Of a stretch of DNA of 64,000 nucleotides, positions 1 through 64,000 are shown one piece after another. Location: IMG/VR virus record IMGVR_UViG_3300017971_000265, positions 13,933 through 77,932 of that record. One strand, given 5' to 3'. The notes below the pieces were generated by a model that saw only the letters and a program-made list of their open reading frames with translations, had not been told where the DNA came from and did not search any database. The number at the start of each line of letters is the position of its first letter. Positions within the stretch are counted from its first letter, which is position 1. The position numbers were made by a program, and so were the translations under genes. The stretch comes from a virus.

Positions 1-2
1 AT

Positions 3-473
3 CGGCCCGAAGAAGAAGATCCATTTTTTGAGCTTTACAAGATGCAGGAGCATTTTAAGCTGATGGATCAGCGGATCGCGATGGAGACAGCTACGGAGAA
101 GAATCTTACTAAATTATTTAGTACGACACATAAGGAGTTTTTGACAGCGGCACGCCTGGGGGATCTCATTATGATGAAGAAAGAAAAATTGGGGCTCTTA
201 CGGAAGGAGAGAGGTGGTGTACGTCAGCGTGTTGGCAGTGGCGCTCCTGGCCGATTAGATTTGTCCGAGATAGTTTCAAATCCAGAATCGAGACAGAGGG
301 TGTTGGGTTTTGTAGAGGCCCTTTTTGGTGATCCCGAGCTTTTGGAGGAAATAGGGGGGAAGAAGAAAGAGGCAGAAGAGAAGCCGAAAAAAGTTAGGTC
401 GAAGAGAGAGAAACGGAAACGAAGAATTTCACCGCGTCCTTCGAGCGGAACATTTGGCAAGCGTAAGAGATGA
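3..473 (+). CDS. 5'-truncated protein upstream of terminase; possible terminase small subunit
   Basis: Frame is open from base 3 (RPEEEDPFFELYKMQ...); stop overlaps the terL start (ATGA). Function inferred from position only. Confidence 0.4.
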   Translation, partial: RPEEEDPFFELYKMQEHFKLMDQRIAMETATEKNLTKLFSTTHKEFLTAARLGDLIMMKKEKLGLLRKERGGVRQRVGSGAPGRLDLSEIVSNPESRQRVLGFVEALFGDPELLEEIGGKKKEAEEKPKKVRSKREKRKRRISPRPSSGTFGKRKR

Positions 474-3400
474 TTACTTCTACACGGGGGGGTCGTCACC
501 GGTCCAAGCTTACTCTTATGGAGAAGCGTCAAGATCTGGCTCGTCAGTGGGAAAGTATGTCGGAGATAGAGAAGGCTGGTGTTCGGCACATTATAGATGA
601 GGTTGATTTTCTCGGCACAGAGAATGATGTGGGGTTTGAGACGCTTGCTGAAATGTTTAGCTGCTCAGAGGTTTATCACGGTATAGCGGGGGCACATTAT
701 GTGGACCGTATCGCATCGGTAGAGGAATTTGTGTTGGATAATTACTATTTGGGCCATGTGGGGAAGTATCTATGGCCCAAGTGGTTGGCAGATTTGCAGG
801 AAGTATTTGCTGGTCGATATACCGAGGTGATTGTTACGGGGGCAATTGGCTCAGGGAAATGCCTAGATGGCAAGACTGAATTCTATGATCCGGTGAGGGG
901 ATGTAGGTTAGTTTTAAAAGAGGTTTGTGCGCGTGATGACGTCCATGTTGTAGCTTTTGATCAAGAAACGAACACGACTGTGACCAAAAAGGCTAAGGTG
1001 AGATTATCTGGAGAAAAATATCTGGGCACACTTACTCTTGCTAGTGGGAAAGTGATCAGATTAAGTCCAGATCATCCAGTTCTTACTGAGAATGGATGGA
1101 GCCCTATTGGTGATATAACTATGGGGGAGCTAATAGCAACGGCGCGTTCAGTTCCAGCGCCGGATTTTTGTTATGATGTTTCAGATGAAGAGGTAGAGTT
1201 TGTTGCTTTTCTTCTTGCAGAAAAAAGAGGAGTACTTGCAGAAAAAAGAGGAGTACTTGCAGAAAAAAGAGAAGTAGGTGCAACTGAAAACATTGGCAAA
1301 ACGATTTTTCATCCACGGGGGACGAGATGGGTTCAGCATAAGTATGGTTTGCATGAGACGTCTCATAGAAAGCGTATACCTCCTGAATTTTATGGTTTAT
1401 CAGATGAGCAACTGGGACTTTTCCTTAATAGAATATGGGCTTGCGATGGAAGTATTAATATTGCAGCTATAGCTACGTTTGAGATTTGTTTGGCGAGTGA
1501 GTTGTTTATTCGTGATATTCAGCAACTACTATTGAGATTTGGTATTCATTCTCAACTTCAAAAAGGAGAGGGAAGTGAAGATTGGCAGTTAACTATTTCT
1601 GGGGCCGAAAACATCGGCCCATTGTGTGCTGCATTGGGGCCTGTCTTGGGAAAGGAAAGTGCATGGAAAGAGGCCGCTGAGTGGGCAAGGGTTAATCAAG
1701 ACAATTCCAATATTGAACTCACTAGAATCGGGATGGATTTTGAGTCGCCAGAGCGATGTTCTTGGTGGACTGGCGTGTTTTGGGATCGGGTAGTTTCGTT
1801 TGATATAGATAATGAGATGAGCCCTGTCTATGACGTAGAAGTTCCTGGGCTTAAAAATTTTGCGCCGCATAGTGTTATTGTTCACAATACTACTTTCTCT
1901 GATATTGGTATTGCGTACATGTTCTATGAATTGTGCATGTTGAGAGATCCACAGGCGACGTTTGGACTGATGCCAGGGTCGGAAATTGTTTTGGTCTGTT
2001 TCAACCGTGATAAAAAACTAGCTAGAGATGTTACGTTTGGGGGGTTGAAGCGCAAATTAGAGGTTAGTCCTTTTTTTAAAGAGTTAGGATGCAAGTTTGG
2101 TGGTTCTGAGTTGGTTTATCCAGATAAGAATATACGGATCATTGCTGTTTCGGTTCGTTCTGCCGACGCTTTGGGCAGGGATGTGTTTGGTGGAGTTATT
2201 GATGAGACAGAGTTTATGGAGGGGAGCATTTTGAAAGGGGGAGGTGGAGTAGCAGCGCCTGGGGAAAAACCATTTGCTGAACTTTTGCATGAGTCGATTA
2301 CGCGACGTATGAAGTCTCGTTATGAACGTGCAGGTGCTTTGCCTGGAAAGCTCTTTCTTTCATCGTCGGCGCGACATAAACAATCGTTTACGAATCGCCG
2401 CATCGCGAGTGCTGCGAATGATCCGGGAATTTTTTGTCGAGACTATGCCATCTATGACGTCGCTCCTGCTGAGCGATTTTCAAAGAAGCATTTCTGGGTC
2501 ATGGTTGGGACCGAGCGTATCAAGCATAAAATATTTCATAGGCGGGAATTTAGAGCGCTAGGGGGTGAGGGTAGGAAACAACTGGAGGAAAAGGGTTGTC
2601 GATTTATCAAGGTGCCGGATAATTTTCGGCCTGATTTTGAGAGAAATATTGAGGATGCTATTCGGGAAATTGCCGGAGTAGTGACGGTTGTATTATCTCC
2701 GTTCATCCAGATGAGAGATCGCATCTATGATGCCATTGATCCGACACTATTTCATCCCATGGGGTCTGAGGTGTGGCGTACCGATGAGGCGACTCAAATA
2801 GATTGGCGACGATTGGTAAAACTGTATGAGCGGCGTGTTGGGCCGGGTCGGTTAGTAGAAGAATTGAGGCCCATTCGGCACCCTGATGCTACGCGGCACG
2901 CGCATATTGATATCAGTTTGGGAGCAAGCGATCCGGCAGGAATATGTATTGCTCACGTGGTTGATACGATAGACGTCGAGAGGAGGACAGAGGGGGGGAG
3001 GGAAGTTGTAGAGCAGGCTCCTTTGATTGAGGTGGATCTGATGTTGCGAATACTTCCTCCCCTTAACGGGGAGATCGATCTGGGATCTATTCGTGCCCTG
3101 GTCTATGATTTTGTAAAGCATGGTTATAATTTAACTTTTGTCTCGATGGATCTTAAGTTTTTGAGTGCTGATACCCTACAACAATTTGAGCATCAGGGAA
3201 TTGATACTGAGGTTATCAGTGTGGACAAGACTATTCAGCCCTATACTTATTGCAAAACTGCCCTATATGAGGGCCGGTTGAGTCTCTATGAATACCCCAT
3301 TGTTTTACAGGAACTGGAGCAGTTACAGAGAGATGAAATAAAACAGAAAGTTGACCACGTGCCGGGTGGAAGTAAAGATGTATCTGATAGCCTGGCAGGC

Positions 3401-3586
3401 GTGGTTTTTAGTCTTTCCACCAAGCAGGCATATCGTGCTCCGATTATGAGAGGCATTAGTGAGTACGAGGATCATGATAAGAGTTCGGAGTGGATACGCA
3501 AGACGATGCATCGCACAGGGGAAGAAGCGCCTCAAAAAGTTGGTGACGTCCCAGAAGACGGCAAGCCCATAATATTTACCGGGTAA
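470..3586 (+). CDS. terL: Terminase large subunit, intein-containing
   Basis: Walker A VTGAIGSGK/T (split by the intein), Walker B GGVIDETE, coupling motif LSSS, RNase H-like nuclease AHIDIS...SKDVSDSLAG. Confidence 0.93.
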   Translation: MITSTRGGRHRSKLTLMEKRQDLARQWESMSEIEKAGVRHIIDEVDFLGTENDVGFETLAEMFSCSEVYHGIAGAHYVDRIASVEEFVLDNYYLGHVGKYLWPKWLADLQEVFAGRYTEVIVTGAIGSGKCLDGKTEFYDPVRGCRLVLKEVCARDDVHVVAFDQETNTTVTKKAKVRLSGEKYLGTLTLASGKVIRLSPDHPVLTENGWSPIGDITMGELIATARSVPAPDFCYDVSDEEVEFVAFLLAEKRGVLAEKRGVLAEKREVGATENIGKTIFHPRGTRWVQHKYGLHETSHRKRIPPEFYGLSDEQLGLFLNRIWACDGSINIAAIATFEICLASELFIRDIQQLLLRFGIHSQLQKGEGSEDWQLTISGAENIGPLCAALGPVLGKESAWKEAAEWARVNQDNSNIELTRIGMDFESPERCSWWTGVFWDRVVSFDIDNEMSPVYDVEVPGLKNFAPHSVIVHNTTFSDIGIAYMFYELCMLRDPQATFGLMPGSEIVLVCFNRDKKLARDVTFGGLKRKLEVSPFFKELGCKFGGSELVYPDKNIRIIAVSVRSADALGRDVFGGVIDETEFMEGSILKGGGGVAAPGEKPFAELLHESITRRMKSRYERAGALPGKLFLSSSARHKQSFTNRRIASAANDPGIFCRDYAIYDVAPAERFSKKHFWVMVGTERIKHKIFHRREFRALGGEGRKQLEEKGCRFIKVPDNFRPDFERNIEDAIREIAGVVTVVLSPFIQMRDRIYDAIDPTLFHPMGSEVWRTDEATQIDWRRLVKLYERRVGPGRLVEELRPIRHPDATRHAHIDISLGASDPAGICIAHVVDTIDVERRTEGGREVVEQAPLIEVDLMLRILPPLNGEIDLGSIRALVYDFVKHGYNLTFVSMDLKFLSADTLQQFEHQGIDTEVISVDKTIQPYTYCKTALYEGRLSLYEYPIVLQELEQLQRDEIKQKVDHVPGGSKDVSDSLAGVVFSLSTKQAYRAPIMRGISEYEDHDKSSEWIRKTMHRTGEEAPQKVGDVPEDGKPIIFTG
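860..1888 (+). mobile_element. Intein (343 aa) in the terminase Walker A, with degenerate LAGLIDADG domain
   Basis: Starts CLDGKT, block B LSPDHPVL, ends VYDVEV...IVHN followed by Thr; removal restores GSGKTT. Confidence 0.93.
1214..1276 (+). repeat. 3 x 21-bp tandem repeat (LAEKRGV)
   Basis: cttgcagaaaaaagaggagta twice plus one copy with a single mismatch. Confidence 0.95.
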
Positions 3587-3597
3587 AGGAGAAAGTC

Positions 3598-6500
3598 ATG
3601 ACTCTAGTTGTAGCACAAAATATCAGGGATCAACTGCTTGGAAGGGGCGAGGGGAAGTATAGCCTCGATACTATAGAGGACTATTTTCTTGAGGCGATGA
3701 ATCTGATGTTGGGAGATCAGGATTTTGTGTCGGTTGGAGAGAATGTGTGGCAGGTAGAGGGTGAGACTCCGATTACCGTAGAGGTATTCAGAGTATTTCA
3801 CGAGGCTACCGGACAAGATATCATCAATAGGGTAGTAATTGTGGCGGGCGACAATAGGAAAGAGGAGCGATGGGCACTTCCCCCGGCGCGTATTACCGAG
3901 AAGTTTTATTTGGATCATCTCAATGCGATCAAGGATTATGTTTCGCAATGTGTGATGGGCAGCATCATAGGGGAAGACGTCGAGCTGGATGAAGCCACTT
4001 ATAAACCAGGCAGCGTGGCTCACTTTCTTATGGTGCTGACGAGCAAGGTAATCCAGGCGGATCAGCGTCAAGAGAAGGCGGACATTAAGCGTGGAATATC
4101 GGTGAATATTTATCGCCTTGGACATTTTTTAAAAGCTATAAAGGATGTTCAAAAGGGTGTTTCTCGGGTGATGGGTAGCACTGAAAAGAAAGACTTATTG
4201 GTTTTGAAACAGCGAATCAGCCGAGCTTTTACTCCGCAGTTTTCTCCTTCCAAGTTTGTACAAAAAGCAATCGATAAATACCTGGAGACAGGTGCGCTTC
4301 CGAAGATCTCAGGCAAGCGGGGAACGAAACCTCCGTGGGAAGAAGTGGATGTAGAACATGATGACGTCGAGTTGGATGAAGGTTTGGCCAAGGCACCTTG
4401 GGAGAAGGGTGGTCCTTCATATGAGAAGCTTGGATATACAGTATTGGCAAAGGTAAAGGGGGTTTTTAAGACAGACAATGAGCAGGCGGCAAAACGGGTG
4501 GCTCGTGAGAAAGAACTCTCCTATGGATTATCAATCTATGGTTCGTGGTATATAGGCAGGCCGTATCAGCTAAAAAAGCTTGGTGTGCCTAGATGGCAGA
4601 TAAGAGAAGACGTTTCATCTCTAAGGAAAAGAGACGGCGTGTCTTTATTTGTTGGGGAAGGGATAGATCTAGATGAGGCTATTCAGTGGAAAAAGAAGAA
4701 GCAACCAGTGACAGGACTCGATAAGTTTGTTGCGGGCGATGTGCGTAACAAGATGGTACTTTCTCCAGCACTTGCTGGGGATGGCCGGATGAAGGGGTGG
4801 AGGCTCCAGTTTCCTAGTGGTGTCGTTATAAATCATCATATTGATGTTTCCGATTCTCATGGGGCGAAGCGGTGGGCGGAGAAAATAATTGCTACACGCA
4901 GAGAAGACGTCGAGTTGGGTGATACTGGATCAGTGGGGGATATTCAGTTGATGCGAGACGAGCTTCTGGGAGATATCGATGAGGCGTGTAAGACACCGGG
5001 CATGAAGAAGCGTTCTAAGGGGAAGGGTCGTGGCTTGGCCAAGGGCAAGGGCAGGGGGCCGTTGGGTATTCCCATAGGAGACAAGGTTGAGTTGGAAGAC
5101 GTCGAGATGAATGAGGCAAAAGAGTTGTCGCATAGAGAGGTGGAAAAAATAATTACATCCTATGCTTCGGAGTTGTTACCTCTTTTTGCAGACAAATGGA
5201 GTAGGTGGCCACAGGGCCAAGCGGCCAGGGAGATTTACAACGTTTTGATGAAAAAACATAAATTTTATTCTAGCTCAAAGATGAGTAAGGAAGCTGGTGA
5301 TATAAAGAATGTTGCTAGGACAATTTTGAAGCGGGGTGGTATCAAGGAAGACGTCGGGTTGGACGAGGCCCGGCGTAGGAAGAAGATGACCCCGCGAGTC
5401 GATCCCGACATCAAGAAGATTCGGCCAGGCACGGTGCCCAAGGAGATCACGCTGTTTGGTGGCAAGAAGCACGCGGTGGACCCCAAGGCGTGGAAGCACT
5501 TCGTGAAGGAGGCCAAGAAGAACAAGAAGTGGGCCGAAGATCACGAGTACGCGAAGAACCCGGACGAGTGGCCTGCCAGCGGCATAAGCAAGGACATGCT
5601 CAAGGAACGGCTCAGAAAATCGGTCGAGCAACTGGCCCTCGATTCGTATCGGTATGCCTATATGCGGTCGCACGGCGTGGCCAAGGCGTGGGGCTCGAAT
5701 ATGGCTCTCGATCCTGCCGCCAAGAGGAATTGGGAGAAGATCACAGGCAAGAAGATCGAGATCCCGATGGACCCGGCTGAGAAGAAGGTGCTGGACGCGC
5801 TACGGAAGAAGCGCAGGAACGAGGGTGTAGACGTCTCTGGGTTGCGCGATGACCTTCTGGAGTGCGGGTGCGAGGACGAACTGGACGAGGCCAAGGGCTT
5901 TACCAAGGGGCAGCGCGTATCGACCCCGCTGGGACCGGGTGACGTGGCGTATCAGCGAATGGGTCCTCCGAACTACAGTGAGCCCGTGTCCGTGTCGGTG
6001 GTGATCGACAAGAAGCGCAACAAGCCGGGCTATACCGGGACGATGTTCAAGGCGAAGGACGTGAAGCCGCTCAAGGAGGATGTCGAGCTGGACGAGGGCA
6101 TGACCAAGCACACCGTTTTCAAGTTCGGATCGCTGGATGATTTGTGGGATGCTCACGATGCTCTGCGAGAGGCTGGCATGAATGTCAGCCGGTGGACTGG
6201 TGGCTGGAACACCGGGATGCGTGGTCCAATCGCCGCGTGGGTTCACCAGAAGTCGAAGACTCTGGCATTCGGTTCTCCGTCCGTAGCGAGCGAGGCCAAG
6301 AAGATCCTGTCCGCGAAGAAGATCAAGATCGCCAAGGAGTTCAAGGAAGACGTCGAGTTGGATGAGGGCGATTCCAATTATGCGCGTTCTGAACTTGGCT
6401 ATTTGAAAAAAGGTGAGATATGGAGCATACAGATCAGGGATGACAGTGGTGGTGCAACAAAATGGATGGATATAAACAAAGAGGTAATTTCTGCGTTGAA

Positions 6501-8583
6501 AGGGAAGGGTCGGGGGACTTACGCTGCGAAGGAGATGGGCCGTTTGAAAAAAGGTGAGATATGGAGCATGCAGATCAGGGATGACAGTGGTGGTGCAACG
6601 AAATGGATGAACGTTAGTCCTGGGAGAATCAAGGCGCTTATTTCGATATGGAGCAAGCAGGGTCAACGAGAAGACGTCGAGTTGGACGAGGCCAATAGAG
6701 GTTTGAAGTCACAGGCAAATTCTATTCTAGTGACGGCTCAGGAGATGGAGACAGATCCAGATTATTTGAGCAGAAAGCCTGTGTTGGTGAAGCCTTATGC
6801 GGAGAACATGAGGGGGCATGTCAAGGAGTTGTTGGCTCGAAGCAGAGATCCATTGGTAGAAGATATTGCCAATTCAATTAGCCAGATTCGACAGAAAATG
6901 GAAAAGATGGCTAGGTATAGTGGGGGGCGCATTCCTGCCGAAAGGTTTTCGGAGTTTTTTATAAAATTAAAAGCGCAGGCCAAGGGGATACTCTCTGCGC
7001 TGAGAAGCAAGTCGGTGGCGGAAGGCATATTAGATGAGGCCAAGAAGACCTACGTGGTGAACGTTAAGAAGTATTTCCGGGGCATCACGGATCGTGGCGC
7101 GGTGGTCAAGGCTAGGAGTGAGAAGGAGGCTATTGCCAAGGCTGCGAAGCAGCTTGGTAAGAAACCGAGTTATCTGGAGATTGAGAATGTGTACGAAGAT
7201 GTCGAGATGAATGAGGGCGAAACTCTTTTTATTTCTCCGACTAAGGAGGGGAACAAAAAGTGGCAGATCCTTCACAGCACTAGCGGGATGGTCGGGACAG
7301 GTGGCCAGATCATCAAGATAGGGGGCAAGAAGGAAATCAAGGCGCTGGCGGCCAAGCTCGCGAAGAAATGGAAGGCCGAAGTCAAGGAACTGGCTGGCGA
7401 AGACATCGAGATGGAGGCTGGGGACGAAATTCACGCTCTCAGGGACGAGCTGCTTGGGGGCGTAGATGAGGCGTGCAAGACACCGGGTATGAAGAAGCGT
7501 TCTAAGGGGAAGGGTCGTGGCTTGGCCAAGGGCAAGGGCAGGGGTCCGTTGGGTATTCCTGTTGATGAGTTGGAAGACATCGAGCTGGATGAGGGCCGCA
7601 AGGTCAAGCAGTTTGAGTTGGGTGACATTGTACGTCATACCAAGAAGTTCTTGCGAAACACGGGTCAATACACTGGAGTACCCAGGAGTGGAAAGGTTGT
7701 TGGTTTTATTGATCTTGCTGGAAAGAAACTACCAAGGGTGAAATGGGATGATGGTAATGAGGCTCCCATTCAGCCGGAAAATATCGAAATACATCCGAGG
7801 CACAGGAGGCGTATCGAAGACGTCGAGTTGGATGAGGCTAAGACCATTGCTCAGTTTGATCCAGTGAAGGTGGGGACAAAGGTCAAGTTGGTTCGTGGCC
7901 TGTTTGATATGGAGAAAGATCTTTTGCGTAAGAAAAATGTGCATTTCACTTTCGTTCGGTGGGCGAAGCCTCACGGGCATGCTGTGGTGAAGGATAGTAG
8001 TGGAGCGAATTGGCATGTGCATCCCGAGTCTCTTATTCTTGCCGAAGATGTCGAGTTGGATGAGGCTACGCCAGCTGGTGGTGCGGTAGCACTGAAAGCA
8101 ATAGCGGCACTAATGAAGGATTTCCAATACGCTCCCAAGGAATCGAACAAGTATTATGCGGCGTTTGTATATCGGGGACGAGGGGGTAATCAATCTAGGA
8201 TACTCGCGAAAGCTGAGAGTGCCTTGGCTGATGCTGGTTTTGACGAAGCGTCTTTTGGCACGTCGGGGGCTGGGCTTATGGCCGAGACGAGGAGGGGCAA
8301 GGTCTGGGTCAATATATATCTACCAGGACTAAGGACAGAAGACGTCGAACTGGATGAGGCTGGTGTAACTGGTTATTCAATTATGCAGCTTTATAATATT
8401 TTGGCCCGGACGGTTAAGAAGGGAACTGTAAAAGAGATCGAGATGATTCATAACGAGTTAAAGGCCAAGGGGGCTGATATGCACCTGGTTGACCTAATTA
8501 TCAGATCGGGAGGAAAGCTTCCTGGTCGTGTCAAAAAAATAGCATCTTTGAGCGAGATGAGAAATGAGCTGCTGGGCAGCTAG
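3598..8583 (+). CDS. Modular polyprotein-like protein: about 18 small basic modules joined by EDVELDE-type linkers; putative precursor of internal head proteins
   Basis: SD AAGGAG; 17 linker copies; lies between terminase and portal. ORF is secure, function inferred. Confidence 0.7.
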   Translation: MTLVVAQNIRDQLLGRGEGKYSLDTIEDYFLEAMNLMLGDQDFVSVGENVWQVEGETPITVEVFRVFHEATGQDIINRVVIVAGDNRKEERWALPPARITEKFYLDHLNAIKDYVSQCVMGSIIGEDVELDEATYKPGSVAHFLMVLTSKVIQADQRQEKADIKRGISVNIYRLGHFLKAIKDVQKGVSRVMGSTEKKDLLVLKQRISRAFTPQFSPSKFVQKAIDKYLETGALPKISGKRGTKPPWEEVDVEHDDVELDEGLAKAPWEKGGPSYEKLGYTVLAKVKGVFKTDNEQAAKRVAREKELSYGLSIYGSWYIGRPYQLKKLGVPRWQIREDVSSLRKRDGVSLFVGEGIDLDEAIQWKKKKQPVTGLDKFVAGDVRNKMVLSPALAGDGRMKGWRLQFPSGVVINHHIDVSDSHGAKRWAEKIIATRREDVELGDTGSVGDIQLMRDELLGDIDEACKTPGMKKRSKGKGRGLAKGKGRGPLGIPIGDKVELEDVEMNEAKELSHREVEKIITSYASELLPLFADKWSRWPQGQAAREIYNVLMKKHKFYSSSKMSKEAGDIKNVARTILKRGGIKEDVGLDEARRRKKMTPRVDPDIKKIRPGTVPKEITLFGGKKHAVDPKAWKHFVKEAKKNKKWAEDHEYAKNPDEWPASGISKDMLKERLRKSVEQLALDSYRYAYMRSHGVAKAWGSNMALDPAAKRNWEKITGKKIEIPMDPAEKKVLDALRKKRRNEGVDVSGLRDDLLECGCEDELDEAKGFTKGQRVSTPLGPGDVAYQRMGPPNYSEPVSVSVVIDKKRNKPGYTGTMFKAKDVKPLKEDVELDEGMTKHTVFKFGSLDDLWDAHDALREAGMNVSRWTGGWNTGMRGPIAAWVHQKSKTLAFGSPSVASEAKKILSAKKIKIAKEFKEDVELDEGDSNYARSELGYLKKGEIWSIQIRDDSGGATKWMDINKEVISALKGKGRGTYAAKEMGRLKKGEIWSMQIRDDSGGATKWMNVSPGRIKALISIWSKQGQREDVELDEANRGLKSQANSILVTAQEMETDPDYLSRKPVLVKPYAENMRGHVKELLARSRDPLVEDIANSISQIRQKMEKMARYSGGRIPAERFSEFFIKLKAQAKGILSALRSKSVAEGILDEAKKTYVVNVKKYFRGITDRGAVVKARSEKEAIAKAAKQLGKKPSYLEIENVYEDVEMNEGETLFISPTKEGNKKWQILHSTSGMVGTGGQIIKIGGKKEIKALAAKLAKKWKAEVKELAGEDIEMEAGDEIHALRDELLGGVDEACKTPGMKKRSKGKGRGLAKGKGRGPLGIPVDELEDIELDEGRKVKQFELGDIVRHTKKFLRNTGQYTGVPRSGKVVGFIDLAGKKLPRVKWDDGNEAPIQPENIEIHPRHRRRIEDVELDEAKTIAQFDPVKVGTKVKLVRGLFDMEKDLLRKKNVHFTFVRWAKPHGHAVVKDSSGANWHVHPESLILAEDVELDEATPAGGAVALKAIAALMKDFQYAPKESNKYYAAFVYRGRGGNQSRILAKAESALADAGFDEASFGTSGAGLMAETRRGKVWVNIYLPGLRTEDVELDEAGVTGYSIMQLYNILARTVKKGTVKEIEMIHNELKAKGADMHLVDLIIRSGGKLPGRVKKIASLSEMRNELLGS
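4981..7560 (+). repeat. Two near-identical copies of a ~93-bp module (4981-5073 and 7468-7560)
   Basis: Both encode EACKTPGMKKRSKGKGRGLAKGKGRGPLGIP. Confidence 0.95.
6403..6609 (+). repeat. Internal duplication within one module (6403-6468 and 6544-6609)
   Basis: LKKGEIWSxQIRDDSGGATKWM twice. Confidence 0.9.
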
Positions 8584-8593
8584 AGGAGGATAG

Positions 8594-9892
8594 ATGTCGC
8601 GACTAGAGTCGATTCGGGCCTTACGGGATGCTGTTGTAGAAAACAAAAGGGTTGGAAATCAGTCTCGTCTTGAATCGGGAGAGAAGCCTCGGTCTAGGAT
8701 CAGGTTGCCAATTTTGCCAACTAAGAAGAAAGAATTGAGGCAGAAAAAAATTGAGTGGAGTGGCATTGATTTCCGTCAATGGCTTACTGACGTCAACGAA
8801 GCGGTAGATTCTATTACTGGGATGGACATGGATATTTTGCCAGAGATGCCTTGGCAGAGCTGGTTCAAAGAAGGGATGGAGCCAGAGGATGCGGCAAGGC
8901 TTGCGCTGGAAGCTGCAGAGTTAGGGGATGATATCTCTGAAGAGGAGGAGGAGTTGAATGAGCGTGGCTTTTTTAGGCCGTCGTATCAAAAATGGATCAG
9001 CAAGCTCGATAAGCGATTAAGAAAAAAGGGAGGGGCTACTCTTTCAGCTCTCAAAAGGGCGGGTCGAGTCTCTAATTCAACTCTCCATTCTATATTTATG
9101 AGCCAGGCCACGGCAGAAATGGCTGCTCGGATGCTGCTTCAGGCCGTAGGAACTCCGATGGAAGATGAAGCAGTGTCTCTTCGGAGGCGCAATTTTGTAT
9201 CGGAGAACCAGATGGAGGATTCTTTTGATCAATTGCGTGACCTAATGGATGAGTTTGGGATTGGTACTAGCCGTCCCCCTGTGACGACACGGGATATTGG
9301 CGAACCAGAGGAAGGGCTCGATGAGGAAAATACATCTTCTTCTCAGGAAACCCATGAGCTTCCTCAGAAGGCCCAGAGTCCTTCTCAGTTGTCCCAAGAC
9401 GTATCAAGTGCCATTGCTGCCGTAAGGGCTGTGGAGGAGAAGGAGCGGGCACACAAGGATGCTCAGAGTGAGATAGAAGAGGCTTCTGTTCAAGGTGGAG
9501 ACTATGGAAGGTGGGGGCCAGCTACGACAGCGGCTGGATCGGCTGGCAGATCCTTAGCGTCGGCCATTGCTAAGGCGAGTGGTGAGAGCTATCATTTTCA
9601 TCAGGAAGGGATGGCTCAAAGTGCGGATGTGGGATCGGATCTTTGGTTTGAGATCGAGCCAAAAAATCCTAAGAGCCCTATTTACTATTTGGGTATCAAG
9701 ATAAAAGGGGACAAGGAAGATCCGCGATGGGATGTTATGCTTAAGAAGGGTGCTGGGCTGGGATCAGCTACTTCGGTTGGGTCGAAACGCGGCATAGAGA
9801 CGTCTAAGTTAAAGGGGGCGATTAACGAACTCAAGGCTGGGTTGAAACAAAAAACGAAAAAGAAGGATGGTGATAAAGATGCGGCCAGTTAA
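8594..9892 (+). CDS. Hypothetical multi-segment protein, possibly a second processed head protein
   Basis: SD GAGGAG; basic segments follow ELNE/R and EIEE/A; internal SLRRRNFVSE motif. Confidence 0.6.
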   Translation: MSRLESIRALRDAVVENKRVGNQSRLESGEKPRSRIRLPILPTKKKELRQKKIEWSGIDFRQWLTDVNEAVDSITGMDMDILPEMPWQSWFKEGMEPEDAARLALEAAELGDDISEEEEELNERGFFRPSYQKWISKLDKRLRKKGGATLSALKRAGRVSNSTLHSIFMSQATAEMAARMLLQAVGTPMEDEAVSLRRRNFVSENQMEDSFDQLRDLMDEFGIGTSRPPVTTRDIGEPEEGLDEENTSSSQETHELPQKAQSPSQLSQDVSSAIAAVRAVEEKERAHKDAQSEIEEASVQGGDYGRWGPATTAAGSAGRSLASAIAKASGESYHFHQEGMAQSADVGSDLWFEIEPKNPKSPIYYLGIKIKGDKEDPRWDVMLKKGAGLGSATSVGSKRGIETSKLKGAINELKAGLKQKTKKKDGDKDAAS

Positions 9893-10175
9893 AGTGAGAC
9901 TTCCGATGCATCACAAAGATCCTGAGACGGGTCAAATAAAAAGCACCTATGCGACCTATCGGGGCTATGAGGCACAAGTCACGGAGGGAGAACGGCAGCG
10001 ATTCCATACGGCACGGCTGTTCTATTTGAAAAACACCAAGGATGAGGATTGTGTATTCAGAGTCAGGGGCAACGGCATCTATGAGATGCAAAAGGTTGGT
10101 CTCAATCGCGTCTTAGCCAGTGGGACAATGATGGATTCGACACCTCCAGAAATTATTCCGCAGATGGGGCAGTAG
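9867..10175 (+). CDS. Hypothetical protein (start may be 9879)
   Basis: Fills the gap before the portal in the operon. Confidence 0.55.
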   Translation: MVIKMRPVKVRLPMHHKDPETGQIKSTYATYRGYEAQVTEGERQRFHTARLFYLKNTKDEDCVFRVRGNGIYEMQKVGLNRVLASGTMMDSTPPEIIPQMGQ

Positions 10176-10178
10176 CGA

Positions 10179-12926
10179 ATGTCTAAGATCTCGCAGGCAT
10201 CGGCCCAATTTATTCGGAATATTTTTGGGCGAGAGAGAGCAAAGAGCGATCTGGCAATTTCGTCTAGGGAGTTGATTAGAACGGCCCAGGGTGGGATGTA
10301 TGGATCTGGAATAGATGTGGGAGGTATCGGAGGTATTGGAGAAGCCCTAGCTCTCGATAGACGTCTCCTCTATCGTTACGGTGACTATGAGGAGATGGAT
10401 GAATACCCCGATATTAATGCGGCCCTGGATATTTATGCTGACGATACTACACAGGTTGATGGGGCTAAGAGACAAAGCGTGTGGGTCGAAAGTGATGATG
10501 GCAAAATCAAGGATGAACTAAATGATCTTTTTCATGAACGTTTAAAGATTGAGGAAAATATCTGGTCTATTGCGAGAACTCTCTCAAAGTACGGGAATGA
10601 TTTCGAAGAAATTGTAGTGGGGGATGGCGGGGTTGTTGATCTTAACTATTTACCTATCGCCAGTGTGAGGCGCGTAGAGGATAAGCGGGGAAACCTCTTA
10701 GGATTTGCACAGACCTTTTCTGGCAACGTGGATATATCGCCGGAACAGTTTGAGAAATTACGAATTCCCGGAGGGGGCGCTGTAGGGCCTCAAAAGGACG
10801 TCGCTGCATTTGAAGATTGGCGTGTTGTGCATATGAGATTGCTCTCGAAGCATCGTGAATCAAAGTATGGATGGAGTGTGGTAGATGCGGCGAGATGGAT
10901 CTGGAAAAGATTGATGCTGCTCGAAGATGCCGTGATGGTTTACAAGTTATGTTTGCGTGGTGACTCTCAGGTATGGACAACAAATGGTAAGAAGGCCATT
11001 AGGGATCTTGAGGAGGGGGAAGAGGTTTTTTCCTACACAAGGGATGATGTCCTGAAAAAGACTAGGGTTGTTTATAAAAAACATAATGGGAAAGATCGAC
11101 TTTTTAGGATTAAAAGCGCCCATCGTGAGCTGTTTGCTAATGCGACACACCCCGTATTGGTTGAGACAATCATTGGCAAGGGAAGTGGCAAATCGTGTGG
11201 GCGCAGGATGGATTATGTCGAGGTAAAGGATCTTAGGCCGGGTGAGCATCGTCTTGTGACTCCTTTTAGGGATGATAGTCTTTGTGAAGATATACCATTG
11301 GTCGTGCCGGAGGCGCTTGACGACAATAAGAAGTTAAATCTACCCAAAGTAGTAAATGCTGATTTTGCAAAATGGTTTGGCTTTATGATCGGTGTTGGTT
11401 TTGCTTCGGCGCGATCTTTTATCGAGGGAGATAGAGCATGTCTGGTCTACGAGGTAGGTTTTGTATCCGGGGACAAGAGGGACATTAATGAGAAGTATCG
11501 AGAACTATTTGCTTCCTTCTTTGGTGAGCCCAAATTTGTGAAAGCTGAGAGGTCCAGGCATGATTGTGTCGGTAAGTTTTTAATATCTTCGAGGGCTCTT
11601 TATGAGTTTATGATATTGAATGGATTTATGGCGCATAACAGACGGATTCCAGAATGGGTCTTTAGGTCTTCAACGGTTGTACGGGAAGCGTTCCTTGAGG
11701 GATTAGCTGATGGCTATTGCGAAGGGGGTGGGGTCAGTGTTGAACGCGGTCGTGTAAGCATATCTCTTGAGTCGTGTAATTTTGAATTGGTCAGAGATGT
11801 ACGTGAACTAGTGATGCAGCTTGGTTTTAGGGTTGGCAAGATTACGTCTAGGGAAAGACCGGATAGTTATCTTCCCGAGACGACTATTTATTGTGTGAGT
11901 TGGAGTTATGATAGGCAACCTATGACTGAGGAGCTGGAAAGTGTTGAAGAGGTCGAGGTTGATGATATTTGGGACATTGGTGTTGAGGCTGATGAGCATA
12001 ATTTCGTAGCGAATGGAATAGTTGTTCATAACACTAGGAGTCCATCTAGGTATGCTTTTTATATTGATGTGGGAAAATCGAATCGACAAGAGGCAGAGCG
12101 GTATGTGCAAGAGGTGATGCAGCGATTGAAGAAGAAGAAGTTTGTGAATCCCAAGACGGGAAAATTGGATCTTAAAAATAACCCCATGGGGATGGATGAA
12201 GACTTCTTTTTGGCAATGCGTGAGGGTAGGGAGCAGACCAGGGTAGAGTCATTAATGGGGCCGTCGTATCAGCAAGTTGACGATGTGGAATATTTTTTAA
12301 ACAAACTCTATGCTGCGATAAGAATCCCCAAGGCGTATCTGGGATATGATCAAAATCTCCCAAGCAAGGCAACCCTAAGTATGGAAGACGTCCGTTTCGG
12401 GCGGACTATTTTGCGCATTCAGCGAGAGGTGCGCAACGGGTTGAGAAAGATTGCTAATGTTGATTTAGCGGCGAGGCGAATAGATCCTGCTGCGACTAAG
12501 TTTGATATAATGATGGCTGTACCGAGTGCCATATTCGAGCTTGGCCAGATGGAGATTAGGCGAGCACGGGCCGATCTCGCCTCTATGATGGAACGGCACG
12601 TATCTCTCTACTGGATCTTGAGCAACATCTATGGTTTGGCAGAGGATGAAATAGCCGAAATAACCAAGCAGAAAAAAACTGAACAAAAGATGATGGGCGG
12701 TGCTGGAGGCGGTATGGGTGGGGGAGGTTTTGAGTCGGTTGATCCCAGGCAGGGCAGGGTAATTAGTGAGCGTGAATTGATGGATGGAAAAAAAGAAGAC
12801 GAGAAACGTGTCGAAGAGATTGTTCACAAGGTGGTAAATGATCCATCGAGTCCGTTGGGTAGGCAACTGCGAGAAACGGGACATCTCGTTCGTGAAATTG
12901 TCCATTCTCTTCATAGTTCTGCATAA
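10179..12926 (+). CDS. Portal protein (T4 gp20-like), intein-containing
   Basis: LMLLEDAVMVYKL/TRSPSRYAFYIDVG, EDFFLAMREG and KLYAAIRIPKAYL match gp20-family motifs. Confidence 0.93.
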   Translation: MSKISQASAQFIRNIFGRERAKSDLAISSRELIRTAQGGMYGSGIDVGGIGGIGEALALDRRLLYRYGDYEEMDEYPDINAALDIYADDTTQVDGAKRQSVWVESDDGKIKDELNDLFHERLKIEENIWSIARTLSKYGNDFEEIVVGDGGVVDLNYLPIASVRRVEDKRGNLLGFAQTFSGNVDISPEQFEKLRIPGGGAVGPQKDVAAFEDWRVVHMRLLSKHRESKYGWSVVDAARWIWKRLMLLEDAVMVYKLCLRGDSQVWTTNGKKAIRDLEEGEEVFSYTRDDVLKKTRVVYKKHNGKDRLFRIKSAHRELFANATHPVLVETIIGKGSGKSCGRRMDYVEVKDLRPGEHRLVTPFRDDSLCEDIPLVVPEALDDNKKLNLPKVVNADFAKWFGFMIGVGFASARSFIEGDRACLVYEVGFVSGDKRDINEKYRELFASFFGEPKFVKAERSRHDCVGKFLISSRALYEFMILNGFMAHNRRIPEWVFRSSTVVREAFLEGLADGYCEGGGVSVERGRVSISLESCNFELVRDVRELVMQLGFRVGKITSRERPDSYLPETTIYCVSWSYDRQPMTEELESVEEVEVDDIWDIGVEADEHNFVANGIVVHNTRSPSRYAFYIDVGKSNRQEAERYVQEVMQRLKKKKFVNPKTGKLDLKNNPMGMDEDFFLAMREGREQTRVESLMGPSYQQVDDVEYFLNKLYAAIRIPKAYLGYDQNLPSKATLSMEDVRFGRTILRIQREVRNGLRKIANVDLAARRIDPAATKFDIMMAVPSAIFELGQMEIRRARADLASMMERHVSLYWILSNIYGLAEDEIAEITKQKKTEQKMMGGAGGGMGGGGFESVDPRQGRVISERELMDGKKEDEKRVEEIVHKVVNDPSSPLGRQLRETGHLVREIVHSLHSSA
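10950..12032 (+). mobile_element. Intein (361 aa) in the portal
   Basis: CLRGDS...ANATHPVL...IWDIGV...HNFVANGIVVHN followed by Thr. Confidence 0.93.
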
Positions 12927-12969
12927 TCTTGTGCATTCATCGTACATACGCCAGAAGTATTCTGAACAT

Positions 12970-13036
12970 ATATCTTTAAAAAAACGTTTTATAACGTTGT
13001 GGTTTATTGACATGCACGCGATTTCATTAAGTAATG
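12970..13036 (+). promoter_or_regulatory. Possible promoter for the head genes
   Basis: AT-rich tract, then TTGACA at 13007-13012 and a weak -10 (AGTAAT) 17 bp downstream. Confidence 0.35.
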
Positions 13037-13070
13037 GAATGTGTGGTTTCATCTTTCGTTAGGAGGAGTA

Positions 13071-13973
13071 ATGAGCCACGGGAAAAATGATATGATTGTA
13101 GAGGCAAAGGTTCTTCATGATTTGCAGAAAGGTTCCTATGAGGAACTTTTGCAATCGTTGGATCGGGCCGTTATCGAAAATCAAGATCTGTTTGGGGACG
13201 ACGCTGTTTTGTTTGCTTCTCACCTAGATAGGGTCATTGTAATCAATGAGGGGGGGCAGTTTTTTTCTGCGAATTATACCAACCGAGACGGGGTGATTAG
13301 GTTTGGAAAGGTCGATGAGTTGGACGTAAATGCGGTGACGGAAGAATCAATCGTTGCCAGTGCTGTAGATAATTTTTTCGAGGGGGAATCGTTGGCTGAA
13401 GGTTTGAAGGGGCTTATGGATTTGCGTCAAGGCATTGATGAGTCGCCCATAGCTAAGACAAGGGAGTCTTTGTCTCGCCTATTTGGTGGGGGTCGATTGT
13501 GGCGCAGATATGTTGATGAGCACAGCGAACGAGTCAGCAATTTTGCTTGGGATGCAGATTATGGTTCTTTAAAGATTGATGTGCGGCCAATTTTTAGTGA
13601 CAGGGGTAGTGATGTTATCGAAGATGAACAAGAGGTAATGTCGGCACTGATCAATTTGGAGCGACGTCTTGTTGAGAGTCTGAATAAAACAACTGAGATT
13701 TACAAGGCTTACCAGGAAGAGACGAAAGATTTGCGAAGTGACGAGGCTGATCAGGTTCTGAGTCGTTTCGAATCTTTCGCTTCTGATTACATCGATCATT
13801 TGACTGAAGTTTCTAACTTTGCATCGAATGCGGTGCGACGTGGGAGAGATGGTAATGTATCTTGTGCCGCCATTACTCATGATGAGATAGCGGCTAGGTT
13901 TAAAGAGTTGGAATTGGGTGGCAGATTTGTCAGGAAAGTTTCATCTCAATTTTTGCAGCAACAATCTGCGTAG
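13071..13973 (+). CDS. Head assembly region protein (prohead core-like)
   Basis: SD AGGAGG before ATG 13071; lies between portal and protease. Confidence 0.6.
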   Translation: MSHGKNDMIVEAKVLHDLQKGSYEELLQSLDRAVIENQDLFGDDAVLFASHLDRVIVINEGGQFFSANYTNRDGVIRFGKVDELDVNAVTEESIVASAVDNFFEGESLAEGLKGLMDLRQGIDESPIAKTRESLSRLFGGGRLWRRYVDEHSERVSNFAWDADYGSLKIDVRPIFSDRGSDVIEDEQEVMSALINLERRLVESLNKTTEIYKAYQEETKDLRSDEADQVLSRFESFASDYIDHLTEVSNFASNAVRRGRDGNVSCAAITHDEIAARFKELELGGRFVRKVSSQFLQQQSA

Positions 13974-13985
13974 GAGGTAAAGAAA

Positions 13986-15233
13986 ATGGCAGTTCGACCT
14001 CTCGAAGAAGATTTCCAACGTTTAGGATTATCACAAGATGAAATCCGTGCGTCACTTCACAATATGGGGCGACCCTTGGGTGAAATGGCAGAGGCGGATC
14101 TCAGCGATGGTTCTGAAGAAGAGGAAGATGAGGACTTCGAGGAATCCTATCTGAGTGATCTGATAGGTCATGACGACGATGAGGCAGAGGACTTTGACGA
14201 GATGTCAGAGGAAGATTATTTTGAGTTTGTTGACAATCTTTCCGATGAAGAGTTGGATAGGTTGCTTGAAAACTCGGAGATGTTCGAGGCGAAGTTTATC
14301 AAGCTTACTCCTTTGGGTACGCGCAAGACGGCTCGCAGGAAGAGGAAGAAATGGCTCAAAACGGCTGCGGGTCAAGCCTATGCAAGAAAGCAGATGCAGA
14401 AGCGAAAGCGTCCCGCTTTTAAAAAGCAAGCCAAGAAGCAGCGTATTAGGCGCAAAAGAGCGGGTGGAGCACGTAAGGGCTATATGATGCGTGCCGGAGT
14501 CGAAAATCCTTCAGAAGGGAAAGAAGCTATACATGAAGATCTCATGGAAAGCTTGACCGATCTCGCTGAGTCGATTGAGCGTGAACCTGTTTCTCGTTTC
14601 GACGAATATGTCACAGCATTTAATGCCCTTGCTGATCTGGGAGAGCTGGGTGCTGCAAAGATCATGGACGAAGACGAAGATGCGGCAATGGACGTCTTGA
14701 ATCTGTCGCTCCAGGCAGAAGAAGTGTTGAAGCTCATGGAGGACATGGGTGGAGCGCTCGACGAAGACGAAGACGAGGTGCTGGAAGAGGCTCTGGCCCA
14801 GCTGATGGAGCTTGCCGGAGAACTCGTCGAGGAGTATGGCTTGCTTCTCGAAGATGAAGACGAGGAAGAGTATGAGGACGAGGAGCTGGAAGAAGATGAG
14901 GAAGAGATCAATCCCTTCCTAGAGGCTGCTGCTTCGCTTCGTGAAGCTAGACGTCCCCCCAAGGGCAAGAAGCGCTTTCTTCTCAATCCTAAGTCCAGAA
15001 AGGCCGTAAAGGGTCGGTCGAAGTGGAGCAAGGCCGGTGGCAATGCTAAGAGGCAGTTGGCTGGACGCAAAGATGTGAGGAATAAGCAGGCTTTGCTTGG
15101 CTATCTCAAGATGGTGAAGGCGGGCAAGGTTGCTCCTGGCCAACCCATTATGATGAGTAAAACCGGGAAGCCCCTCAGCAAGGGTGCGAGAGCTGCCAAG
15201 AAATTGGCTGCGGCCCGAAGGAAAGCTGGCTGA
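13986..15233 (+). CDS. Prohead core/scaffold-like protein with alternating acidic and basic blocks
   Basis: D/E tracts and K/R tracts; position of T4 gp67/gp68. Confidence 0.6.
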   Translation: MAVRPLEEDFQRLGLSQDEIRASLHNMGRPLGEMAEADLSDGSEEEEDEDFEESYLSDLIGHDDDEAEDFDEMSEEDYFEFVDNLSDEELDRLLENSEMFEAKFIKLTPLGTRKTARRKRKKWLKTAAGQAYARKQMQKRKRPAFKKQAKKQRIRRKRAGGARKGYMMRAGVENPSEGKEAIHEDLMESLTDLAESIEREPVSRFDEYVTAFNALADLGELGAAKIMDEDEDAAMDVLNLSLQAEEVLKLMEDMGGALDEDEDEVLEEALAQLMELAGELVEEYGLLLEDEDEEEYEDEELEEDEEEINPFLEAAASLREARRPPKGKKRFLLNPKSRKAVKGRSKWSKAGGNAKRQLAGRKDVRNKQALLGYLKMVKAGKVAPGQPIMMSKTGKPLSKGARAAKKLAAARRKAG

Positions 15234-17995
15234 TGAAAGGTAAGATGCTCCAGATTCTTCGGGAAGGTGAAGAAATTCAGGAGATAGGTATTCCTGAAGG
15301 AAAGACATTGGACGATCTTCTTGAAGACGTCTGTGTCTTGGAATTCAAGCCGGAAGATTTGTGTGAGAGCGAAGATGGTAAGCGCCCATATCTGAAGGGT
15401 AGATTCGGGTTCGTAGATAAGGCAACCGCGAACAAGAGGGTCTATCCTCGCAACATCATGTTGCGTGAGGTGAATCGTATTCTCGAAGATATGCATGCTA
15501 AGGGTGTCTATGGTGAGTTGGATCATCCATGTCTTACGGATAGTGATTTCCGAGTTCTTACCTCAGATGGTTGGAAGGAGTTTAGGGACATTAGGGTTGG
15601 TGACAAAATATGGTCCCGCAAGGATGGCCATGCTGTTTTGTCTACTGTTCGTGGGATTGTGGATGAGCCCTATGATGGAGATGCATACAAGGTCAAGGGT
15701 AGGAGCATTGATGCTATCTTTACACCAGCGCACAAGATGGTGTTGAACAAGAGACCTGATCGATGTGGCAACGATGTACAAGATGAGTATGTGACAATTT
15801 CCGATATTGCAGAGAATCCTGGGAAATATAGTCATTATGCTATTCCGAATAGAGCACAATGGTTTGAGGAAAAGATTGATACTGTTGTTATTCCCGGCGT
15901 ATCTATTCCTAGAGTAAAATCGGCCAGAAACGATGTTTCTGTTGATTTGAAACTAGATGCGAAGGTATATGCTGCCTTTTTGGGAATATACCTGTCTGAA
16001 GGATTTTGTAGTCCTGAAGACACAGATAACTACATTGTCAATATCTATCAGAAGAATGAGTGGTCCAAGAGGTATATTTACGACGAGGTTCTGAGCAAGT
16101 TTCCAAAAGAGCTGGAGTGGCATGAGACTGATAAAGGGTATGCTCTTTCAGATGCTCGTTTGTATTTTTATCTCAAAAAACTCGGTGACGTATACTCAAG
16201 ACATGTGCCAGAGGAAGCAAAAAATCTTGGAATCGATTGTCTCAACGAGCTTATTTTTTGGTTTGCTAATGGAAGACTTGTTTTTAGCAATTCGAAAGAT
16301 GAGAATTGCAATGTAACCAATGGGCAAACTGGGAAGCAAGTTTTAGCTGAAGAGATCAGGGAAGATTTTACCAAACCTTTGACTAGACAGGATGTTTTTT
16401 CAGTATCGAAACGATTGATAGACGACTTGCATGAATGTTTGGTTCGTTCTGGTCGGTCTGGAAGTATTTCTTGCATCTATCCAGATAATGACTATCAGTT
16501 TGCTGGAAGAACAATTCTGGCGGCTAATAAAGTTCCATTATATCAGTTACACATTGAACATAGTTGTCACACATGGATGGACCCTCGCTTTATCTCTATT
16601 GAGAAGATAAAGCATGCCGGTAACATTTATTGTCTAACTGTCGATAATGGTAATTTCTATATGGAAAAAAATGGCTATTCGTTCTGGACTGGAAATAGCG
16701 ATGGAAAAACGAAGTTTTCCCGAGTTAGCCATTTTGTTACCGATGGCGAGATCACAGAAGATGGAGAAATTCGAGGTAAGATTGAATTTATTCCCGGTAC
16801 AATCAACGGGGATCAGGCTCTTGCTATTGCGCGTGCAGGTGGCAGGTTGGGGGTGAGTAGCCGTGGATTCGGTTCTACCGCTCCCGATTCAAAAGGCAAT
16901 GACGTCGTACAGGAAGACTACAAATTGGTAACTTGGGATATTGTTGCCGATCCAGCTAACGCAGGAGCACACCCTGATTTTGTGGTGGAGCATAAGGAGG
17001 CACAGAAGATGGATCTGGATAGACTCAAAAAAGAACATCCCGAATTGGTAGAGGCGATTCAGAAGGAGACCACGGAAGCGGTTGAGTCTGAGGCGCGGAC
17101 CCATGCCAGGGAAGCATTGCGCGAAGAATTCGAAGGACGGCTTCAGGAAGAAGCAGATTCTATCCGAGAGGAAGCTGTTGAAGAAGCTCGTGGCAAATTA
17201 CTCGAAGATCCCGAGGTGGCTGGTTCTGCAACCGCCATTGAAAGGGTCAAAGAGATCGTTGCTCCATTTATCCTTTCGGAGGATGAGAGCAACGAGGTGG
17301 CGAGGCTCAAGAAGAAAATTGTCGCGTTGGAGCAAAAGATCGCTGACCAAGATGAAGCCTTGACTGTTGCGAGAGAGGAGAGTGATGAGCTTTCCGGTAT
17401 CGCTAAGGAGCTTGGGTATCATCTCTATTTGGAACGCGAACTAAGTGACAATGCGCATTTTGAGCAAGTCATGGAAATGCTTGGTGACGTCAGTGAGTAC
17501 GATACTCTGGACCAACTCAAGGATCGTGTTGAGGAGATTTCCGAGGCGCTTTCCGAGCAGGACAAGGTGACAGAGGATTACGAGGTTCGAATTTCTCAGA
17601 TGGAGAAGGAGCTGAATAAAATCACGGAAGAGCGTGATAAGGCTCTTAGTATCGGAAAGCAGTTTGGCCTGCGTGCCTATGTCGAGCGGAAGATTGCAGA
17701 TAACCCAAGGGCTTCGCAGCTGAGGGAGTTTATTGGGAATCAGGCATTCGAAAGCAGAGAAGATGTGGACAAGCTGGTCGAGTCATTTACGGCTGCTAAC
17801 CCTCCCTCAGAGGAATACGAAAAGATCCGTAATGGGATCGAGAAGAGAGGGCAAACGTTGCCGGAGGACATTGGCTCACGTAGTCCCAAGTCGTTGACGG
17901 AAGGAATGGGAGACGTCGCGGGCGTACCCATAAACGAGCTAAGGGAGCGTGCGGAGAGAATGAATCCTCCCCGCGCTTCTGTGGCGCAACAGTAG
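15233..17995 (+). CDS. Prohead protease (T4 gp21-like) with intein, fused to a C-terminal coiled-coil scaffold
   Basis: NKRVYP, GELDHP, GVSSRGFGS, TWDIVADP; long E/K-rich helical tail. Confidence 0.92.
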   Translation: MKGKMLQILREGEEIQEIGIPEGKTLDDLLEDVCVLEFKPEDLCESEDGKRPYLKGRFGFVDKATANKRVYPRNIMLREVNRILEDMHAKGVYGELDHPCLTDSDFRVLTSDGWKEFRDIRVGDKIWSRKDGHAVLSTVRGIVDEPYDGDAYKVKGRSIDAIFTPAHKMVLNKRPDRCGNDVQDEYVTISDIAENPGKYSHYAIPNRAQWFEEKIDTVVIPGVSIPRVKSARNDVSVDLKLDAKVYAAFLGIYLSEGFCSPEDTDNYIVNIYQKNEWSKRYIYDEVLSKFPKELEWHETDKGYALSDARLYFYLKKLGDVYSRHVPEEAKNLGIDCLNELIFWFANGRLVFSNSKDENCNVTNGQTGKQVLAEEIREDFTKPLTRQDVFSVSKRLIDDLHECLVRSGRSGSISCIYPDNDYQFAGRTILAANKVPLYQLHIEHSCHTWMDPRFISIEKIKHAGNIYCLTVDNGNFYMEKNGYSFWTGNSDGKTKFSRVSHFVTDGEITEDGEIRGKIEFIPGTINGDQALAIARAGGRLGVSSRGFGSTAPDSKGNDVVQEDYKLVTWDIVADPANAGAHPDFVVEHKEAQKMDLDRLKKEHPELVEAIQKETTEAVESEARTHAREALREEFEGRLQEEADSIREEAVEEARGKLLEDPEVAGSATAIERVKEIVAPFILSEDESNEVARLKKKIVALEQKIADQDEALTVAREESDELSGIAKELGYHLYLERELSDNAHFEQVMEMLGDVSEYDTLDQLKDRVEEISEALSEQDKVTEDYEVRISQMEKELNKITEERDKALSIGKQFGLRAYVERKIADNPRASQLREFIGNQAFESREDVDKLVESFTAANPPSEEYEKIRNGIEKRGQTLPEDIGSRSPKSLTEGMGDVAGVPINELRERAERMNPPRASVAQQ
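15530..16696 (+). mobile_element. Intein (389 aa) in the prohead protease, directly after GELDHP
   Basis: CLTDSD...FTPAHKM...IYCLTVDNGNFY...WTGN followed by Ser. Confidence 0.9.
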
Positions 17996-18023
17996 TAACT
18001 AATTTTCGGATTGGAGGATAGAC

Positions 18024-19508
18024 ATGGAAGCGAGAGATTATCTCAACGATGAGGCGCTTGCACAATCGGCCGGAACCGTTCTGGACGAGGATCTGAATGT
18101 GGCGCTTCAGGCAAAGTGGGGCGGATTGATGGAACAGGGCTGGGACTCGTGGACGAAGCGCTGCATGGCGCGGATGTTCGAGAACGAGATGGTCCACCTC
18201 AATCAGCTCAAACGAAGGTTTCTCACAGAGGCCACGCTGGCGCAAAACATCCCGGATCTGGTCAAATTCATCTTTCCCATCGTGCGGAGAGTATGGGCCA
18301 ACCTGATCGCTAACGGGCTGTTTTCGATTCAGCCGATGAACTCGCCAATTGGAGGCATCTTCTATTGGGAGTACAAGTACGGGACGTCAAAGGGAACTAT
18401 CACTGCTGGCGACAACATGATAGAGAACTTTGATCGTTACTACTCCTCGGAATATGTCGATGGCGAATCGATTGGAACTGGCACCGATACCTATTCTGGT
18501 ACGCTGGCTTGGAAGCCTGTGAAGCCTTATGGCATGGGCCAGGTGGGAATCGAGTTCGTTGGTACTACCGATGTCGGGGCTACTCTGCGCATCTATGATG
18601 CTGACGGAAGTGGTGATTTGTCAGGAGATGTCAGTGGTGCAAACACTATTACGTTTGCCACGGGTGCTTACAGCATCAAATTCACCGCATCTGTAAATAA
18701 TGTGGTTGCCAACTACTTCTACAACATGGAGGCTGAGGCGGACAACGTACCGCAGGTCAACGTGGACATCACCCTCGAAGCTATCAAGGCTTGGAGTCGG
18801 AAGCTGAAGATATTGTGGTCCAGCGAGGCTGCAGACGACATGAGGGCCGTGCTCAATATGGATATTGAGCCCGAGTTGACATCCGGTGTGGCAAGTGAGA
18901 TCGCGCTGGGTATCGACCGCGAGCTGATCATGGCGGCTTACGGTTCGGGAACAACCAACACAGACACGTTCGATGCAGCGGTGCCACCGGGACGAAACCA
19001 GGTGGATCACTTCCGCAACATCATGACGACCATCGAGAAGGTGTCGGGTGGGATCAACACGGCTACGCACAGAGGCCCTGGCAACTTCCTGGTTATAGGG
19101 CCGAGCGTACAGCCGATTTTTGGTGCGCTGGCCACGCACGGTGACCTGGTACGTGTCTATACGGACGTGCCGACAGGACCGGTAGGCCAGGGTGTGACGG
19201 GACGTCCCGCATTCCCATTGCCGCAGGCTCCGAGTGGATACGGTGTTTATCCGATGGGCTTCCTCCAGAACAAGTGGACGGTCATTGTGGACCCGTATTT
19301 CCCGAGTGGGAAGATTCTGGTCGGTCTGAAGGGGACGATGTTCACCGACTCCGGTTTGGTGTATGCCCCCTACGTGCCACTGGAAATGACGGCTGCGTTC
19401 CTCGATCCGGCAGACTTTTCGCTGCGGAAGGGTATGAGAACCAGGTATGCCAAGAAGCTGGTTAATTCCAATTTCTACGGCATTATCACGGTAACCAACC
19501 TTCCCTAA
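18024..19508 (+). CDS. Major capsid protein (T4 gp23-like)
   Basis: IQPMNSPIGGIF, SRKLKILWS, GLVYAPYVPL, GMRTRYA. Confidence 0.95.
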   Translation: MEARDYLNDEALAQSAGTVLDEDLNVALQAKWGGLMEQGWDSWTKRCMARMFENEMVHLNQLKRRFLTEATLAQNIPDLVKFIFPIVRRVWANLIANGLFSIQPMNSPIGGIFYWEYKYGTSKGTITAGDNMIENFDRYYSSEYVDGESIGTGTDTYSGTLAWKPVKPYGMGQVGIEFVGTTDVGATLRIYDADGSGDLSGDVSGANTITFATGAYSIKFTASVNNVVANYFYNMEAEADNVPQVNVDITLEAIKAWSRKLKILWSSEAADDMRAVLNMDIEPELTSGVASEIALGIDRELIMAAYGSGTTNTDTFDAAVPPGRNQVDHFRNIMTTIEKVSGGINTATHRGPGNFLVIGPSVQPIFGALATHGDLVRVYTDVPTGPVGQGVTGRPAFPLPQAPSGYGVYPMGFLQNKWTVIVDPYFPSGKILVGLKGTMFTDSGLVYAPYVPLEMTAAFLDPADFSLRKGMRTRYAKKLVNSNFYGIITVTNLP

Positions 19509-19522
19509 AGGGCTGTGAAGTG

Positions 19523-19586
19523 AAGGGGCAGGGAGATGTTTAGCAACTTCTGAGAGGATGCGCGACGACGCCTCCTGCCCCTTTTG
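19523..19586 (+). terminator. Long imperfect hairpin after the capsid gene (terminator or processing site)
   Basis: aaggggcagg (19523) pairs with cctgcccctt (19574); short T run follows. Confidence 0.5.
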
Positions 19587-19617
19587 CTTCCCAAGCAGGA
19601 ATTGAGGAGAAATAGGT

Positions 19618-20187
19618 ATGAAAATCACAGTCATCAATAAGAGAGTAGCATCGGAGTTTGGTGCGGACCACGTAATGTGTGTCGATGGCACCACTGTCAA
19701 CCCCGGTGAGCAGCATGAGATGCTGGGTCGTTCCAGGACAGAACTCATTTTCCAGATGAATGTCCAAGACGACGACGTATCGGTGTTGGGCGAACTGGAG
19801 GGCGATGATCGTTCTCCTCTCATTAACCAGATGAAGACTCCGGCAGATCCAGCTGCCGACACGTTTACACTGGCCGGTGAGGGATTCGATATTCTGGACG
19901 AGGTTGGAGCGGCATTCGACACAGACCTCCAGATGTATCTGGGTGTGTTTGACGACGCTGATTGTCAAACTCCTTCGGAGGATGGCACGTTGGACACGGC
20001 GGCAACTGGGACGATTGATGCAGGTGCAGGTACAAATCTGCTCAAGGTTACCCCAGATGCGGGTGTTGTATCGGTAACTCTGACGGCAACGGGAGCTGGA
20101 GAATTCTGGCTCAAAGCGTGGCCGGTCGAAACCGACTACATTGTCGATGCCAGCGATTCGCACAAAACGACATTCACCGCTTCATAG
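19618..20187 (+). CDS. Probable capsid decoration/structural protein
   Basis: SD GAGGAG; acidic, Thr/Gly-rich; follows the capsid gene. Confidence 0.55.
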   Translation: MKITVINKRVASEFGADHVMCVDGTTVNPGEQHEMLGRSRTELIFQMNVQDDDVSVLGELEGDDRSPLINQMKTPADPAADTFTLAGEGFDILDEVGAAFDTDLQMYLGVFDDADCQTPSEDGTLDTAATGTIDAGAGTNLLKVTPDAGVVSVTLTATGAGEFWLKAWPVETDYIVDASDSHKTTFTAS

Positions 20188-20204
20188 TCGGTGAGCTGTT
20201 CGGT

Positions 20205-20272
20205 ATGGTGAAGAGCACCCACGTTAGGATTCCTACCCCGGACATTCTACGGGGTGCTCGGCACCATCTTTT
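20205..20272 (+). terminator. Long imperfect hairpin
   Basis: atggtg/caccat and gagcaccc/gggtgctc stems followed by ctttt. Confidence 0.5.
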
Positions 20273-20302
20273 GAACCTTCCTTCCCACGAGGAGAGTCTA
20301 AG

Positions 20303-20599
20303 ATGAGTCTAGGTGCATATATTAGGGAGTCATTGAGAGAAAAAGTTCTTGCTGAGTCCAAGAGTGTTGAGGAGTGGTGGGATCGTTTACCGGGTAAAAG
20401 ACGTCTCAAAGTTGTGGCGATTCTTGGGTTGAGCAAGGGGAGGGCGAAGGTTATTTATAGTAAACTCAACCCTGATGAGCAGAGTGAAATCTCTGCATAT
20501 TTCAAGAAATATAAGGGCAAGGTTGAGGGAACAGAGGGGACAGATGATACTTTGAACGAGTCGATGCAGAGGAATGAAGCTAGTCTTAGCCGAGACTAG
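20303..20599 (+). CDS. Small hypothetical protein with leader ending VLAE
   Basis: SD GAGGAG; basic core flanked by LAE and LNE. Confidence 0.65.
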   Translation: MSLGAYIRESLREKVLAESKSVEEWWDRLPGKRRLKVVAILGLSKGRAKVIYSKLNPDEQSEISAYFKKYKGKVEGTEGTDDTLNESMQRNEASLSRD

Positions 20600-20712
20600 C
20601 GGGAGACATCGATGTTGCCTGAGAACATCGAGTCCAAAAGTCCCGCGTCGAGAAAAGGTTTGGTGAGAGATGGGAATTCCCAAGGGTCTTTCCCACATGC
20701 GAGGAGGGTTAG

Positions 20713-21285
20713 ATGGAGTTTTATAAGAAGAATCCAAAGATTGAGGGGACCATTACTGTCCAGAAGGTATTGCTGGATGACGACATGGTTGTGACGGGAG
20801 AAGAGTTTAGGATCTTTGCTAATCCAAAAACCTTTCCCTCTATTCCTGTTAGGTTGGTTGCTGTCGATTTTGACTCGCTGACTGAGACACAGAAAGAGAG
20901 GGCTATTCAGTTTGCTAAGGAGCGAGGGCAACCCGCGCCCAGACATCTCGGTGTGATCAAGTCGGAGAATTTTGAGCTGACAAGAGATGGTGCTTTCAAA
21001 ATTCATAGTCAACCGAAAAAGCCTTCCAAGCAAGCACCGGCACCTGTTCTTCCCCCCAAGAAGGCTGAACCAAAACTTACCCAGCTTTATAACCTGGATG
21101 AGTTTATTGATATTTTTCCAGGTATTACAGATCGGAATGCGAGGCAAGTGAGACGCAAATTTCTGACAGTGAAGAGTTTGGCAGAGGCCAGCAATGCTGA
21201 TTTGAGAGCGGTAGGGGTTAGGTCAAATTTTTTTAAGCGCCTGCGAGATCGGGCCAATTTGGAGATGGAGCAAGGAGACGAGTAG
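20713..21285 (+). CDS. Hypothetical protein with C-terminal helix-hairpin-helix-like domain
   Basis: IFPGIT...LAEASNADLRAVGV pattern. Confidence 0.55.
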   Translation: MEFYKKNPKIEGTITVQKVLLDDDMVVTGEEFRIFANPKTFPSIPVRLVAVDFDSLTETQKERAIQFAKERGQPAPRHLGVIKSENFELTRDGAFKIHSQPKKPSKQAPAPVLPPKKAEPKLTQLYNLDEFIDIFPGITDRNARQVRRKFLTVKSLAEASNADLRAVGVRSNFFKRLRDRANLEMEQGDE

Positions 21286-21294
21286 GAGGATAAT

Positions 21295-21870
21295 ATGCCC
21301 AAACTAGGAGATCTCGGACGGAACGTTGACATACTGAGGCAGATGCGTGATCGGCTAGTTGCTGAGGAGGGGAGAGCTAAGGAGCAGGAGGTTGAACAGG
21401 ATCGATGGGATAGTTTTTCCGAGGTAGCGTCCGAGATTATTGAGGCGTGTGACAATAGACGTCTGGAAGAGCTTGTTACGGCGGTTCGTAAGCTCAAGAA
21501 TCGGTTGCGCCGACCAGCGGTTAGGAAAGAATTGGCAAAGCTGGAAGCCGATGGAGGAAACGATAAGATTCCTGCCAAGAAAGATAAGCCAATTACTGGG
21601 CAGTGCAAATGCGCGGAATGCGGCAAGGTTATTGATGGGTCAAAAGAGCCCTGTGTTGAAGATGCCTTATGTACTGATTGTGCCTTGAAAAACAGAGTTG
21701 TTTCTAAGAAGGAACAGGACAAAAAGAAGAAGAAAAAGGGCGTGCCACCTACTCCAGGCATGGGATCTGAAGGAGGAGGAGCGTCAGGGGGCGAGGATGA
21801 GGGAGAGAGAGACGACGATGAGGAAAAAGAAAAGAAAGAGTCTCTGAGGAGAAGAAGCTATTCATTATGA
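21295..21870 (+). CDS. Hypothetical protein with a CxxC...CxxC zinc finger
   Basis: CAECG...LCTDC; ends ESLRRRSYSL. Confidence 0.65.
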   Translation: MPKLGDLGRNVDILRQMRDRLVAEEGRAKEQEVEQDRWDSFSEVASEIIEACDNRRLEELVTAVRKLKNRLRRPAVRKELAKLEADGGNDKIPAKKDKPITGQCKCAECGKVIDGSKEPCVEDALCTDCALKNRVVSKKEQDKKKKKKGVPPTPGMGSEGGGASGGEDEGERDDDEEKEKKESLRRRSYSL

Positions 21871-21923
21871 GTCTGGCCCAGGCAAATGAAGTCTCAACCG
21901 AGACAGTTGCGGCAAGCAGATGA
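21867..21923 (+). CDS. 18-aa mini-ORF resembling an orphan class II leader
   Basis: MSLAQANEVSTETVAASR; ATGA overlaps at both ends. Confidence 0.45.
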   Translation: MSLAQANEVSTETVAASR

Positions 21924-22684
21924 GGCTGCAAGAGTTCAAGCGATGGATTCGCCGCAAACTAGGCGATGATGGGCAATGTACCGTCAAGGTTGAATTGACG
22001 GAGCAACAGATTGAACAAGCCTTAGAGGATGCTAAGGATTGGTTCAATGTCTTTGTGGGGATCTATAGAGAATCATCTCTTAATATTGCCGAAGGAACGG
22101 TGGAGTATGATCTGTCTGCTGTTATCCCTGCTATCGATACAGTGTCCAAGGTGTGGTTTCCTCGTCGTGGCACTGAGATCGATTTTAGTGTTCTCTATCC
22201 CGGTTTTTTAGACGTCGAAGGAATTCCTTACGGAGTAGGGACACTGTGGGGCGAGGGATATCCCCAAACATCGATTACGCAGACTCTTCAAACTCTCGAA
22301 TCCATGTCTAAGCTTTTGAGTTCGGATCTAGATTGGGAGTTCTACAAGGATACCATGGTCGATCCCGCGACAAAGACGTTGCGAATAATGCCATCTCCAA
22401 AACAGGGAGGTGTTGTGTATTATTTCTATCGAGTCGATCCATCGGCTATTAAGTTGGAGAATTACGATCCGAAACATCTCTGGTTTATTAGGGAGTGGGC
22501 CTTAGCTGAGGCGAAGTATACGTTGGGGCGAATCCGAGGGAAATATTCAGGCGGTTTGCCAGCGGCAGGTGGAGATCGTAGTCTTGACGGCGAGGCGCTA
22601 ATCACTGAGTCGAGAGAAGATAAGGAACGAATAGAGGAAAAAATCCTGGATATGCAAGGTCCAGTTATGCCTATGATTTATTAG
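21920..22684 (+). CDS. Neck protein (T4 gp13-like)
   Basis: WIRRKLG...VELTEQQIEQALEDA and WALAEAKYTLGRIRGKY...LDGEAL. Confidence 0.8.
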   Translation: MRLQEFKRWIRRKLGDDGQCTVKVELTEQQIEQALEDAKDWFNVFVGIYRESSLNIAEGTVEYDLSAVIPAIDTVSKVWFPRRGTEIDFSVLYPGFLDVEGIPYGVGTLWGEGYPQTSITQTLQTLESMSKLLSSDLDWEFYKDTMVDPATKTLRIMPSPKQGGVVYYFYRVDPSAIKLENYDPKHLWFIREWALAEAKYTLGRIRGKYSGGLPAAGGDRSLDGEALITESREDKERIEEKILDMQGPVMPMIY

Positions 22685-22839
22685 GAGAGTCGAATCACAC
22701 TGGTGAGGAAGCGATGAGAGCGATACAGGAATGGCAACTTTGGATGCACCCATATCCTACTCTGATTAAAAACAAGAGTAGACGTCTGGACCCATCAAAA
22801 TTCCCCTTTGGGAGGATTTTTCGGGATGGGAAGGAGCTG

Positions 22840-23844
22840 GTGAGGCTATCTGACTTGTTTGAGGCTCGGAAGCAGACTCCTCCCCAGTTGAAACGATGTG
22901 TTCGGGCCATTGTAGACAAAGAGATGGAGGGCGAGGATCGGACCCCAGAGGCGATGCGTGCGGCCATTTCGAAGGGTTTTGCTATTTGTACCTCACAGCT
23001 CCAGAAGAGTGGCTATTTGAAGGTAGGTAGTCAGAAGCCCACCAAGGCCGGGAAACAGGCGGGGCGCTCCAAGGCTGCTCAGAAGGCTCACATGGACAAG
23101 GTGGCCGATTATGAGCGGATGCTTGGTGTGGCTCGTGGAGAAGGCTCAGAGGATACTGGGGGCTCTCTGAGCGAGGCTGAGGGGGGGTTTAGGTTGAATG
23201 TGGCCCGTGTCCCGCTCGGCAAGGCCAGATCTTATGCAGAAGGAGTGTTGCGGCAGGCAGGCGAAGATATTGAGAGAGAATTGCCTGATTTTGATAAGAA
23301 TTATGTTCGTTTGCAGAAGATGACCAGACAGGCATTAGACGTCCCAAGGATCGAGATGCCCGTTATTGAGCCCAAGGACATGAAGCGATTTGATAAAAAG
23401 CTCAAAAAGGGCCACCTCGATATTTTTGCTCCCTATGCGGAGGGTCATTTAGAAGCTCCGAAGCATTTGACCAAACAGACAGGCTCAGAATGGATCAAGC
23501 TAGGTGTGAGGGATGGCAAGAAAAAGGACGATGTAGTGGTTGGTCGCTGGACCTCGGTCCCCGCTAAAAAGCTGATTCCGACTCAATCGCAGATCTGGCT
23601 AGAGAAACTGGTGAGAAACATCGCAAAGTTTGGCAGGCCGAGGGCGGGTTCTCCAGTTCTCAATACGACAATTATCGTTTCTAGGGAGGGTTATATCTTG
23701 GATGGCCATCACCGATATGGGCAGGTGATGTTGGCGAATCCAGACTTGAAATTGAAAGCGCTCTATATTCCATTGCCCATTGAATTGTTACTCAAGATTG
23801 GACGCACCTATGGCAACGCCATTGGTAATGTTCAGAAGGGGTAA
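22840..23844 (+). CDS. Two-module protein with C-terminal ParB/Srx-like domain
   Basis: SD AAGGAG before GTG 22840 (track starts at 22714); LIPTQ...IIVSREGYILDGHHR. Confidence 0.7.
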   Translation: MRLSDLFEARKQTPPQLKRCVRAIVDKEMEGEDRTPEAMRAAISKGFAICTSQLQKSGYLKVGSQKPTKAGKQAGRSKAAQKAHMDKVADYERMLGVARGEGSEDTGGSLSEAEGGFRLNVARVPLGKARSYAEGVLRQAGEDIERELPDFDKNYVRLQKMTRQALDVPRIEMPVIEPKDMKRFDKKLKKGHLDIFAPYAEGHLEAPKHLTKQTGSEWIKLGVRDGKKKDDVVVGRWTSVPAKKLIPTQSQIWLEKLVRNIAKFGRPRAGSPVLNTTIIVSREGYILDGHHRYGQVMLANPDLKLKALYIPLPIELLLKIGRTYGNAIGNVQKG

Positions 23845-23848
23845 GGAA

Positions 23849-24523
23849 ATGTCTCTTTTCTATATGAACCAATTACTTTCTGAGGCAGTTGATACGGTTT
23901 CTAGGGACGTCTTAACAGAGGTGGCTATTGGCCAGACAACGGAAACGGCAAATCTACGAATCCACCGTTACTCTAGTGCGATCCGTGTTACCGATCTCAC
24001 AAATGCGGGAAAACGAGGAAAAAAGGTGGATGAATTCGCTCTTTACGATATTGACTCTTTGCGAGATCCCAGGATGAAAGATTTGGTAGAGATGTTTGCT
24101 GCCATGCTTAGCCGTGGGCGGATCAAAACTTATAAACAAGCTTTGACGGCGGCTAGGGGATTAGTTGATGAGTCGGAACGAATTGCGAAAGCTTCTGATC
24201 AGTTTCTTTCCGTGCCCAAGATAGAGACGGGTCAATACAAGGGCGTTCGAGTAGCACCGGCCGGTTTTAAACCTATTGATTTTAAAAATCCGAATATTGC
24301 GCTGTATGCGGACAATGAGAGGTTCCGAATCACAGATATGAGGGATAAGTACAATGAACCTACCCTAATAGCTCCGCTTCGTGGCAAGGTTGCATCGGTT
24401 AAAAAATTCTATGAGTGGGCTCGCAACAACATGGGAAAGTTGAACCGCATGACTTTTAGAGACGTCATGAAGGAGATGAAACGTGCCGGAATCGATTATC
24501 ACTACTATTGCGCGGTAGACTGA
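23849..24523 (+). CDS. Hypothetical protein, class II leader
   Basis: MSLFYMNQLLSEAV...VLTE. Confidence 0.7.
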   Translation: MSLFYMNQLLSEAVDTVSRDVLTEVAIGQTTETANLRIHRYSSAIRVTDLTNAGKRGKKVDEFALYDIDSLRDPRMKDLVEMFAAMLSRGRIKTYKQALTAARGLVDESERIAKASDQFLSVPKIETGQYKGVRVAPAGFKPIDFKNPNIALYADNERFRITDMRDKYNEPTLIAPLRGKVASVKKFYEWARNNMGKLNRMTFRDVMKEMKRAGIDYHYYCAVD

Positions 24524-24530
24524 GGGAAAA

Positions 24531-25481
24531 ATGCTTGGAAAATCCATAGAATTTTTGGAAGATATCATCTCGATATTGGGGGAACAACCCGTGGGAGATG
24601 AAAACGATGTGGATGCATTTGGCATGGATGCACATACTAGGAGAAGGTTACGGGTTGATCGTTTATTGCAACCTAGAGGGAAGAAAAAGCCGCGTAAGCC
24701 GATGCGTACCAAAATGCCGCATTCGTTGGCCAGAATTCCCCGGCTGGGGAATGAGGAGATTGTGAATTCATCACTGAGGAGACGAGGTTATCTAGCAGAG
24801 AGCGTCCGGGTTCTTAAGAAAGCTCCTCCCAAGACCGCTGTGGCAGATGTGTACGGGTTAAGATTCTCGTCGTGGGACGGGAAGCTGGCATTGGTGACGA
24901 CATCTGCATTAAGTGCTTTCAGCTCAGGCGAGCATATCAGTCAATGGTTTAATCCAGAGACATTAGCGCAGCGATATGTTGTACGGTTTGCTGTAGACAG
25001 CCGAGGGAAACCTATACCGGTGACGAATAGTAGTTGGATTGGGGCGCAGCCTTACCTTGCTGATGCGCATCTTCCTTACGAGAAGAACACATTTAAGCTT
25101 GGTAGCCGTGGATATGGCATGAGGGCCGAAGTTGAAGGATCTTTTTCAAAACCTCAAGAGTTTTGGGTAAAGAAATCGTTCAAGAATCTGGATGGTGCAC
25201 AGACCAACGTAGTGGAACACTATTTCCGCAAGCGCGGTTTTATTGACGTCTCTGATTTCAAACTCACGGTGCGGGATTGGCGCATTATGCTTGGCATGGG
25301 TTTTGACGAGATTCAGGAGAAACTGCATTACGAGAAGGCGAAGGAGGCTGATTATTTGGTTACGAGGATACTCGGACATTCTACTATCGATGATAGTTTG
25401 ATGAACAGAGTTTGGAAGGGCATCAAGGGCGTATACGCCTTGACACGGCAGGGTAAGATAAAATTCGCTGTAGAAAGGTGA
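24531..25481 (+). CDS. Hypothetical protein with internal in-frame start (24762) carrying a class I leader
   Basis: GAGGAG then GTG, NSSLRRRGYLAE. Confidence 0.65.
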   Translation: MLGKSIEFLEDIISILGEQPVGDENDVDAFGMDAHTRRRLRVDRLLQPRGKKKPRKPMRTKMPHSLARIPRLGNEEIVNSSLRRRGYLAESVRVLKKAPPKTAVADVYGLRFSSWDGKLALVTTSALSAFSSGEHISQWFNPETLAQRYVVRFAVDSRGKPIPVTNSSWIGAQPYLADAHLPYEKNTFKLGSRGYGMRAEVEGSFSKPQEFWVKKSFKNLDGAQTNVVEHYFRKRGFIDVSDFKLTVRDWRIMLGMGFDEIQEKLHYEKAKEADYLVTRILGHSTIDDSLMNRVWKGIKGVYALTRQGKIKFAVER

Positions 25482-25489
25482 ATCAAAAG

Positions 25490-25828
25490 ATGGCGCACAA
25501 AAAGCTGAGACATAGGCAATATCTGGGAGAGGGCACGACACCGTGGATATGGGCTTTTTCAAAACGTCCAGATGTTGAGTTTGCAATACAGATAGTTTCG
25601 GCTGATTCATTTCAGGTGCAAATAGGTATGGGGGGTGAGTGGTGGAACGGACGTCTAAGGCTTGGACGGAACATTCTCTATCATCGCAAGGGGAAAGTTG
25701 ATCCTGCCTACCGACCCGTAACAGCAGAGGTAAGTCATAGGAAAGACGGTATATATTTCTCAATTTCCGGTGGCTTCTATGGGGATCAGACTGCGAAGTT
25801 TACGATGAGGCTAGTTGCGAATACGTGA
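25490..25828 (+). CDS. Hypothetical protein, class I leader
   Basis: MAHKKLRHRQYLGE. Confidence 0.65.
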   Translation: MAHKKLRHRQYLGEGTTPWIWAFSKRPDVEFAIQIVSADSFQVQIGMGGEWWNGRLRLGRNILYHRKGKVDPAYRPVTAEVSHRKDGIYFSISGGFYGDQTAKFTMRLVANT

Positions 25829-26241
25829 TGGTTTCTTCTCTTACCAGTACTGTTGATCTTCTCCAAGATGCACGCAAGTTCATGACGCCTGGACGCGAGG
25901 GGCGTGGCAAGCATGATCCGGTTGGATATGTACTTGGTAAATTTTTTAACTCTACGCCAGAGTTCGATAAGTCGTTAGTTGAGAGACAGCGACGGAAGAA
26001 TGGTTGGACGCTGCGAGGAGCATGGCCAAGTACTGGTCGGAAAATATTCGATTGGGAATTTGATGTTTGGGGCGAGCGCGGGGGTGAAGTAGTTGTGAAA
26101 TTTGCGATGTGGAGTAATGAAGGATTGATTGATGGTCTGAGTTTTAGAACCAACGTAGGGACTGTGGATAGGCTTATTCCTAAGTTTTTGAGAAAATACT
26201 TCTATCCCATGAAGGCTATGGCAAAGGAGAGAGCGGCATGA
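25825..26241 (+). CDS. Hypothetical protein
   Basis: Overlapping start/stop codons with both neighbours. Confidence 0.6.
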   Translation: MMVSSLTSTVDLLQDARKFMTPGREGRGKHDPVGYVLGKFFNSTPEFDKSLVERQRRKNGWTLRGAWPSTGRKIFDWEFDVWGERGGEVVVKFAMWSNEGLIDGLSFRTNVGTVDRLIPKFLRKYFYPMKAMAKERAA

Positions 26242-26633
26242 ATCTTAGATGTCGCGGATATTTAGTGGAAAAGACGCTAAATGTTAAGCAGGCAATTCCC
26301 GATCAAGATTTAAGCGATAGGGAATTGGTACAAAGGATAAAAAGCTATAGGGTCGATAAGACTCGGGGGTGGGGTTTGTTTGTCAAGGCAAGAAATCTTC
26401 GACCGGGAATAGATGCGAAAGAATTTTATAAGATTTTTGATTCTGTAAATCCTGATCCTCATCACACGATAGTTTCGGTTAAGTTTGAGCCGACACATAT
26501 ATCGAAAGATACTCCAGGATTATCCATAATGGTTACCTCAAGAACGCCGCATTTGGTACGTCATATAATGAGCTATGGTGGAACTGGTGGCACGCCTGTA
26601 CGTGAGTTTGATCGGCAATGGAGAGCAATATGA
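26238..26633 (+). CDS. Hypothetical protein, class I leader
   Basis: MNLRCRGYLVE. Confidence 0.7.
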   Translation: MNLRCRGYLVEKTLNVKQAIPDQDLSDRELVQRIKSYRVDKTRGWGLFVKARNLRPGIDAKEFYKIFDSVNPDPHHTIVSVKFEPTHISKDTPGLSIMVTSRTPHLVRHIMSYGGTGGTPVREFDRQWRAI

Positions 26634-26863
26634 ATCTTAGACGTCGTGGATATTTACAGGAGTCGGTTGGGATTGTGAAAAAATCTCAGATTGATAGGAA
26701 CAAATCTTATACTGTTTGGGAGAAGCATCCCTATATGGATACGTGGATGATCGATAGATCTTACTATGGGATTTATTTCTATGGAGAAGGCGAGGCTTAT
26801 TTGAAATCAAAGAAACATATTGTGGTTCCCAGGGGAGTGGACCCAAATAGGGAGGACAAGTGA
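26630..26863 (+). CDS. Hypothetical protein, class I leader
   Basis: MNLRRRGYLQE; SD GGAG. Confidence 0.7.
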   Translation: MNLRRRGYLQESVGIVKKSQIDRNKSYTVWEKHPYMDTWMIDRSYYGIYFYGEGEAYLKSKKHIVVPRGVDPNREDK

Positions 26864-26864
26864 T

Positions 26865-27353
26865 ATGAGTCTTCGAGATGTAAATGAATTGCTTCGTGGC
26901 AGTGTTGCGCAGATCAGGGACATAGAAGAGGCAGCGCCAGCGCCCGGTGTGGTAGACTTGGAGAATCCGGTCTATCATATACGTCAGAAGGTGGCTAAGA
27001 TCAGTGTCCCGGTCTCACCAACAACTAGTATTGCTGCTGGACAGACAGGGGCGAAGTTGTTGAAACAGAGACTGACAGGTTGGACAAAGGCTGATCATAA
27101 AAAGGCTGTGGTTAAGTTGGAAAAAATGGCAAAGAGGGCCAAGGCTGACTATGCGCGTGCGCTCGATAGGGCGGCGCAGGAAACGTGGGGGCGAAAATGG
27201 AAGCCGACTGATTACAAGATCTCTTGCGTTGGTTCGGATGAATTTTCCGAGTCGATCAAGAAAAAACTCCGAGTGTTGTGTCGTAAGATGACAATTATTG
27301 GAGATGCGCTTGCGTCTCATAGGTATTTGGCAAAATATCTAAGGACAAAATGA
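26865..27353 (+). CDS. Hypothetical basic protein, class II leader
   Basis: SD GGAGG; MSLRDVNELL...DIEE/A. Confidence 0.7.
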   Translation: MSLRDVNELLRGSVAQIRDIEEAAPAPGVVDLENPVYHIRQKVAKISVPVSPTTSIAAGQTGAKLLKQRLTGWTKADHKKAVVKLEKMAKRAKADYARALDRAAQETWGRKWKPTDYKISCVGSDEFSESIKKKLRVLCRKMTIIGDALASHRYLAKYLRTK

Positions 27354-27835
27354 AGTTTACTCTTACAGAGAATCTGATCTTGCTTGAATTCCTCCTGGGG
27401 GAACTCTCAGGATCGGAGTATCTGGTTGAGAAAAAGATCTCTAAACTGACTCCTTACCAGAAGGCGCAAAGGGCAAGACGTCAAACAGTGGCGGCACATA
27501 CTCCTCGTCCGGCGAAACAGAGTGTGTTTTACAAACATGCTGTGCGGGCAATATTTCAGAAGCTTAGAAAAGGCGGGGATGGTTTCAAGGGGTCAGCTAG
27601 GGGAGGGCAGCTTATTGCTCAACATATGTTGAAAAAGCATGGATATGCAGCGGGGAGTCCTTCTGGCAACTTCAGTCTAACCAGCAAGGGTAGGAAGAGG
27701 AATTTGAAACATGTACGTGAGCCTGCTGGGGTACGGGCGAGAAAAGAGCGTGCCTACAACTACATTATGGGTATTCAGAAACGTGCCGCTCAGAGGCAGC
27801 AGCAGGTGAAGGCCAAGGCGGCTGGAGCTGGATAG
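27350..27835 (+). CDS. Hypothetical very basic protein with acidic/hydrophobic leader ending YLVE
   Basis: Sharp charge switch after YLVE. Confidence 0.7.
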   Translation: MKFTLTENLILLEFLLGELSGSEYLVEKKISKLTPYQKAQRARRQTVAAHTPRPAKQSVFYKHAVRAIFQKLRKGGDGFKGSARGGQLIAQHMLKKHGYAAGSPSGNFSLTSKGRKRNLKHVREPAGVRARKERAYNYIMGIQKRAAQRQQQVKAKAAGAG

Positions 27836-27843
27836 GAGACGTC

Positions 27844-28116
27844 ATGAATAGTTTGAGAAATCGCGGGTATTTGGAAGAGGGGCAGTATCAAGTGTCTATT
27901 GGTCCTGACGATGACCTGGAAGATAAGACTGGTGAGCTGATGAAAATGATCAGAGCAGCTATTCACGGTGGTATCAGGAGGGTATTGGCTCAGAATGGTA
28001 TGTCTCCTTCTGTGATCGGGAAGGTGGATAGATACCTTGATGCCAAAGAAGGTAAATTCATGGATGATTTGACTGATATTATGTTGAAAATGCGAGTTCC
28101 ACATAGGCTTGGGTAA
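27844..28116 (+). CDS. Hypothetical protein, class I leader
   Basis: MNSLRNRGYLEE. Confidence 0.7.
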   Translation: MNSLRNRGYLEEGQYQVSIGPDDDLEDKTGELMKMIRAAIHGGIRRVLAQNGMSPSVIGKVDRYLDAKEGKFMDDLTDIMLKMRVPHRLG

Positions 28117-28119
28117 ATA

Positions 28120-28149
28120 ATGGGTACACTGATAACTGATTGCAACCAA
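28120..28149 (+). pseudogene. Relic copy of the 5' end of the gp14-like gene
   Basis: 25/30 nt identical to 28449-28478 (MGTLITDCNQ vs MGTLINDCDQ). Confidence 0.75.
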
Positions 28150-28163
28150 ATAGGAGACGTCAA

Positions 28164-28439
28164 ATGTCGCTAAGAAATAGGTCTTATAGATATATCGATG
28201 AAGCCAAGATGCGGAAGTATGTTGGTGTTAGGGCCAAGGGTGTTGCATCTCTGCTTTTTTCTACTGCAAACGATGCCAAGGATGCTGCAGCTAAAATCAA
28301 TCGTTTCAAAAGGAGTTATGATGCATCTTATAGGAAGTCTGGTGACGTATGGAGAGTAGAGGTTGAGGGCATATCTATTGCCGAGCTTGTTTCATTGATT
28401 GACAAGCTGGATCTCAAACCGTTGACGCAATATCACTAG
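28164..28439 (+). CDS. Hypothetical protein, class I leader
   Basis: SD AGGAG; MSLRNRSYRYIDE/A. Confidence 0.7.
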   Translation: MSLRNRSYRYIDEAKMRKYVGVRAKGVASLLFSTANDAKDAAAKINRFKRSYDASYRKSGDVWRVEVEGISIAELVSLIDKLDLKPLTQYH

Positions 28440-28448
28440 GAAAGCAAC

Positions 28449-28928
28449 GTGGGCACACTAATAAATGATTGCGACCAATGTTTTTTCGACAGCGTGGCAC
28501 AAGAGGTGATCAAGCTGGCAGGAACTACTGCGATCATCTATCAGTTTGAAGAAGTCGAGAGTTCACGAGATGCGCTTTGGGATGAGGAGATTGAGACTGT
28601 TTACAAAAAGAATAGTGAGGGGAATCCAGGAATTGAATGTCCCGTCTTTTTTAAGGCTCCAGACAAGTCTGGTCTTACCGGAGAAGAGGGGTATAGGCTT
28701 GATAGGACGTCAGAGCTTCATGTGGCATGGCGAGACTTAGAAAGCAGAGGGCTGAGACGTTTGCGTCCTGGTGATATTGTGAAAGTTTGGGATATGTATT
28801 TTGATGTTATAGAGTCACACGCTACCGAGGGGTACATTAACGATACTCCGACAAAATCGACCATTGTTTTTGATGTGACGAGACGAACAAAGGGGCCACC
28901 TGAGAGTTTGTGGGAGCCTGGCGAATGA
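28449..28928 (+). CDS. Neck/head-closure protein (T4 gp14-like)
   Basis: AQEVIKLAG...IIY...DALWDE, RPGDIV; position downstream of the gp13-like gene. Confidence 0.65.
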   Translation: MGTLINDCDQCFFDSVAQEVIKLAGTTAIIYQFEEVESSRDALWDEEIETVYKKNSEGNPGIECPVFFKAPDKSGLTGEEGYRLDRTSELHVAWRDLESRGLRRLRPGDIVKVWDMYFDVIESHATEGYINDTPTKSTIVFDVTRRTKGPPESLWEPGE

Positions 28929-29374
28929 GTGAGGTAAGGCAAATCTTAGAGGATGTGTTTACGGAGAGGAAGAAGGCTACTATCCGTGGACGTGCCAAAG
29001 GATTGAGAAGGCCGAAGAGAGCTGAGAAACAGCATTATTTGGGGCGTGCCACAGGAATGAGAGGGCGTGATCTAAGCGGAGAGCCCGAGGCTCCGAAAGT
29101 GCCTGGAGCTAAGGAAGAGCCGTGGAAGAAAGAGAGAATTACTGAGTTTGAGAGTCCTGACGACTGGATGTTGTCGATGATTTTGGTTGCAATAATGCAT
29201 GCGAATCCTGGCATTAAACCGGAAGATGCGATTAAAATAGGGAAAGAATGGGTAAAAAAATTATATCTGCCAAGGACTGACTATCTTTGGAGAATGCAAA
29301 TGGTCAGACTGAACAGAACAGGTATCAGAGCTGAGGCATCAAAGATTCGGCGTGAATTGTTCAAGGTGATCTAG
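28925..29374 (+). CDS. Hypothetical protein, leader ending VFTE
   Basis: MSEVRQILEDVFTE then basic segment. Confidence 0.65.
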   Translation: MSEVRQILEDVFTERKKATIRGRAKGLRRPKRAEKQHYLGRATGMRGRDLSGEPEAPKVPGAKEEPWKKERITEFESPDDWMLSMILVAIMHANPGIKPEDAIKIGKEWVKKLYLPRTDYLWRMQMVRLNRTGIRAEASKIRRELFKVI

Positions 29375-29383
29375 GAGGTTGAG

Positions 29384-29665
29384 ATGGACATAATAGAAGC
29401 AAATGCTTTGCTAGATAAAGCAGTGGAAAGGCTCGCAGAGAAGATTTGGTCAGGAGAGGTTAAGACCAAGTGGCATCCTCCCGAGGGTTTTTTCGAGCAG
29501 AGTGCGAGCAAGATTGCTAGTGGTCTAAAATCAGCCTCGAAAGATCTGAAGCAAGCCATGGCCCGGTTGAATTTCTATATAAACAGAGCTGGGGAAAATC
29601 TCTCAGATGCAGATGTTAGACGTCTGGAGATGGCCAAGAAAAAACTCCAAAAGGCTTATGTATAG
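29384..29665 (+). CDS. DUF3175-like protein with class II leader
   Basis: EGFF...KIASGL...AMARLNFYINRAGENL...LEMAK resembles the DUF3175 signature as I recall it. Confidence 0.65.
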   Translation: MDIIEANALLDKAVERLAEKIWSGEVKTKWHPPEGFFEQSASKIASGLKSASKDLKQAMARLNFYINRAGENLSDADVRRLEMAKKKLQKAYV

Positions 29666-29673
29666 GAGGAGTC

Positions 29674-30285
29674 ATGAATCTACACAAAGTAAACGAATTG
29701 TTGGCTGAGACGATTTATGAGATCGGGGCTGGTGGTTTGAGGCCGATCAAAACGAGTGGTATTTTGATTCAACCAAATGTGACTTACCACATGGGTGCAT
29801 CTAGTTCTCCCCATAAAATCTTTGTGACCAAGGTTGATGATAGGATGATTTATTATCGATCTTATCCGTTTTATCGAGGACGAGAGGCCCGAATTGATCG
29901 AGGGATAGGAACGGATCTGATTCTTCAAGGCGTCAATACCTTCATGAAAAGTGGGTATGGTAAGTACCCTTGGGGAAAAGCGACGATCAGAAAATACAAA
30001 TCGTTACTTGCTGGCAAAAAGGTTAAGCCTGAAGATCTCAAGGATTACCAGAGAATAAAAGTCACGGTGGGGCCGGGCAAGGGGTATGAGGGCAAAGATT
30101 TGTGGCGTGAGGCTGAGTCGCATGGCTATGGTGTTGGGGGTAGGCGAGTCGAGGGAATGACGGATGGATTTCCGTGGATGAAAAATGATAATTCTAGTGT
30201 GTACGAGATTGAGATGGATAAGAAGAGTTTGCCGGGTCTAAAGAAAGATAAGCGTTTCAAAATTCTGAGCATAAAAGAAATGTAG
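29674..30285 (+). CDS. Hypothetical protein, class II leader
   Basis: MNLHKVNELLAETIYE. Confidence 0.7.
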   Translation: MNLHKVNELLAETIYEIGAGGLRPIKTSGILIQPNVTYHMGASSSPHKIFVTKVDDRMIYYRSYPFYRGREARIDRGIGTDLILQGVNTFMKSGYGKYPWGKATIRKYKSLLAGKKVKPEDLKDYQRIKVTVGPGKGYEGKDLWREAESHGYGVGGRRVEGMTDGFPWMKNDNSSVYEIEMDKKSLPGLKKDKRFKILSIKEM

Positions 30286-30297
30286 GGAGGTGACGTC

Positions 30298-30651
30298 GTG
30301 AAGCTTCGGAAAATAAATGAGTTATTGGGTGATACGGTTGAGAGCTTGACCGAATCGTTTCCTGCTTCATCTCCTGGTGAGGTAGCAATTCGCAAACTCA
30401 TAAGGGCTGTTCAGACAAAGACTCGTCTCCGATTTATGTATCGATCTGGTAAGATTGTTACGCTGAGCGGTGCAGTTGTGGCAACACTTGCTGCAACAGA
30501 GGACGGAAGATTCAATATAGAGGTTATCGAGTACGATACAAATTATCGATATGGATACAAGCCTAGAGGCAAAAAAACCTACAAGGAATTGTCGAAAGAA
30601 GCTGCGGTGAAAGTGCTTGCTAAGGCGTTAGAGGCGCATCCAGGAGTATAG
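30298..30651 (+). CDS. Hypothetical protein, class II leader
   Basis: MKLRKINELLGDTVESLTE. Confidence 0.7.
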   Translation: MKLRKINELLGDTVESLTESFPASSPGEVAIRKLIRAVQTKTRLRFMYRSGKIVTLSGAVVATLAATEDGRFNIEVIEYDTNYRYGYKPRGKKTYKELSKEAAVKVLAKALEAHPGV

Positions 30652-30662
30652 GAGTTGTCGTC

Positions 30663-31079
30663 ATGAGTGTTGAGTGGGTCAATGGAATGCTGAATGAGGC
30701 GATTGCAGAACTGGCTGAGGCGAGAAACAGGACTCTTAAGAAGGATTTGAAATTCAAGAGTGGCGATATTATTCCTAGAGGCACCCCGGTTGAGGTGGAG
30801 TTTTTGGGAGAAAGAGATCCCAGGGGATATAGTGTCGCGCTTTTGAAGGCGAATTGGAGAGGGTCAAATGGGCGAGATTATCAGAGGGAGCCTGTTCGAA
30901 TATCGATTGCCAAGCTACACAAATATGTGAGTGGTTTTGGTAAGCCACCAGGAATGGCCAAGCTGGAACGCATGGCCTCGGATGGAGTAGCAACGACTCC
31001 GACAGGAAAGCGCGTGGAGCCTGATGGATATGGACCAGATGGATCTCCTAGTTGGCTCATGGCGTTGGGATTTGTCTAA
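30663..31079 (+). CDS. Hypothetical protein, class II leader
   Basis: MSVEWVNGMLNEAIAELAE/A; C-terminal VEPDG...SWL..LG motif. Confidence 0.7.
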   Translation: MSVEWVNGMLNEAIAELAEARNRTLKKDLKFKSGDIIPRGTPVEVEFLGERDPRGYSVALLKANWRGSNGRDYQREPVRISIAKLHKYVSGFGKPPGMAKLERMASDGVATTPTGKRVEPDGYGPDGSPSWLMALGFV

Positions 31080-31089
31080 GAGGAGGGAG

Positions 31090-31494
31090 ATGTTAGATCC
31101 AGCAAGAATAGTAGAGGCGCAGACAAAGGGAGTCGTCTTTGTTTGCCGGATGTGTACCAGGTTTCATGAGGGGGCAGATCTTGGACTAAAAGATGAGGAG
31201 GGGGACGTGATCTGTACTGCCCATAAGACATGTGGAAGTCCCCTGTCTGGTAAGAGCTTTCAGGAATATGAGGGTCCGTTAAAAAATTACCTGGTAAATT
31301 ATTGCTATATTTGTGGCAAATATAGGCCGGAACATGCCTTAGAACCCAAAGTTTCAGGGGCCAAACGGATTGGTTGCTGTACCGACTGCTTGAACAATGT
31401 GGTAAAGAAGGTCACGCCCCGTCCCGAGGGTCGCAGAGTTGTGTTTACAACGGCAAAAAGGGCAGGGCCTGATCAGTTTGAGGTATTGCAATGA
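31090..31494 (+). CDS. Cys-rich zinc-binding hypothetical protein
   Basis: CRMC, C...C, CYIC, CCTDC; SD AGGAGG. Confidence 0.65.
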   Translation: MLDPARIVEAQTKGVVFVCRMCTRFHEGADLGLKDEEGDVICTAHKTCGSPLSGKSFQEYEGPLKNYLVNYCYICGKYRPEHALEPKVSGAKRIGCCTDCLNNVVKKVTPRPEGRRVVFTTAKRAGPDQFEVLQ

Positions 31495-31901
31495 CCACTT
31501 ATGTTACGAAACAGCTTCGTATCAAGGTTGCGGAACAGCAGAATGGCGAGAATCTTATCTTTCAGCGCGGAGATCGCGAGACTAAGTTTGAAGCCGTAGC
31601 TGCTCTTGACGAGGCAGGATTACAGCGATTCGTAATACCGCTTCCAGCTTCGGATAAGGATCTCATGGCGGGGCTAGAGATCACCACGGGACGTCTTCTC
31701 TATATCGAGACCGATACCGAGCTTTTGATCAAGTTGGCAAATGTGGCGGATACTGGTTTTGTAGTCAAGCCCATGATTGACGAGAGCGCATCAGAGAAAC
31801 CGGGCATGTTGTATTTGGAAGGGGAATTTTCTCATGTGTATGTTACTCCAACTGGGACAACGGGAGATGCCACTGTAATTTTCGGTGTAGTGGGAGCGTA
31901 G
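31491..31901 (+). CDS. Probable virion structural protein
   Basis: Beta-rich composition, operon position. Confidence 0.5.
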   Translation: MTTYVTKQLRIKVAEQQNGENLIFQRGDRETKFEAVAALDEAGLQRFVIPLPASDKDLMAGLEITTGRLLYIETDTELLIKLANVADTGFVVKPMIDESASEKPGMLYLEGEFSHVYVTPTGTTGDATVIFGVVGA

Positions 31902-31927
31902 GGATAAGACATATTGGGATTAAACAA

Positions 31928-32752
31928 ATGTTTAATATAAAACTCAAAGGCCCGTGGAAAGAGCTTGTGTCGATTCTCAATAGCTATGATAAGCGATTGA
32001 TATATGTGCGCAGGCGGGCTTGCAAAGACCTTGCAGAGGCGTTTCTGGAGCGGCTGAAAGAGAATGCTCCAGAGGGGGAAGAGTTTAATGCCTATATCAA
32101 ATCATTAGAAGTGGTCGAGTTGACCCATACGAGAGGAATTCCGGCGTTTGCGATTATTTCTAGGCGTAGCAAGGTTAAGCTGGGAACGCTTATGGGGAAC
32201 GAAGCAACTGCAAAAACGGTGGCATATATTTATCCGAGTCAGGGGGAAGTGACGTCTCCCGTTACCGAATTGATCTCCTCGGTAAATCCGTGGCCCCTCG
32301 ATTTGGTTCCGCATGGTCTTTCTGGAGATGATTTTATGTTGGTGCATAGGATTGTTACAGAGGGGGAGATGAAATGGGCTCGTCAACAAGTCTTGGAACT
32401 TATCTCAGAGAATCGTGGAGAATTTCGCAGGTACGGCATTCATTGGGGCAAGGCTGTAGAGCAAGATAGGCATTCCGATGAGTTAGAGTCCTTACCGGAT
32501 TTTATGTCTCTAGCGATAAGAGCTGAGTTTGGAATCAACGCGGATCACCAGCCTCATTGGCGACCAGCAATGAAATGGGTCATTGCCAATGCGGTGAAGA
32601 TTTTAGAAAAAGATAAGCTGATCAAGGGGGCTCTTCATGATTGGTTGTTCAAAGAGCATACCTTGGTAAAAAAGAGTGGCTTGCCTTCTGTATCAGCCAA
32701 GGACTTCTTGAAAGAGGCGGGTGCTTTTCAGAAAAAAGTGTTGAGTATGTAA
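31928..32752 (+). CDS. Putative neck/tail-completion protein
   Basis: Position; AEFG...PHWRPA motif typical of tail-completion proteins. Confidence 0.45.
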   Translation: MFNIKLKGPWKELVSILNSYDKRLIYVRRRACKDLAEAFLERLKENAPEGEEFNAYIKSLEVVELTHTRGIPAFAIISRRSKVKLGTLMGNEATAKTVAYIYPSQGEVTSPVTELISSVNPWPLDLVPHGLSGDDFMLVHRIVTEGEMKWARQQVLELISENRGEFRRYGIHWGKAVEQDRHSDELESLPDFMSLAIRAEFGINADHQPHWRPAMKWVIANAVKILEKDKLIKGALHDWLFKEHTLVKKSGLPSVSAKDFLKEAGAFQKKVLSM

Positions 32753-33495
32753 TGTCGATGATCAGGAACGAGCAGGTAGGAGACGTCTTTTTACGAGAGT
32801 TTGATCTCGGCATGGTCCTGACTCTTGGTGCTGTAGAAATTGGTCAGCGGTATTATTTGCCTACAGAGAAGGTTCCGGGAGTAAAGCCTCCGAAGTTTTC
32901 TGAGTTCTATGGTAATACCAGTGAGGTTGGGCAAACGATGCCTGGTATTCCCATTATTTATGCGAATCCTTCTACTGCTGTTCAGAGATATCTCTTGCCG
33001 TGCATCAGAATTCGGCGGGAAGATCCCAGTCCTGCCTTAGAGCGCTGGTTGAGTATCCACTATAAATATCGTAGACCTGCTCCGGGGGAGCCGGAAATTG
33101 ATGTTCAGTATCGTAAGAGGACATTGACTGGATATAAAAAATATGAACAGCAAGAGGGCGGCTATACCTATGATATTCCCTATACTATTACGGTAGAGGC
33201 AGCGGGCAAGGGTGCGCGTACAAAAGCGCATGTCATGCTGCTTCACTGTATGCGTATTTTTGGACCGCATGGAACAGTTCGAGTTGTCGACTCGTTGGGG
33301 AACGAACGTAAATATTGGGTATTTGGAGAAGGGCCGAGTGATCTTTCGGTTGCCACAGATATTAGGGATCGCACGATTATTTATGCTCTTTCTCTGCGTG
33401 TTCAGGCCGAACTGGACTTGCGCTTGCCCGTTACGAACCGTGCCATGACGTCAGAGCCCACAATAAATATGCATGACATGGAAGACTTGGGCTAG
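32752..33495 (+). CDS. Putative tail terminator / sheath stabiliser (gp15-like)
   Basis: LPCIRIRR...YDIPYTI; upstream of the sheath. Confidence 0.5.
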   Translation: MSMIRNEQVGDVFLREFDLGMVLTLGAVEIGQRYYLPTEKVPGVKPPKFSEFYGNTSEVGQTMPGIPIIYANPSTAVQRYLLPCIRIRREDPSPALERWLSIHYKYRRPAPGEPEIDVQYRKRTLTGYKKYEQQEGGYTYDIPYTITVEAAGKGARTKAHVMLLHCMRIFGPHGTVRVVDSLGNERKYWVFGEGPSDLSVATDIRDRTIIYALSLRVQAELDLRLPVTNRAMTSEPTINMHDMEDLG

Positions 33496-33506
33496 AGAGG
33501 TGAGAC

Positions 33507-33986
33507 ATGAAAAAGTATCGAAATGTGTCAAAAGGACCATTGCCGATAGATTTGGGATCGAAAGTTATCTCAGTTCCTGGCAAGGGTTTTTTTACTGTTG
33601 ATGAGAGTGATGCTAATTCGCCTGGTCTGTTGCGAAGACTGAGACGGAAGCAGGTAACTTTCATCGAAGATGTCGGGGTACGGGTTGAGGCTCTGCAAGT
33701 TCCAACTGTGCCCAAAGATGAGATTGTGACGAAGCCGAGTGAAAAACCAAAATCTCTTGAAAAAACGGATATTAAGCCATTTATGACGTCAATAGATGAA
33801 AAATCTGATGATGAAAAAGATGGCGATACATTGACAAGTACGTCTAAAATGGTGGAATCAAAAGACGATGGTGCCGTTTCTGACGACAAAGAGGAAGCGA
33901 AAAACGAACGGAACAAATCTGCCAAGCCTGCAAAAAAGAGTAGGCGAGCCAGAAAGAAGACCAAAGGCATCTCGGGATCTGAATAA
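33507..33986 (+). CDS. Hypothetical protein with low-complexity charged tail
   Basis: SD GAGGTG; directly before the sheath. Confidence 0.6.
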   Translation: MKKYRNVSKGPLPIDLGSKVISVPGKGFFTVDESDANSPGLLRRLRRKQVTFIEDVGVRVEALQVPTVPKDEIVTKPSEKPKSLEKTDIKPFMTSIDEKSDDEKDGDTLTSTSKMVESKDDGAVSDDKEEAKNERNKSAKPAKKSRRARKKTKGISGSE

Positions 33987-34021
33987 TATGGCCCGGAGCT
34001 TGAGAAGAGGAGGACAGTAAA

Positions 34022-36166
34022 ATGGGTGAATACCTGAGTCCTGGACTGTTTCTGATAGAGAGGTCTGCGAGCGCAGGGGCAATCGCTGGTGTTTCTACGT
34101 CTACCTATGCTACGGCAGGGTGGCTTAGGAAGGGGCCGGAGAATGAACCGCAGCTCGTGACCACTTTTGATAGGTTCGTAGAGATATTCGGAACGTATTG
34201 GAGGAATAGTAATATTCCGTTCATGATGGCTGCGTTTTTTCAAAATGAGGGAACGCGAGCATATGTGACACGTGTAGTTCCGAGTGATGCAATAGCGGCG
34301 ACGAATGCATCAGATCTGGATGATGCTGCTACTCCGGCATCTTTTTTTGGTCGTCCCCTAGCTTCCACTGTTGATCTGAGTACCGATAGTTATATCGCTG
34401 TAAAGATCAGCGGTGCTGCGGCTACAGAAATCGATTGTGCAGGTGCGGTTCCAGCGAGCACTACCCCCACAGAAATTGCATCGGCTATTGACGCGATAGC
34501 GGGCATTAGTTGTTCAGTAGGCACTGGCAATCGAATTGAAATTGTCACAGATGATACTGGTGCTACCGCGAGTCTTGAGTTCGAAGATGCAACAGCCAAT
34601 GATGCAACGGCTGTGATTCTCGGCTTGGACGTCTCAAACGATCAGACTTACCTGTACGAAGGTGAGGATGCATCGGACTGGACGCTTACCTCGCCTTGGA
34701 AAGGCACTTTTTACAATCAGGTTCGCATGTGTCTCTCGGGCAACAATGATTATGAGGGGGACAATGGAGGTTGGACCAGGTTTGATGTTTCGATTCAGAG
34801 CGAATCGGCAGTTGGCGAGGCCGATTGGCAGGTAGAGGAGACATATGACGAGGTGGTTCTTGATGACGATACGGATGAGCATTTCATTGAAGATGTCGTC
34901 AATGGTGAGACCAACTTCTCTCAAATCACGAAGGGATCTGATTACAACATTCCAAGATCGTTGAGAGCTACGAAGCGATTAGCTGAGTTCTTGGGTGAAG
35001 GTGATGCGGCGGAGACTTCCTTTTCCGGCACTATTCGCAATCCAGAGGTGAGGTTTGGAACGGTTTCGGTTCAGGCTGGTACTGTGACAGGTACGGACGA
35101 TAGCGACGGAGCTATCACGGGCACAGGGATTGTCAGCGGCACCATCAACTATACGACAGGAGCTTGGACGCTTGAATTTTCGGCTGCGCCAGCCGATGGG
35201 ACTCCGATCATGATGACATATTGGTCCGAGCCCGATGAGACCGAAGTCTGTGGTCAACTCTCGGGAGGAACAGACGGAACTGGGCCGTTGACACGTGGGG
35301 ACGTCACAGATCCCACTTTGCAAGCGAGCAAGACTGGTCTTTACTCCTTTGATGATCTCGATGAGATCTTGAACATTTCAATGCCAGATTTTGCAGGGAA
35401 TGTGACAGTAAGCAATGATCTCATTGCGTATGCTGAGACGAACAAGAACCGTTTCGCCATTTTGACCACCGAGGCGGGACTGGAGCCGACCGATGCGGTC
35501 AAGTTTGTGAGGAATACGGCTGCTTACAACACGAGTTATGGCGCTCTCTACTATCCCTGGGTTAAGATTTACGATCCGATAGCTGACGATGGTCGCAACC
35601 TCGATGTACCTCCCGATGGATTTATCGCGGGAGTGTTTGCACGGACAGATACCAACAGGAATGTTGGCAAGGCTCCTGCGGGCATTACCGATGGTAGACT
35701 CAATGGAGCGACTGGGCTAGAGCGTATTCTATCCAAGGGCGAGCGGGATATTTTGTATCCGGCACGTATCAATCCGTTAGTGTCTACCGTTCAGACTGGT
35801 CGAGCCGTGTGGGGAGCGAAAACTCTTAGTAAGGATGCGGAATGGATCAATGTTAACATTCGACGTCTCTTCATGTTCTGTGAGCAGAGCGTGTATAACA
35901 ATTCGTTCTGGGCCGTCTTTGAGAACAATGGGCCGGGCCTTTGGGCTCGAATCAAGGCGCAGGGAGATGGCTTTTTCCAAGGATTGCTCAGGGATGGGTA
36001 TCTGAAGGGAGCTACGCAGGCCGAGGCTTGGTTTATCAAGGTGGATGAGGAGAACAACCCGCAGGCCAGTATTGATGCTGGGTTGCTTACGGTGGACTAC
36101 TACATTGCTGGGAATAAACCAGCGGAATTTATCCGGTTGAGATTTCAGCAAAAGGTTGCTTCATAG
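34022..36166 (+). CDS. Contractile tail sheath protein
   Basis: YLSPGLFLIE, YYPWVKI, VPPDGFIAG, KAPAG, INPL, VWGAKTL, NIRRL, KPAEFI. Confidence 0.95.
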   Translation: MGEYLSPGLFLIERSASAGAIAGVSTSTYATAGWLRKGPENEPQLVTTFDRFVEIFGTYWRNSNIPFMMAAFFQNEGTRAYVTRVVPSDAIAATNASDLDDAATPASFFGRPLASTVDLSTDSYIAVKISGAAATEIDCAGAVPASTTPTEIASAIDAIAGISCSVGTGNRIEIVTDDTGATASLEFEDATANDATAVILGLDVSNDQTYLYEGEDASDWTLTSPWKGTFYNQVRMCLSGNNDYEGDNGGWTRFDVSIQSESAVGEADWQVEETYDEVVLDDDTDEHFIEDVVNGETNFSQITKGSDYNIPRSLRATKRLAEFLGEGDAAETSFSGTIRNPEVRFGTVSVQAGTVTGTDDSDGAITGTGIVSGTINYTTGAWTLEFSAAPADGTPIMMTYWSEPDETEVCGQLSGGTDGTGPLTRGDVTDPTLQASKTGLYSFDDLDEILNISMPDFAGNVTVSNDLIAYAETNKNRFAILTTEAGLEPTDAVKFVRNTAAYNTSYGALYYPWVKIYDPIADDGRNLDVPPDGFIAGVFARTDTNRNVGKAPAGITDGRLNGATGLERILSKGERDILYPARINPLVSTVQTGRAVWGAKTLSKDAEWINVNIRRLFMFCEQSVYNNSFWAVFENNGPGLWARIKAQGDGFFQGLLRDGYLKGATQAEAWFIKVDEENNPQASIDAGLLTVDYYIAGNKPAEFIRLRFQQKVAS

Positions 36167-36194
36167 TTTGTCGAGAACGTAAGGAGGATAGGTT

Positions 36195-36704
36195 ATGACG
36201 GTAAGGTCAGTAGCACAAGACGAGATTCAGAGTTTTCGCTTTCGAGTCTTTGAGATAGACGGTGGAGCAGGGGTGTTTGACAATGAAAATCCAGTTGCTG
36301 GATTTAATACGGTCACTACTCCAAACCTCACCTTTGAAACAGCGGAGCATCGAACGGGATCTCGCAAATATGCGCGGAAGTTTCTTGGACCCCCCACGTG
36401 GGAAGCTGGAACGATGACGCGAGGCATCTTGAGAGGTGATACGACGTTTTACGACTGGGCGATTGACAAATATTTGGGTCGCAAGCCGTTTCGTACCGAT
36501 CTGGAGATTCGAGTCTATGATCAGGAGGAGGACGGATCAGATGTGGCGAACGACGAGGCTGTTCGATCTGAGATTTGGAGACAGTGTATTCCATCGAGTG
36601 TCAAGCCGATGGGAGACCTCGATGCGTCGGCTACAGACGTCAACATGCAGGAAATTACGGTTGAGGTTGAAGAAGTAGAGTTGACAACCAAGCCTTCTGC
36701 CTAA
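36195..36704 (+). CDS. Tail tube protein (gp19 family)
   Basis: FRFRV...AGFN...EHRTG...TMTRG...LDASATDV. Confidence 0.85.
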   Translation: MTVRSVAQDEIQSFRFRVFEIDGGAGVFDNENPVAGFNTVTTPNLTFETAEHRTGSRKYARKFLGPPTWEAGTMTRGILRGDTTFYDWAIDKYLGRKPFRTDLEIRVYDQEEDGSDVANDEAVRSEIWRQCIPSSVKPMGDLDASATDVNMQEITVEVEEVELTTKPSA

Positions 36705-37412
36705 ATGTCTCGCAGTATTTTTAGCGATGAACTTCGAGTTCACCAATTCCATCTTATAGATGTAGATCCATCTTTTTCTTTCCCTCCCTTTGTATTAGTT
36801 CCCAATGTAGGTTTTTCTTCAATCACCATACCTGAGATTTCTATCGAGACAGAGGAGATCCAGGAGGGAACTAGTGATTTTGTTCATCACGTGTTAAAAA
36901 AAGCTTCTACCAATACTATTACTCTTTCGAGAGGATCGACTCCTTTTAATAGTGATTTTTGGCGATGGACCATGGCGTGTGTCAAGGGGACTAGCGCTTC
37001 AGGCAAAGAAAGCGTGGCCGGATTTTTAACTCAGGCGTCAACGCTTGGTTTGTTTGGCGATATCAAAATTCCTGGCAAGCGCAGGAATATGATCTTGTTA
37101 CATCTGACTGGGCTTTCTGCAGAGGGTCTTTTAGAGGCTATGGATTCAGCGAGGGGGCTGGATATGGCGAGGGGATTAGCGCTCCTCCCCTATGCTGGCT
37201 TGTCCGAAGCTTCAGGGTTGCAGTCGTCACTGACACAGGGGCTTTTAGATCTGGGGATTACTTCTATACCAGGTAAAGCCTATATGCTGTTTGGATGCTT
37301 GCCGACCCGGTATAAACCAGGTAGTGATTTTGATGCAGATACAACAGCCGTAAGTATTGAGGAGTTAGATTTGGCATATTCTCATTTTGAGCAATTTGGA
37401 GTGGGGGCATAG
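36705..37412 (+). CDS. Second tail-tube-like protein
   Basis: GFSSITIPEI...EG...ITLSRG...FDADTTAVSIEELDL. Confidence 0.75.
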   Translation: MSRSIFSDELRVHQFHLIDVDPSFSFPPFVLVPNVGFSSITIPEISIETEEIQEGTSDFVHHVLKKASTNTITLSRGSTPFNSDFWRWTMACVKGTSASGKESVAGFLTQASTLGLFGDIKIPGKRRNMILLHLTGLSAEGLLEAMDSARGLDMARGLALLPYAGLSEASGLQSSLTQGLLDLGITSIPGKAYMLFGCLPTRYKPGSDFDADTTAVSIEELDLAYSHFEQFGVGA

Positions 37413-37610
37413 ATGGGACTACGGAAAAGAGCATATCTCGCAGAAATCACCACATCGGGCGCTGTGCCCCCTCTTGTTAAGCCCTTTGCCGTCTACCGAA
37501 GAGCTTTTCCAACGACGCTGAGCGGCATTGTGGACAAGCTGACGCGATCTAAGAAACGGTTGGCCAAGAAATTCTCCAAAATGGGGCCTCCTCTTCCTCC
37601 CAAGGTTTGA
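37413..37610 (+). CDS. Small basic protein, class I leader
   Basis: MGLRKRAYLAE. Confidence 0.6.
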   Translation: MGLRKRAYLAEITTSGAVPPLVKPFAVYRRAFPTTLSGIVDKLTRSKKRLAKKFSKMGPPLPPKV

Positions 37611-37633
37611 TTGATTTTTTTTAAAACAATTCC

Positions 37634-37663
37634 TTGATCCACCTTGTTGACGTCTAGTATACT
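37634..37663 (+). promoter_or_regulatory. Sigma70-like promoter candidate
   Basis: TTGATC-18 bp-TATACT preceded by a T/A tract; GACGTC lies in the spacer. Confidence 0.45.
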
Positions 37664-37703
37664 TCTGTCATCACCCAAGGATACAGACAAAGGAGGATAC
37701 AAG

Positions 37704-37895
37704 ATGGGGCAGGATCAAGAGGTAAAATCTAATAGGAATAGCAAGGTGAGAGTGAATATGTGGTTGCCCCGGCACCAACATGATGAACTCAAACAGTTAG
37801 CTGAGTATGAGGGCAGGAGTGTGAGCGATATTATTCGACAGCTCATAGCGTCCTATCTCAGGGATAGTAGTTCTGTTGAAAAAGGAGGGCGATGA
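37704..37895 (+). CDS. Ribbon-helix-helix DNA-binding protein
   Basis: VRVNMWLP...ELKQLAEYEGRSVSDIIRQLI; SD AGGAGG. Confidence 0.8.
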   Translation: MGQDQEVKSNRNSKVRVNMWLPRHQHDELKQLAEYEGRSVSDIIRQLIASYLRDSSSVEKGGR

Positions 37896-38701
37896 TGTCG
37901 GTTCTGGATACTAAGACAATTGATGATGCGAAGGTTCCCAGTATTGAGGCAAAACTGCCTCGTGGCTATCTGTTACAGGATAGCGATGGGGTGCATGTAC
38001 TAGGTACTGCTATTTTGCGAGAGATGAGCGGTTTGGAAGAGGACATTATAGCCGATGACAAGGTATCTTTTACTAAGCGAATGCATCGGCTCGTGGGGAG
38101 TTGTTTGACGTCTCTTTCCGATGATGAGGGGCATTCGATTGTTGATCGATCAGCATTAATCAAAGCTGCTCCTCAGATGCTCATGTCGGATCTGTTGGTT
38201 TGTGCTCTTCGTATCAGAGAGGTAACTGTTGGTGACGAGTTGAGACAAATAGTGAAATGTCCAAATTGTACAACCGATGATGGACAGCCTTTCTCATGGA
38301 CGGTACGGCTAAGCCTGTCTGATTTTAAAGCTCTTCCAGCCGAGGGTGATCTGACTAAGGCGGTGAGGGAGTATACGACAAGCAGGGGGACACGTATCAC
38401 GTGGGCCATGATGACTGGCGATATGGAGTTGACGCATGAGAAGAAGAAAACGTCGAAAAATAAAGCGACGGCTGCGCTTCTGATTCGTGTCCAGACGGTA
38501 AACGATGAGCCCGCTACGATAGAGAATTTGCAAGCACTTTCATATAAGGAACGTGTCGAGATCAGGAAGCTATTTGACCAGGAGGGCGGGATAGAGACAG
38601 AGTTTGATGTTATATGTAGAGAATGTGAACATGAATTTAGGGTGCTTCTCGCAATTGGAGGTGTCAATTTTTTCGCCCCTTCGGAGACGTCAGAAGACTA
38701 G
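37892..38701 (+). CDS. Tail assembly chaperone / baseplate hub assembly protein
   Basis: LPRG, REMSGLEED, CPNC and CREC; upstream of the tape measure gene. Confidence 0.7.
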   Translation: MMSVLDTKTIDDAKVPSIEAKLPRGYLLQDSDGVHVLGTAILREMSGLEEDIIADDKVSFTKRMHRLVGSCLTSLSDDEGHSIVDRSALIKAAPQMLMSDLLVCALRIREVTVGDELRQIVKCPNCTTDDGQPFSWTVRLSLSDFKALPAEGDLTKAVREYTTSRGTRITWAMMTGDMELTHEKKKTSKNKATAALLIRVQTVNDEPATIENLQALSYKERVEIRKLFDQEGGIETEFDVICRECEHEFRVLLAIGGVNFFAPSETSED

Positions 38702-38832
38702 AGAAGGAAGTGTTTTATATGATGAGCGAATTACATCTTCCTTATGAAAGTGCGATGTCAATGCCGTCTTCGCGTAGACACAGAGCGATCCAGGAACATC
38801 TCGAATACATAGCGAGATTGAATAAATCATAG
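38668..38832 (+). CDS. -1 frameshift extension of the tail chaperone
   Basis: Slippery T TTT TTC at 38668-38674; -1 frame open to TAG at 38830-38832 (...LEKEVFYMMSELHLPYESAMSMPSSRR...). Confidence 0.7.
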   Translation, partial: FFRPFGDVRRLEKEVFYMMSELHLPYESAMSMPSSRRHRAIQEHLEYIARLNKS

Positions 38833-38845
38833 TAAGGAGAAGGCC

Positions 38846-38911
38846 ATGTTGAGAAAAAAGTGGATGTTGCCAGTGGTTAGGAATTGTTGTGCCGGTAGCT
38901 GTTTCAGATGA
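38846..38911 (+). CDS. 21-aa Cys-rich peptide
   Basis: SD AAGGAG; MLRKKWMLPVVRNCCAGSCFR; ATGA overlap with the next gene. Confidence 0.5.
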   Translation: MLRKKWMLPVVRNCCAGSCFR

Positions 38912-39273
38912 AGCTTTTTCTCTTCTTGTCTATAGGTTTTTCGATTACCAATGCGGTGGTTTTTCTCCACGTTTTTCATTGGTTGAGGAGGGCCGTTTCG
39001 GGCCTATCCGATCATGATTTTTACGAGATGGTACAGAAGAAGAGAGGGCGTAGTGTTGGGTTTCGTACCTCATATCTGGGTCGCCTAGTGAGATGCCATG
39101 CCTGTGTAGGGTTTTGGATCGGTGTTTTCTTGTCACTTATCTCTGGTAGTTTTATAAATGAATATATGTCTTTGTCATTTCCGATAGACGTCGTTGCAGA
39201 TGGGCTCTTAATGTCTGGATTCAATTTCGTTGTTTGGGTAATATTGAAAAGGCACGGAGCAACGGAGTTATAG
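38908..39273 (+). CDS. Membrane protein, DUF1360-like
   Basis: Three hydrophobic segments; LGRLVRCHACVGFW. Confidence 0.55.
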   Translation: MKLFLFLSIGFSITNAVVFLHVFHWLRRAVSGLSDHDFYEMVQKKRGRSVGFRTSYLGRLVRCHACVGFWIGVFLSLISGSFINEYMSLSFPIDVVADGLLMSGFNFVVWVILKRHGATEL

Positions 39274-42200
39274 ATGGCACGTAATTTTGAAGGGCTCGGA
39301 ATTGGTATTGAGGCCGAAGACGACGGGTCGGAAAAGAAATTACAGGGCCTATCTGATACGGTTAATAACCTGTGGGGTGGTTTGAAGAAAGCTAGTGGGT
39401 TAGCTCCTACTCTGGGACGTAAGCTTGGACGGGGATTGGGACGGATGGGGCAGCAGGGAGCGAAGACGGTTGGGCTCGTCACTACGGCGATTGGGGGGAT
39501 GATCGATAAGGCGATGAGTCCCGAGTTGGACACCGCATATTCATCGATGTTTACTGGTTTCAACAAGTCGTTTTCAGCGATGGTTGCGGGGATGAAGATT
39601 TCTGAGAAAGAGATGAAGGAGGCACGCAAGATCATTGGGGGTGCAGCATTTGGTATGGCCGAAGATATGGAGGGGACTGCAAAGAGTTGGGCAGCCTTTC
39701 GGCAACAAAATGTCGATCTTATCAAGGTGTTGGGAGCAGATGGATTAAGTGGGGCAGTTAAGGATCTAATCAAGGTGACGTCTGTATTTGATATGGAGGG
39801 GGAGCAGCTTGCTATCATAGCTGGCGGGTTAACAAAGGGGTTTGGTTTTACCGAGGAGGCAGTGGGTAGTCTGGCCGATAAGATAGTTGCGGTAGGTCGT
39901 GAATTCAATATTGGACGAGAGGCCCTTCAGGCATGGCCCGCCATCTTTGAATCCATAAACAATGAGATGGCTGCGTTTGGAAAGCAGCTTAGTCCAGAAG
40001 AGGTAGAGAATCTAACCCTGTCTATTGTTCAACTAGGTGGTGGGTTACAGGAGTCTCTTGGTGTAGGAGCGCAACAGAGCTTAGAGATTGCGCGTACACT
40101 GTTTACTACCTTGATTGGAGAGCGAAAAAATATTCATCAGATGTTCGTTGGGATGGGTGGAGAATTTGGAGAAGTGGCCAAAAATCTGATGGAGACGGGA
40201 GGAGACGTCAATAAGGTTTTTGAAATGATAACCAAGGGCGATCCTCTTAAGTTTATGGATATGTTGAGGGAGATGGGAAGAGAGGCTAAGGCAAGGGGGG
40301 GAGAGACGGGAATTGCATTTGAGCGCATGGCTCATGTGATGGATAGTGCATTAGGTGCTGATGTAGCCTGGGCCGTGAAGGGGAATTGGGACAAGGTGAG
40401 TGAGACGATGGCCAATATGCCCGGTGTAATTGCTGGAGCTAAGGGCACCCTAAAGGAAGTGGCTGATGCTCACTGGAAATCGACTATTACGGCGGGGGAA
40501 GCTTGGGATCGGATGATGCAGACTATGAAGGCTCAGCTTTTTAGGTTGAGTAATAAAGAAATTCGGGCTTGGCAAAAGAACATGAAGCGGGGTTTTAAGA
40601 CTACGTTTGGAGTAATTAGTGATTTTGCCAAAGACAAAGGTCCGCTTGGCGAATTAACGAGAAGACTGCTTGCTGTGCAGCGCGTAGGTCTTTCTGCACT
40701 TATTCCGGGCCTCAGTTCTTTGGCTCCACTATTAGGAGGTATCGCAACGAGTGCATTGCCCGTTCTGACAGCTTTGGGGGCGATGGGAATGAGGTTTAGT
40801 GATCTGGGTAAGTTTGCAATTGCCGGTGGTGGATTATGGTTAGTTTTCAAGTTGCTGACTGATGGTCCAGACAAAGTTATTGAACAGTTCTCGAATATGA
40901 AAGAAAAAATTAAGGAAGTTTTTGAGAAGCGATTTATCGACAATAAAAAATTCAAAAAGAATTTTCCCGATACGCATGCATGGTTAAAAAGTACCTATGA
41001 AGATATTCAGACCAAAGGGTTGATACAGGTAATTAAGGATAAGTTCAAAGAGATAAAATGGGGCGAATTATGGGGGACCGTGTGGGGAACGAGCGAACAA
41101 GTCCTTCGTAGTATAGGAAAGTTTTTGGCAGACGTCGATTGGGCCGGTATTGTCAAAACTGCTTTTACATATATTGGTAGAGGTATATCTGCACTTGGGG
41201 GTGCGATCTGGGGATCGATATTTGGCGAGGAAGCAGAACAAGGTGCGGTCGGATCAATACAGCGTTTGTTAGAAGATGCCTTTAGGGGAGCAATAGATAT
41301 TGTTAAAAAGACAGTGAAGGGAGCCATAACTGGTCTGTGGGAATCTGTTTTTGATCCCGAATCTATCAGTGGAACGCTGAAGAATGTTGTTAAATTAGTA
41401 ACGGGGACGTTTGCTACGCTTCTTGTTTTGTCCAAATCTTTTCGTGCCAAAATGATGGGTATTGCTGGGAGCGGTATTAGTAGAGTAATGACGCCACCGA
41501 TGGGAGGGGCCGGAGCCTTTTTTGGGGGTGTCCCCCTGTCTGGTCTAGGCGTAGGAGCAGCGGGAAAGGGTATGTTGGGTGCGGGAAAGGCAGGGCTTGG
41601 TAAAGCATTGGGAGGGGCGAAGGCGGTTGGTAAAATGATGGCTCCTATCGGTGCTTTGATGGGAGCTATGGAAGCTGCTAATCAAGTCTCTATTAGGGCG
41701 CAGACTATTTCTGAAATATCCACTTCAAAAATACTTTCTGATCAAGAAAAGATGGCGCTTAAGAGCGAGGAAGCATTTAAGGGGGTGACGTCTACTATTG
41801 ATTCTATGTTTATGGGCCTCCCCTCTTTAATAGGGAGGATGTTGGGTATTTCAAGCGACGATCTGAGTGATTTTTATCAACACACTGTTGCTACTGTTGA
41901 GGCGCAAATTAGTACGATTGTTGGGTTTTTTGGGTTCTTGAAAGATGCTGCTTGGGATTCTTTCAAATGGGTAGGATCAAAATTGACGCAGCTTTGGGTG
42001 TGGATTGGTGAAAAGGTCAATAGCGGTCTTGGGTATGTTGTAGGTAAGATCTATGATTTTGGTGAGATGGTTCATAAGGGGATGAGCAAATTAGCGAGCT
42101 GGATAATGTATCCATTTGAATGGCTCGGATTCAAACTGAAAGGCTGGATTGCGGAAGTTATTGAGGGCATGTTTGGAACAGAGCAAGCTCCTACATGGCT

Positions 42201-42888
42201 TGGTGATATTGTTAAAAAGTTTGGTGATGAGGAAACTTTTGCCAAAATTTCTGATACGGTTAAACAACTACGCAAAGAACAGCGTCAATTCTTGGGAGGA
42301 GAAAAAACTTTTACGGATGCCTATGAAAAAAAAATGAAGGCGTCCGATGAAGAGACACATGATCTTTGGGAAGGTATGAGAGAAACGGCAACGTTTATTT
42401 CTGATACTGTCGAGGGTGGGCTTGGTAAGGCTGGAAAAGCAGCTGAAGATATTGCTGATAAATCGGCAGCTAATTTAGGGGGGGCATGGAGCAAGTTTAC
42501 AGGAGATGTCGTCGAGTATAGTTCGGCTTCCTATGCCGAGGCTGATAAGGCGATAAGAGCTAGGGCTAAACATGCGAGGGGGCAAACTAGGATGACTGCG
42601 ACTGAGGAGGTGGAAGAAACAGCGGCGAAACCGAAGGGGGGGGGGAGAAATATACCTAGTGCTGAGGAAAGAGCAAAGAGGAAGCAGGAGAAGAAGGATG
42701 CGGTAGCATTGGAGGAAGTGATTCGTAAACAAGAAGGTATAGCCGAAGATTTGGGAAGGTTTATTAAGACTCCAATTGTGATAGAGAATTATCTAAAAGT
42801 GGATAAAAAAGTCTTGGCCAAAAGTGTTGATCAGGTTTCATTGTCAGGGGCTGCTAGAAGTGGCAGAGCGGTAGGAGGGGTGAAATGA
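39274..42888 (+). CDS. Tape measure protein
   Basis: 1204 aa, Ala/Gly-rich helical with periodic W/F; follows the chaperone. Confidence 0.85.
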   Translation: MARNFEGLGIGIEAEDDGSEKKLQGLSDTVNNLWGGLKKASGLAPTLGRKLGRGLGRMGQQGAKTVGLVTTAIGGMIDKAMSPELDTAYSSMFTGFNKSFSAMVAGMKISEKEMKEARKIIGGAAFGMAEDMEGTAKSWAAFRQQNVDLIKVLGADGLSGAVKDLIKVTSVFDMEGEQLAIIAGGLTKGFGFTEEAVGSLADKIVAVGREFNIGREALQAWPAIFESINNEMAAFGKQLSPEEVENLTLSIVQLGGGLQESLGVGAQQSLEIARTLFTTLIGERKNIHQMFVGMGGEFGEVAKNLMETGGDVNKVFEMITKGDPLKFMDMLREMGREAKARGGETGIAFERMAHVMDSALGADVAWAVKGNWDKVSETMANMPGVIAGAKGTLKEVADAHWKSTITAGEAWDRMMQTMKAQLFRLSNKEIRAWQKNMKRGFKTTFGVISDFAKDKGPLGELTRRLLAVQRVGLSALIPGLSSLAPLLGGIATSALPVLTALGAMGMRFSDLGKFAIAGGGLWLVFKLLTDGPDKVIEQFSNMKEKIKEVFEKRFIDNKKFKKNFPDTHAWLKSTYEDIQTKGLIQVIKDKFKEIKWGELWGTVWGTSEQVLRSIGKFLADVDWAGIVKTAFTYIGRGISALGGAIWGSIFGEEAEQGAVGSIQRLLEDAFRGAIDIVKKTVKGAITGLWESVFDPESISGTLKNVVKLVTGTFATLLVLSKSFRAKMMGIAGSGISRVMTPPMGGAGAFFGGVPLSGLGVGAAGKGMLGAGKAGLGKALGGAKAVGKMMAPIGALMGAMEAANQVSIRAQTISEISTSKILSDQEKMALKSEEAFKGVTSTIDSMFMGLPSLIGRMLGISSDDLSDFYQHTVATVEAQISTIVGFFGFLKDAAWDSFKWVGSKLTQLWVWIGEKVNSGLGYVVGKIYDFGEMVHKGMSKLASWIMYPFEWLGFKLKGWIAEVIEGMFGTEQAPTWLGDIVKKFGDEETFAKISDTVKQLRKEQRQFLGGEKTFTDAYEKKMKASDEETHDLWEGMRETATFISDTVEGGLGKAGKAAEDIADKSAANLGGAWSKFTGDVVEYSSASYAEADKAIRARAKHARGQTRMTATEEVEETAAKPKGGGRNIPSAEERAKRKQEKKDAVALEEVIRKQEGIAEDLGRFIKTPIVIENYLKVDKKVLAKSVDQVSLSGAARSGRAVGGVK

Positions 42889-43187
42889 CGGTTAGAATTA
42901 GAAGGGGGAGTTCGAGGTTGGTACATTCCACATTAGTCGTCATTGATGGCGTAGAGTTTTGGACCAGGCCGAATCTGCCAGAGTTGACTCCTTCCAGTAT
43001 GGATAAACAGCATCTTGTTGCAGATCCTGAGCGAATCGATTCTATCGCTAATGCTCGTTACAAAAGGGATGATTGGTGGTGGGTCTTGGCTCACCGCAAT
43101 GATCTCAGATTGTTGCCCAGTGCGCTCATTCCGGGACAATCAATTATCGTTACCGATGTGACGCAGGTTCGCAGGGAGTTATTCTAG
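42885..43187 (+). CDS. LysM-like / gp53-like baseplate protein
   Basis: ERIDSIANARY...WWVLAHRN...PGQSI. Confidence 0.7.
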   Translation: MTVRIRRGSSRLVHSTLVVIDGVEFWTRPNLPELTPSSMDKQHLVADPERIDSIANARYKRDDWWWVLAHRNDLRLLPSALIPGQSIIVTDVTQVRRELF

Positions 43188-44563
43188 TGGCCTTTCGTAG
43201 TGTTTTTGTCGATGCGAAAATTGCTAATCCAAAGACTGGAAGGGCCATTTCGCTTAACGTTATCAATGGGATAGATACAATTCCTTATCTTCAGAGTGTA
43301 CAGATATCATTGGTACGTGGAATTGCCTCGGAAATGTCTGTTGTTTTTGCTCCACCTTATGAGAAGGCCCTTGAATTGATTTCTGTAGACAATGAATGGT
43401 TTCATGTCGGCAATACATTAGGAATACGGTGGGGGTATTCGGATATTAGTGGGGCAATGTCTGATTGGCACTATGGATTTATGTTGCGACCAGAGGTTTC
43501 TTTTGGCGAGGAGATCACTGTAACAATTCCAGCCACCACATTGGCGTTTCAAGCTGATCGTTTGGGACGTCTTCGGGACTGGGCAGCTGATGGTCCGACG
43601 AATTTTAAAACAATTGCAGAAACAATTGCTAAGCGATACGGGATGGAGGTGGAGTTTAAAATAAGGAATTCGGCAGTTGAAACACTTGCCGAGTATTATC
43701 GGGACTCATTTGTTCAGGGAGGACGGACTGATTTGCAATTCCTAACATTGGAGGCAGAGAAGGTAGGGTTGCGATTAGTGATTCAGAATCAAAAATTTAT
43801 TTTTGCAGATCCAGCGGCAACATATCATGACGATATTAAGACCAGTGCGAATTTTCGCATGTATGGCAAAATTGATATTGCGAAAAACGAGTTTCCGCTT
43901 ATGTCTTTTACTCCTACCAGTTTGGGAACTTTGTTTCTTCAGGATTTTCAAGGGGTAGGCACTGTGCCCAATGGTCCCAATGATGATCCCGAGGCAGATT
44001 CAGGTATAGTTGTTTCTGCCGATACCGATACAAAAAATGTTTCTCCCTCTTTTTCTGCGAAGAAGACACAGGCTGCGCCTCCCTCAGAGGATGGTCAACC
44101 CCCACGGGATATGGGCGACGTCAAGGTTAAGTCAATAATTGCTAAGCGGGAAAATGAAGATGAAGCAGGTCGGCACTTTTATTTTCCGCGTGATGGGAAA
44201 GAGCCGAGTGACATCATAGAAGCCCAAGTGTCTGCGTATAGGGAGGCTCAGGAGGCGGGGCATGGCATTTTGGTCGATTTCTCTGCTTTTGCACTACCTC
44301 ACCTTTTGCCTGGAATGTTTGTGGGAATAGCAGGGGTGGGCGACTATTTTACCGGGAATTATATGTTGAATAAGGTGGATCTAAAAGTGGAAGCTGGAGG
44401 GGCCGATATGGATTGTGAAGCTTTTGCCAGGGGATTTCCAGGTGTCGACGAATCATTGGATGTGTTTAGTGGGAATTTCTATAGTTACGAAGAGGTCTCT
44501 GAGGGGACTTTGCTGGACTTTTTAGATCAGTCGATAACGGCCACTGAGGGGGAAATGGGATAA
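43187..44563 (+). CDS. Baseplate hub protein (gp27 / P2 gpD-like)
   Basis: GIRWGY, QGGRTDLQFL, LLPG...GVGDYFTGNY. Confidence 0.75.
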   Translation: MAFRSVFVDAKIANPKTGRAISLNVINGIDTIPYLQSVQISLVRGIASEMSVVFAPPYEKALELISVDNEWFHVGNTLGIRWGYSDISGAMSDWHYGFMLRPEVSFGEEITVTIPATTLAFQADRLGRLRDWAADGPTNFKTIAETIAKRYGMEVEFKIRNSAVETLAEYYRDSFVQGGRTDLQFLTLEAEKVGLRLVIQNQKFIFADPAATYHDDIKTSANFRMYGKIDIAKNEFPLMSFTPTSLGTLFLQDFQGVGTVPNGPNDDPEADSGIVVSADTDTKNVSPSFSAKKTQAAPPSEDGQPPRDMGDVKVKSIIAKRENEDEAGRHFYFPRDGKEPSDIIEAQVSAYREAQEAGHGILVDFSAFALPHLLPGMFVGIAGVGDYFTGNYMLNKVDLKVEAGGADMDCEAFARGFPGVDESLDVFSGNFYSYEEVSEGTLLDFLDQSITATEGEMG

Positions 44564-45492
44564 TGGGAGTCTTGTTTCGGAATTTTTTAGATAACCTTCT
44601 CCAGCATGGCTTGGAGTATTTTCAGCTCTACTATTCGGAGTATGACGGGGTATGTGTCAACAACGAAGATCCCGAGGAGCAGGGGCGCATAAAAGTAAAG
44701 GTGCCACAGGTGGGAGGGAATAAGCCGTTGGGAGCGTGGGCGTGGCCGAGACCCCTGTGGGGTGGCAGAAATAAGGGGTCTTTTTTCCCCCCAGACGTCG
44801 GTGATCCCGTGGGAGTTACGTTTAGGGGTGGGAATCCGTCCTATCCTCGATATTCTGGTGGATCATGGCCCAATGTGGGGGGGAGCGATAATTTTTATCC
44901 CATTGGTGGATATGTTGATGGAAAGCCGGTTGTTCGAGGTTTTCGTACCAAGGCTGGACATGAACTGACATTTAGCGATGAGGAGGGGAAGCCTGGATGC
45001 AAATTTATTTGGCACGATCCAGTTAGTGATAGGTACAGTTTTATCGCCTTTACCGAAGATGGCAGTATCCAGATGGCTACACATGTTGGATCGTTCTTGG
45101 AGATGCGAGCCAAAGAAGATGGTGAGTTGAATATGTTGGTGGATAAGAATGGAAATTCCATTATTCAGGATCAGGATGGAATCAAAGTGGTAGATGCGAG
45201 TGGGAATGTGTTTGAGTTAAGGGAGGGTATGGTTCAGATCATTGGAACAAAGGATGTTGTGGTAAATTCGCAAAGCGTCAATCTGAAGACGGGAGGTGTG
45301 ACAGTGGGGGATGTGGCAACGGATAGTGCGGTCAAGGGGACGTCGTGGCTCGCGTGGTGGACCGGCACGGTTCTCACCTGGCTCTTGGCGCATACTCATC
45401 CAACAGGGGTAGGGCCGAGTGGGCCACCAGCTCCTCCTGTGTTGCAACCTCCATCTCCAACATTGTTGACGGACAAATTGAAGATGCAATGA
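44563..45492 (+). CDS. Baseplate spike (gp5/gpV-like)
   Basis: DPEEQGRIKVKVP, FFPPDVGD.V.V.F..G.P OB fold; C-terminal HTH motif. Confidence 0.88.
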   Translation: MGVLFRNFLDNLLQHGLEYFQLYYSEYDGVCVNNEDPEEQGRIKVKVPQVGGNKPLGAWAWPRPLWGGRNKGSFFPPDVGDPVGVTFRGGNPSYPRYSGGSWPNVGGSDNFYPIGGYVDGKPVVRGFRTKAGHELTFSDEEGKPGCKFIWHDPVSDRYSFIAFTEDGSIQMATHVGSFLEMRAKEDGELNMLVDKNGNSIIQDQDGIKVVDASGNVFELREGMVQIIGTKDVVVNSQSVNLKTGGVTVGDVATDSAVKGTSWLAWWTGTVLTWLLAHTHPTGVGPSGPPAPPVLQPPSPTLLTDKLKMQ

Positions 45493-45501
45493 GAATAAGA
45501 G

Positions 45502-45864
45502 ATGAGCAGATGTACATTTCCCCCATTTCCTCCCTCGATAGGTTTGCCGGGAATTCCTGCGGCACCAAGCCCTCCGGGGATACCAAGTGTTCCCACCATG
45601 CCATCTCGACCTACATTTGCGGTAGACGTTTCTGTTCCCCCATTTCCTCCCTCGATAGGTTTGCCGGGAATTCCTGCGGCACCAAGCCCTCCGGGGATAC
45701 CAAGTGTTCCCACCATGCCATCTCGGCCTACATTTGCGGTAGATGTTTCTGTCCCCCCATTTCCTCCCTCGATAGGTTTGCCGGGAATTCCTGCGGCACC
45801 AAGCCTTCCGGGGATACCAAGTGTCCCCACCATGCCATCTCTGCCGGGTTGTCCCATCGATTAG
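45502..45864 (+). CDS. Proline-rich repeat protein
   Basis: 39-aa repeat; Cys near both ends. Confidence 0.6.
   Translation: MSRCTFPPFPPSIGLPGIPAAPSPPGIPSVPTMPSRPTFAVDVSVPPFPPSIGLPGIPAAPSPPGIPSVPTMPSRPTFAVDVSVPPFPPSIGLPGIPAAPSLPGIPSVPTMPSLPGCPID
45520..45841 (+). repeat. 117-bp tandem repeat, about 2.75 copies
   Basis: Units start at 45520, 45637, 45754. Confidence 0.95.
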
Positions 45865-45870
45865 GGGGAT

Positions 45871-46368
45871 ATGATGCCACTTGATATGTCGTCATTGGCG
45901 AGGGGATTAGCTGCTATTTTTAAGAGCTGGCCCTCAAATGGGACAGAGGCAGCGTCTAAGATCGCGGAGGAATATGATAAATATTGCAGGAAAGGAAAGG
46001 CTCCACCGGGATCACCCGTCTTCACAGGGGCCGAGAAGCCTGCCTTAGCTTCTGTTTTAGCTGGAGCCATAGGTGCGCCAGGGGGATCAGCTGCGGCGGC
46101 AGCGGCGGCTTTCTCGTCGGGCATACAGGCATATTGGTTGTCACCCCCGGTTCCTTTTGTGGGAGGGGCGGCAAGTGGGGTAAGTTCGGCCATGCCAGGA
46201 GCTGCGGCTATTATCGGACCTCTCACGGGAGCGTTGTCAAATCTGGCCAATAGTGAGGAAGCTATTGGTCAGCAGATCGCGTCTCAACTCGATGCAGCTA
46301 CCAGGACTGTTTTGGTCATATTTGCAACACCAACATCGGGACCACCACCACCGGCAACTGTAATATAG
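45871..46368 (+). CDS. Ala/Gly/Pro-rich baseplate-region protein
   Basis: Between spike and gp25-like genes. Confidence 0.55.
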   Translation: MMPLDMSSLARGLAAIFKSWPSNGTEAASKIAEEYDKYCRKGKAPPGSPVFTGAEKPALASVLAGAIGAPGGSAAAAAAAFSSGIQAYWLSPPVPFVGGAASGVSSAMPGAAAIIGPLTGALSNLANSEEAIGQQIASQLDAATRTVLVIFATPTSGPPPPATVI

Positions 46369-46377
46369 GAGGGTGGG

Positions 46378-46755
46378 ATGACAATATCGGGAGTAATAGG
46401 AATTTCATGGCCCTGGAACACGTTTCCTGTCTGGGTAGAGAATGATGACGTCATCGGTTTGGCCATTAACGATATCGTTTTTACTGCTTTGGGTGAGAGG
46501 AAGATGAACTCTAATTTTGGCAGCGAGGCGATGCGTCTAGTCTTTGAAAACAGGGGAGAACTGCTTGAAGCCCTTGCTCGCAGGGAACTTTCCCTAGCGA
46601 TACGGCAACATTTGCCCAGTGTTAGTGTGCTAAACATTGACGTTATCGAGGCTGCGACGGATACTGATCCAGATAGAATAGTGGTCGATTATGAATATCT
46701 AGGTGTGAGAGGGAGAGCAATTACTGACATTTCTGCCTCAGAGGTGAGTCGATGA
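46378..46755 (+). CDS. Baseplate wedge protein (gp25/gpW-like)
   Basis: TALGERKMNSNFGS...LVFE...AIRQHLP.V. Confidence 0.88.
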   Translation: MTISGVIGISWPWNTFPVWVENDDVIGLAINDIVFTALGERKMNSNFGSEAMRLVFENRGELLEALARRELSLAIRQHLPSVSVLNIDVIEAATDTDPDRIVVDYEYLGVRGRAITDISASEVSR

Positions 46756-49472
46756 TACTTGCAGTACCAGAATATAGTTCGGCACCAGCTGCTCCGGCTC
46801 AGTGGGATCGGTACTACAATACTTCTGACGACAAGTTATATATTCAGACCGTGGCAGTTGGTAGCCCCACATATCCGGCCTGGGTAGAGATAGAAGAGGG
46901 TGCTGCGGTTCGAGAGAGCATGCGGCGTGAGATTACGCTAACCAGGTCGAAGTATTCGGCAAAGGATTATCAAACATTTCTGGATGCTACGATTGCTTAT
47001 ATTGCGGAGAGATGGGGCGATAGTTTTAATGATTTCATGTCGAGCGATGCGGCTATGATGATTGCTGAATATGTAGCAGCTGCGTTTGACCAGATGAGTT
47101 GGTACTTAGATCGAGAGATCGATGATCATTATATGGAGTTGGCACGAGTCGCAAGCAATGTGGCCCGGCTCGCGAGGTATTTGGGATATAAGCCTACTGC
47201 TTCTGTTGCTGCCTCGGCAGATTTGACGGTGACTCTGCCTGATGGTCCTTACTCGTTTGACGTCCCACTTAGGGCGGGGCATCAATTTGAGGGTCCGAAC
47301 GGATTGATTTTTGAGTTGGGGACGGATCAAGTAATTTCGGCAAGTGAGACTGAGAAGGAGGATCTTGGGGTTTATCAGGGACAGACCTATGTTGAAGTCT
47401 TTACTTCAGATGGTACGCCCAACCAAACCTTTGATTTATCTCTCGTTCCGGGGGATGAATATCTCGCGCAGCAGAAGACGTATCTGACGGTAGATTTGGA
47501 TGAGTGGACAGAGGAAGATTATTTGCCCTATGGCCAGTTAGATGTTTACGAGATATCTTATTTGACGTCCCCGCCTAAGTTGAAATTTGGCGATGGAGTT
47601 ATTGGGAAAATTCCACCTGACGGTGCCGAGATTAGGGTTAGCTATGTAGCTACTAAGGGGAAAAGTGCTACTCTGGCCACGTCGGGAACGATTACTACGA
47701 GCCTCACAACAGTTGTGGTCAATTTCCAAGAAATACCAATTGAGGTTACGAATCCTATCACGGCAAGTGGAGGTGCGGATTCGGAATCGTTAGAGAGTAT
47801 CAAGGCAGAAGCACCTCGCTATTTCTTGGCGGCTGAAAGACTTGTTACGAAGGGGGATTATGAAGCGCTTGCGGGGCAGTTTAGCTCTATCTCGGGAGCG
47901 GTGGCAAAGGCGAATGCGATTATTGTGAGGGGAGTAGAGGATGATTTGGAGCTGCAAGCCTTAATGGATGCAGTCGTAGCCAATAGGGTAGCTTTGGATA
48001 GCTATCTGGACACTATTGAGACGAACCAAGACGACATAAAGGCTAAGACGGGGGATACTGGCACTGCGGACACTATTCGATATGAAGTAGAGGCGGCAAA
48101 GGGTAAAAATACAGATATTCGCTCAAAAACAGATCAGATTGATACTCAGGTAGGGGTGGTTAAGGGGCATATTTCGGATTGTCGAGACAATATCGATTTG
48201 GCTAGGACGCGGCTTGCTTTTTTGCCCTATCAGCACATGATCGGCCAAGGGGACGGGTTGGCTACTGTTTTTTCTTCTTTTCTTCCCATGGTGCCAATTA
48301 GGGAGGGTTCTGTAACTGTTCTAGTGGGGAGCCAAGATGAGGAGAAGTCAGGCACAGATGGGGATTGCGATACAACTCCGGGGAGGTTGCGGGCAACGGT
48401 AGTTCCGGTATTTTCTTCTGACGACGTGGGAAAGCTAATTAGAATCGGTGGAGAATATAGGCAGATTCAGAAGTATGTGGGAACTTCTGAGATCGAATAT
48501 AGTGGCCCCAGGATCTATGGAACGGACCTATTGGTGGATGTTTATGAACCTGCCGTGGTTGGATATGATGATGGGGCGGGTAATATTTCAGGAAACGGAA
48601 TTAGCATGGGGACCGTTTCATATAGCTCGGGTTTTTTATCAATTGCGCTCACGGTAGTTCCGGCTGGAATTTCTGGTAAGTACGGTGTGCCAATTATGTG
48701 TACTTTTCAATATAAGGGGGAAGCGATACGGGAGATTTTGGAAGATGCCGATACAGATGCGGGAGAAGCGGATACGGGCACGGACACTTTTTCTACCCAG
48801 GGCAATGCGATAGATGGGTACGCAGATGACTCCGATGATAGTCTTGATAAAATTGACGAAATCAGTGACGACATAGATGCAGAGGCGAATAATTCTCAGA
48901 CAATCATAGCTAGTGCCAGGAACGTTCCTGACCAGATTCAGAATGATATCGATGATCTGAGTGAATACTTAGATGAGATGCTTTCGGATGTTTGCAAGGC
49001 CAATATCGTTCGTGTCTCATGTCTAGTCTTGGATTCTGAAGGATTTTATACGGCTCCTACAGAGGCTCTGAAGCAAGATTTGAAGACATATCTGGATGAA
49101 CGCAAAATCGTAACGGTTCAGAATAGTGTTGTGGGTGGCGAATTTTACCTGGTAAAGGCGAAGCTTAATATTGAGGTTAAGATCTTACCTCTTTTTGTTT
49201 TTCAAACAGTGAGTGCTCTAATAGAGGCGGCTATTGATGAGATGTTTAAGGGACGAGACTATAAGCAGCCGCTACTTAGAAGTGAATATTATAGTGTGAT
49301 AGATGCTATTGATGGAGTGGATTATCACAATACCACTATTTCGGATACGGATTATGTCGACACAGACAATACGGGAACAGCCCCGGTTGCTGATAGCGAT
49401 GGAAATCTGTTTGTTGGAGACTACGAAGTGATTACCAAGTGGGACGTCACTATTACGCAGATCGAGGAGTAG
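46752..49472 (+). CDS. Baseplate wedge protein (gp6/gpJ-like) with large insertion
   Basis: AKDY, LARYLGYKP, FGDGVIGKIP, ASGGADSES, RLVTKGDY. Confidence 0.88.
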   Translation: MILAVPEYSSAPAAPAQWDRYYNTSDDKLYIQTVAVGSPTYPAWVEIEEGAAVRESMRREITLTRSKYSAKDYQTFLDATIAYIAERWGDSFNDFMSSDAAMMIAEYVAAAFDQMSWYLDREIDDHYMELARVASNVARLARYLGYKPTASVAASADLTVTLPDGPYSFDVPLRAGHQFEGPNGLIFELGTDQVISASETEKEDLGVYQGQTYVEVFTSDGTPNQTFDLSLVPGDEYLAQQKTYLTVDLDEWTEEDYLPYGQLDVYEISYLTSPPKLKFGDGVIGKIPPDGAEIRVSYVATKGKSATLATSGTITTSLTTVVVNFQEIPIEVTNPITASGGADSESLESIKAEAPRYFLAAERLVTKGDYEALAGQFSSISGAVAKANAIIVRGVEDDLELQALMDAVVANRVALDSYLDTIETNQDDIKAKTGDTGTADTIRYEVEAAKGKNTDIRSKTDQIDTQVGVVKGHISDCRDNIDLARTRLAFLPYQHMIGQGDGLATVFSSFLPMVPIREGSVTVLVGSQDEEKSGTDGDCDTTPGRLRATVVPVFSSDDVGKLIRIGGEYRQIQKYVGTSEIEYSGPRIYGTDLLVDVYEPAVVGYDDGAGNISGNGISMGTVSYSSGFLSIALTVVPAGISGKYGVPIMCTFQYKGEAIREILEDADTDAGEADTGTDTFSTQGNAIDGYADDSDDSLDKIDEISDDIDAEANNSQTIIASARNVPDQIQNDIDDLSEYLDEMLSDVCKANIVRVSCLVLDSEGFYTAPTEALKQDLKTYLDERKIVTVQNSVVGGEFYLVKAKLNIEVKILPLFVFQTVSALIEAAIDEMFKGRDYKQPLLRSEYYSVIDAIDGVDYHNTTISDTDYVDTDNTGTAPVADSDGNLFVGDYEVITKWDVTITQIEE

Positions 49473-49475
49473 ACG

Positions 49476-50270
49476 ATGGCAAAGGGAATAACTGCTAAAC
49501 TAGGATGGATCTACCCCTCGGAGGGACAAGAGACATGGTATCAAATCTTTCAGACCCTTATTGGTCAACAAGATGCTGATGTTTATTCTGCCCTGGAAGA
49601 TCCTAATCTTTGGCTGAGGGGGGGCGGGATTATTTCGCTAGATGCTGGAGCTGACGAGTTGACTTGGACAGAGGACATGGAAATATTGGCGATGCTTACG
49701 GGTGGCATAATTACTATTACAGCCGATACGTTGACTGGTTTTGAAGATGGCAAGATCGCGTATGTGGAGGTGGCACGTCCCGTGGTTGGCAGCAGAGAAT
49801 TGACCCTCCAGGTCGCAGATACTATTGGCGATAACCGCAACAACCTCTTCATAGCGGTGAGGCGGGGGGACACCGTATATATGCGCAACCAGGTTAATCG
49901 AGCCTCGGTTGCGTTGGTGGACACGTTTGGAGCGCTCAAAACTGTGACGTCTTCGGCTGCGAGTGGAGGAGGAACAGTCACTGGATCAATTGCTGTGGGA
50001 GTTGCACAGGCCGGAATGTGGAGAGTCAAGGTTGTGGCCAACGGGAATACGGTGGATTCAACGGTCAAGTTCTTTTCGGATCAGGGGATGACAGATCAAA
50101 TATATGAGGCGGCAAACCAGGATTGTTATACTTCTCCCTATGAGGATCGAAATCCTCCCTGGTTTGGAACTCTTACAGATGGGTTGCTTTATTATGAGAT
50201 AACAAATGATGGGGCCAATTCGTCTACATATGATATTGAGTTGGCAGGCATGGGAGAAATGGCAGGATAA
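49476..50270 (+). CDS. Baseplate/tail structural protein
   Basis: Position and composition. Confidence 0.5.
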   Translation: MAKGITAKLGWIYPSEGQETWYQIFQTLIGQQDADVYSALEDPNLWLRGGGIISLDAGADELTWTEDMEILAMLTGGIITITADTLTGFEDGKIAYVEVARPVVGSRELTLQVADTIGDNRNNLFIAVRRGDTVYMRNQVNRASVALVDTFGALKTVTSSAASGGGTVTGSIAVGVAQAGMWRVKVVANGNTVDSTVKFFSDQGMTDQIYEAANQDCYTSPYEDRNPPWFGTLTDGLLYYEITNDGANSSTYDIELAGMGEMAG

Positions 50271-50746
50271 TGAGAGGTTTTGGGCACGGCCCCTTTGGGG
50301 AGGAGACGTTTGGTTATACCAACTGGGCCTATGTCGTCTTGTGGGAAGAGTTGCCAGAGAGGAAGAAGCAGGAGGATTTAGACGCGGGTGGTTGGTATGA
50401 AAAGTTTGTGCGATGCATGATACCTAGTCTCAACGAACTCAAGTTCCTCATCTATAAGTCGCACGATTATGTTCTAGATCCCCGTACTGCGAGAAAGGAT
50501 TTGTTACGATACATTGCGGGCAATTTTGGGATTATTCCCGATCTGGATGAGCCCGAGGCATATCAGAGGACTAAAATTGAGATTGCGGGCCGGTGGAGAC
50601 TTATCAAGGGCACTGAAGATGCCTATAAGGTGCTGTGTGCTATACATGGGTTCAATGTTGATGTAGAGGAAATATGGACAGATGGGACCACATACTCCTC
50701 GACCGGAGCGCATGTAGAAAATGAAGTAATCGGGGTCATTCCATAG
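50270..50746 (+). CDS. Baseplate protein (P2 gpI-like), N-terminal part
   Basis: DPRTA...LLRYIAGNFG...R...IKGT. Confidence 0.65.
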   Translation: MRGFGHGPFGEETFGYTNWAYVVLWEELPERKKQEDLDAGGWYEKFVRCMIPSLNELKFLIYKSHDYVLDPRTARKDLLRYIAGNFGIIPDLDEPEAYQRTKIEIAGRWRLIKGTEDAYKVLCAIHGFNVDVEEIWTDGTTYSSTGAHVENEVIGVIP

Positions 50747-50755
50747 GAGAAAAAG

Positions 50756-53407
50756 ATGAGTCTATCAACCTTTAGAATCAATCAGCCCCCAGGAACTCCA
50801 GGTCCAGCCTGGGATCGTTCTCGACGAGACATTGAGTTATATTCGGTAGCAAGCGAGAAGGTTGAATGTGAGGCCCAGAATCAGGCTGAGTCGTCATATC
50901 TGTGGGAAATGATCAGTGCTCCTCATGGAGTTTCGGTTACTATAAATAATGATACTACGCATACGTGTGATTTTCAGATAACCGATAGGGGTGGCTACCT
51001 GATTCGTCTCATTGTAAACGCGGGAGATCCCGATGAGTCCATAACGATTCTCTATATTGGAGTAGCAGAGGAGGTTACGGGTTATTGTCTCCCCGCAATG
51101 AATGAGACTAATCAGGACAACTCATTGTCACCCTACGATGGAGCTAGGGGATATGAAGATAAGGTGAATACCTTTCTGAGAAAGGTGGATCATAATACGC
51201 TGGTAGAGAATCTTCATACAGAGGCGGGAGCAGGACTTGTTCCGGCATCGAATGGAGCTGGCGATCTAGTTATGACGCCTGGTGCCTTTACGGATTTAGA
51301 TTCAGCTTATAATCATTTCGGTTCATCTCCCGCTACAGTAAATGTGGACGGTGCCGAGGGACAGGGGGATTTAACATTTGATCTTGATGGCGCTTACTCG
51401 ATGATTGCCAATTTGGACGGGGTGACTAACGTAAACGATGGTTTTATTGTTGGGAGAGATTCTAACTACTGGAGGGTGGTGCCGCACACTGCTGACCTTT
51501 CCAGCGGCGCAGATCTTGAGGCAGATCTCATTGATATAGATATTGCTGCGGATCAGTTTAGCCTTAACTCCAGCACCAAGAATACTATCCAGGGTTATAC
51601 CGTATTTGGTGCAGGTGCCACGTCACACGACCTAAGTGCTAATGGCGATGTTGTCGTTGATAAACTGGAGGTCAATAGCTCGCTGTATGCCGATGGAGGC
51701 ATCCTACTCGCAGATCAGCAGTCGATTGTTTTTGGTGATGCTGGCGGCACGACAAATCCGTTGCTACGGTGGTCTACTACTCAGGTGCCAGATACGCTTT
51801 TTCTTGGCTTGGGTTCGACGTCAAATCATGTGGTGATCGCTGAGTCTGCATCAATTGCTCACAATTTTGCTCATGCACAAACTGCGCATCCAACAATGTT
51901 TGTGCATTCAAGTGGATCGTCAAATGACCAGTGGATTTCAATCGCATGTGTCAACACCGTCGGCACGATAAATGCGGGCACGGGAGCGGCAATCAACTTT
52001 CCAACCGGCATTCACGTCGATGACACCTCACGTTTTGATGCAAATACGACATTTTATGCCACGTTAATTGCGGCCTCATCGATTGTAGTTCAGGATTGGG
52101 CCTCACCAGGCACGGGCAGCAAACTCAACTTTGGCACGAGTGCAGACGCGTCGTTATTGTTTAATACCTACCCGACAAACGATTCGCTTTATCTTGGCCT
52201 CGACGCGACGTCGAGAACTTTGGTGGTTGGTGATGTGGCGGATATCTCCTACAACTTCGCTCACGACAATCAAAGCGACCCGACCATTTTTGTGCATAGC
52301 GCAAATCAATCAACTTCGCAATGGATCTCGATCTCTCATAACCAGACCGACGGCGTAATCAACGCGGGCACAAATCTCAGGATCACACCGTATACTCAGT
52401 TTGGAGCCGGTACGACTTCGCATGGTCTGAGTGGAAGTGGTTCTGTCCTTGTGTCGGACGAATTTGAGGTGCAAAGCTATTCGTTTTTCCGAGCAAATGC
52501 GCGATTAATAGACAATGTCAACTTGATGCTTGGTTCAAGTAGCGATGTAGCATTGCAATACAGCACAGGACAGACCGCCCACGCCGTTTTGCTGGGATTG
52601 TCTGCGGACAGTCGTAATTTGGTGATCTGCGAAAAAGCGGACATGGGTACGAATTTTGGACATACACAACAGACAAATCCAACCCTTTTTATTCATAGCG
52701 CAAATACGGCAACAGATGAGTGGATCTCAATCGCGCACAACCAGACAGACGGTGTGATTAATGCAGGAACAAATCTCAGGATAACGCCATATACTCAGTT
52801 TGGATCGGGCACGACGACACACGGTTTGGGCGCGAGCGGTGATGTGCTGTTTTCGGGTAAGTTGGAAGTGGATGGGTTGGTTTATTTTGATGATGCAATC
52901 GTTTGTTACGGGCATATCAATTTATCTGACGATAAATTTTTGAGATTTGGCGACGGACAAGATGCGGCCTTGTACTACTCCACTGCACAAGAAGTTGACA
53001 CCTTGTATCTGGGAGTCAGTGACGACAGTCGATATCTTATTATTGCCGAATATCTCGATAGAGCGACGAATTTTGGACATACACAACAGACAAATCCAAC
53101 CATTTTTATTCATAGCGCAAACACGGCAACAGATGAGTGGATCTCGATATCGCACAACCAGACAGACGGTGTCATCAATGTAGGCACAGGTGCGATCAAA
53201 TTCGTCGACAACATCAAATTAGAAGCCCACAGCATAATCACCGACACTTCTACAGGGATGAATATCGCTACTGCTGCGGCGCAAAAGATCGGGTTTTATG
53301 GCGTTACTCCAGTGACTCAGCGGGCAAAAGCGAACTACAATAACTGGGCAGCATTCACGGACGTGGTTGATGCTCTTGTTGATCTCGGATTATTCGACGC
53401 TGCGTAA
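50756..53407 (+). CDS. Tail fibre / receptor-binding protein with internal ~135-140-aa repeats
   Basis: Four copies of LxLG...NFxH.QT.PTxFxHS...WISI; C-terminal KIGFYGVTPV. Confidence 0.7.
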   Translation: MSLSTFRINQPPGTPGPAWDRSRRDIELYSVASEKVECEAQNQAESSYLWEMISAPHGVSVTINNDTTHTCDFQITDRGGYLIRLIVNAGDPDESITILYIGVAEEVTGYCLPAMNETNQDNSLSPYDGARGYEDKVNTFLRKVDHNTLVENLHTEAGAGLVPASNGAGDLVMTPGAFTDLDSAYNHFGSSPATVNVDGAEGQGDLTFDLDGAYSMIANLDGVTNVNDGFIVGRDSNYWRVVPHTADLSSGADLEADLIDIDIAADQFSLNSSTKNTIQGYTVFGAGATSHDLSANGDVVVDKLEVNSSLYADGGILLADQQSIVFGDAGGTTNPLLRWSTTQVPDTLFLGLGSTSNHVVIAESASIAHNFAHAQTAHPTMFVHSSGSSNDQWISIACVNTVGTINAGTGAAINFPTGIHVDDTSRFDANTTFYATLIAASSIVVQDWASPGTGSKLNFGTSADASLLFNTYPTNDSLYLGLDATSRTLVVGDVADISYNFAHDNQSDPTIFVHSANQSTSQWISISHNQTDGVINAGTNLRITPYTQFGAGTTSHGLSGSGSVLVSDEFEVQSYSFFRANARLIDNVNLMLGSSSDVALQYSTGQTAHAVLLGLSADSRNLVICEKADMGTNFGHTQQTNPTLFIHSANTATDEWISIAHNQTDGVINAGTNLRITPYTQFGSGTTTHGLGASGDVLFSGKLEVDGLVYFDDAIVCYGHINLSDDKFLRFGDGQDAALYYSTAQEVDTLYLGVSDDSRYLIIAEYLDRATNFGHTQQTNPTIFIHSANTATDEWISISHNQTDGVINVGTGAIKFVDNIKLEAHSIITDTSTGMNIATAAAQKIGFYGVTPVTQRAKANYNNWAAFTDVVDALVDLGLFDAA

Positions 53408-53489
53408 AAAGTAGGAGAATCTAGGCTATGGCAAATAAAGTGGTCGGAGTTTTCAAACACGATAGTTAGCTAAGGAAAGGAGAAGAAAG

Positions 53490-53711
53490 ATGACGACTCG
53501 AACTGACGAACAATTGTTGCACCGTGCCTCGGCTGGTGTATCTGAACTGCTGAAGATTTATCATCAGTACCAAAAGGGTAAGGTAGCACTGGTGGATGGG
53601 ACTGACATAGATATTCCAGCGGAGAAGATTCAGGCAATGAAGACACGCTTTGATGCCGTTCGGGATCAAGTCAAGGCGGATCTTGACGCAATACCGCAAC
53701 CCAAGGAGTAG
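53490..53711 (+). CDS. Hypothetical protein
   Basis: SD AAGGAG. Confidence 0.6.
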   Translation: MTTRTDEQLLHRASAGVSELLKIYHQYQKGKVALVDGTDIDIPAEKIQAMKTRFDAVRDQVKADLDAIPQPKE

Positions 53712-53749
53712 GAACAACGTTTCCGAGATGTAGATGAAAGGATTTTATC

Positions 53750-54391
53750 ATGGGAGATGCAGTGCAAAACAATGAGGCACGAAAAGAGATTGATCCGGTC
53801 TTGTTGACAAATACAGAAGCAAACGCGCTATGGAGAGTCAGCGACGACATTCTGAAGAGTTCAGTGAAGATGCAGCGAAAGTTTACTTTCAATGTCTCAT
53901 TCAACATGGGGAAGTTAGAAAGACACGTAAAGAGCGTTTCACTGGCTATCCAAAAAGACGAGGATTATCAGGAATATGAGGCGAAGCGTCTTGAAATAAC
54001 AGATAAGTATACCGAGGAAGATAGTAACGGCAACGATGTCTTGAGGAAGACTACAGCGCATAGTAGGGAACAGATGGAGCTGCGTCGAGAATATCGAGAA
54101 GTCTTGGATAAGCACGAAGAATATATGAATGAGGAGCATCCCTACAGGCTTCGACCGATCAAGCTCTCGATGGTCCCTAGATCTCTTGCTGGAATTGTCA
54201 CGAGATTCATGGTTGATTTCTTGGAAGACGACTTATCAGAAGGTGAAGAGGGGGAAGATGATGATCTCAAAGAGCAGGTGAATGCTCTTGAACAAATTGT
54301 AACGAATCTTGCAAACGAATTTGCCGCTTTTAAGCAGGAAGAGGAAGAGGAAGAGGAAGATCCCAAGCCTAAGAAGAGACGGCGCAGATAG
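53750..54391 (+). CDS. Hypothetical helical acidic protein (possible fibre chaperone)
   Basis: Position after the fibre gene. Confidence 0.55.
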   Translation: MGDAVQNNEARKEIDPVLLTNTEANALWRVSDDILKSSVKMQRKFTFNVSFNMGKLERHVKSVSLAIQKDEDYQEYEAKRLEITDKYTEEDSNGNDVLRKTTAHSREQMELRREYREVLDKHEEYMNEEHPYRLRPIKLSMVPRSLAGIVTRFMVDFLEDDLSEGEEGEDDDLKEQVNALEQIVTNLANEFAAFKQEEEEEEEDPKPKKRRRR

Positions 54392-54400
54392 GAGATCGGT

Positions 54401-54826
54401 GTGTCTAGTGGTTATGGCCAGGTAGGTTTTGGAAGATGCGAATTTGGGCAAGCAAAGAGTGATGTCGAGCCCAGATTCGAATCTTCCCTTCCCACGGATG
54501 GGGGGAGTGGGGTGTCTATTTATCAGGTTTTTACCAGGACAGTTCTTTATAATTTTTCAAGTCGTATCCAGGAAGATAATACTCTCAAGGTGAGAGTGAG
54601 TGAAGATGGTGGGTCGTTGTACAACGATGCCTATGCTAGTGGTGCCTTTGTGGCTCCATATAATGGTTCTAATAGTAAGCTTATGTGGATTGACAGCCAG
54701 AGGCTGCTAGTGGCGGTTGAAAAAACAGCGCCATGGACTGATAATCAGACAGTAATGTTTGAAGTGACCGCTTTTGATGAATACGGACAAGGGGCGACAA
54801 AGACGACGCCTATAGTGTGGGATTGA
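54401..54826 (+). CDS. Ig-like structural protein
   Basis: GYG..GFG...FG N-terminus; PRFESSLPTDG pattern. Confidence 0.5.
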   Translation: MSSGYGQVGFGRCEFGQAKSDVEPRFESSLPTDGGSGVSIYQVFTRTVLYNFSSRIQEDNTLKVRVSEDGGSLYNDAYASGAFVAPYNGSNSKLMWIDSQRLLVAVEKTAPWTDNQTVMFEVTAFDEYGQGATKTTPIVWD

Positions 54827-54827
54827 T

Positions 54828-55382
54828 ATGCCGTTTATTTGGAGCTTTTCAACTGGCGGTGCCTCTATATTGGGCCGACTAAATTGTTGGCCAATTGAGC
54901 CTAGTAGCGTAAGGGTCGAGGTTGACGATGGAGATCCATTGCATAGGAAGGTATTAGTAGATGATGGAGATGGCAAACTGAGTGGAGATGGCCTGGGCGA
55001 GATCGATTATGACTATGGATTTATTGCGATGGATTTTTCTGTTCCTTTGCCAGATGCAGGGACGGAAATACAGGTAAGTTACGATCCCGTAGAGGGTGGA
55101 TGTTCAGAGGATTGTGGCAAATGTGCGACACATTTGGTACGATTAGATATTACGGCTGGAACAATATCTGGGTCAGATGCGTTTACAATTGCCGATGCCT
55201 GGAGAAGGCTTTTTGAGAAGATTGAACGAGATATTTTGCCCATTCATGTAGAGATTATTAACGACATCTTATCGGAAAGCTATGTTTTGCCAATTGGGTA
55301 TCGTTTCGACATCGTGCCTGGCGATACAGAAATTTTGGACACGAGTGGTCTTCATCTCATGTGGGATGATACTTCGTGGTAA
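54828..55382 (+). CDS. Baseplate protein, probable C-terminal part of the gpI-like protein
   Basis: DDGDG..GEIDY domain; IERDILPIHV. Confidence 0.55.
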   Translation: MPFIWSFSTGGASILGRLNCWPIEPSSVRVEVDDGDPLHRKVLVDDGDGKLSGDGLGEIDYDYGFIAMDFSVPLPDAGTEIQVSYDPVEGGCSEDCGKCATHLVRLDITAGTISGSDAFTIADAWRRLFEKIERDILPIHVEIINDILSESYVLPIGYRFDIVPGDTEILDTSGLHLMWDDTSW

Positions 55383-55394
55383 TATGGAGACGTC

Positions 55395-56606
55395 ATGAGT
55401 GGTGGTGTAGCTTTAACAACAGTGGGTCGAGACGAGATAGTTACAATCCTAAAGGAGAGAATTTCTTACCTCAAGGTAGGAGAGGGTGGTTTTTATCTCT
55501 CGGGTGAAACTATTGAAGTGATCGATCCAGGTGCGGTAGGTGGTAACAGTGACGTTGACTATACGATCTCGGGGGGTGATTTTCCACTAACCGGAGTAAA
55601 TCAGGGGACGAAAACTTTTACTATCAGTGGTGAATATGCCTCTTATTTTCCTGAGGGGACACGACTAAGAATAGTTGAATCTACTGCAAACAACGGTTTA
55701 TACACTGTCGCTGCCGGGGGAGCATCAGAGGGAGGGGGCGAAACGGACATAACAGTTGACGAGTCAATTCCAAGCGCTACTGTAGACGGAAACCTCCTTG
55801 TAGATCATTTGCCCATAGCGAAGGGGCCGACACAAGATGCCAAGCATTGGCCATTAGTAGTTGAAGAGAGAACTCCGGGGCTCGCATTGGTACAGAGTGT
55901 ATCTGATACAACTGGAACTGGCAGTTTAACTGGAAATGGTACGGGAACGATCAACTACAAGACCGGGGTGCTTCATGTTGATTTCAATCTCAACATAACG
56001 CCTGGCAATATTATTCGCGCAGTATTTAAATATCATGATACTCGAAAAGATCCCACTGTTGGTCAGGGTTATGAGGATATAGAGTCGTCTCAGCGCTATA
56101 GTATTATTGGTGTCAATCAGGGCACGAAGACATTCCGTCTGGACGGCCTACACGCCGGTCTGATGGTCAATACTCCAAAGGTAAAGGTAGAGGGGTCAAC
56201 GAATATTGATGGCCTCTATACGCCAGTCTCGATAACTGAGGCGACAGGAGATACCTATGTACAGGTGAGCGAGGCAATTCCTGGTACTACAGCGGATGGT
56301 TTGCTTGGGCCGGTCTCGTTGGATGGAGAGCCTGAGTTGGCTACCTTTACGAAACAGTTCGGGGCCGATGTGGATACGGTTATCACTTTTAGAGGCGTAG
56401 GGTGGGGCACGATTCGTTGTAATATAAAGTTGCAACTGTGGGAGGGGATCGATGATGGCCGGGGCTCAACCTATGGAGGTATCCCCTATTATTTTGAGGG
56501 GGGTATTTTTGATGATAATGACGTCTTGTTGGCATATTTTACTTTTGACAAACAGAGAAAGACAGGTTCTGTTGAGATAGAGCATACGGTAGACTTCGTG
56601 GTGTAA
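55395..56606 (+). CDS. Baseplate / fibre-attachment protein
   Basis: LTTVG...LKVGEG N-terminus and EGGIFD...LLAYFTF..QRK C-terminus (tail-collar-like); two GVNQGTKTF repeats. Confidence 0.6.
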   Translation: MSGGVALTTVGRDEIVTILKERISYLKVGEGGFYLSGETIEVIDPGAVGGNSDVDYTISGGDFPLTGVNQGTKTFTISGEYASYFPEGTRLRIVESTANNGLYTVAAGGASEGGGETDITVDESIPSATVDGNLLVDHLPIAKGPTQDAKHWPLVVEERTPGLALVQSVSDTTGTGSLTGNGTGTINYKTGVLHVDFNLNITPGNIIRAVFKYHDTRKDPTVGQGYEDIESSQRYSIIGVNQGTKTFRLDGLHAGLMVNTPKVKVEGSTNIDGLYTPVSITEATGDTYVQVSEAIPGTTADGLLGPVSLDGEPELATFTKQFGADVDTVITFRGVGWGTIRCNIKLQLWEGIDDGRGSTYGGIPYYFEGGIFDDNDVLLAYFTFDKQRKTGSVEIEHTVDFVV

Positions 56607-56617
56607 GGAGATCAGAT

Positions 56618-59050
56618 ATGTCTGAGGTCGAACAAGCAATTGCTGCTAGTAAAATCAAGGTTCGGTGGGAAGAGCCCTATGTCAGCGAGGCATCGAATAG
56701 GCAATTCACAGCGATTCCTCCAGGGCTTTATCGTGGTGGTTATGTTGTACCAACATCGCCCGATTCTCAATCGATCAAGATTGTACCCGATGATGGGAGT
56801 GGAATATATTCTGATACATTCATAGTAGTGTTCGATAAAACGAACGGATTTGGTGTAACAGTTCTGGACCCGGACGAGGTAGTGGTCGATTTAAGCAGTT
56901 GGTTTCCCGGTGGAGTCGTAGCAGTTCCTACCACGTTGTATGTTTGTGTCGAGCTTGACTATGCCACGAGCAATGAGACGACTGGGCGATATTTTGTGAC
57001 CGATGTGGCACAGCCAGATGGTTATGCCGTTGGCATTGGCGGGTTGACACTTGCAACGATTACTCTTGGTATTGGTGATACGGAAGTGGAAGCCTCTAAT
57101 ATTTCTCAATCTACCACGGCTATGCCTGTTCCATCGCCGGAGAGAGAAGACGAGAGTGGCCTAACTGCGAACGATAGAATTCTCGGTCTGCTCTCCAGTG
57201 TAGAGGCGTGGAGAGTTCCTTCTCTGGACCAGAAGAAGGCGATGAATAATGCGCCGACAACCCCTGATGCGACAAATCCATTCGTAACCAAGGCGGATAC
57301 GATGGACATAGATATGGCGCAACCAGCATATGAAGATGTGACTGGGCTCTCTGCGGTCACGAAGGTGCAGTTGTCGGGTTGGTTCTATGTGGGGGATGGT
57401 GCGGCGGGGACAGCGCAAAGGTTCTTTACCTTGGAGACACATGGAGAAGACAATCGAGGCTATCCGCTTGTTGTGACGGGAGACGATAGCAAGGCTCCTT
57501 ATGTGGGTGCGATCTATAAAAACGATGACAGTGCAGAGCTTAATCCGTCGTCTGATTCTGGCGTGGATGATAATGGATTCTATCAGAATCCTTATGTGTA
57601 TTTTTTCTACGGGGGATCTCCCTATTCCTACAGTGGCGATTTGTCGATTCGATGCTTACGGAAGGCGCAGCTTTCTACGTTGGAACAAGAGCCTGCTACC
57701 CCATTTCCATTCGCAGCTCTTACACAGCAGCTTGCGACGAATAGGATTCCGGGAAGGGCCGAGTCAGGTACTCCCGATAATATGGCGGCGGGTACATTAG
57801 ATGCTCAACTATTGGCTCTTCTCGGTTTGATCAACGGCAGGATCAAAACGGTACATCCCACTGCATCGTCTTCGAGTTGGATCTTACTATGGGCATCTAA
57901 CAATAATGGATCAGACTATGAGACGACGCGGATATATTGGAGAGATCAGGAATTTGCCATATTGATCAATGGAACTTTCTCTAGCGATACCGAGATCACT
58001 AGTGGGGGCACGACGGCTACCGATACTAGACTATGGTTGCTCTCTACAAAGACAGACAATACTGGAGGATTGATTAGGGCCGTGAGGAGATCGGGTGCAT
58101 CGGACGTCTTTGCCTATGGAGACAGGAATAATTGGGATCATTGGTTTCAAGAGCCAACCATTATGTCTGGTCTTGACGATGAGATTGTACCGCTGATAAG
58201 CATATTTAAGTCTGGAGCTGCCTCTCTTGATTTTCCCCTAAATTTTTATGCTGGCAAGCCCTGGGGCAAAGGGTTTGCGATTACTTTTAACTCGGCATGG
58301 GATGCATCTGCTAATAAGTGGACAGGTAATACCTTAACAGGAGATGCTTGGGCGCTATTTGTAGGTGAATATGGAATAAGGCTATGTTGCAAAGATGATG
58401 CGACTACGCCATGGGTCAATGCAGACTGGTCGTCTCAGGTTGATCTATTAACAAATAAAGAAACGATCATTGAGCCACAGACAGATCCTCCTACGGGCAA
58501 GTGGTATGAATTATTTACTTTACCTCATGGTTTGAGGCCGACTGCTTTTTATAATGGGAATGGTTGGACTTTTGCAATCAATGCTAAGTATAATAATACT
58601 ACTGAAGCATGGTCATTTGTTGACGATAATGATGATGCATATGCCTTAGTATTGACTAACAGTGGTGTGCAATTATATTCTGTTAAGGCTGGTACATCTC
58701 CCTTTAGTTGGAAATATTCTACGCTGAAGAAGGCTGAGGCGGGGACTATGGATTACTCCTTCTTGATTGAAGGTTTAGTCGATGGCGGTTCTGGTTTGAT
58801 TCCAATAGATCATCCTTCTAGTGGTATGCTTATTGTAAATGCCGACACTGCGGGTGGCCAGAAAACGGGTATTTACAGGCTGGAAGAAAATAACGTAGCC
58901 TTGATTAGTGGTGATAGTGCAGTTTTTACTGCTGTATCGGGTACTCCCGGTAGGATAAATATTTATGAGTCTACTGGTTATAGGCTGCAAAACAATTATG
59001 GGGAGACCCTGGATATTGTAATGGGCTTTTTTGGGACATCCCCGTTCTAG
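56618..59050 (+). CDS. Tail fibre / baseplate-associated protein
   Basis: 810 aa, beta-rich; repeated FAI..NA.W/Y...W motif. Confidence 0.55.
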   Translation: MSEVEQAIAASKIKVRWEEPYVSEASNRQFTAIPPGLYRGGYVVPTSPDSQSIKIVPDDGSGIYSDTFIVVFDKTNGFGVTVLDPDEVVVDLSSWFPGGVVAVPTTLYVCVELDYATSNETTGRYFVTDVAQPDGYAVGIGGLTLATITLGIGDTEVEASNISQSTTAMPVPSPEREDESGLTANDRILGLLSSVEAWRVPSLDQKKAMNNAPTTPDATNPFVTKADTMDIDMAQPAYEDVTGLSAVTKVQLSGWFYVGDGAAGTAQRFFTLETHGEDNRGYPLVVTGDDSKAPYVGAIYKNDDSAELNPSSDSGVDDNGFYQNPYVYFFYGGSPYSYSGDLSIRCLRKAQLSTLEQEPATPFPFAALTQQLATNRIPGRAESGTPDNMAAGTLDAQLLALLGLINGRIKTVHPTASSSSWILLWASNNNGSDYETTRIYWRDQEFAILINGTFSSDTEITSGGTTATDTRLWLLSTKTDNTGGLIRAVRRSGASDVFAYGDRNNWDHWFQEPTIMSGLDDEIVPLISIFKSGAASLDFPLNFYAGKPWGKGFAITFNSAWDASANKWTGNTLTGDAWALFVGEYGIRLCCKDDATTPWVNADWSSQVDLLTNKETIIEPQTDPPTGKWYELFTLPHGLRPTAFYNGNGWTFAINAKYNNTTEAWSFVDDNDDAYALVLTNSGVQLYSVKAGTSPFSWKYSTLKKAEAGTMDYSFLIEGLVDGGSGLIPIDHPSSGMLIVNADTAGGQKTGIYRLEENNVALISGDSAVFTAVSGTPGRINIYESTGYRLQNNYGETLDIVMGFFGTSPF

Positions 59051-59058
59051 GAGTTGAA

Positions 59059-59733
59059 ATGGCTGGTCTTCTCTCAGCATTTAGCGGCAATTTTGAGATT
59101 CATCCCAAGACGGCTGAAGTCGTCATAATGCCCCTAGATGACAATGGAAAAGAGGACAACGATTTGGGTGGCAAGAAAATTCTCCAGTATTGGCCATCGA
59201 GTTTGACAACTGCTAGGTCTGCGAATTGGCAGAGTAGGCAGATTCCGGGTGCGCCCCTACCTCTTTATCAATGGGTGAGCGGAAGTGATCGCACGTTCAA
59301 TTTTACCGCGATGTTTTCGAGAGATATGGATGGAGAGATTGGTACGGATGTGGCAGAGGATAAATACAATGTGGACGTCGACGCTGCCATTGCATGGTTG
59401 AATCTTTTATCTTGGAATGATTATAAAGATTTGGGGGATGCGGGCAAAATAGCAGTGGCCCCTCCCGTTTTGTGGCTGTATTTTACTGGTACGAAGCTTG
59501 GATACAATAGGCAAGCGATCAGCAGTTTGAGGCATGAGGGTGATGGTATCTACTGTATCCTGCTTGAGGTGGGGGAGGAGCGTAGCAATTGGTTTCAGGG
59601 AGGAACGGTAAGGCTCGCTTCTGTTTCGTTAAATTTTGCCGAGGTGATGCAGATAGGGGGAGCTATTTATCCCTATGGGAGGTCAGATTTCAAATCGATG
59701 GCAGATAAATATACGAGGAGAAAAAGCTCATGA
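59059..59733 (+). CDS. Tube-initiator-like protein (contractile tail family)
   Basis: LQYWPSSL...IPG.PLPLYQWVSG..R.F.F; APPVL; ASVSLNFAE. Confidence 0.65.
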   Translation: MAGLLSAFSGNFEIHPKTAEVVIMPLDDNGKEDNDLGGKKILQYWPSSLTTARSANWQSRQIPGAPLPLYQWVSGSDRTFNFTAMFSRDMDGEIGTDVAEDKYNVDVDAAIAWLNLLSWNDYKDLGDAGKIAVAPPVLWLYFTGTKLGYNRQAISSLRHEGDGIYCILLEVGEERSNWFQGGTVRLASVSLNFAEVMQIGGAIYPYGRSDFKSMADKYTRRKSS

Positions 59734-59933
59734 ATATGGCGCAACTAGATGATGGAACGAGAGTATTTATTCTCCCCCTTGCCGTGCCAGTAGAGGCATT
59801 TAAGTTATTGAATGAAGCCTCGATATCTTCTGGAAAAACCATTGGAGTCTTGATAAACGAAGCGATAAAAGAAAAAATTGAAACATTGGCTAGAGGAGCC
59901 GTTGAAAGAGAGGAAAAAGATGGACGTCTATGA
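59730..59933 (+). CDS. Possible ribbon-helix-helix protein
   Basis: EAFKLLNEAS..SGKTIGVLINEAIKE. Confidence 0.5.
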   Translation: MNMAQLDDGTRVFILPLAVPVEAFKLLNEASISSGKTIGVLINEAIKEKIETLARGAVEREEKDGRL

Positions 59934-60270
59934 TGCGATTGTGAATATCAATACGGTGCTGATTCTATTGGCAGCAGGGCTCATGACCTGGATAGTTCGC
60001 CAGATCGTGCCTGATCCGGTTGAGAATACAAAGATATGGAGGATAGCACTTCGCCTCTTTCCCATTTTTTTCGGTGGAGCGGTATCGTTGATTCCCGGAT
60101 TGAGACCGATGGAAAATACGGCACAGTGTGTAGTGATCGGTGCTGTATCTGGTTCTCTCGCCATGAGCACGTATGAGATTGTGAGGGAGATAATGGGTCA
60201 GAAGATTAGGGCCATTATGGGGAGTCCACAGGCTCGTAAGAGGTCGTCTCAACCTCCCATAAAGGAATAG
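59921..60270 (+). CDS. Holin-like membrane protein (start approximate; track ORF begins 59878)
   Basis: Three hydrophobic segments, basic C-terminus. Confidence 0.5.
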
Positions 60271-60272
60271 GT

Positions 60273-60605
60273 ATGCCTCCTCAGATAAGAATGATTTGGG
60301 GGTTTTTAAAGACGTTTTGGTGGGTCATCGCCTTGGTGGTGGTTGTGGTTTTGGTAGGTTGGATCTATCTGGTAAATCGGAAAAATAAGCGAAAAGTTGA
60401 AGAGATGGCAGGGAATGAGGCAGAATCGTTAATAGAGAGGGTGCATGGGCAAGTTAGAGAGGCAATAGTGGACGTCAAGATAGAGAAGGCTGTGATAGGC
60501 GCTGAGACGGCGATGAAGCGAAAAGAAATGGAAGAGATACGAAACGAGCCGGATGGCAAGAAGAGGCGGGAGAAGCTTGCCGAGGCGCTTCAGAGGAGCT
60601 TGTGA
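60273..60605 (+). CDS. Single-TM coiled-coil protein (i-spanin-like)
   Basis: N-terminal TM then charged helix. Confidence 0.45.
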   Translation: MPPQIRMIWGFLKTFWWVIALVVVVVLVGWIYLVNRKNKRKVEEMAGNEAESLIERVHGQVREAIVDVKIEKAVIGAETAMKRKEMEEIRNEPDGKKRREKLAEALQRSL

Positions 60606-60717
60606 TGCGGTAGTGACGTCTCCTAGTATTGGACAATGGCATGGTGGAATGTTTCTATATCATGGGGGTTGTGGCGCAAATCGAGACAAAGATCGAGGAG
60701 CAAAAGGAGGAGTAACG

Positions 60718-61035
60718 ATGGGTCCGACCCCTGAAACTGGAATGTATATCAATTTGTTTTCTAATCTGGGGGCACTTACTTTTATTCTCTGGCTCGTGTG
60801 GCGCACGACAAACCACACAATACCGAGGTTGGCGAAATCGTTTGAAGATGGACTCGAAAAGGCCCGGCTTGAATATCGTGAAACTTTGGCGCAGCAGCGG
60901 CAGGATTTTCGCGACATCCTGTGTGAGCAACGAGATTTTTTTGCCGACCGAATCGAATCGGAAGAAACAAAGACGGACAAAATAATTCAAGCCTTAAAAG
61001 AATTTAAGGCTGTAACGCAAACGGAGGTAGTGTAA
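60718..61035 (+). CDS. Single-TM coiled-coil membrane protein
   Basis: SD AGGAGG; NLGALTFILWLVW. Confidence 0.55.
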   Translation: MGPTPETGMYINLFSNLGALTFILWLVWRTTNHTIPRLAKSFEDGLEKARLEYRETLAQQRQDFRDILCEQRDFFADRIESEETKTDKIIQALKEFKAVTQTEVV

Positions 61036-61439
61036 TGGGAACTTTTGGAGATTTCTTGGAAGACGAACTGCTCGATCATGTGTTTGGAGACGCCTCTTAT
61101 AGCGCTCCCGCTACGCTGTATGTCGGTCTGAGCACGGCCGATCCGACGGACGACGGCAGTGGAATTGCCGAGCCGGGCGGCGGGAGTTATGCGCGTGTAG
61201 CCGTAACAAACAACGCGACTAACTGGCCCGCAGCGTCGGGAGGAGCCAAGGCGAACGGTACGGCAATTACTTTTCCGCAAGCGTCGGCGTCCTGGGGTAC
61301 GGTGACGCACTTCATCATCATGGACGCGACAAGCGGCGGTAACATGCTCGCGCACGCTGCGCTCGACGCATCGAAGACCGTCGACTCCGGCGATACGCTT
61401 AGTTTTGCCGTGGGCGAGCTGGATATAACGCTCGACTAA
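61035..61439 (+). CDS. Phage virion/tail-associated protein
   Basis: LYVGLSTADP...SYARVAV...ITFPQA..SWGTVTHF...DA.SGGN. Confidence 0.7.
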   Translation: MGTFGDFLEDELLDHVFGDASYSAPATLYVGLSTADPTDDGSGIAEPGGGSYARVAVTNNATNWPAASGGAKANGTAITFPQASASWGTVTHFIIMDATSGGNMLAHAALDASKTVDSGDTLSFAVGELDITLD

Positions 61440-61843
61440 TGCCGTTTTATTTGTATCGCAAAAACGGCGGGCAGGTCTTAGCTGCATCGGTTCAAGAGGC
61501 GTGGACCGAGGACGACTATCTAGCGGTTTTCGAGGATGCGCAAAATCTCGATCTGTCCACGGCGTATTGGTGCAATGGCTCGCAGATACGTGAGGCGACA
61601 GCAGAAGAGATCGCTGCGTTCGACGACAAAGCTCTTGAAGACCAGATCACAATAGATCGATTGGTAGCAAAAGACATTGCCGACGCGCTTGCGAATTATC
61701 GACAAGCCTTGCCGCGTGTTATCCAGGCCCTGGCGTCTTTGATGCTGCAAGAGATCAACACGCTGCGATCTATCCACAGCTTACCGACGTATACTGCACA
61801 ACAGTTTAAGACGGCACTGAAGAATCAGATCGATAGCGAGTAA
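61439..61843 (+). CDS. Hypothetical protein
   Basis: Overlapping start, in operon. Confidence 0.6.
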   Translation: MPFYLYRKNGGQVLAASVQEAWTEDDYLAVFEDAQNLDLSTAYWCNGSQIREATAEEIAAFDDKALEDQITIDRLVAKDIADALANYRQALPRVIQALASLMLQEINTLRSIHSLPTYTAQQFKTALKNQIDSE

Positions 61844-61848
61844 TCGCT

Positions 61849-64000
61849 ATGGCCCTATCGACAAAAATAGGGTCTTTCGAATCGCCGGACTCTACAGGCA
61901 CGGCGGACATTACGGACGTCGGTTTTCAAGCCGATCTTGTTCTGTTCTTTTCCAATTATCTTACGGCACCTGGTAGCGGCAGCTCCGCGATCTGCGATCT
62001 TTCAATGGGCGGCGCTGTTTCTGCGTCGTCTCGATTCTTTTGTTCCGCTTCGGCGGCGGGAGGTTCTTCGGCCTATGCCGATTCGAGGCACGACGACACG
62101 CACTGCCTGGGCCTTCTCAAAACGGACTTTTTCCCGAGCACGCCATACGAAGCGGATTTCGACAGCTGGTTATCAAATGGATTTACTGTCGATTGGACTA
62201 CCGTTACGGCGTTTAACTCATACGATGTCGATTATTTTGCTTTAGGTGGAGTTGATAACGTCGCGATCAAGCAGTTCACTTCGAAGACTTCGACAGGCAC
62301 GCAGGCGATTACCGGCGTAGGGTTTCAACCCGACGCTATTATCTTGGTAGGCATTGGACAAAGCGACGCGCCACCGGCGACCGATGCGGACGGGCGGTTG
62401 CAAGTAGGGTTTTCTGACGGTGTATCTGACTATTGTTCGAGCATCGTGTCAAAAGACGAGGGTAACGATGCGTACCGTTCGCTTCGTAACGACGCCTGTA
62501 TTTTTTTGATAACGAACGCGGGATCGGTCGCACAAAAAGCGGTGATAGATTCGTTCGATTCGGACGGGTTTACTCTTGACTGGCTCACGGTCGATAGTAC
62601 GGCGAGATATTACGAAGCGATCTGTCTTAAGTTCGACGGGATCAAGACCGGTGATGATACGCAGAAGACTTCGACCGGCACCAAGGCGACGACAGTTGGA
62701 CACGAAAGCGAGCAGGTCTTTTTTGTTCAAGGCGATACCGATACCTTCAACTCGGTAGACGACGACGCCTCGATGGGCGTGGGCGGTTGTGAGACTGCTA
62801 ACGAGTTTGCAAGGTGGGCCGCACGCCAGAACGGCGGCGGGTTTCGCAAAGCCGGGCAAGCATATCGAAACACAAAATGTTTGACCGAATGGATCGAAGG
62901 CACGGGATCACCGTCGCTCGATACCGAAGCGGAACTCAGCTCACTTGACGCAAACGGGTTTACACTTGACTGGACCACGGCTGATTCGACTGCACGAAGA
63001 TTTGCCTATATGTCATTTGCAGAGCCCGCCGCTGCCGAGATACCGATCTCGGGTACTGTTGCAGCACAGAGTTCGGTATCGGGTGCAATTGACGCCACGG
63101 TTCCGATCTCCGGCACGGTATCAGCTCAAAGCGCGGTGTCGGGCGCAGCCGAAATTTACAAAATGGTTTCAGGCACCGTTTCAGCACAAAGCGCTGTCAC
63201 AGGTGCGGTTGGTGTCGACGCGGCGCTCTCGGGTAGTGTCTCAGCGCAAAGCACGGTATCCGGTGCTGTTCAAGTCGAAGGGGCCTTATCAGGTACAGTC
63301 GCAGTTCAAAGCGATGTGTCTGGCGCTCTCGATGCAGAAGTACCTATTTCCGGTACTGTCTCAGCGCAAAGCGCAGTATCAGGTGCTGCCGAAGTTGAAG
63401 GAGCTTTGTCAGGCACGGTAGCAGCACAGAGTTCAGTATCAGGAGCAATTGACGCAACGGTTCCTATTTCCGGGACTGTTGCAGCTCAAAGCGGTGTATC
63501 GGGAAGTCTCGATGCAACGGTCCCTATTTCAGGCACAGTCTCAGCACAGAGCGTAGTGTCTGGAAATGTCGAAGCCACACTTCCGATCTCTGGCACAGTC
63601 TCAGCACAAAGTGCGGTATCCGGTGCTGTCGAAGTCGAAGGGGCTTTGTCTGGCACCGTCTCAGCACAAAGCTCGGTATCGGGTGCTGTCGAAGTTGAAG
63701 GAGCTTTGTCGGGCACCGTCTCAGCACAAAGCGGTGTATCTGGAAGCATCGATTCCGAAGTACCTATTTCTGGGACTGTCTCAGCGCAAAGTGCGGTATC
63801 GGGCAATGTCGAAGCCGAAGTACCTATTTCCGGCACAGTCTCAGCACAGAGCGCGGTATCCGGTGCGGCAGAGGTGACGTCTGCAATTGCAATTTCTGGT
63901 ACAGTCTCAGCACAGAGTTCGGTATCAGGTGCGGTCGAAGCTGAAGTACCTATTTCAGGCACAGTCTCAGCACAAAGCGTAGTGTCTGGCGCTCTCGAAG
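61849..64000 (+). CDS. Large repeat-containing fibre/surface protein, 3'-truncated (absent from the ORF track)
   Basis: ATG 61849 (MALSTKIGSFESP...); three ~130-aa GFQ.D...GFT.DW-type domains then 20-aa tandem repeats; no stop seen in the parts translated by hand. Confidence 0.8.
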   Translation, partial: MALSTKIGSFESPDSTGTADITDVGFQADLVLFFSNYLTAPGSGSSAICDLSMGGAVSASSRFFCSASAAGGSSAYADSRHDDTHCLGLLKTDFFPSTPYEADFDSWLSNGFTVDWTTVTAFNSYDVDYFALGGVDNVAIKQFTSKTSTGTQAITGVGFQPDAIILVGIGQSDAPPATDADGRLQVGFSDGVSDYCSSIVSKDEGNDAYRSLRNDACIFLITNAGSVAQKAVIDSFDSDGFTLDWLTVDSTARYYEAICLKFDGIKTGDDTQKTSTGTKATTVGHESEQVFFVQGDTDTFNSVDDDASMGVGGCETANEFARWAARQNGGGFRKAGQAYRNTKCLTEWIEGTGSPSLDTEAELSSLDANGFTLDWTTADSTARRFAYMSFAEPAAAEIPISGTVAAQSSVSGAIDATVPISGTVSAQSAVSGAAEIYKMVSGTVSAQSAVTGAVGVDAALSGSVSAQSTVSGAVQVEGALSGTVAVQSDVSGALDAEVPISGTVSAQSAVSGAAEVEGALSGTVAAQSSVSGAIDATVPISGTVAAQSGVSGSLDATVPISGTVSAQSVVSGNVEATLPISGTVSAQSAVSGAVEVEGALSGTVSAQSSVSGAVEVEGALSGTVSAQSGVSGSIDSEVPISGTVSAQSAVSGNVEAEVPISGTVSAQSAVSGAAEVTSAIAISGTVSAQSSVSGAVEAEVPISGTVSAQSVVSGALE
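63040..64000 (+). repeat. 60-bp tandem repeat (ISGTVSAQSAVSGAVEAEVP), about 16 units
   Basis: tcagcacaaagc recurs with 60-bp period. Confidence 0.95.

Follow-up and report, generated by a model that had tools for sequence, protein, structure and literature searches.

A candidate capsid-cargo system of a modular polyprotein and leader-tagged small genes in an uncultured phage with a T4-type head

The window, a stretch of 64,000 nucleotides of viral DNA, corresponds to the late structural part of the genome of an uncultured myovirus with a T4-type head, from marine or sediment samples. Two DNA sequencing runs that contain it, one from sediment and one from seawater, may represent its origin; no RNA run was listed. 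It encodes a polyprotein of 18 segments and approximately 17 small genes with N-terminal leaders, and the polyprotein linkers, the leaders, and the propeptide of the major capsid protein all end in a hydrophobic-x-Glu motif. Our favored reading, to which we give a probability of roughly 0.68, is that these proteins are precursors made by two routes, leader genes and polyprotein modules, which are loaded into the head, cut by a gp21-type protease, and kept with the DNA. As such, the system resembles the T4 machinery for loading proteins into the capsid, greatly expanded and made modular. The first-pass annotation of this DNA had already pointed to the shared ending, to a gp21-like protease near the cargo genes, and to about 35 small, basic, mostly unrelated products made by two routes; linker and leader mapping confirmed the first point, the protease proved to be an intact Peptidase S77 homologue, and the count is reasonable (18 polyprotein segments plus approximately 17 tagged genes).

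The head backbone that surrounds these genes comprises the following features.

470 to 3586, plus strand: terminase large subunit with an intein and a LAGLIDADG domain (Pfam Intein_splicing, LAGLIDADG_3), the upstream neighbor of the polyprotein
10179 to 12926, plus strand: T4 gp20-like portal with an intein (Pfam Portal_T4, 8e-65; phrog_213)
13041 to 13973, plus strand: acidic 310-aa protein (pI 4.7) between portal and protease, in a position analogous to that of T4 core proteins
13986 to 15233, plus strand: scaffold or core candidate of 415 aa that contains poly-acidic and poly-basic tracts
15233 to 17995, plus strand: gp21-like prohead serine protease (Peptidase S77) with an intein and an acidic coiled-coil C-terminal extension of ~270 aa
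18024 to 19508, plus strand: gp23-like major capsid protein (Pfam Gp23, 4e-60)

The C-extein of the terminase is ~31% identical to annotated terminase large subunits (tblastn), and the portal carries an insertion of ~350 aa (residues 270-618) whose Intein_splicing match is sub-threshold (30.2 bits vs. a cutoff of 35.8). Four hydrophobic-x-E sites of the 310-aa acidic protein are kept in three phages; the product of 13986-15233 has no family match. The protease matches Pfam PF03420 (36.7 bits vs. a cut-off of 27), phrog_207 (9e-28), and PDB 5jbl (5e-6), and alignment to 5jbl places its catalytic His and Ser in GELDHP and GVSSRG (GELNHP and GVSSRG in T4 gp21). By analogy with T4, this enzyme would be expected to cut after L/I-x-Glu. 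Its intein (389 aa, aa 100-488, nt 15530-16696) lies two residues past the catalytic His, and the 'spliced protease' of the first-pass annotation thus holds for the window as protein splicing; it does not extend to the relatives, as the homologues in the related genomes G001 and G003 are without this intein. The predicted capsid propeptide (aa 1-69, nt 18024-18230) ends in FLTE↓A, where the arrow marks the predicted cut, and in the alignment with T4 gp23, FLTE69↓A falls on the maturation site FLTE65↓A; L-x-E↓A/S is kept at this site in nine relatives.

Between the terminase and the portal lie two further genes.

3598 to 8583, plus strand: predicted cargo polyprotein of 1661 aa in a single ORF, with an acidic N-terminal domain (aa 1-132) followed by 17 further segments of 41-174 aa
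8594 to 9892, plus strand: conserved head-module protein of 432 aa with an internal class A leader motif, S-L-R-R-R-N-F-V-S-E (aa 197-206)

The polyprotein has a beads-on-a-string layout, in which 17 acidic linkers with the consensus EDVELDE↓A/G place sites after residues 132, 261, 360, 462, 506, 590, 764, 833, 923, 1031, 1147, 1206, 1291, 1332, 1413, 1489, and 1587. All 17 end in L/M/I-x-E↓A/G, with Ala at P1' in 10 and Gly in 7. The recurrence is not random: a strict linker pattern matched 13 times in the polyprotein, whereas the remaining 21,647 aa of the contig had no match, and shuffled polyprotein gave a mean of 0.03 matches (maximum 1). Since the linker codons differ synonymously (GAA/GAG, GAC/GAT, CTG/TTG), it is the linker peptide that is under selection; the same variation ruled out the linkers as mere DNA repeats.

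The segments are mutually unrelated, except for one duplicated peptide of 41-44 aa and one internal tandem repeat, and 15 of the 18 have pIs of 8.3-9.8. RDELLG-like motifs occur five times, once at the extreme C-terminus. AF2 models of two modules gave compact folds (pLDDT 90-91), with confidence falling at the linker. Searches of Pfam, PHROGs, and NCBIfam with the polyprotein, its homologues, and at least 25 tagged proteins returned no family; none of the cargo matched a Pfam or PHROG family or showed homology to T4 IPI, IPII, or IPIII, and no cargo module matched a known effector, anti-defense, or DNA-binding family. The ESM Atlas gave no usable lead for modules 133-261 and 591-764, and module 133-261 had only generic helical-bundle matches (Z < 8; Foldseek against PDB and BFVD, and VIA-align wide). 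For module 765-833, the fold search pointed to a small barrel of the SH3/Tudor/KOW type (best E 0.1), a fold too generic for a function to be drawn from it. Among 50,697 phage records, tblastn with the polyprotein found one partial match, in an uncultured 485-kb phage, and no cultured relative.

The small genes carry two leader families, class A and class B, both ending in hydrophobic-x-Glu. The class A leader, M-x-L-R-x-R-x-Y-L-x-E, is N-terminal in six window genes and internal in two more, and three related contigs have small ORFs with the motif at residues 2-3, its codons differing from copy to copy. Class B leaders (~11 genes) are ~12-27 aa long and combine an NELL/RDELLG-like helix with a hydrophobic-x-E end. 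The tagged genes and their immediate neighbors are as follows.

20303 to 20599, plus strand: class B tagged gene of 98 aa, leader ending KVLAE↓S
21295 to 21870, plus strand: gene of 191 aa, conserved in relatives, whose weak class B-like leader ends RLVAE↓E
23849 to 24523, plus strand: class B tagged gene of 224 aa, M-S-L-F-Y-M-N-Q-L-L-S-E…VLTE↓V, with its ATG just after the upstream stop
24531 to 25481, plus strand: two-module mini-polyprotein of 316 aa (class B-like leader, conserved module, internal class A motif, variable module)
25490 to 25828, plus strand: class A tagged gene, leader ending K-L-R-H-R-Q-Y-L-G-E↓G, mature pI 9.9
26238 to 26633, plus strand: class A tagged gene, M-N-L-R-C-R-G-Y-L-V-E↓K, mature pI 10.0
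26630 to 26863, plus strand: class A tagged gene, M-N-L-R-R-R-G-Y-L-Q-E↓S, mature pI 9.2
26865 to 27353, plus strand: class B tagged gene, M-S-L-R-D-V-N-E-L-L…DIEE↓A, mature pI 10.2
27350 to 27835, plus strand: very basic conserved protein with a 27-aa leader ending YLVE↓K, mature pI 11.9
27844 to 28116, plus strand: class A tagged gene, M-N-S-L-R-N-R-G-Y-L-E-E↓G
28164 to 28439, plus strand: variant class A tagged gene, M-S-L-R-N-R-S-Y-R-Y-I-D-E↓A
28925 to 29374, plus strand: class B-like tagged gene, M-S-E-V-R-Q-I-L-E-D-V-F-T-E↓R, mature pI 10.5
29384 to 31079, plus strand: four class B tagged genes in a row (29384-29665, 29674-30285, 30298-30651, 30663-31079)
37413 to 37610, plus strand: class A tagged gene of 65 aa in the tail module, M-G-L-R-K-R-A-Y-L-A-E↓I, mature pI 11.6

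The predicted mature pI is 9-12 in 15 of the 17 tagged genes, and the median pI of the structural proteins is 4.7. As in T4-type capsid-targeting leaders, the tags are short and N-terminal, end in hydrophobic-x-Glu, and precede mature parts that are unrelated to one another; the small basic mature proteins and the hypervariable gene content likewise agree with T4-type cargo. A hydrophobic-x-E site with a small residue after it often arises by chance (21.6 k aa contain 87 L/I/M-x-E[AGS]), and the class B leaders of 21295, 24531, 27350, and 28925 are therefore weak calls. Because the 21295-21870 gene is conserved in relatives, it may encode a structural head protein rather than cargo. The 27350-27835 product is 67-74% identical in G001 and G002, with L-x-E kept, and no homologues of the four genes in 29384-31079 were found in G001-G003. 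Internal class A motifs recur in homologues: that of the 8594-9892 protein is also in its G001 homologue, and the mini-polyprotein, with S-L-R-R-R-G-Y-L-A-E↓S at aa 83-92, has a G001 homologue with two. At the position equivalent to 37413-37610, G002 has a class A-tagged small ORF, alike in place and tag. A class A-like match also lies within a large tail protein, near position 57912 of the window; together with the location of the 37413 gene in the tail module, it suggests that the tag may not be capsid-specific.

Related phages, whose capsids are 71-78% identical, keep the head backbone and replace the tagged genes, and they carry the polyprotein at three different loci, with modules shuffled between polyproteins. 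Modules also occur elsewhere as stand-alone genes, several with L-x-E leaders. For example, the domain of the 20303-20599 gene is the N-terminal module of polyproteins of 401-409 aa in other phages (P0005 and P0006), of which P0006 lies directly after the capsid gene in locus L033; for P0015 and P0087, no related loci were found in IMG/VR. Polyproteins of other lineages use the linkers EERLxE↓G/S and DELMLDE↓A/G/S, keeping the L-x-E end, and in a 191-kb phage that has an S77 protease, at least six adjacent small genes share a leader particular to that phage. This turnover of tagged genes and modules is the pattern expected of the expandable library that the first-pass annotation had envisaged.

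Content so variable beside capsids so similar is unexpected for an essential core, and it makes unlikely an alternative in which the polyprotein and the tagged proteins form a transient prohead core that is discarded after cleavage, with nothing delivered. Most fragments of T4 gp22, gp67, and gp68 are discarded in this way after cleavage. The position of the genes within the head-assembly cluster, adjoining terminase and portal, and the many cleavage sites, as in T4 gp22, would suit such a core, and T4 IPIII also has an assembly role (PMC9026906). However, T4 scaffold and core proteins (gp22, gp67, gp68) are acidic or coiled-coil and are degraded to short peptides, which is not what we found in the polyprotein: its segments are folded, basic domains of 5-20 kDa, and the ORF at 13986-15233 and the C-terminal extension of the protease fit the scaffold or core description better. 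The polyprotein was ruled out as the scaffold by its basic segments and by the compact folds of the two modelled ones.

Still less probable is that the polyprotein stays uncleaved, as a polyvalent-type virion or non-virion protein whose acidic repeats are flexible spacers, the leaders being ordinary N-terminal helices. A plain spacer would also give low pLDDT at the linkers, and polyvalent multi-domain phage proteins exist (PMC5512222); nevertheless, the linker flanks vary across lineages with L-x-E plus a small residue retained, the capsid propeptide has the same ending at the site homologous to that of T4, and module genes stand free with L-x-E leaders. Processing outside the capsid, by another host or phage protease that yields equimolar small proteins in the cytoplasm unrelated to the head, is very improbable, since the S77 enzyme is the only recognizable protease in the region, its known specificity fits, and the polyproteins of relatives lie between terminase and portal or beside the capsid gene, even though tagged genes are also found outside the head module (11441 and 12139 in G000, 22003 and 102526 in G001, and 37413 in the window).

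The proposed loading of precursors into the head by two routes has its closest counterpart in T4, where IPI, IPII, IPIII, and Alt, with gp21, likewise combine leaders of 10-19 aa ending in hydrophobic-x-Glu with small, basic, mutually unrelated cargo (PMC9026906, PMC3012670). A gene set strongly variable among related phages, a gp21-type protease, and a gp23-type capsid are also shared. The window leaders resemble those of T4 IPII/IPIII (MKTYQEFIAE↓A, 10 aa), IPI (19 aa), and gp24 (MAKINELLRE↓S) in length, ending, and basic cargo; in class B, N-E-L-L-A-E↓T resembles the T4 endings E-F-I-A-E↓A and I-N-E-L-L-R-E↓S. In T4, a leader of the capsid-targeting sequence (CTS) kind suffices for packaging, and fusion to IPIII brings about the co-packaging and processing of a passenger (PMC9026906, PMC3012670). 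The stand-alone leader route is the capsid-targeting principle already established for T-even phages. Unlike T4, with 3-4 such genes, the window has ~17 tagged genes, a natural polyprotein of ~18 modules, and two leader families, of which the Arg-rich one (L-R-R-R-x-Y-L-x-E) is also used internally. In the engineered T4 IPIII/CTS 'expression-packaging-processing' system of Hong, Mullaney and Black, fused passengers enter the prohead and are freed by gp21 (PMC9026906), whereas the arrangement predicted for the window is natural and multi-passenger and has a dedicated repeated linker.

In the giant phages phiKZ and SPN3US, many head-internal proteins are cut after Glu by a gp21 homologue (gp175, gp245), and their propeptides are thought to be targeting signals (PMC5694885, PMC10052503). 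Unlike those in the window, these propeptides exceed 100 aa, the motif is A/S-x-E, the cargo falls into paralogue families, and no beads-on-a-string polyprotein has been described. The polyvalent proteins that Iyer et al. (2017; PMC5512222) describe in phages and conjugative elements also join many unrelated modules in one polypeptide and are probably delivered with DNA, and their modules are shuffled among relatives. However, they have recognizable enzymatic effector domains and embedded peptidases, whereas the window modules match no family, and Pfam on the whole polyprotein gave nothing above threshold for either kind of domain; in addition, the protease of the window would act in trans as the head-maturation enzyme, and the polyprotein linkers are a conserved, predicted cleavage motif. 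Our literature search, which does not prove absence, found no description of a cargo polyprotein processed by a head protease.

We infer, with good support, that the prohead protease processes the cargo and that targeting to the capsid is T4-like. Small, mostly basic proteins would be made as precursors, either from a gene with a removable leader of ~11-27 residues or as a polyprotein module. Docking of these precursors onto the assembling prohead core would fall to the leaders and the embedded RDELLG-type helices, and perhaps also to the acidic N-terminal domain, as the counterpart of the T4 capsid-targeting sequence. The protease, fused to a scaffold-like tail, would itself mature via intein splicing and, upon closure of the shell, cut after hydrophobic-x-Glu, and removal of leaders and linkers would free ~18 + 17 small proteins. 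Folded basic products too large to exit the shell would stay with the DNA and probably be expelled with it at infection. The cargo system proposed in the first-pass annotation is partly supported, by the homology of protease and capsid site, the T4-CTS-like leaders, the turnover, and the switching between polyprotein and stand-alone forms; packaging and injection stay conjectural, as do the effector and DNA-neutralizing roles that it assigned, for which no cargo family match was found.

If confirmed, the T4 capsid-targeting principle would scale to dozens of passengers, natural polyproteins would have evolved that load a whole protein set in fixed proportions in one assembly event, and the head-maturation protease would be a universal release mechanism. 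The leader families and the L-x-E linker grammar would then provide sequence rules for virion-delivered proteins in metagenomic phages, opening a route to new anti-defense or host-takeover proteins, as well as ready-made tags and linkers for loading foreign proteins into phage heads. More tentatively, and at somewhat less than even odds, cargo polyproteins may form a wide, undescribed class in T4-type heads, with interchangeable modules that are joined by prohead-protease sites and undergo fusion and fission with leader-tagged genes; the head protease would act as the switch that releases a fast-evolving arsenal of injected proteins, and the duplicated peptide of the polyprotein may be a protamine-like DNA condenser or a capsid anchor.

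This peptide is present in two copies.

4984 to 5115, plus strand: Cys-capped Gly/Lys/Arg-rich peptide, copy 1, A-C-K-T-P-G...G-R-G-P-L-G-I-P, with RDELLG-x-x-D-E just before it
7471 to 7593, plus strand: Cys-capped Gly/Lys/Arg-rich peptide, copy 2, a duplicate of copy 1

Adenovirus pVII and pre-mu are basic, DNA-associated peptides that are released within the capsid by the maturation protease adenain; their virus, protease, and motif are unrelated, and they are an analogy for this Gly/Lys/Arg peptide only. If the cargo model is confirmed, the peptide would be a new candidate for DNA charge neutralization in phage capsids; no earlier description of it was found in the literature. At the DNA level, copy 1 includes a 116-nt duplicate of 7444-7559 (91% identical). 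Homologues of the peptide occur in at least 20 protein clusters, including stand-alone ORFs of 35-67 aa.

The window lies within a 77.9-kb IMG/VR virus contig, which occurs in one sediment and one seawater metagenome and whose capsid protein is only ~33% identical to its nearest cultured relatives. Every window gene is on the + strand.

Gene order from the terminase to the tail
470-3586, +, terminase large subunit with intein
3598-8583, +, polyprotein, 1661 aa, directly after the terminase
between polyprotein and portal, +, 432-aa ORF and 102-aa ORF
10179-12926, +, T4 gp20-like portal with intein (Pfam 8e-65)
between portal and protease, +, two acidic ORFs
15233-17995, +, gp21-like protease, 920 aa
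18024-19508, +, gp23-like capsid protein (Pfam 4e-60)
between capsid and sheath, +, ~30 mostly small genes
34022-36166, +, sheath, followed by tube and remaining tail genes

The polyprotein is real. Its translation contains 17 linkers, mostly E-D-V-E-L-D-E; the next residue is A at 10 sites and G at 7. The strict linker pattern has 13 matches in the polyprotein versus none in the contig's other 21,647 aa and 0.03 on average in the shuffled polyprotein. Because the linker codons vary at synonymous sites, the peptide is the conserved level, with the caveat that the GAC-GTC core is notably constant. Across the linkers (3973-8358), Val is always GTC, this core is nearly invariant, and the remaining codons vary; DNA-level constraint, or recombination between linkers, is conceivable. 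In about half of the linkers, a second hydrophobic-x-E lies six residues upstream, so a hexapeptide could be excised. The 18 segments are 41-174 aa each; segment 1 is acidic, with a pI of 4.4, and 15 others have pIs of 8.3-9.8. The Gly/Lys/Arg peptides of 41-44 aa form the only paralogous pair, and a tandem repeat lies within one segment. Two modules modelled by AlphaFold from homologue alignments reached pLDDT values of 90 and 91; one is predicted as a four-helix domain, the other as a small beta-barrel, and confidence dropped in the linker for both.

The Gly/Lys/Arg peptide, C-K-T-P-G-M-K-K-R-S-K-G-K-G-R-G-L-A-K-G-K-G-R-G-P-L-G-I-P, is present in two copies in the window polyprotein and elsewhere in at least 20 clusters, as tandem copies or 35-67 aa ORFs. 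It usually directly follows …E↓A/G (↓, predicted cut site), so that Cys is residue 2 of the predicted product; that it neutralises DNA charge is a reasonable guess. A helix of the form hydrophobic-R-D/N-E-L-L-G occurs five times within the polyprotein, once at its last residues, and also in other polyproteins, being rare outside them. At least three independent polyproteins (P0001, P0029, and P0023) terminate in hydrophobic-R-D/N-E/A-L-L-G/S (window copy 8560-8580), which suggests a functional C-terminal tag, not a cleavage site. The acidic N-terminal domain (3598-3993, aa 1-132) is conserved at the start of six or more further polyproteins, 335-1092 aa in length (that of related contig G003, and P0026, P0031, P0036, P0063, and P0153), and may serve to load or anchor the members of this subclass.

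The first-pass annotation had proposed a gp21-like protease in the same region, and this was borne out: the protein exceeds the Pfam S77 threshold, aligns in two halves to the T4 gp21 structure (5jbl), and matches T4 gp21 at the catalytic His (G-E-L-D-H-P) and Ser (G-V-S-S-R-G). On these sequence grounds, the product of 15233-17995 is identified as a gp21 homologue. Its 389-aa intein (aa 100-488; Cys1 … Asn, +1 Ser) lies two residues past the catalytic His and is missing from homologues in two related contigs (63-65% identical), so "spliced" denotes protein splicing and is no part of the mechanism. The ~270 C-terminal residues are an acidic coiled coil, likely a scaffold part. Inteins are found in three head-morphogenesis genes, those for the terminase large subunit, portal, and prohead protease (470-3586, 10179-12926, and 15233-17995).

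For the capsid site, we used the T4 gp23 sequence from NC_000866 and checked the mature start on PDB chains of gp23*. The gp23 propeptide aligns to the window capsid protein via the K-W…L-L-E-G and F-E-N blocks, with T4 F-L-T-E65↓A falling on F-L-T-E69↓A. L-x-E↓A/S is kept in nine of nine relatives, and from the alignment we regard the two sites as homologous. As first proposed, the hydrophobic-x-E ending is common to the linkers, this prodomain, and the leaders, which fall into two classes. The class A leader, M-x-L-R-x-R-x-Y-L-x-E, is at the N-terminus of six window genes (25490, 26238, 26630, 27844, 28164 [variant], and 37413, the last in the tail module) and of two genes that lie shortly before the window start, and is internal in 8594-9892 and 24531-25481. 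When four related contigs were scanned in six frames, nearly all occurrences lay in coding frames and most of them at residues 2-3, with varied codons. A class A-like match, M-R-R-R-G-Y-I-G-E, near 57912 inside a large tail protein ORF (56618-59050) may be due to chance, or the motif may not be capsid-specific. The class B leader, a 12-27 aa helix of the x-L-x-K-V-N-E-L-L-A-E or …L-T-E type, is on ~11 genes, some assignments being weak; it resembles the leaders of T4 IPII/IPIII (M-K-T-Y-Q-E-F-I-A-E↓A), IPI (19 aa, …I-T-E↓A), and gp24 (M-A-K-I-N-E-L-L-R-E↓S) in the T4 record. Predicted mature tagged products have pIs of 9-12, compared to a median of 4.7 for structural proteins.

A linker-DNA scan and capsid search found ~10 related contigs (capsids 71-78% identical), which share a syntenic backbone of head and tail genes. 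No homologue is present there for ten of the tagged window genes, and different tagged genes occupy the same places. Each larger relative has one polyprotein (401-1092 aa), with modules reordered and exchanged, at one of three loci: the terminase-portal gap (window contig and G003), the small-gene island (G001 and G002), or directly after the capsid gene (L033). In L033, the polyprotein begins with the module that the window has as the 98-aa stand-alone gene 20303-20599. A phmmer search against 1.8 billion representative proteins gave 599 matches; modules 133-261, 612-721, and 765-833 and the basic peptide also exist as single small proteins, several with leaders ending in L-x-E. They also occur in polyproteins with other linkers (E-E-R-L-x-E↓G/S and D-E-L-M-L-D-E↓A/G/S), all retaining L-x-E and then a small residue. 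Module 133-261 also has a homologue in a complete phage of 191 kb that encodes an S77 protease; there it belongs to a row of six or more adjacent small genes sharing a different leader, M-x-I-A-x-Q-L-x-E-A.

In T4, leaders of 10-19 residues direct internal proteins to the core and are removed by gp21; these proteins are basic, ~1000 copies accompany the DNA, and the set varies among T-even phages (PMC3012670, PMC9026906, PMC5694885). Passengers placed behind IPIII in a fusion are packaged along with it and processed (PMC9026906). Since leader targeting is a principle known from T4, the stand-alone route in the window is a further example of it. Our literature search found no description of a natural multi-module polyprotein, an Arg-rich leader class, internal leader use, or the conserved peptide; polyvalent proteins (PMC5512222), unlike the window polyprotein, have known enzymatic domains and embedded peptidases. 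Homology and fold searches gave no match supporting effector or DNA-neutralising roles of the cargo. The T4-like protease, capsid site, leaders, and gene and module turnover favour T4-like targeting and processing of the small proteins, for which packaging, cleavage, and ejection are predicted steps. The first-pass observation is confirmed and its interpretation partly supported; the arrangement is a variation on the T4 capsid-targeting and internal-protein system.

Two repeated elements were also observed. An intergenic element that reads as a pseudo-ORF (M-L-P-E-N-I-E…G-S-P-A-L-R-K-G-L-V-R-D…) is dispersed at 20612-20794, between head genes, and upstream of the window at 2505, 3287, 4509, and 6727 of the whole contig (G000). 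At 63038-64000, 15 or more units repeat with a 60-nt period in an array that reaches the window end.

What the first reader, a model, noticed from the sequence alone, without database searches (positions are those of the whole stretch)
3598..8583. 1661-aa beads-on-a-string polyprotein with 17 EDVELDE linkers
Seen: about 18 modules of roughly 35-150 aa, Lys/Arg-rich and mostly unrelated, separated by a conserved acidic heptapeptide usually followed by A or G. About half the linkers also have a hydrophobic-X-E at their left edge (IGE, IKE, LKE, FKE, VAE, VYE, LAE), so the linker could be excised completely. Inference: one precursor whose acidic linkers mask the basic cargo until head maturation. 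I know of no described tailed-phage polyprotein of this kind.
Basis: partly seen in the sequence, partly recalled or inferred. Interest (0 to 1): 0.9.

Follow-up and report, generated by a model that had tools for sequence, protein, structure and literature searches.

The report
Phage head-cargo polyprotein with protease-site linkers
An uncultured T4-like phage encodes about 18 small, mostly basic, unrelated proteins as one 1661-residue chain joined by a conserved acidic peptide that fits the cutting rule of its own head-maturation protease, so it probably loads many proteins into the capsid with one gene, although no cut has been measured.

Summary
Window 3598-8583 (+) is one 1661-aa ORF with 15 EDVELDE-type heptapeptides. 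It has 17 [LIVM]-[DN]-E-[AG] sites, against 4 in 17,930 aa of neighbouring ORFs. The gene lies in a T4-type head module: intein-bearing terminase, portal, Peptidase_S77 (gp21-type) protease and gp23-type capsid protein. T4 gp21 cuts after L/I-x-E, so each linker ends in a canonical site.

Homologues of single modules match within linker boundaries. They occur as stand-alone small proteins, often with a leader ending in L-x-E, and in other linker-joined proteins in a different order. AlphaFold2 gives two confident domains separated by a low-confidence linker.

Modules 2-16 are basic (pI 9.4-10.8). Module 1 is an acidic N-terminal domain conserved in a subset of relatives.

The linker is also conserved as DNA, in other phages too, and GC3 is mosaic along module boundaries. 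This points to cassette exchange.

Best reading (about 0.7): a capsid-targeted polyprotein cut by the prohead protease into internal head proteins. Cleavage, packaging and injection are inferred. The "acidic masking" idea is weak, since the precursor is still +45.

I found no published description. Earlier notes of this scan report similar polyproteins with other linkers in other phage genomes.

The parts
3598..8583 (+). Polyprotein ORF, 1661 aa (P0001)
   Evidence: same DNA in two independent runs
3598..3657 (+). N-terminal leader (aa 1-20) with I-R-D-Q-L-L-G motif; candidate capsid-targeting helix
   Evidence: AF2 helix aa 3-13, pLDDT 55-62; resembles the M.L..VNELL leaders of small genes at 26865, 29674 and 30298
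3658..3972 (+). Module 1: acidic alpha/beta domain (pI 4.6), found at the N-terminus of six relatives
   Evidence: homologues P0023, P0028, P0033, P0061, P0154 and the L055 ORF all carry it first, followed by a linker
3973..3993 (+). Linker 1, EDVELDE|A
   Evidence: AF2 pLDDT below 50 at aa 123-129
3994..4359 (+). Module 2: four-helix domain, pI 10.0
   Evidence: AF2 pLDDT 95-98; more than 40 homologues, many stand-alone with leaders ending in L-x-E; also in huge-phage record LR745208
4360..4380 (+). Linker 2, DDVELDE|G
   Evidence: low pLDDT in the AF2 model
4381..4656 (+). Module 3 (pI 9.9)
4657..4677 (+). Linker 3, EGIDLDE|A
4678..4902 (+). Module 4 (pI 10.8)
4903..4923 (+). Linker 4 (degenerate), EDVELGD|T
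4924..4983 (+). Internal leader-like peptide with L-M-R-D-E-L-L-G, ending in I-D-E|A
   Evidence: AF2 helix
4984..5094 (+). C-K-T-P-G peptide, copy 1: Gly/Lys/Arg-rich, predicted disordered
   Evidence: conserved in head-module proteins of 37 IMG/VR loci
5095..5115 (+). Linker 5, EDVEMNE|A
5116..5346 (+). Module 6 (pI 10.0)
5347..5367 (+). Linker 6, EDVGLDE|A
5368..5871 (+). Module 7a; its tail carries L-R-D-D-L-L; GC3 0.81
   Evidence: stand-alone homologues P0010, P0017, P0021 and others; GC3
5872..5889 (+). Short linker, EDELDE|A
   Evidence: (D5)
5890..6075 (+). Module 7b: small beta-rich domain; GC3 0.84
   Evidence: many 60-90 aa stand-alone homologues; also a module in P0159, P0012 and the L055 ORF
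6076..6096 (+). Linker 7, EDVELDE|G
6097..6345 (+). Module 8 (pI 10.1; GC3 0.73)
6346..6366 (+). Linker 8, EDVELDE|G
6367..6669 (+). Module 9, with an internal 72-nt direct repeat (6397-6468 and 6538-6609)
   Evidence: (D6)
6670..6690 (+). Linker 9, EDVELDE|A
6691..7029 (+). Module 10a
   Evidence: homologue in P0026 placed after, not before, its 10b-like module
7030..7038 (+). Short site, I-L-D-E|A
7039..7194 (+). Module 10b
   Evidence: homologues in P0059, P0026, P0159 and P0145 at other positions
7195..7215 (+). Linker 10, EDVEMNE|G
7216..7398 (+). Module 11 (pI 10.0)
7399..7419 (+). Linker 11 (degenerate), EDIEMEA|G
7420..7470 (+). Internal leader-like peptide with A-L-R-D-E-L-L-G, ending in V-D-E|A
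7471..7572 (+). C-K-T-P-G peptide, copy 2 (91% nt identity to copy 1)
   Evidence: (D4)
7573..7593 (+). Linker 12, EDIELDE|G
7594..7815 (+). Module 13
   Evidence: homologues in P0059, P0158 and P0160 at other positions
7816..7836 (+). Linker 13, EDVELDE|A
7837..8043 (+). Module 14
   Evidence: homologue near the N-terminus of P0026
8044..8064 (+). Linker 14, EDVELDE|A
8065..8337 (+). Module 15
   Evidence: weak homologues in the L040 and L044 polyproteins
8338..8358 (+). Linker 15, EDVELDE|A
8359..8580 (+). Module 16, ending in M-R-N-E-L-L-G-S (C-terminal leader-like motif)
   Evidence: P0026 and P0020 end with the same motif
15233..17995 (+). Candidate processing enzyme: Peptidase_S77 (T4 gp21-type) prohead protease, split by an intein, with a coiled-coil C-terminal extension
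   Evidence: PF03420 36.7 bits (cut-off 27) and phrog_207 8.6e-28; matches T4 gp21 structure 5jbl in two pieces; His and Ser invariant in relatives
18024..19508 (+). gp23-type major capsid protein, with an L-T-E|A site at aa 67-70 just before the conserved core
470..3586 (+). Large terminase with intein, immediately upstream; the same terminase-polyprotein order occurs in L055

Best explanation
The ORF is a head-cargo polyprotein.

Proposed mechanism:
1. It is made late, together with the head genes.
2. It enters the assembling prohead through its N-terminal leader and module 1. Further R-D-E-L-L-G-type helices inside the chain and at its C-terminus may help.
3. The phage's own gp21-type (Peptidase_S77) prohead protease cuts it after the last Glu of each E-D-V-E-L-D-E linker, before Ala or Gly.
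4. This releases about 18 small, mostly basic proteins and two disordered Gly/Lys/Arg-rich peptides. These stay with the packaged DNA as internal head proteins and are probably ejected into the host with it.

One gene and one targeting signal would thus load many unrelated cargo proteins in equal numbers.

The 21-nt linker coding sequence probably also serves as an in-frame homology patch, through which modules are swapped between related phages.

Shown here: the anatomy, the head-gene context, the protease family, the modularity, and the conservation of the linker as protein and as DNA.
Inferred: targeting, cleavage, retention in the head, ejection, and the function of every module.
For: 1. 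Context. The gene lies between the terminase and the portal, in a T4-type head module with a Peptidase_S77 protease and a gp23-type capsid protein. No other protease was seen in the window.

2. Fit to the protease rule. T4 gp21 cuts after L/I-x-E, and short N-terminal capsid-targeting sequences are removed that way (PMC9026906). All 17 core sites read [LIVM]-[DN]-E followed by A or G. They are about 46-fold enriched over the neighbouring ORFs.

3. Linker conservation. The heptapeptide recurs at 42 further junctions in 12 other proteins of other phages, with A or G next at 27 of 42.

4. Modules are independent units.
- phmmer matches start and end at linkers.
- Modules occur as stand-alone small proteins, and in other linker-joined proteins in a different order.
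- Stand-alone homologues of module 2 carry 12-20 aa leaders ending in L-x-E, which align on the linker.
- The stand-alone window gene 20303-20599 is the first module of a 401-aa mini-polyprotein in a relative.
- The DUF3175 gene at 29384 is a module in P0159.

5. Structure. AF2 on aa 1-261 (pLDDT 86) gives two confident domains, with pLDDT below 50 exactly at linker 1 and low confidence around linker 2. Structural matches cover one domain or the other, never both.

6. The same phage and its relatives have many small genes with leaders ending in L-x-E (M-N-L-R-R-R-G-Y-L-x-E and M-x-L-x-x-V-N-E-L-L). In L022 and L040 the polyprotein sits among them.

7. Cargo is basic, pI 9.4-10.8, like the T4 internal proteins that lie within the DNA (PMC3012670).

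8. Cassette exchange.
- Val in the linker is GTC in 12 of 12 cases, against a 19-22% background.
- The same codons are used in L022, L098, L055 and L040.
- GC3 is 0.73-0.84 in modules 7a-8 and 0.41-0.52 in most others.
Against: - No cleavage, packaging or ejection has been observed. The phage is uncultured.
- gp21 needs only L/I-x-E, so seven conserved residues are more than the T4 rule explains. An extended specificity, a DNA-level constraint or another function of the peptide may be involved.
- The full heptapeptide is absent from the capsid protein's likely maturation site (L-T-E|A) and from the other head proteins.
- At about half of the junctions the acidic heptapeptide would stay on the C-terminus of the upstream product.
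- No module has a known function or fold.
- The protease carries an intein and must splice before it can act.
Confidence: 0.7

Rival explanations
1. An uncut multidomain 'beads on a string' protein. The chain stays whole, for example as an internal DNA-organising or inner-body-like protein, and the acidic heptapeptides are only flexible, charge-balancing spacers.
For: Cleavage is unproven. The linker is longer than gp21 needs. Alternating acidic spacers and basic domains could serve DNA condensation. The linkers are predicted to be disordered.
Against: - A plain spacer would not need a fixed seven-residue sequence ending in L-D-E followed by A or G at 42 further junctions in other proteins.
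- The same modules exist as stand-alone proteins with leaders ending in L-x-E at the aligned position.
- Module order is free.
- The phage's own protease family cuts exactly such sites.
Confidence: 0.1
2. A polyprotein that is cut by something other than the S77 prohead protease. Candidates are another phage or host protease, or cutting only after ejection into the host cell, as proposed for some polyvalent proteins.
For: - Only 78 kb of the genome is available, so another protease could lie elsewhere.
- Iyer et al. 2017 discuss processing inside the head or after injection.
- The heptapeptide is more specific than the T4 rule.
Against: No other protease was found in the structural module. The P3-P1 residues and the small P1' residue fit gp21-type sites. 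Linker-type polyproteins co-occur with S77 proteases in related loci.
Confidence: 0.08
3. A sacrificial core or scaffold component. The chain helps to build the prohead core and is then cut up and expelled, like T4 gp22, rather than being kept as cargo.
For: The gene lies in the head module, has many protease sites and carries leader-like helices. T4 gp22 is cut at several L/I-x-E sites.
Against: - The modules are folded, basic and unrelated to one another, and they have stand-alone homologues.
- Separate acidic coiled-coil scaffold candidates exist: the ORFs at 13041-13973 and 13986-15233, and the protease C-terminal extension.
- Module content is hypervariable between relatives whose capsid proteins are 71-76% identical. 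A structural core would not be expected to vary that much.
Confidence: 0.07
4. The repeat is mainly a DNA element. The 21-nt sequence would be a recombination or regulatory signal, and the peptide only its translation.
For: Synonymous positions are conserved within the gene and across several phages. GC3 is mosaic along module boundaries. A second contig in the same sample carries identical linker DNA with different flanks.
Against: In the relative L002/L003 the peptide is conserved while the codons differ, so selection acts on the peptide. The DNA role is better seen as an addition to the protease-site role than as a replacement.
Confidence: 0.05

Closest known systems
Phage T4 internal proteins IPI, IPII, IPIII and Alt: capsid-targeting sequence plus gp21 processing (PMC9026906, PMC3012670)
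   Same: - Both use a gp21-type (S77) prohead protease and cut after L/I-x-E.
- Both have short targeting leaders.
- Cargo is small, basic and highly diverse, with only the signal conserved.
- Genes lie in or near the head module.
- The conserved signal may help gene shuffling.
   Different: - T4 cargo is made from separate genes, each with its own 10-aa signal. Here about 18 cargos are one translation product joined by a stereotyped seven-residue linker.
- There is no sequence similarity to the T4 internal proteins or to their targeting sequence.
- The linker is conserved far beyond L/I-x-E, and also as DNA.
Polyvalent proteins of phages and conjugative elements (Iyer, Burroughs, Anand, de Souza, Aravind 2017, PMC5512222)
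   Same: Both are large multi-module proteins encoded among virion genes. Both are predicted to be packaged and delivered with the DNA, show mosaic and rapidly reshuffled architectures, and may be processed.
   Different: - Polyvalent proteins are defined by known conflict domains (MuF, ADP-ribosyltransferases, nucleases, zincin-like peptidases and others), with autoprocessing proposed through an embedded peptidase.
- Here no module matches any Pfam or PHROG family and no peptidase is embedded.
- Here the junctions are one repeated site that fits the separate prohead protease.
Multiple cleavage of inner-body and ejection proteins in giant phages phiKZ, 201phi2-1 and SPN3US (reviewed in PMC9026906)
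   Same: A diverged gp21 homologue cuts many head-internal proteins after Glu at short motifs, and some proteins are cut at several sites.
   Different: There the cuts mostly remove propeptides from individual proteins. No chain of many unrelated mature products joined by one repeated linker is described.
Polyproteins of large eukaryotic dsDNA viruses, such as African swine fever virus pp220 and pp62, and adenovirus core precursors (from my own knowledge, not checked here)
   Same: In both, a dsDNA virus makes particle-internal proteins as precursors, which a virus-encoded protease cuts at a repeated short consensus during particle maturation.
   Different: The proteases are unrelated cysteine proteases with Gly-Gly-type sites. 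The products are few and fixed, with no cassette variability. There is no evolutionary link.

Membership tests
T4-type capsid-targeted, gp21-processed internal head proteins | The phage encodes a gp21-type (Peptidase_S77) prohead protease | tested here: met
   PF03420 scores 36.7 bits against a cut-off of 27; phrog_207 E = 8.6e-28. It matches T4 gp21 structure 5jbl in two pieces around an intein. His in G-E-L-D-H-P and Ser in S-S-R-G are invariant in six relatives.
T4-type capsid-targeted, gp21-processed internal head proteins | Processing site L/I-x-E with the cut after Glu | tested here: met
   Met by sequence only. There are 17 [LIVM]-[DN]-E-[AG] sites, about 46-fold enriched over the neighbouring ORFs. 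The rule is taken from PMC9026906. Actual cutting was not tested.
T4-type capsid-targeted, gp21-processed internal head proteins | A short N-terminal capsid-targeting sequence that is removed by the protease | tested here: inconclusive
   An N-terminal amphipathic helix (aa 3-13) carrying I-R-D-Q-L-L-G resembles the leaders on small genes of the same phage. It has no similarity to the T4 targeting sequence, and no function has been shown.
T4-type capsid-targeted, gp21-processed internal head proteins | Each cargo protein is made from its own small gene | tested here: not met
   One 1661-aa ORF carries about 18 cargos.
T4-type capsid-targeted, gp21-processed internal head proteins | Sequence homology to IPI, IPII, IPIII or Alt | tested here: not met
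   No Pfam or PHROG family matches the polyprotein or its stand-alone module homologues.
T4-type capsid-targeted, gp21-processed internal head proteins | Physical presence in the DNA-filled head and ejection into the host | not testable with these tools
   The phage is uncultured and no proteomic data are available.
Polyvalent proteins (Iyer et al. 2017) | Many domains in one polypeptide, encoded among virion genes | tested here: met
   About 18 modules lie between the terminase and the portal.
Polyvalent proteins (Iyer et al. 2017) | Contains the recognised conflict or effector domains of that class (MuF, ADP-ribosyltransferase, nucleases, ArdC and others) | tested here: not met
   Pfam finds nothing at E <= 0.01. 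Structural searches of modules 1 and 2 give no clear match.
Polyvalent proteins (Iyer et al. 2017) | An embedded peptidase domain for autoprocessing | tested here: not met
   No peptidase family was detected in the ORF.
Prohead core/scaffold protein (T4 gp22-like) | An acidic, coiled-coil protein without independent folded cargo domains | tested here: not met
   Modules are basic and folded, and have stand-alone homologues. Separate scaffold-like ORFs exist at 13041-15233.

The most novel reading that the evidence does not exclude
The linker is a dual-purpose junction. As a peptide it is the cut site of the head protease. As a conserved 21-nt DNA word (GAAGAYGTCGAGYTGGAYGAG) it is an in-frame homology patch. 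Co-infecting phages of this lineage would use it to swap cargo cassettes freely. The polyprotein would then be a natural plug-and-play arsenal of about 18 injected proteins (anti-defence or host take-over), loaded into the capsid with a single targeting signal.
Probability: 0.35. Interest if true: 0.9.

Novelty: new variant of a known kind. Interest (0 to 1): 0.78.

Why it matters
If the linkers are cut as proposed, tailed phages have a polyprotein strategy so far associated with RNA viruses and a few large eukaryotic DNA viruses. One gene and one targeting signal would load the capsid with many unrelated proteins in fixed stoichiometry.

This would extend the T4 internal-protein paradigm. It would explain how the cargo repertoire can turn over almost completely between phages whose capsid proteins are 71-76% identical. 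It would also mark hundreds of small uncharacterised protein families as probable virion-delivered proteins, which makes them candidates for anti-defence or host take-over functions.

The linker and its protease would form a ready-made natural system for packing foreign proteins into phage heads. The widely conserved, disordered C-K-T-P-G Gly/Lys/Arg peptide could be a general DNA-associated internal peptide of many phage heads.

Tried and rejected
- The look-up of encoding contigs. The contigs of P0002, P0003, P0026 and others could therefore not be inspected.
- Complex prediction. No protease-linker docking was run.

Searches that found nothing:
- The search for related loci with the whole polyprotein in IMG/VR.
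- The search for related loci with the module 1 alignment in IMG/VR and in metagenomes.
- tblastn against 50,697 phage records found only one match, module 2 in the huge-phage record LR745208.

Families and folds:
- Pfam and PHROGs gave no family for the polyprotein or for ten stand-alone module homologues.
- Foldseek against PDB and BFVD gave nothing at E <= 0.001.
- VIA-align gave a best Z of 8.4 (Mediator Med17C) for module 1 and 6.4 for module 2. That is within the range of chance arrangements, so I drew no function from it.
- The ESM Atlas gave only viral hypothetical clusters at scores below 0.8.

Technical dead ends:
- The MAFFT alignment of module 7 with its 7a and 7b homologues was misaligned, so I did not fold it.
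- The degenerate 21-nt linker pattern hit 67 metagenome loci. Most are single in-frame EDVELDE peptides in apparently unrelated ORFs. I count only the multi-linker loci L055, L098, L040, L053 and L044.
- No RNA holder is listed among the sequencing runs.
- No single Logan contig spans the whole ORF, because unitigs break at the two copies of the 116-nt repeat.

Ideas considered and dropped:
- A synthetic construct, because GAAGAC and GACGTC are restriction-enzyme sites. Rejected because the DNA is in two environmental studies and the linker occurs in many natural relatives.
- A multi-core peptide-natural-product precursor. Rejected because the modules are folded domains of 40-170 aa in a head module.
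Full report
**Observation.**
Window 3598-8583 (+) is one ATG-started ORF of 1661 aa. A loose pattern for the heptapeptide E-D-V-E-L-D-E finds 15 sites, 7 of them exact. A slightly different loose pattern, run over the six-frame translation of all 64 kb, finds 14 sites in this ORF and one elsewhere. Shuffles of the protein give 0.023 matches on average.

The core [LIVM]-[DN]-E followed by A or G occurs 17 times. The other + strand ORFs have 4 such sites in 17,930 aa. Counting two degenerate linkers, there are 19 possible cut sites and 20 pieces of 17-174 aa.

Modules 2-16 are basic (pI 9.4-10.8). Module 1 is acidic. Modules are unrelated to one another, apart from a duplicated Gly/Lys/Arg-rich peptide and a short internal repeat in module 9.

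The same DNA is present in runs of two separate studies, a sediment and a seawater metagenome. Unitigs break only at the two copies of the 116-nt repeat, whose unitig has double depth. The ORF is therefore real.

**Context.**
All genes are on the + strand and form the structural module of a myovirus. In order they are:
- large terminase with an intein (470-3586)
- the polyprotein
- a 432-aa protein
- T4 gp20-type portal with an intein
- two scaffold-like proteins
- a 920-aa Peptidase_S77 protease (T4 gp21 family), split by an intein and extended by a coiled coil
- gp23-type major capsid protein
- adaptor
- a block of small genes
- tail sheath, tube and baseplate

The capsid protein matches T4 gp23 structures. 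The protease matches the T4 gp21 structure 5jbl in two pieces on either side of the intein. The His of G-E-L-D-H-P and the Ser of S-S-R-G are invariant in relatives.

The genome held is a single 77.9-kb contig. The nearest cultured phages share only about 33% capsid identity.

**Why the linker looks like a protease site.**
T4 gp21 cuts C-terminal to Glu in the short motif L/I-x-E. [quoted passage not shown] Every linker here ends in L-D-E or M-N-E, or in I-D-E or V-D-E at the short sites, followed by Ala or Gly. The capsid protein has L-T-E|A at aa 67-70, just upstream of the conserved core that aligns with mature gp23.

About half of the linkers also have a hydrophobic-x-E at their left edge, so the heptapeptide could be excised there.

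**Modules are independent and portable.**
A phmmer search of aa 1-1200 against 1.84 billion representatives gave 599 hits. The hit boundaries coincide with linker positions: 1-134, 131-247, 448-508, 592-721, 759-836, 1014-1133 and 1144-1197.

Many hits are stand-alone proteins of 60-140 aa. Stand-alone homologues of module 2 often carry 12-20 aa leaders ending in L-x-E. In the alignment these leaders fall on the linker.

Other hits are further beads-on-a-string proteins with the same linker but other modules, or the same modules in another order. These include P0026, P0003, P0023, P0033, P0059, P0145, P0158 and P0159, and the ORFs of L022/L098, L055, L040 and L053. Across 12 such proteins, 42 further junctions give the consensus E-D-V-E-L-D-E, then A or G at 27 of 42.

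Fusion and fission are visible between close relatives:
- The 98-aa window gene 20303-20599 is the first module of a 401-aa mini-polyprotein next to the capsid gene in L002/L003.
- The DUF3175 gene at 29384 is a module of P0159.

Module 1 is a conserved N-terminal domain in six relatives and always ends at the first linker. In L055 the same terminase-polyprotein order is kept.

**Structure.**
AlphaFold2 on aa 1-261, with 29 aligned sequences, gave mean pLDDT 86. It predicts an alpha/beta domain (aa 21-122) and a four-helix domain (aa 133-235). pLDDT falls below 50 at aa 123-129, which is linker 1, and is low around linker 2. Structural matches cover one domain or the other, never both, and none is strong enough to name a function.

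The duplicated C-K-T-P-G peptide is predicted to be disordered apart from its leader helix. It is strikingly conserved. It occurs in head-module proteins of 37 IMG/VR loci, 14 of which carry recognisable terminase, portal, S77 protease or gp23-type capsid genes nearby.

**A second signal.**
A motif of the type h-R-D-E-L-L-G occurs at five places: the N-terminus, twice before the C-K-T-P-G peptides, once in module 7a, and at the very C-terminus. Relatives have it at their termini too.

It resembles the leaders M-x-L-x-x-V-N-E-L-L of small genes at 23849, 26865, 29384, 29674, 30298 and 30663. A second leader class, M-N-L-R-R-R-G-Y-L-x-E, heads genes at 25490, 26238, 26630, 27844, 28164 and 37413. 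The lead for both classes came from earlier notes of this scan.

Both leader classes recur in L003, L022, L040 and L098. There the polyprotein lies among such genes. This phage lineage therefore seems to pack a large set of leader-tagged proteins, and the polyprotein is one way of encoding them.

**DNA level.**
Within the gene the linker is GAA GAC GTC GAG TTG GAT GAG, with little synonymous variation. Val is GTC in 12 of 12 cases, against 19-22% elsewhere. The same codons are used in L022, L098, L055 and L040. They are not used in L002/L003, where only the peptide is kept.

GC3 jumps between modules: 0.73-0.84 for modules 7a-8 against 0.41-0.52 for most others. A low-depth contig in one sample carries the same linker DNA with L022-like flanks. 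Capsid proteins of L022 and L003 are 76% and 71% identical to the window's. Among the loci compared, L022 shares only the C-K-T-P-G peptide with the window's polyprotein, and L003 shares it through its mini-polyprotein.

This fits in-frame cassette exchange at the linker. It parallels the diverse T-even internal proteins, in which only the targeting sequence is conserved (PMC3012670).

**Interpretation.**
The most likely reading (about 0.7) is a capsid-targeted polyprotein that the S77 prohead protease cuts at the linkers into basic internal head proteins.

The precursor remains at +45.

The rivals are less likely:
- an uncut spacer-linked protein
- cutting by another protease, or only after ejection
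- a sacrificial scaffold
- a purely DNA-level repeat

Reasons are given under each rival.

**Novelty.**
Full-text searches found no description of such a phage polyprotein. The nearest concepts are the T4 internal-protein system and the polyvalent proteins of Iyer et al. 2017.

Earlier AI notes of this scan report similar head-cargo polyproteins with other linker motifs in other uncultured phages. I did not test those notes.

I class this as a new variant of a known kind.

Noticed in passing
window 470-3586, 10179-12926, 15233-17995: All three enzymes of head assembly and packaging carry an intein-like insertion. The terminase has Intein_splicing plus LAGLIDADG domains. The portal has a weaker, sub-threshold Intein_splicing match. 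The prohead protease has an insert of about 400 aa right after the G-E-L-D-H-P motif; no intein family was detected in it, and the call rests on the two-piece match to T4 gp21. The relative L003 has an intein-free protease of 512 aa.
   Followed up: partly
window 25490, 26238, 26630, 27844, 28164, 37413 (also internal at about 24762): Small genes begin with the leader M-N-L-R-R-R-G-Y-L-x-E and have unrelated bodies. The leader ends in L-x-E, like a T4 capsid-targeting sequence. The same leader heads genes in L003, L022, L040 and L098.
   Followed up: partly
window 23849, 26865, 29384, 29674, 30298, 30663 (looser: 8594, 20303, 21295): A second leader class, M-x-L-x-x-V-N-E-L-L followed by L/I-x-E, sits on other small genes. 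It resembles the R-D-E-L-L-G motif of the polyprotein.
   Followed up: partly
window 4984-5094 and 7471-7572; loci L003-L039: A C-K-T-P-G-M-K-K-R-S-K-G-K-G-R-G-L-A-x-G-x-G-x-G-P-x-G-x-P peptide is almost invariant. It is often tandemly repeated and is predicted to be disordered. It occurs in head-module proteins of many otherwise different phages, including one protein (L009) whose N-terminus looked to me, by eye, like an HK97-type prohead protease. Its function is unknown; it may be a DNA-associated internal peptide.
   Followed up: partly
window 20303-20599 versus L002:3243-4448: A stand-alone 98-aa gene in the window is the first module of a 401-aa mini-polyprotein, joined by E-D-V-D-L-E-E and E-D-V-D-L-D-E linkers, in a relative (58% identity over 65 aa).
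   Followed up: yes
window 29384-29665: A 93-aa gene with a class II leader carries DUF3175 (PF11373, E = 3.7e-10). The same domain is one module of the polyprotein P0159.
   Followed up: yes
window 5368-6366 and 7039-7593: Modules 7a, 7b and 8 (GC3 0.73-0.84) and modules 10b-12 (0.66-0.71) differ sharply in GC3 from the rest of the gene (0.41-0.52). This suggests recent acquisition from a source richer in G+C.
   Followed up: partly
run X2, a record of 566 nt laid at window 3973-3992 and 6351-6368: A low-depth contig in the seawater sample matches only the linker DNA and continues with sequence like the L022/L098 polyprotein. A related phage with the same linker DNA therefore co-occurs in that sample.
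   Followed up: no
window 8594-9892: The 432-aa protein directly after the polyprotein starts with a leader-like S-I-R-A-L-R-D motif. It has acidic and basic low-complexity parts and a weak match to phrog_519, which has no assigned function. It may be another head-internal or scaffold protein.
   Followed up: no
L001 7911-8609 (LR745208, a 485-kb uncultured huge phage): This is the only match to the polyprotein among 50,697 phage records. It is a 232-aa ORF carrying a module 2 homologue (41% identity) behind a leader of about 30 aa.
   Followed up: partly

What the first reader, a model, noticed from the sequence alone, without database searches (positions are those of the whole stretch)
3973..8358. 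Linker is also a DNA repeat and modules differ in codon bias: cassette shuffling
Seen: synonymous positions in the linker are well conserved (gaagacgtcgagYtggaYgaR, with a GACGTC core). Adjacent modules switch composition near linkers: 5368-6345 and about 7260-7440 are strongly G/C-ending, while 5116-5346 and 6691-7020 are AT-richer. Inference: modules come from different donors and are gained, lost or swapped by recombination at the linker, like an in-frame cassette array.
Basis: partly seen in the sequence, partly recalled or inferred. Interest (0 to 1): 0.75.

Follow-up and report, generated by a model that had tools for sequence, protein, structure and literature searches.

The report
Shuffled cassette polyprotein in phage head
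A 1661-residue phage gene strings about 18 small unrelated proteins together with one repeated seven-residue joint that fits the cutting rule of the phage's own head protease, and related phages carry the same joints around different, reordered pieces, so the gene behaves as an exchangeable in-frame cassette array.

Summary
The ORF at 3598-8583 has 13 copies of GAAGACGTCGAGYTGGAYGAR (0.01 expected). Their codons agree more than codon usage predicts. GC3 differs between modules (p=2.6e-18). The main block, 5368-6366, has GC3 0.80 against 0.48-0.54 around it, and both change-points overlap linkers.

The gene lies between terminase and a T4-type portal, upstream of an S77 (gp21-type) prohead protease. 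Every joint reads (L/M/I/V)-x-E|(A/G), the gp21 rule, and the capsid protein has L-T-E|A. It is most likely a polyprotein cut into about 18 small, mostly basic head-internal proteins. Cleavage is inferred, not shown.

Twenty-two other uncultured polyproteins share the linker but carry other modules in other orders. Homology ends fall within 10 residues of a linker in 64-77% of cases, against 26% at random. Several modules also exist as stand-alone small genes. Cassette exchange at linkers is therefore supported. Recombination through the linker DNA itself is not shown.

The GACGTC core has another cause. GACGTC is 6.4-fold over-represented and evenly spaced across the whole genome and its close relatives. 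Distant relatives keep EDVELDE with no GACGTC at all. The scan had already noted this polyprotein and the GACGTC excess on this same DNA.

The parts
3598..8583 (+). Polyprotein ORF: 1661 aa, 185 kDa, pI 9.3, about 18 predicted products of 4.3-20 kDa
   Evidence: no Pfam or PHROG family
3598..3993 (+). Module 1: N-terminal anchor module kept in syntenic relatives. It is preceded by a short IRDQLLGRGE|G leader.
   Evidence: aligned with G002, L081 and P0024
3973..3993 (+). Linker EDVELDE|A
4360..4380 (+). Linker DDVELDE|G
4657..4677 (+). Relaxed linker EGIDLDE|A
4903..4923 (+). Degenerate linker EDVELGD. It lacks the Glu at P1 and is probably not cut. It marks the left edge of protamine cassette copy 1.
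4951..4983 (+). MRDELLGDIDE|A: second recurring motif, ending in an I-D-E|A site
4984..5115 (+). Protamine-like basic peptide, copy 1 (CKTPGMKKRSKGKGRGLAKGKGRGPLGIP), GC3 0.70
5095..5115 (+). Linker EDVEMNE|A
5347..5367 (+). Linker EDVGLDE|A; left boundary of the GC3-rich block
5368..6366 (+). GC3-rich block of three modules (7, 8, 9), GC3 0.73-0.84. Its internal linkers use GC-rich codons (5869-5889, 6076-6096).
   Evidence: Modules 7 and 8 have many stand-alone homologues. AF2 pLDDT is 91 and 90.
5869..5889 (+). Relaxed linker CEDELDE|A, preceded by LRDDLL
6076..6096 (+). Linker EDVELDE|G (GAGGATGTCGAGCTGGACGAG)
6346..6366 (+). Linker EDVELDE|G; right boundary of the GC3-rich block
6397..6609 (+). 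Tandem 141-nt duplication inside module 10 (72-nt cores 94% identical); not bounded by linkers
6670..6690 (+). Linker EDVELDE|A
7018..7038 (+). Relaxed linker AEGILDE|A
7039..7593 (+). Second moderately GC3-rich stretch (modules 12-14, GC3 0.68-0.69). Its boundaries are less sharp.
7195..7215 (+). Linker EDVEMNE|G
7399..7593 (+). Protamine cassette copy 2: degenerate linker EDIEMEA, then LRDELLGGVDE|A, the basic peptide, and the linker at 7573-7593. Its 116-nt core is 91% identical to 4957-5072.
7573..7593 (+). Linker EDIELDE|G
7816..7836 (+). Linker EDVELDE|A
8044..8064 (+). Linker EDVELDE|A
8338..8358 (+). Linker EDVELDE|A
8557..8580 (+). C-terminal MRNELLGS: the same motif as at the N-terminus and before the basic peptides
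15233..17995 (+). Prohead protease, Peptidase_S77 (T4 gp21 type), interrupted by an intein. GELDHP|C keeps the His and GVSSRG keeps the Ser. This is the presumed enzyme that cuts the linkers.
18024..19508 (+). Major capsid protein (gp23 type). The probable maturation site F-L-T-E|A is at residues 66-70 (nt 18219-18233).
470..3586 (+). Large terminase with intein; upstream neighbour
8594..9892 (+). 432-aa protein directly downstream. Its N-terminus, MSRLESIRALRDAVVE|N, resembles the polyprotein leader.
10179..12926 (+). T4-type portal (gp20) with intein

Best explanation
The ORF at 3598-8583 is a late, head-module polyprotein.

Inferred steps. The polyprotein is built into the prohead. A conserved N-terminal module and recurring (L/M)R(D/N)ELLG helices are the candidate targeting signals. 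The phage's S77 (T4 gp21-type) prohead protease then cuts after the Glu of (L/M/I/V)-x-E|(A/G) in each EDVELDE linker. This releases about 18 small, mostly basic proteins in equal amounts, including two copies of a protamine-like peptide. These stay with the packaged DNA or are ejected with it, as T4 internal proteins are.

Shown steps. Every module is flanked by the same joint, so modules behave as in-frame cassettes. Related phages have the same linkers around different module sets and orders. Homology breakpoints sit at linkers. Several modules also occur as stand-alone genes. Here, a three-module block (5368-6366) with GC3 0.80 is delimited by two linkers. It most likely came recently from a GC-richer relative that uses the same linker; such relatives exist (G002 and G003, GC3 0.63-0.70).

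DNA conservation of the linker has two sources. First, the genome-wide selected word GACGTC fixes the Asp-Val codons. Second, a smaller residue (GAA at codon 1, GAG at codon 4, YTG for Leu) fits common descent or short-homology recombination between linkers.
For: Context: terminase, then polyprotein, portal (PF07230), acidic scaffold-like protein, S77 protease (PF03420, PHROG 207) and gp23-type capsid protein. The same gene order is found in relative G002.

Protease: it aligns with T4 gp21 (5JBL) and keeps the His and Ser motifs. The gp21 rule is L/I-X-E, with a Glu-Ala bond (PMC9026906).

Sites: 17 sites of the form [LMIV][DNE]E|[AG] give 18 products of 4.3-20 kDa, 13 of them with pI 9 or higher. 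The capsid protein site L-(T/S)-E|(A/S) is conserved in the window, G001 and G002. An S77 protease is present in 3 of 5 relative records; the other two are fragments estimated 14-21% complete.

Modules are autonomous folds: AF2 pLDDT is 91 and 90, with low-confidence linker tails.

Cassette behaviour: shared modules start 0-3 residues after a linker and have different neighbours in P0010, P0004, P0011, P0021, P0024, P0028, P0041 and L081. Among 89 HSPs between 23 polyproteins, ends lie within 10 aa of a site in 77% and 64% of cases against 26% at random, and only 7 HSPs cross a strict linker. Stand-alone homologues begin at the module start.

Composition.

Duplicated cassette bounded by linkers.

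Linker codon identity above expectation even without the D-V codons.

T4 recombination needs less than 50 bp of homology, and conserved flanking motifs are known to shuffle ORFan cassettes (PMC2839356).
Against: No cleavage, virion location or ejection has been observed; the phage is uncultured. The seven-residue conservation is much stronger than the L-x-E rule needs, so the linker may have a further or different role.

No donor or near-identical relative was found. Import of the GC-rich block therefore rests on composition alone. Public runs gave only contigs identical to the window, so no population variants were seen.

Much of the linker's synonymous conservation is explained by the genome-wide GACGTC word. 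The residue is modest when judged against the polyprotein's own codon usage (13/5000).

The duplicated cassette is highly similar only in its 116-nt core, so it is not a simple recent linker-to-linker duplication. One internal duplication (6397-6609) is not linker-bounded.
Confidence: 0.6

Rival explanations
1. Selection filter, not linker recombination. Modules are joined by rare illegitimate events anywhere. Only in-frame joins that keep a cleavable linker survive. The DNA similarity of the linkers comes from the genome-wide GACGTC word plus protein and codon constraints, and plays no part in exchange.
For: GACGTC is 6.4-fold enriched and evenly spaced genome-wide. Outside the gene D-V is coded GACGTC 39 of 125 times. 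Relatives G004 and G005 keep EDVELDE with no GACGTC. Residual codon identity is modest against the polyprotein's own usage. Linkers in other lineages are very different peptides (ERLVEG|G, RLDE|A) yet flank the same modules. Modules therefore also move between arrays without shared linker DNA.
Against: GC3 change-points fall inside or within 3 codons of two linkers. GAA, GAG and YTG choices are non-random and are shared with G001-G003. 21-27 nt of near-identity lies within the range of homology that T4-type recombination uses (PMC2839356).
Confidence: 0.25
2. The GC3-rich block is native. Its composition reflects local selection or mutation, for example on mRNA structure, translation speed or an overlapping signal, and not import from another genome.
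For: The highly expressed capsid gene also has raised GC3 (0.66, windows up to 0.78), so G/C-ending codons may be the preferred ones. No donor was found.
Against: All modules share one ORF and so one expression level. GC3 of 0.80-0.84 exceeds every other window of the phage. The switch is abrupt and coincides with linkers on both sides. Antisense ORFs have no family match.
Confidence: 0.1
3. The protein is not processed. It is one giant multi-domain virion or scaffold protein in which the acidic EDVELDE stretches are only flexible spacers.
For: Cleavage has not been observed. The motif is longer than the protease rule needs.
Against: Every spacer ends in [LMIV]-x-E followed by Ala or Gly, the same as the capsid maturation site. 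The modules are unrelated to each other and occur alone as 60-140-aa genes. A separate acidic scaffold-like gene exists at 13986-15233.
Confidence: 0.05
4. The compositional mosaic is an assembly chimera made by jumping between related phages at the repeated linker.
For: Relatives with the same linker DNA occur in the same kinds of sample. A short fragment of another polyprotein was seen in run X1.
Against: A single k=31 contig covers 5028-7518, across both boundaries, with depth 12.6 and 11.8 against 11 and 10.6 in the flanks, in two runs. Contigs break only at the 116-nt duplicated core. The two runs may be the source data, so they are not independent.
Confidence: 0.02

Closest known systems
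T4 internal proteins (IPI, IPII, IPIII, Alt) with a capsid targeting sequence cut by gp21
   Same: Small, mostly basic, highly diverse proteins encoded with the head genes. They are presumed to be built into the prohead and trimmed by an S77 protease at L/I-x-E. In T-even phages only the targeting sequence is conserved while the proteins themselves are a diverse defence set (PMC3012670; PMC9026906).
   Different: In T4 each protein is a separate gene with its own leader. Here about 18 are fused in one ORF and separated by a far more conserved seven-residue joint. There is no sequence similarity to T4 IPs. Packaging and ejection are not shown.
PeSL-mediated modular shuffling in T4-type phages (Arbiol et al. 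2010, PMC2839356; Comeau et al. 2014, PMC4122927)
   Same: A conserved short DNA element flanks each variable ORFan. Relatives differ by insertion, deletion or replacement of cassettes at these elements. The authors themselves compared the system with integrons.
   Different: PeSLs are intergenic promoter-terminator elements of about 100 bp, and mini-circles were demonstrated. Here the repeat is 21 nt, lies in frame and codes for a protease site. No recombination intermediates have been seen.
Polyvalent proteins of phages and conjugative elements (Iyer et al. 2017, PMC5512222)
   Same: Many unrelated domains in one polypeptide, encoded among late or virion genes. They are predicted to travel with the DNA and to be released by proteolysis, and show extensive domain mosaicism.
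   Different: Polyvalent proteins are defined by known enzymatic and conflict domains and usually an embedded peptidase (zincin-like MPTase, sometimes a C-terminal assemblin-like one). Here no known domain was found and no embedded peptidase. A regular repeated linker is presumably cut in trans by the prohead protease.
Multiply cleaved inner-body and ejection proteins of giant phages (phiKZ, 201phi2-1, SPN3US)
   Same: Head proteins are cut at several sites after Glu by a gp21-related protease (S/A-X-E in phiKZ), and the products stay with the DNA (PMC9026906).
   Different: Those are single proteins with propeptides removed. They are not arrays of unrelated modules with an identical spacer.
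Integron gene-cassette arrays
   Same: Variable cassettes between repeated sites next to a fixed platform. Here the fixed part is the conserved N-terminal module.
   Different: There is no integrase and no attC structure. The cassettes are translated in frame as one protein. The analogy is one of layout only.

Membership tests
Substrate of a T4 gp21-type (Peptidase_S77) prohead protease | An S77 protease with catalytic His and Ser encoded in the same head module | tested here: met
   PF03420 at 36.7 bits (cut-off 27) and PHROG 207 at 8.6e-28. Alignment to 5JBL keeps GELDHP and GVSSRG. The gene carries an intein, so activity needs splicing.
Substrate of a T4 gp21-type (Peptidase_S77) prohead protease | Cleavage motif L/I-x-E followed by a small residue at the proposed junctions | tested here: met
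   17 sites of the form [LMIV][DNE]E|[AG] at module boundaries. The rule is from PMC9026906.
Substrate of a T4 gp21-type (Peptidase_S77) prohead protease | The same motif at the capsid protein's maturation site in this phage | tested here: met
   FLTE|A at residues 66-70, conserved as L-(T/S)-E|(A/S) in G001 and G002. The position is inferred, not measured.
Substrate of a T4 gp21-type (Peptidase_S77) prohead protease | Observed cleavage products in proheads or virions | not testable with these tools
   Uncultured phage; no proteome data.
T4-type internal proteins | Short N-terminal capsid targeting sequence removed at an L/I-x-E site | tested here: inconclusive
   N-terminal leaders end in x-x-E|(G/S) in the window, G002, L081 and P0024. 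The motif (L/M)R(D/N)ELLG recurs 5 times, and a similar one opens the next gene. No function has been shown.
T4-type internal proteins | Sequence relationship to IPI, IPII, IPIII or Alt families | tested here: not met
   No Pfam or PHROG match for the whole protein or for any module.
Polyvalent proteins (Iyer et al. 2017) | Several recognised conflict or enzymatic domains (MPTase, ART, nucleases and others) in one polypeptide | tested here: not met
   No Pfam family at E<=0.001 in any module. Module 7 has no PDB fold match. Module 8 is only a generic SH3/Tudor-like barrel.
Polyvalent proteins (Iyer et al. 2017) | Embedded peptidase domain for self-release | tested here: not met
   No peptidase family found within the ORF.
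Repeat-flanked cassette arrays (PeSL-type or integron-like) | Each cassette flanked by a conserved DNA repeat | tested here: met
   13 copies against 0.01 expected. Codon identity is above simulation.
Repeat-flanked cassette arrays (PeSL-type or integron-like) | Relatives differ by whole cassettes, with junctions in the repeats | tested here: met
   Shown at protein level. GC3 change-points lie in linkers. Nucleotide-level breakpoints between close relatives could not be examined.
Repeat-flanked cassette arrays (PeSL-type or integron-like) | Recombination intermediates (circles, deletion joints) or a dedicated recombinase | not testable with these tools
2A / StopGo peptides | D(V/I)ExNPGP motif | tested here: not met
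   The linkers share only D-V-E. No NPGP follows any of them.

The most novel reading that the evidence does not exclude
The EDVELDE linker is a dual-purpose element. As a peptide it is the cutting site that releases capsid-delivered proteins. As 21 nt of DNA it is the crossover site that lets co-infecting phages trade those proteins in frame. The result would be an integron-like, protease-delimited cassette array for injected effectors, a way of organising and evolving a phage arsenal that has not been described. In this clade the same 21 nt also carries one unit of a genome-wide GACGTC lattice.
Probability: 0.35. Interest if true: 0.85.

Novelty: new variant of a known kind. Interest (0 to 1): 0.7.

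Why it matters
If the reading holds, a whole group of uncultured marine and sediment phages packages its early-acting proteins as one translation unit. That unit is cut up inside the capsid, and its pieces can be exchanged like cassettes.

This would extend the T4 internal-protein idea (diverse proteins behind a shared targeting signal) to a new gene architecture. It gives a simple sequence rule, (L/M/I/V)-x-E|(A/G) in an acidic seven-residue joint, for finding dozens of new families of probable capsid-delivered proteins. Modules 7 and 8 alone have dozens of homologues of unknown function; module 7 found no PDB fold match and module 8 is a generic SH3/Tudor-like barrel. It also offers a natural design for loading defined sets of proteins into phage heads.

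The work shows too that a synonymous-site signal in a repeat can come from an unrelated genome-wide DNA word. This is a caution for similar inferences elsewhere.

Tried and rejected
- Close relatives. blastn of the ORF against GenBank phages gave no match. tblastn gave one weak hit to module 2 in an uncultured 485-kb phage. The search for related loci with the whole protein and with modules 7-9 in IMG/VR gave no relative.
- Population variants. Two runs hold the phage, but only as contigs identical to the window. No joints or indels appeared, so the population test of breakpoints could not be made. Runs X3 and X4 gave only short unrelated pieces.
- Function of modules. No Pfam family was found for the modules or for six stand-alone homologues. 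Foldseek and VIA found nothing for module 7, and only generic small beta-barrels for module 8. Cluster look-up gave no names.
- Antisense ORFs (5800-6666, 7030-7668, 5275-5673, 3604-4125) have no family, and are expected by chance in GC3-rich DNA.
- Periodicity. A long-range fixed period of GACGTC was not significant; there is only a preferred neighbour spacing of 500-600 bp.
- Other readings. A 2A-like reading of the linker was rejected because there is no NPGP. A literature search for the motif and for prohead-protease polyproteins found no description.
- Method notes. The first boundary statistic was poorly controlled because many subjects are short; one search replaced it. A first segmentation script timed out. 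One pattern had too few fixed bases for a collection scan.
Full report
**What is there**

The window is 64 kb of a 77.9-kb linear viral record that CheckV rates about 46% complete. All long ORFs lie on the + strand. The finding sits inside one ORF, 3598-8583, of 1661 aa.

The gene order around it is as follows:
- large terminase with an intein (470-3586);
- the 1661-aa ORF;
- a 432-aa protein;
- a T4-type portal with an intein (PF07230, 8e-65);
- a 310-aa protein;
- an acidic scaffold-like protein (13986-15233);
- a Peptidase_S77 prohead protease with an intein (PF03420; PHROG 207, 8.6e-28);
- a gp23-type major capsid protein (PF07068, 4e-60).

The capsid protein is at most 33% identical to any GenBank phage. 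The phage was found in sediment and seawater metagenomes.

**Checking the observation: the linker**

The 21-nt linker pattern occurs 13 times, always in frame, against 0.01 expected. With the protein rule [LMIV][DNE]E followed by A or G there are 17 sites, and hence 18 pieces of 4.3-20 kDa. Thirteen of them have pI 9 or higher, even with the acidic tail attached.

Synonymous positions are indeed conserved. The counts are GAA 11/12, GAC 10/13, GTC 12/12 and GAG 11/12, and Leu is always YTG. Genome frequencies are 0.40, 0.27, 0.18, 0.60 and 0.48. Pairwise codon identity among the linkers is 0.727 against 0.47-0.49 in 5000 simulations, none of which reached it.

**Checking the observation: composition**

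GC3 per module runs from 0.41 to 0.84, and the heterogeneity is significant at p=2.6e-18. Elsewhere in the phage, 90-codon windows average 0.46 (sd 0.08) and never exceed 0.78.

The best segmentation by BIC has three parts, with GC3 0.48, 0.80 and 0.54 and breaks at codons 581 and 921. The 2-lnL support intervals are 573-587 and 913-929. Both overlap linkers, at codons 584-590 and 917-923. A random point lies within 10 residues of a linker cut only 21% of the time.

The GC-rich block is therefore modules 7-9 as one piece. Its two internal linkers use GC-rich codons, GAGGACGAACTGGACGAG and GAGGATGTCGAGCTGGACGAG. A second, weaker GC3-rich stretch covers modules 12-14 and has less sharp edges.

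The mosaic is not an assembly artefact. A single k=31 contig spans 5028-7518 at the same depth as its flanks, and contigs break only at a 116-nt internal duplicate.

**What the linker is**

T4 gp21 cuts after Glu in L/I-X-E, and the first such bond mapped was Glu-Ala (PMC9026906). The protease here aligns with the gp21 structure 5JBL on both sides of its intein. It keeps GELDHP (His) and GVSSRG (Ser).

The capsid protein has F-L-T-E|A just before the conserved mature core. Relatives G001 and G002 have L-S-E|S and L-T-E|S at the same place. Every module boundary in the polyprotein ends in the same kind of site.

Two modules were modelled from alignments. They fold confidently on their own (pLDDT 91 and 90), while their linker tails drop to about 60.

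I therefore read the ORF as a polyprotein that the prohead protease cuts into many small, mostly basic head-internal proteins. Two of these are copies of a 4-5-kDa protamine-like peptide, which is widespread in metagenomic proteins. Cleavage, packaging and ejection are inferences.

A second motif, (L/M)R(D/N)ELLG, occurs at the N-terminus, at the C-terminus and three times inside the ORF. A similar LRDAVVE|N opens the next gene. Together with the conserved N-terminal module, it is a candidate targeting signal. This is inference only.

**Are the modules cassettes?**

Word-based and full HMMER searches of metagenomic proteins, plus pattern scans of IMG/VR and JGI contigs, found 22 further polyproteins or fragments. 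Several carry EDVELDE-type linkers: P0010 (1120 aa, 7 strict linkers), P0003, P0024, P0041, G001, G002, G003, G005, L081, L084 and L078. Other lineages carry different L-x-E|small linkers, for example ERLVEG|G in P0011 and P0028 and RLDE|A in P0014.

G002 has the same gene order as the window. S77 proteases are present in the three relative records that are long enough to judge.

Shared modules always begin 0-3 residues after a linker and stop before the next one, and their neighbours differ:
- Module 12 follows module 11 here. It follows module 14 in P0004, and it precedes module 11 in P0010.
- Module 8 is followed by module 9 here, and by module 14 in P0011.

Across 89 HSPs among 23 polyproteins, the N- and C-ends lie within 10 residues of a site or terminus in 77% and 64% of cases, against 26% for random positions. 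Only 7 HSPs cross a strict linker with 25 aligned residues on each side.

Modules 7, 8, 14, 15 and 17 also exist as stand-alone genes of 60-140 aa whose start coincides with the module start. Inside this ORF, the protamine cassette occurs twice and similarity ends at linkers on both sides, although only its 116-nt core is 91% identical.

Neither is met.

**Why the linker DNA is conserved**

The GACGTC core is not special to the linker. GACGTC occurs 100 times in 77.9 kb, 6.4 times the composition expectation. It is by far the most enriched 6-bp palindrome, while eight other palindromes are absent altogether.

Spacing is more even than random. The CV is 0.66, and no one of 5000 simulations was as low. 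There is a mode at 500-600 bp (25 of 99 gaps) and few short gaps. Sites fall in all three frames and in non-coding DNA. Outside the polyprotein, Asp-Val is coded GACGTC 39 of 125 times, where about 5% is expected.

Whole-record counts in relatives are 85 (G001, 142 kb), 90 (G002, 48 kb) and 61 (G003, 36 kb). G004 (17 kb) and G005 (164 kb) have none. Yet G004 and G005 still have EDVELDE and EEVELDE linkers, coded GAT-GTT, GAT-GTA or GAA-GTT.

So the peptide motif is independent of GACGTC, and the GAC-GTC codon choice follows a clade-wide DNA word. After removing these two codons, a smaller excess of codon identity remains: 0.697 against 0.475 with genome usage (0/5000), or against 0.52 with the polyprotein's own usage (13/5000). 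G001-G003 share the GAA...GAG...CTG pattern. This residue fits common descent of the linkers or recombination between them, but does not prove either.

**Mechanism of exchange**

In T4-type phages, conserved intergenic PeSL elements flank ORFan cassettes and recombine to excise and insert them. The T4 machinery needs less than 50 bp of homology (PMC2839356). Linker repeats of 21-27 nt shared between co-infecting relatives of different GC content could act in the same way. G002 and G003 have GC3 0.63-0.70 and the same linker DNA. Such exchange would produce exactly the block seen at 5368-6366.

The alternative is rare illegitimate joins filtered by selection for in-frame, cleavable junctions. 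This cannot be excluded. It must also operate to some degree, because the same modules occur between quite different linkers in other lineages.

**Comparison with known systems, and verdict**

The system works like T4 internal proteins: a diverse set behind a shared signal, trimmed by gp21 (PMC3012670). It differs in being fused into one ORF. It resembles polyvalent proteins in layout, but it has none of their defining domains and no embedded peptidase. It resembles PeSL or integron arrays in its evolution, but in frame.

I found no description of such a polyprotein in the paper library. I class it as a new variant of a known kind.

Noticed in passing
window 938-63881 (whole genome G000), also G001, G002, G003: GACGTC is 6.4-fold over-represented (100 copies in 77.9 kb) and evenly spaced: CV 0.66, mode 500-600 bp, almost no gaps under 200 bp. 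It is written into coding DNA by codon choice. Close relatives have one copy per 0.5-1.7 kb, while distant relatives G004 and G005 have none. Eight other 6-bp palindromes (AGGCCT, CCCGGG, CCGCGG, CCTAGG, CGATCG, CGCGCG, CTCGAG, GAGCTC) are absent altogether. Two PF01555 N6/N4 DNA methyltransferases lie upstream of the window (G000 4692-5534 and 8917-10275).
   Followed up: partly
window 15233-17995, 10179-12926, 470-3586: The protease, portal and terminase each carry an intein. In the protease it is inserted directly after the catalytic-His motif (GELDHP|C), so the enzyme that should cut the polyprotein must first splice.
   Followed up: partly
window 8594-8650: The 432-aa protein just downstream of the polyprotein starts MSRLESIRALRDAVVE|N. 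This resembles the (L/M)R(D/N)ELLG leaders of the polyproteins and may be a shared head-targeting signal.
   Followed up: partly
window 6397-6609: A tandem 141-nt duplication inside module 10 (72-nt cores 94% identical) gives two copies of a KKGEIWS(I/M)QIRDDSGGATKWM unit. It is not bounded by linkers.
   Followed up: no
window 4984-5115 and 7471-7593; proteins P0005-P0009, P0057, P0061: The basic peptide C(K/D)TPGMKKRSKGKGRGLA(K/R)GKG(R/K)GP is conserved at 60-90% identity in many otherwise unrelated metagenomic proteins. Some of these are not polyproteins, and the peptide is sometimes present in two or three copies.
   Followed up: partly
G000 1-13932 (upstream of the window): Five copies of CTTGGGGACGTCGAGCC(C/T), none inside the window, share the 9-mer GACGTCGAG with the linker. 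They probably belong to the dispersed CRISPR-like arrays that another note reported.
   Followed up: no
L081 (Ga0316195_10002263) and L084 (Ga0180437_10032184): Two further metagenome contigs carry polyproteins with the same linker DNA and an even denser GACGTC load: 19 copies in 9 kb and 10 copies in 5.3 kb. Both were chosen by a pattern that contains the word, so the counts are biased upward by 1-3.
   Followed up: partly
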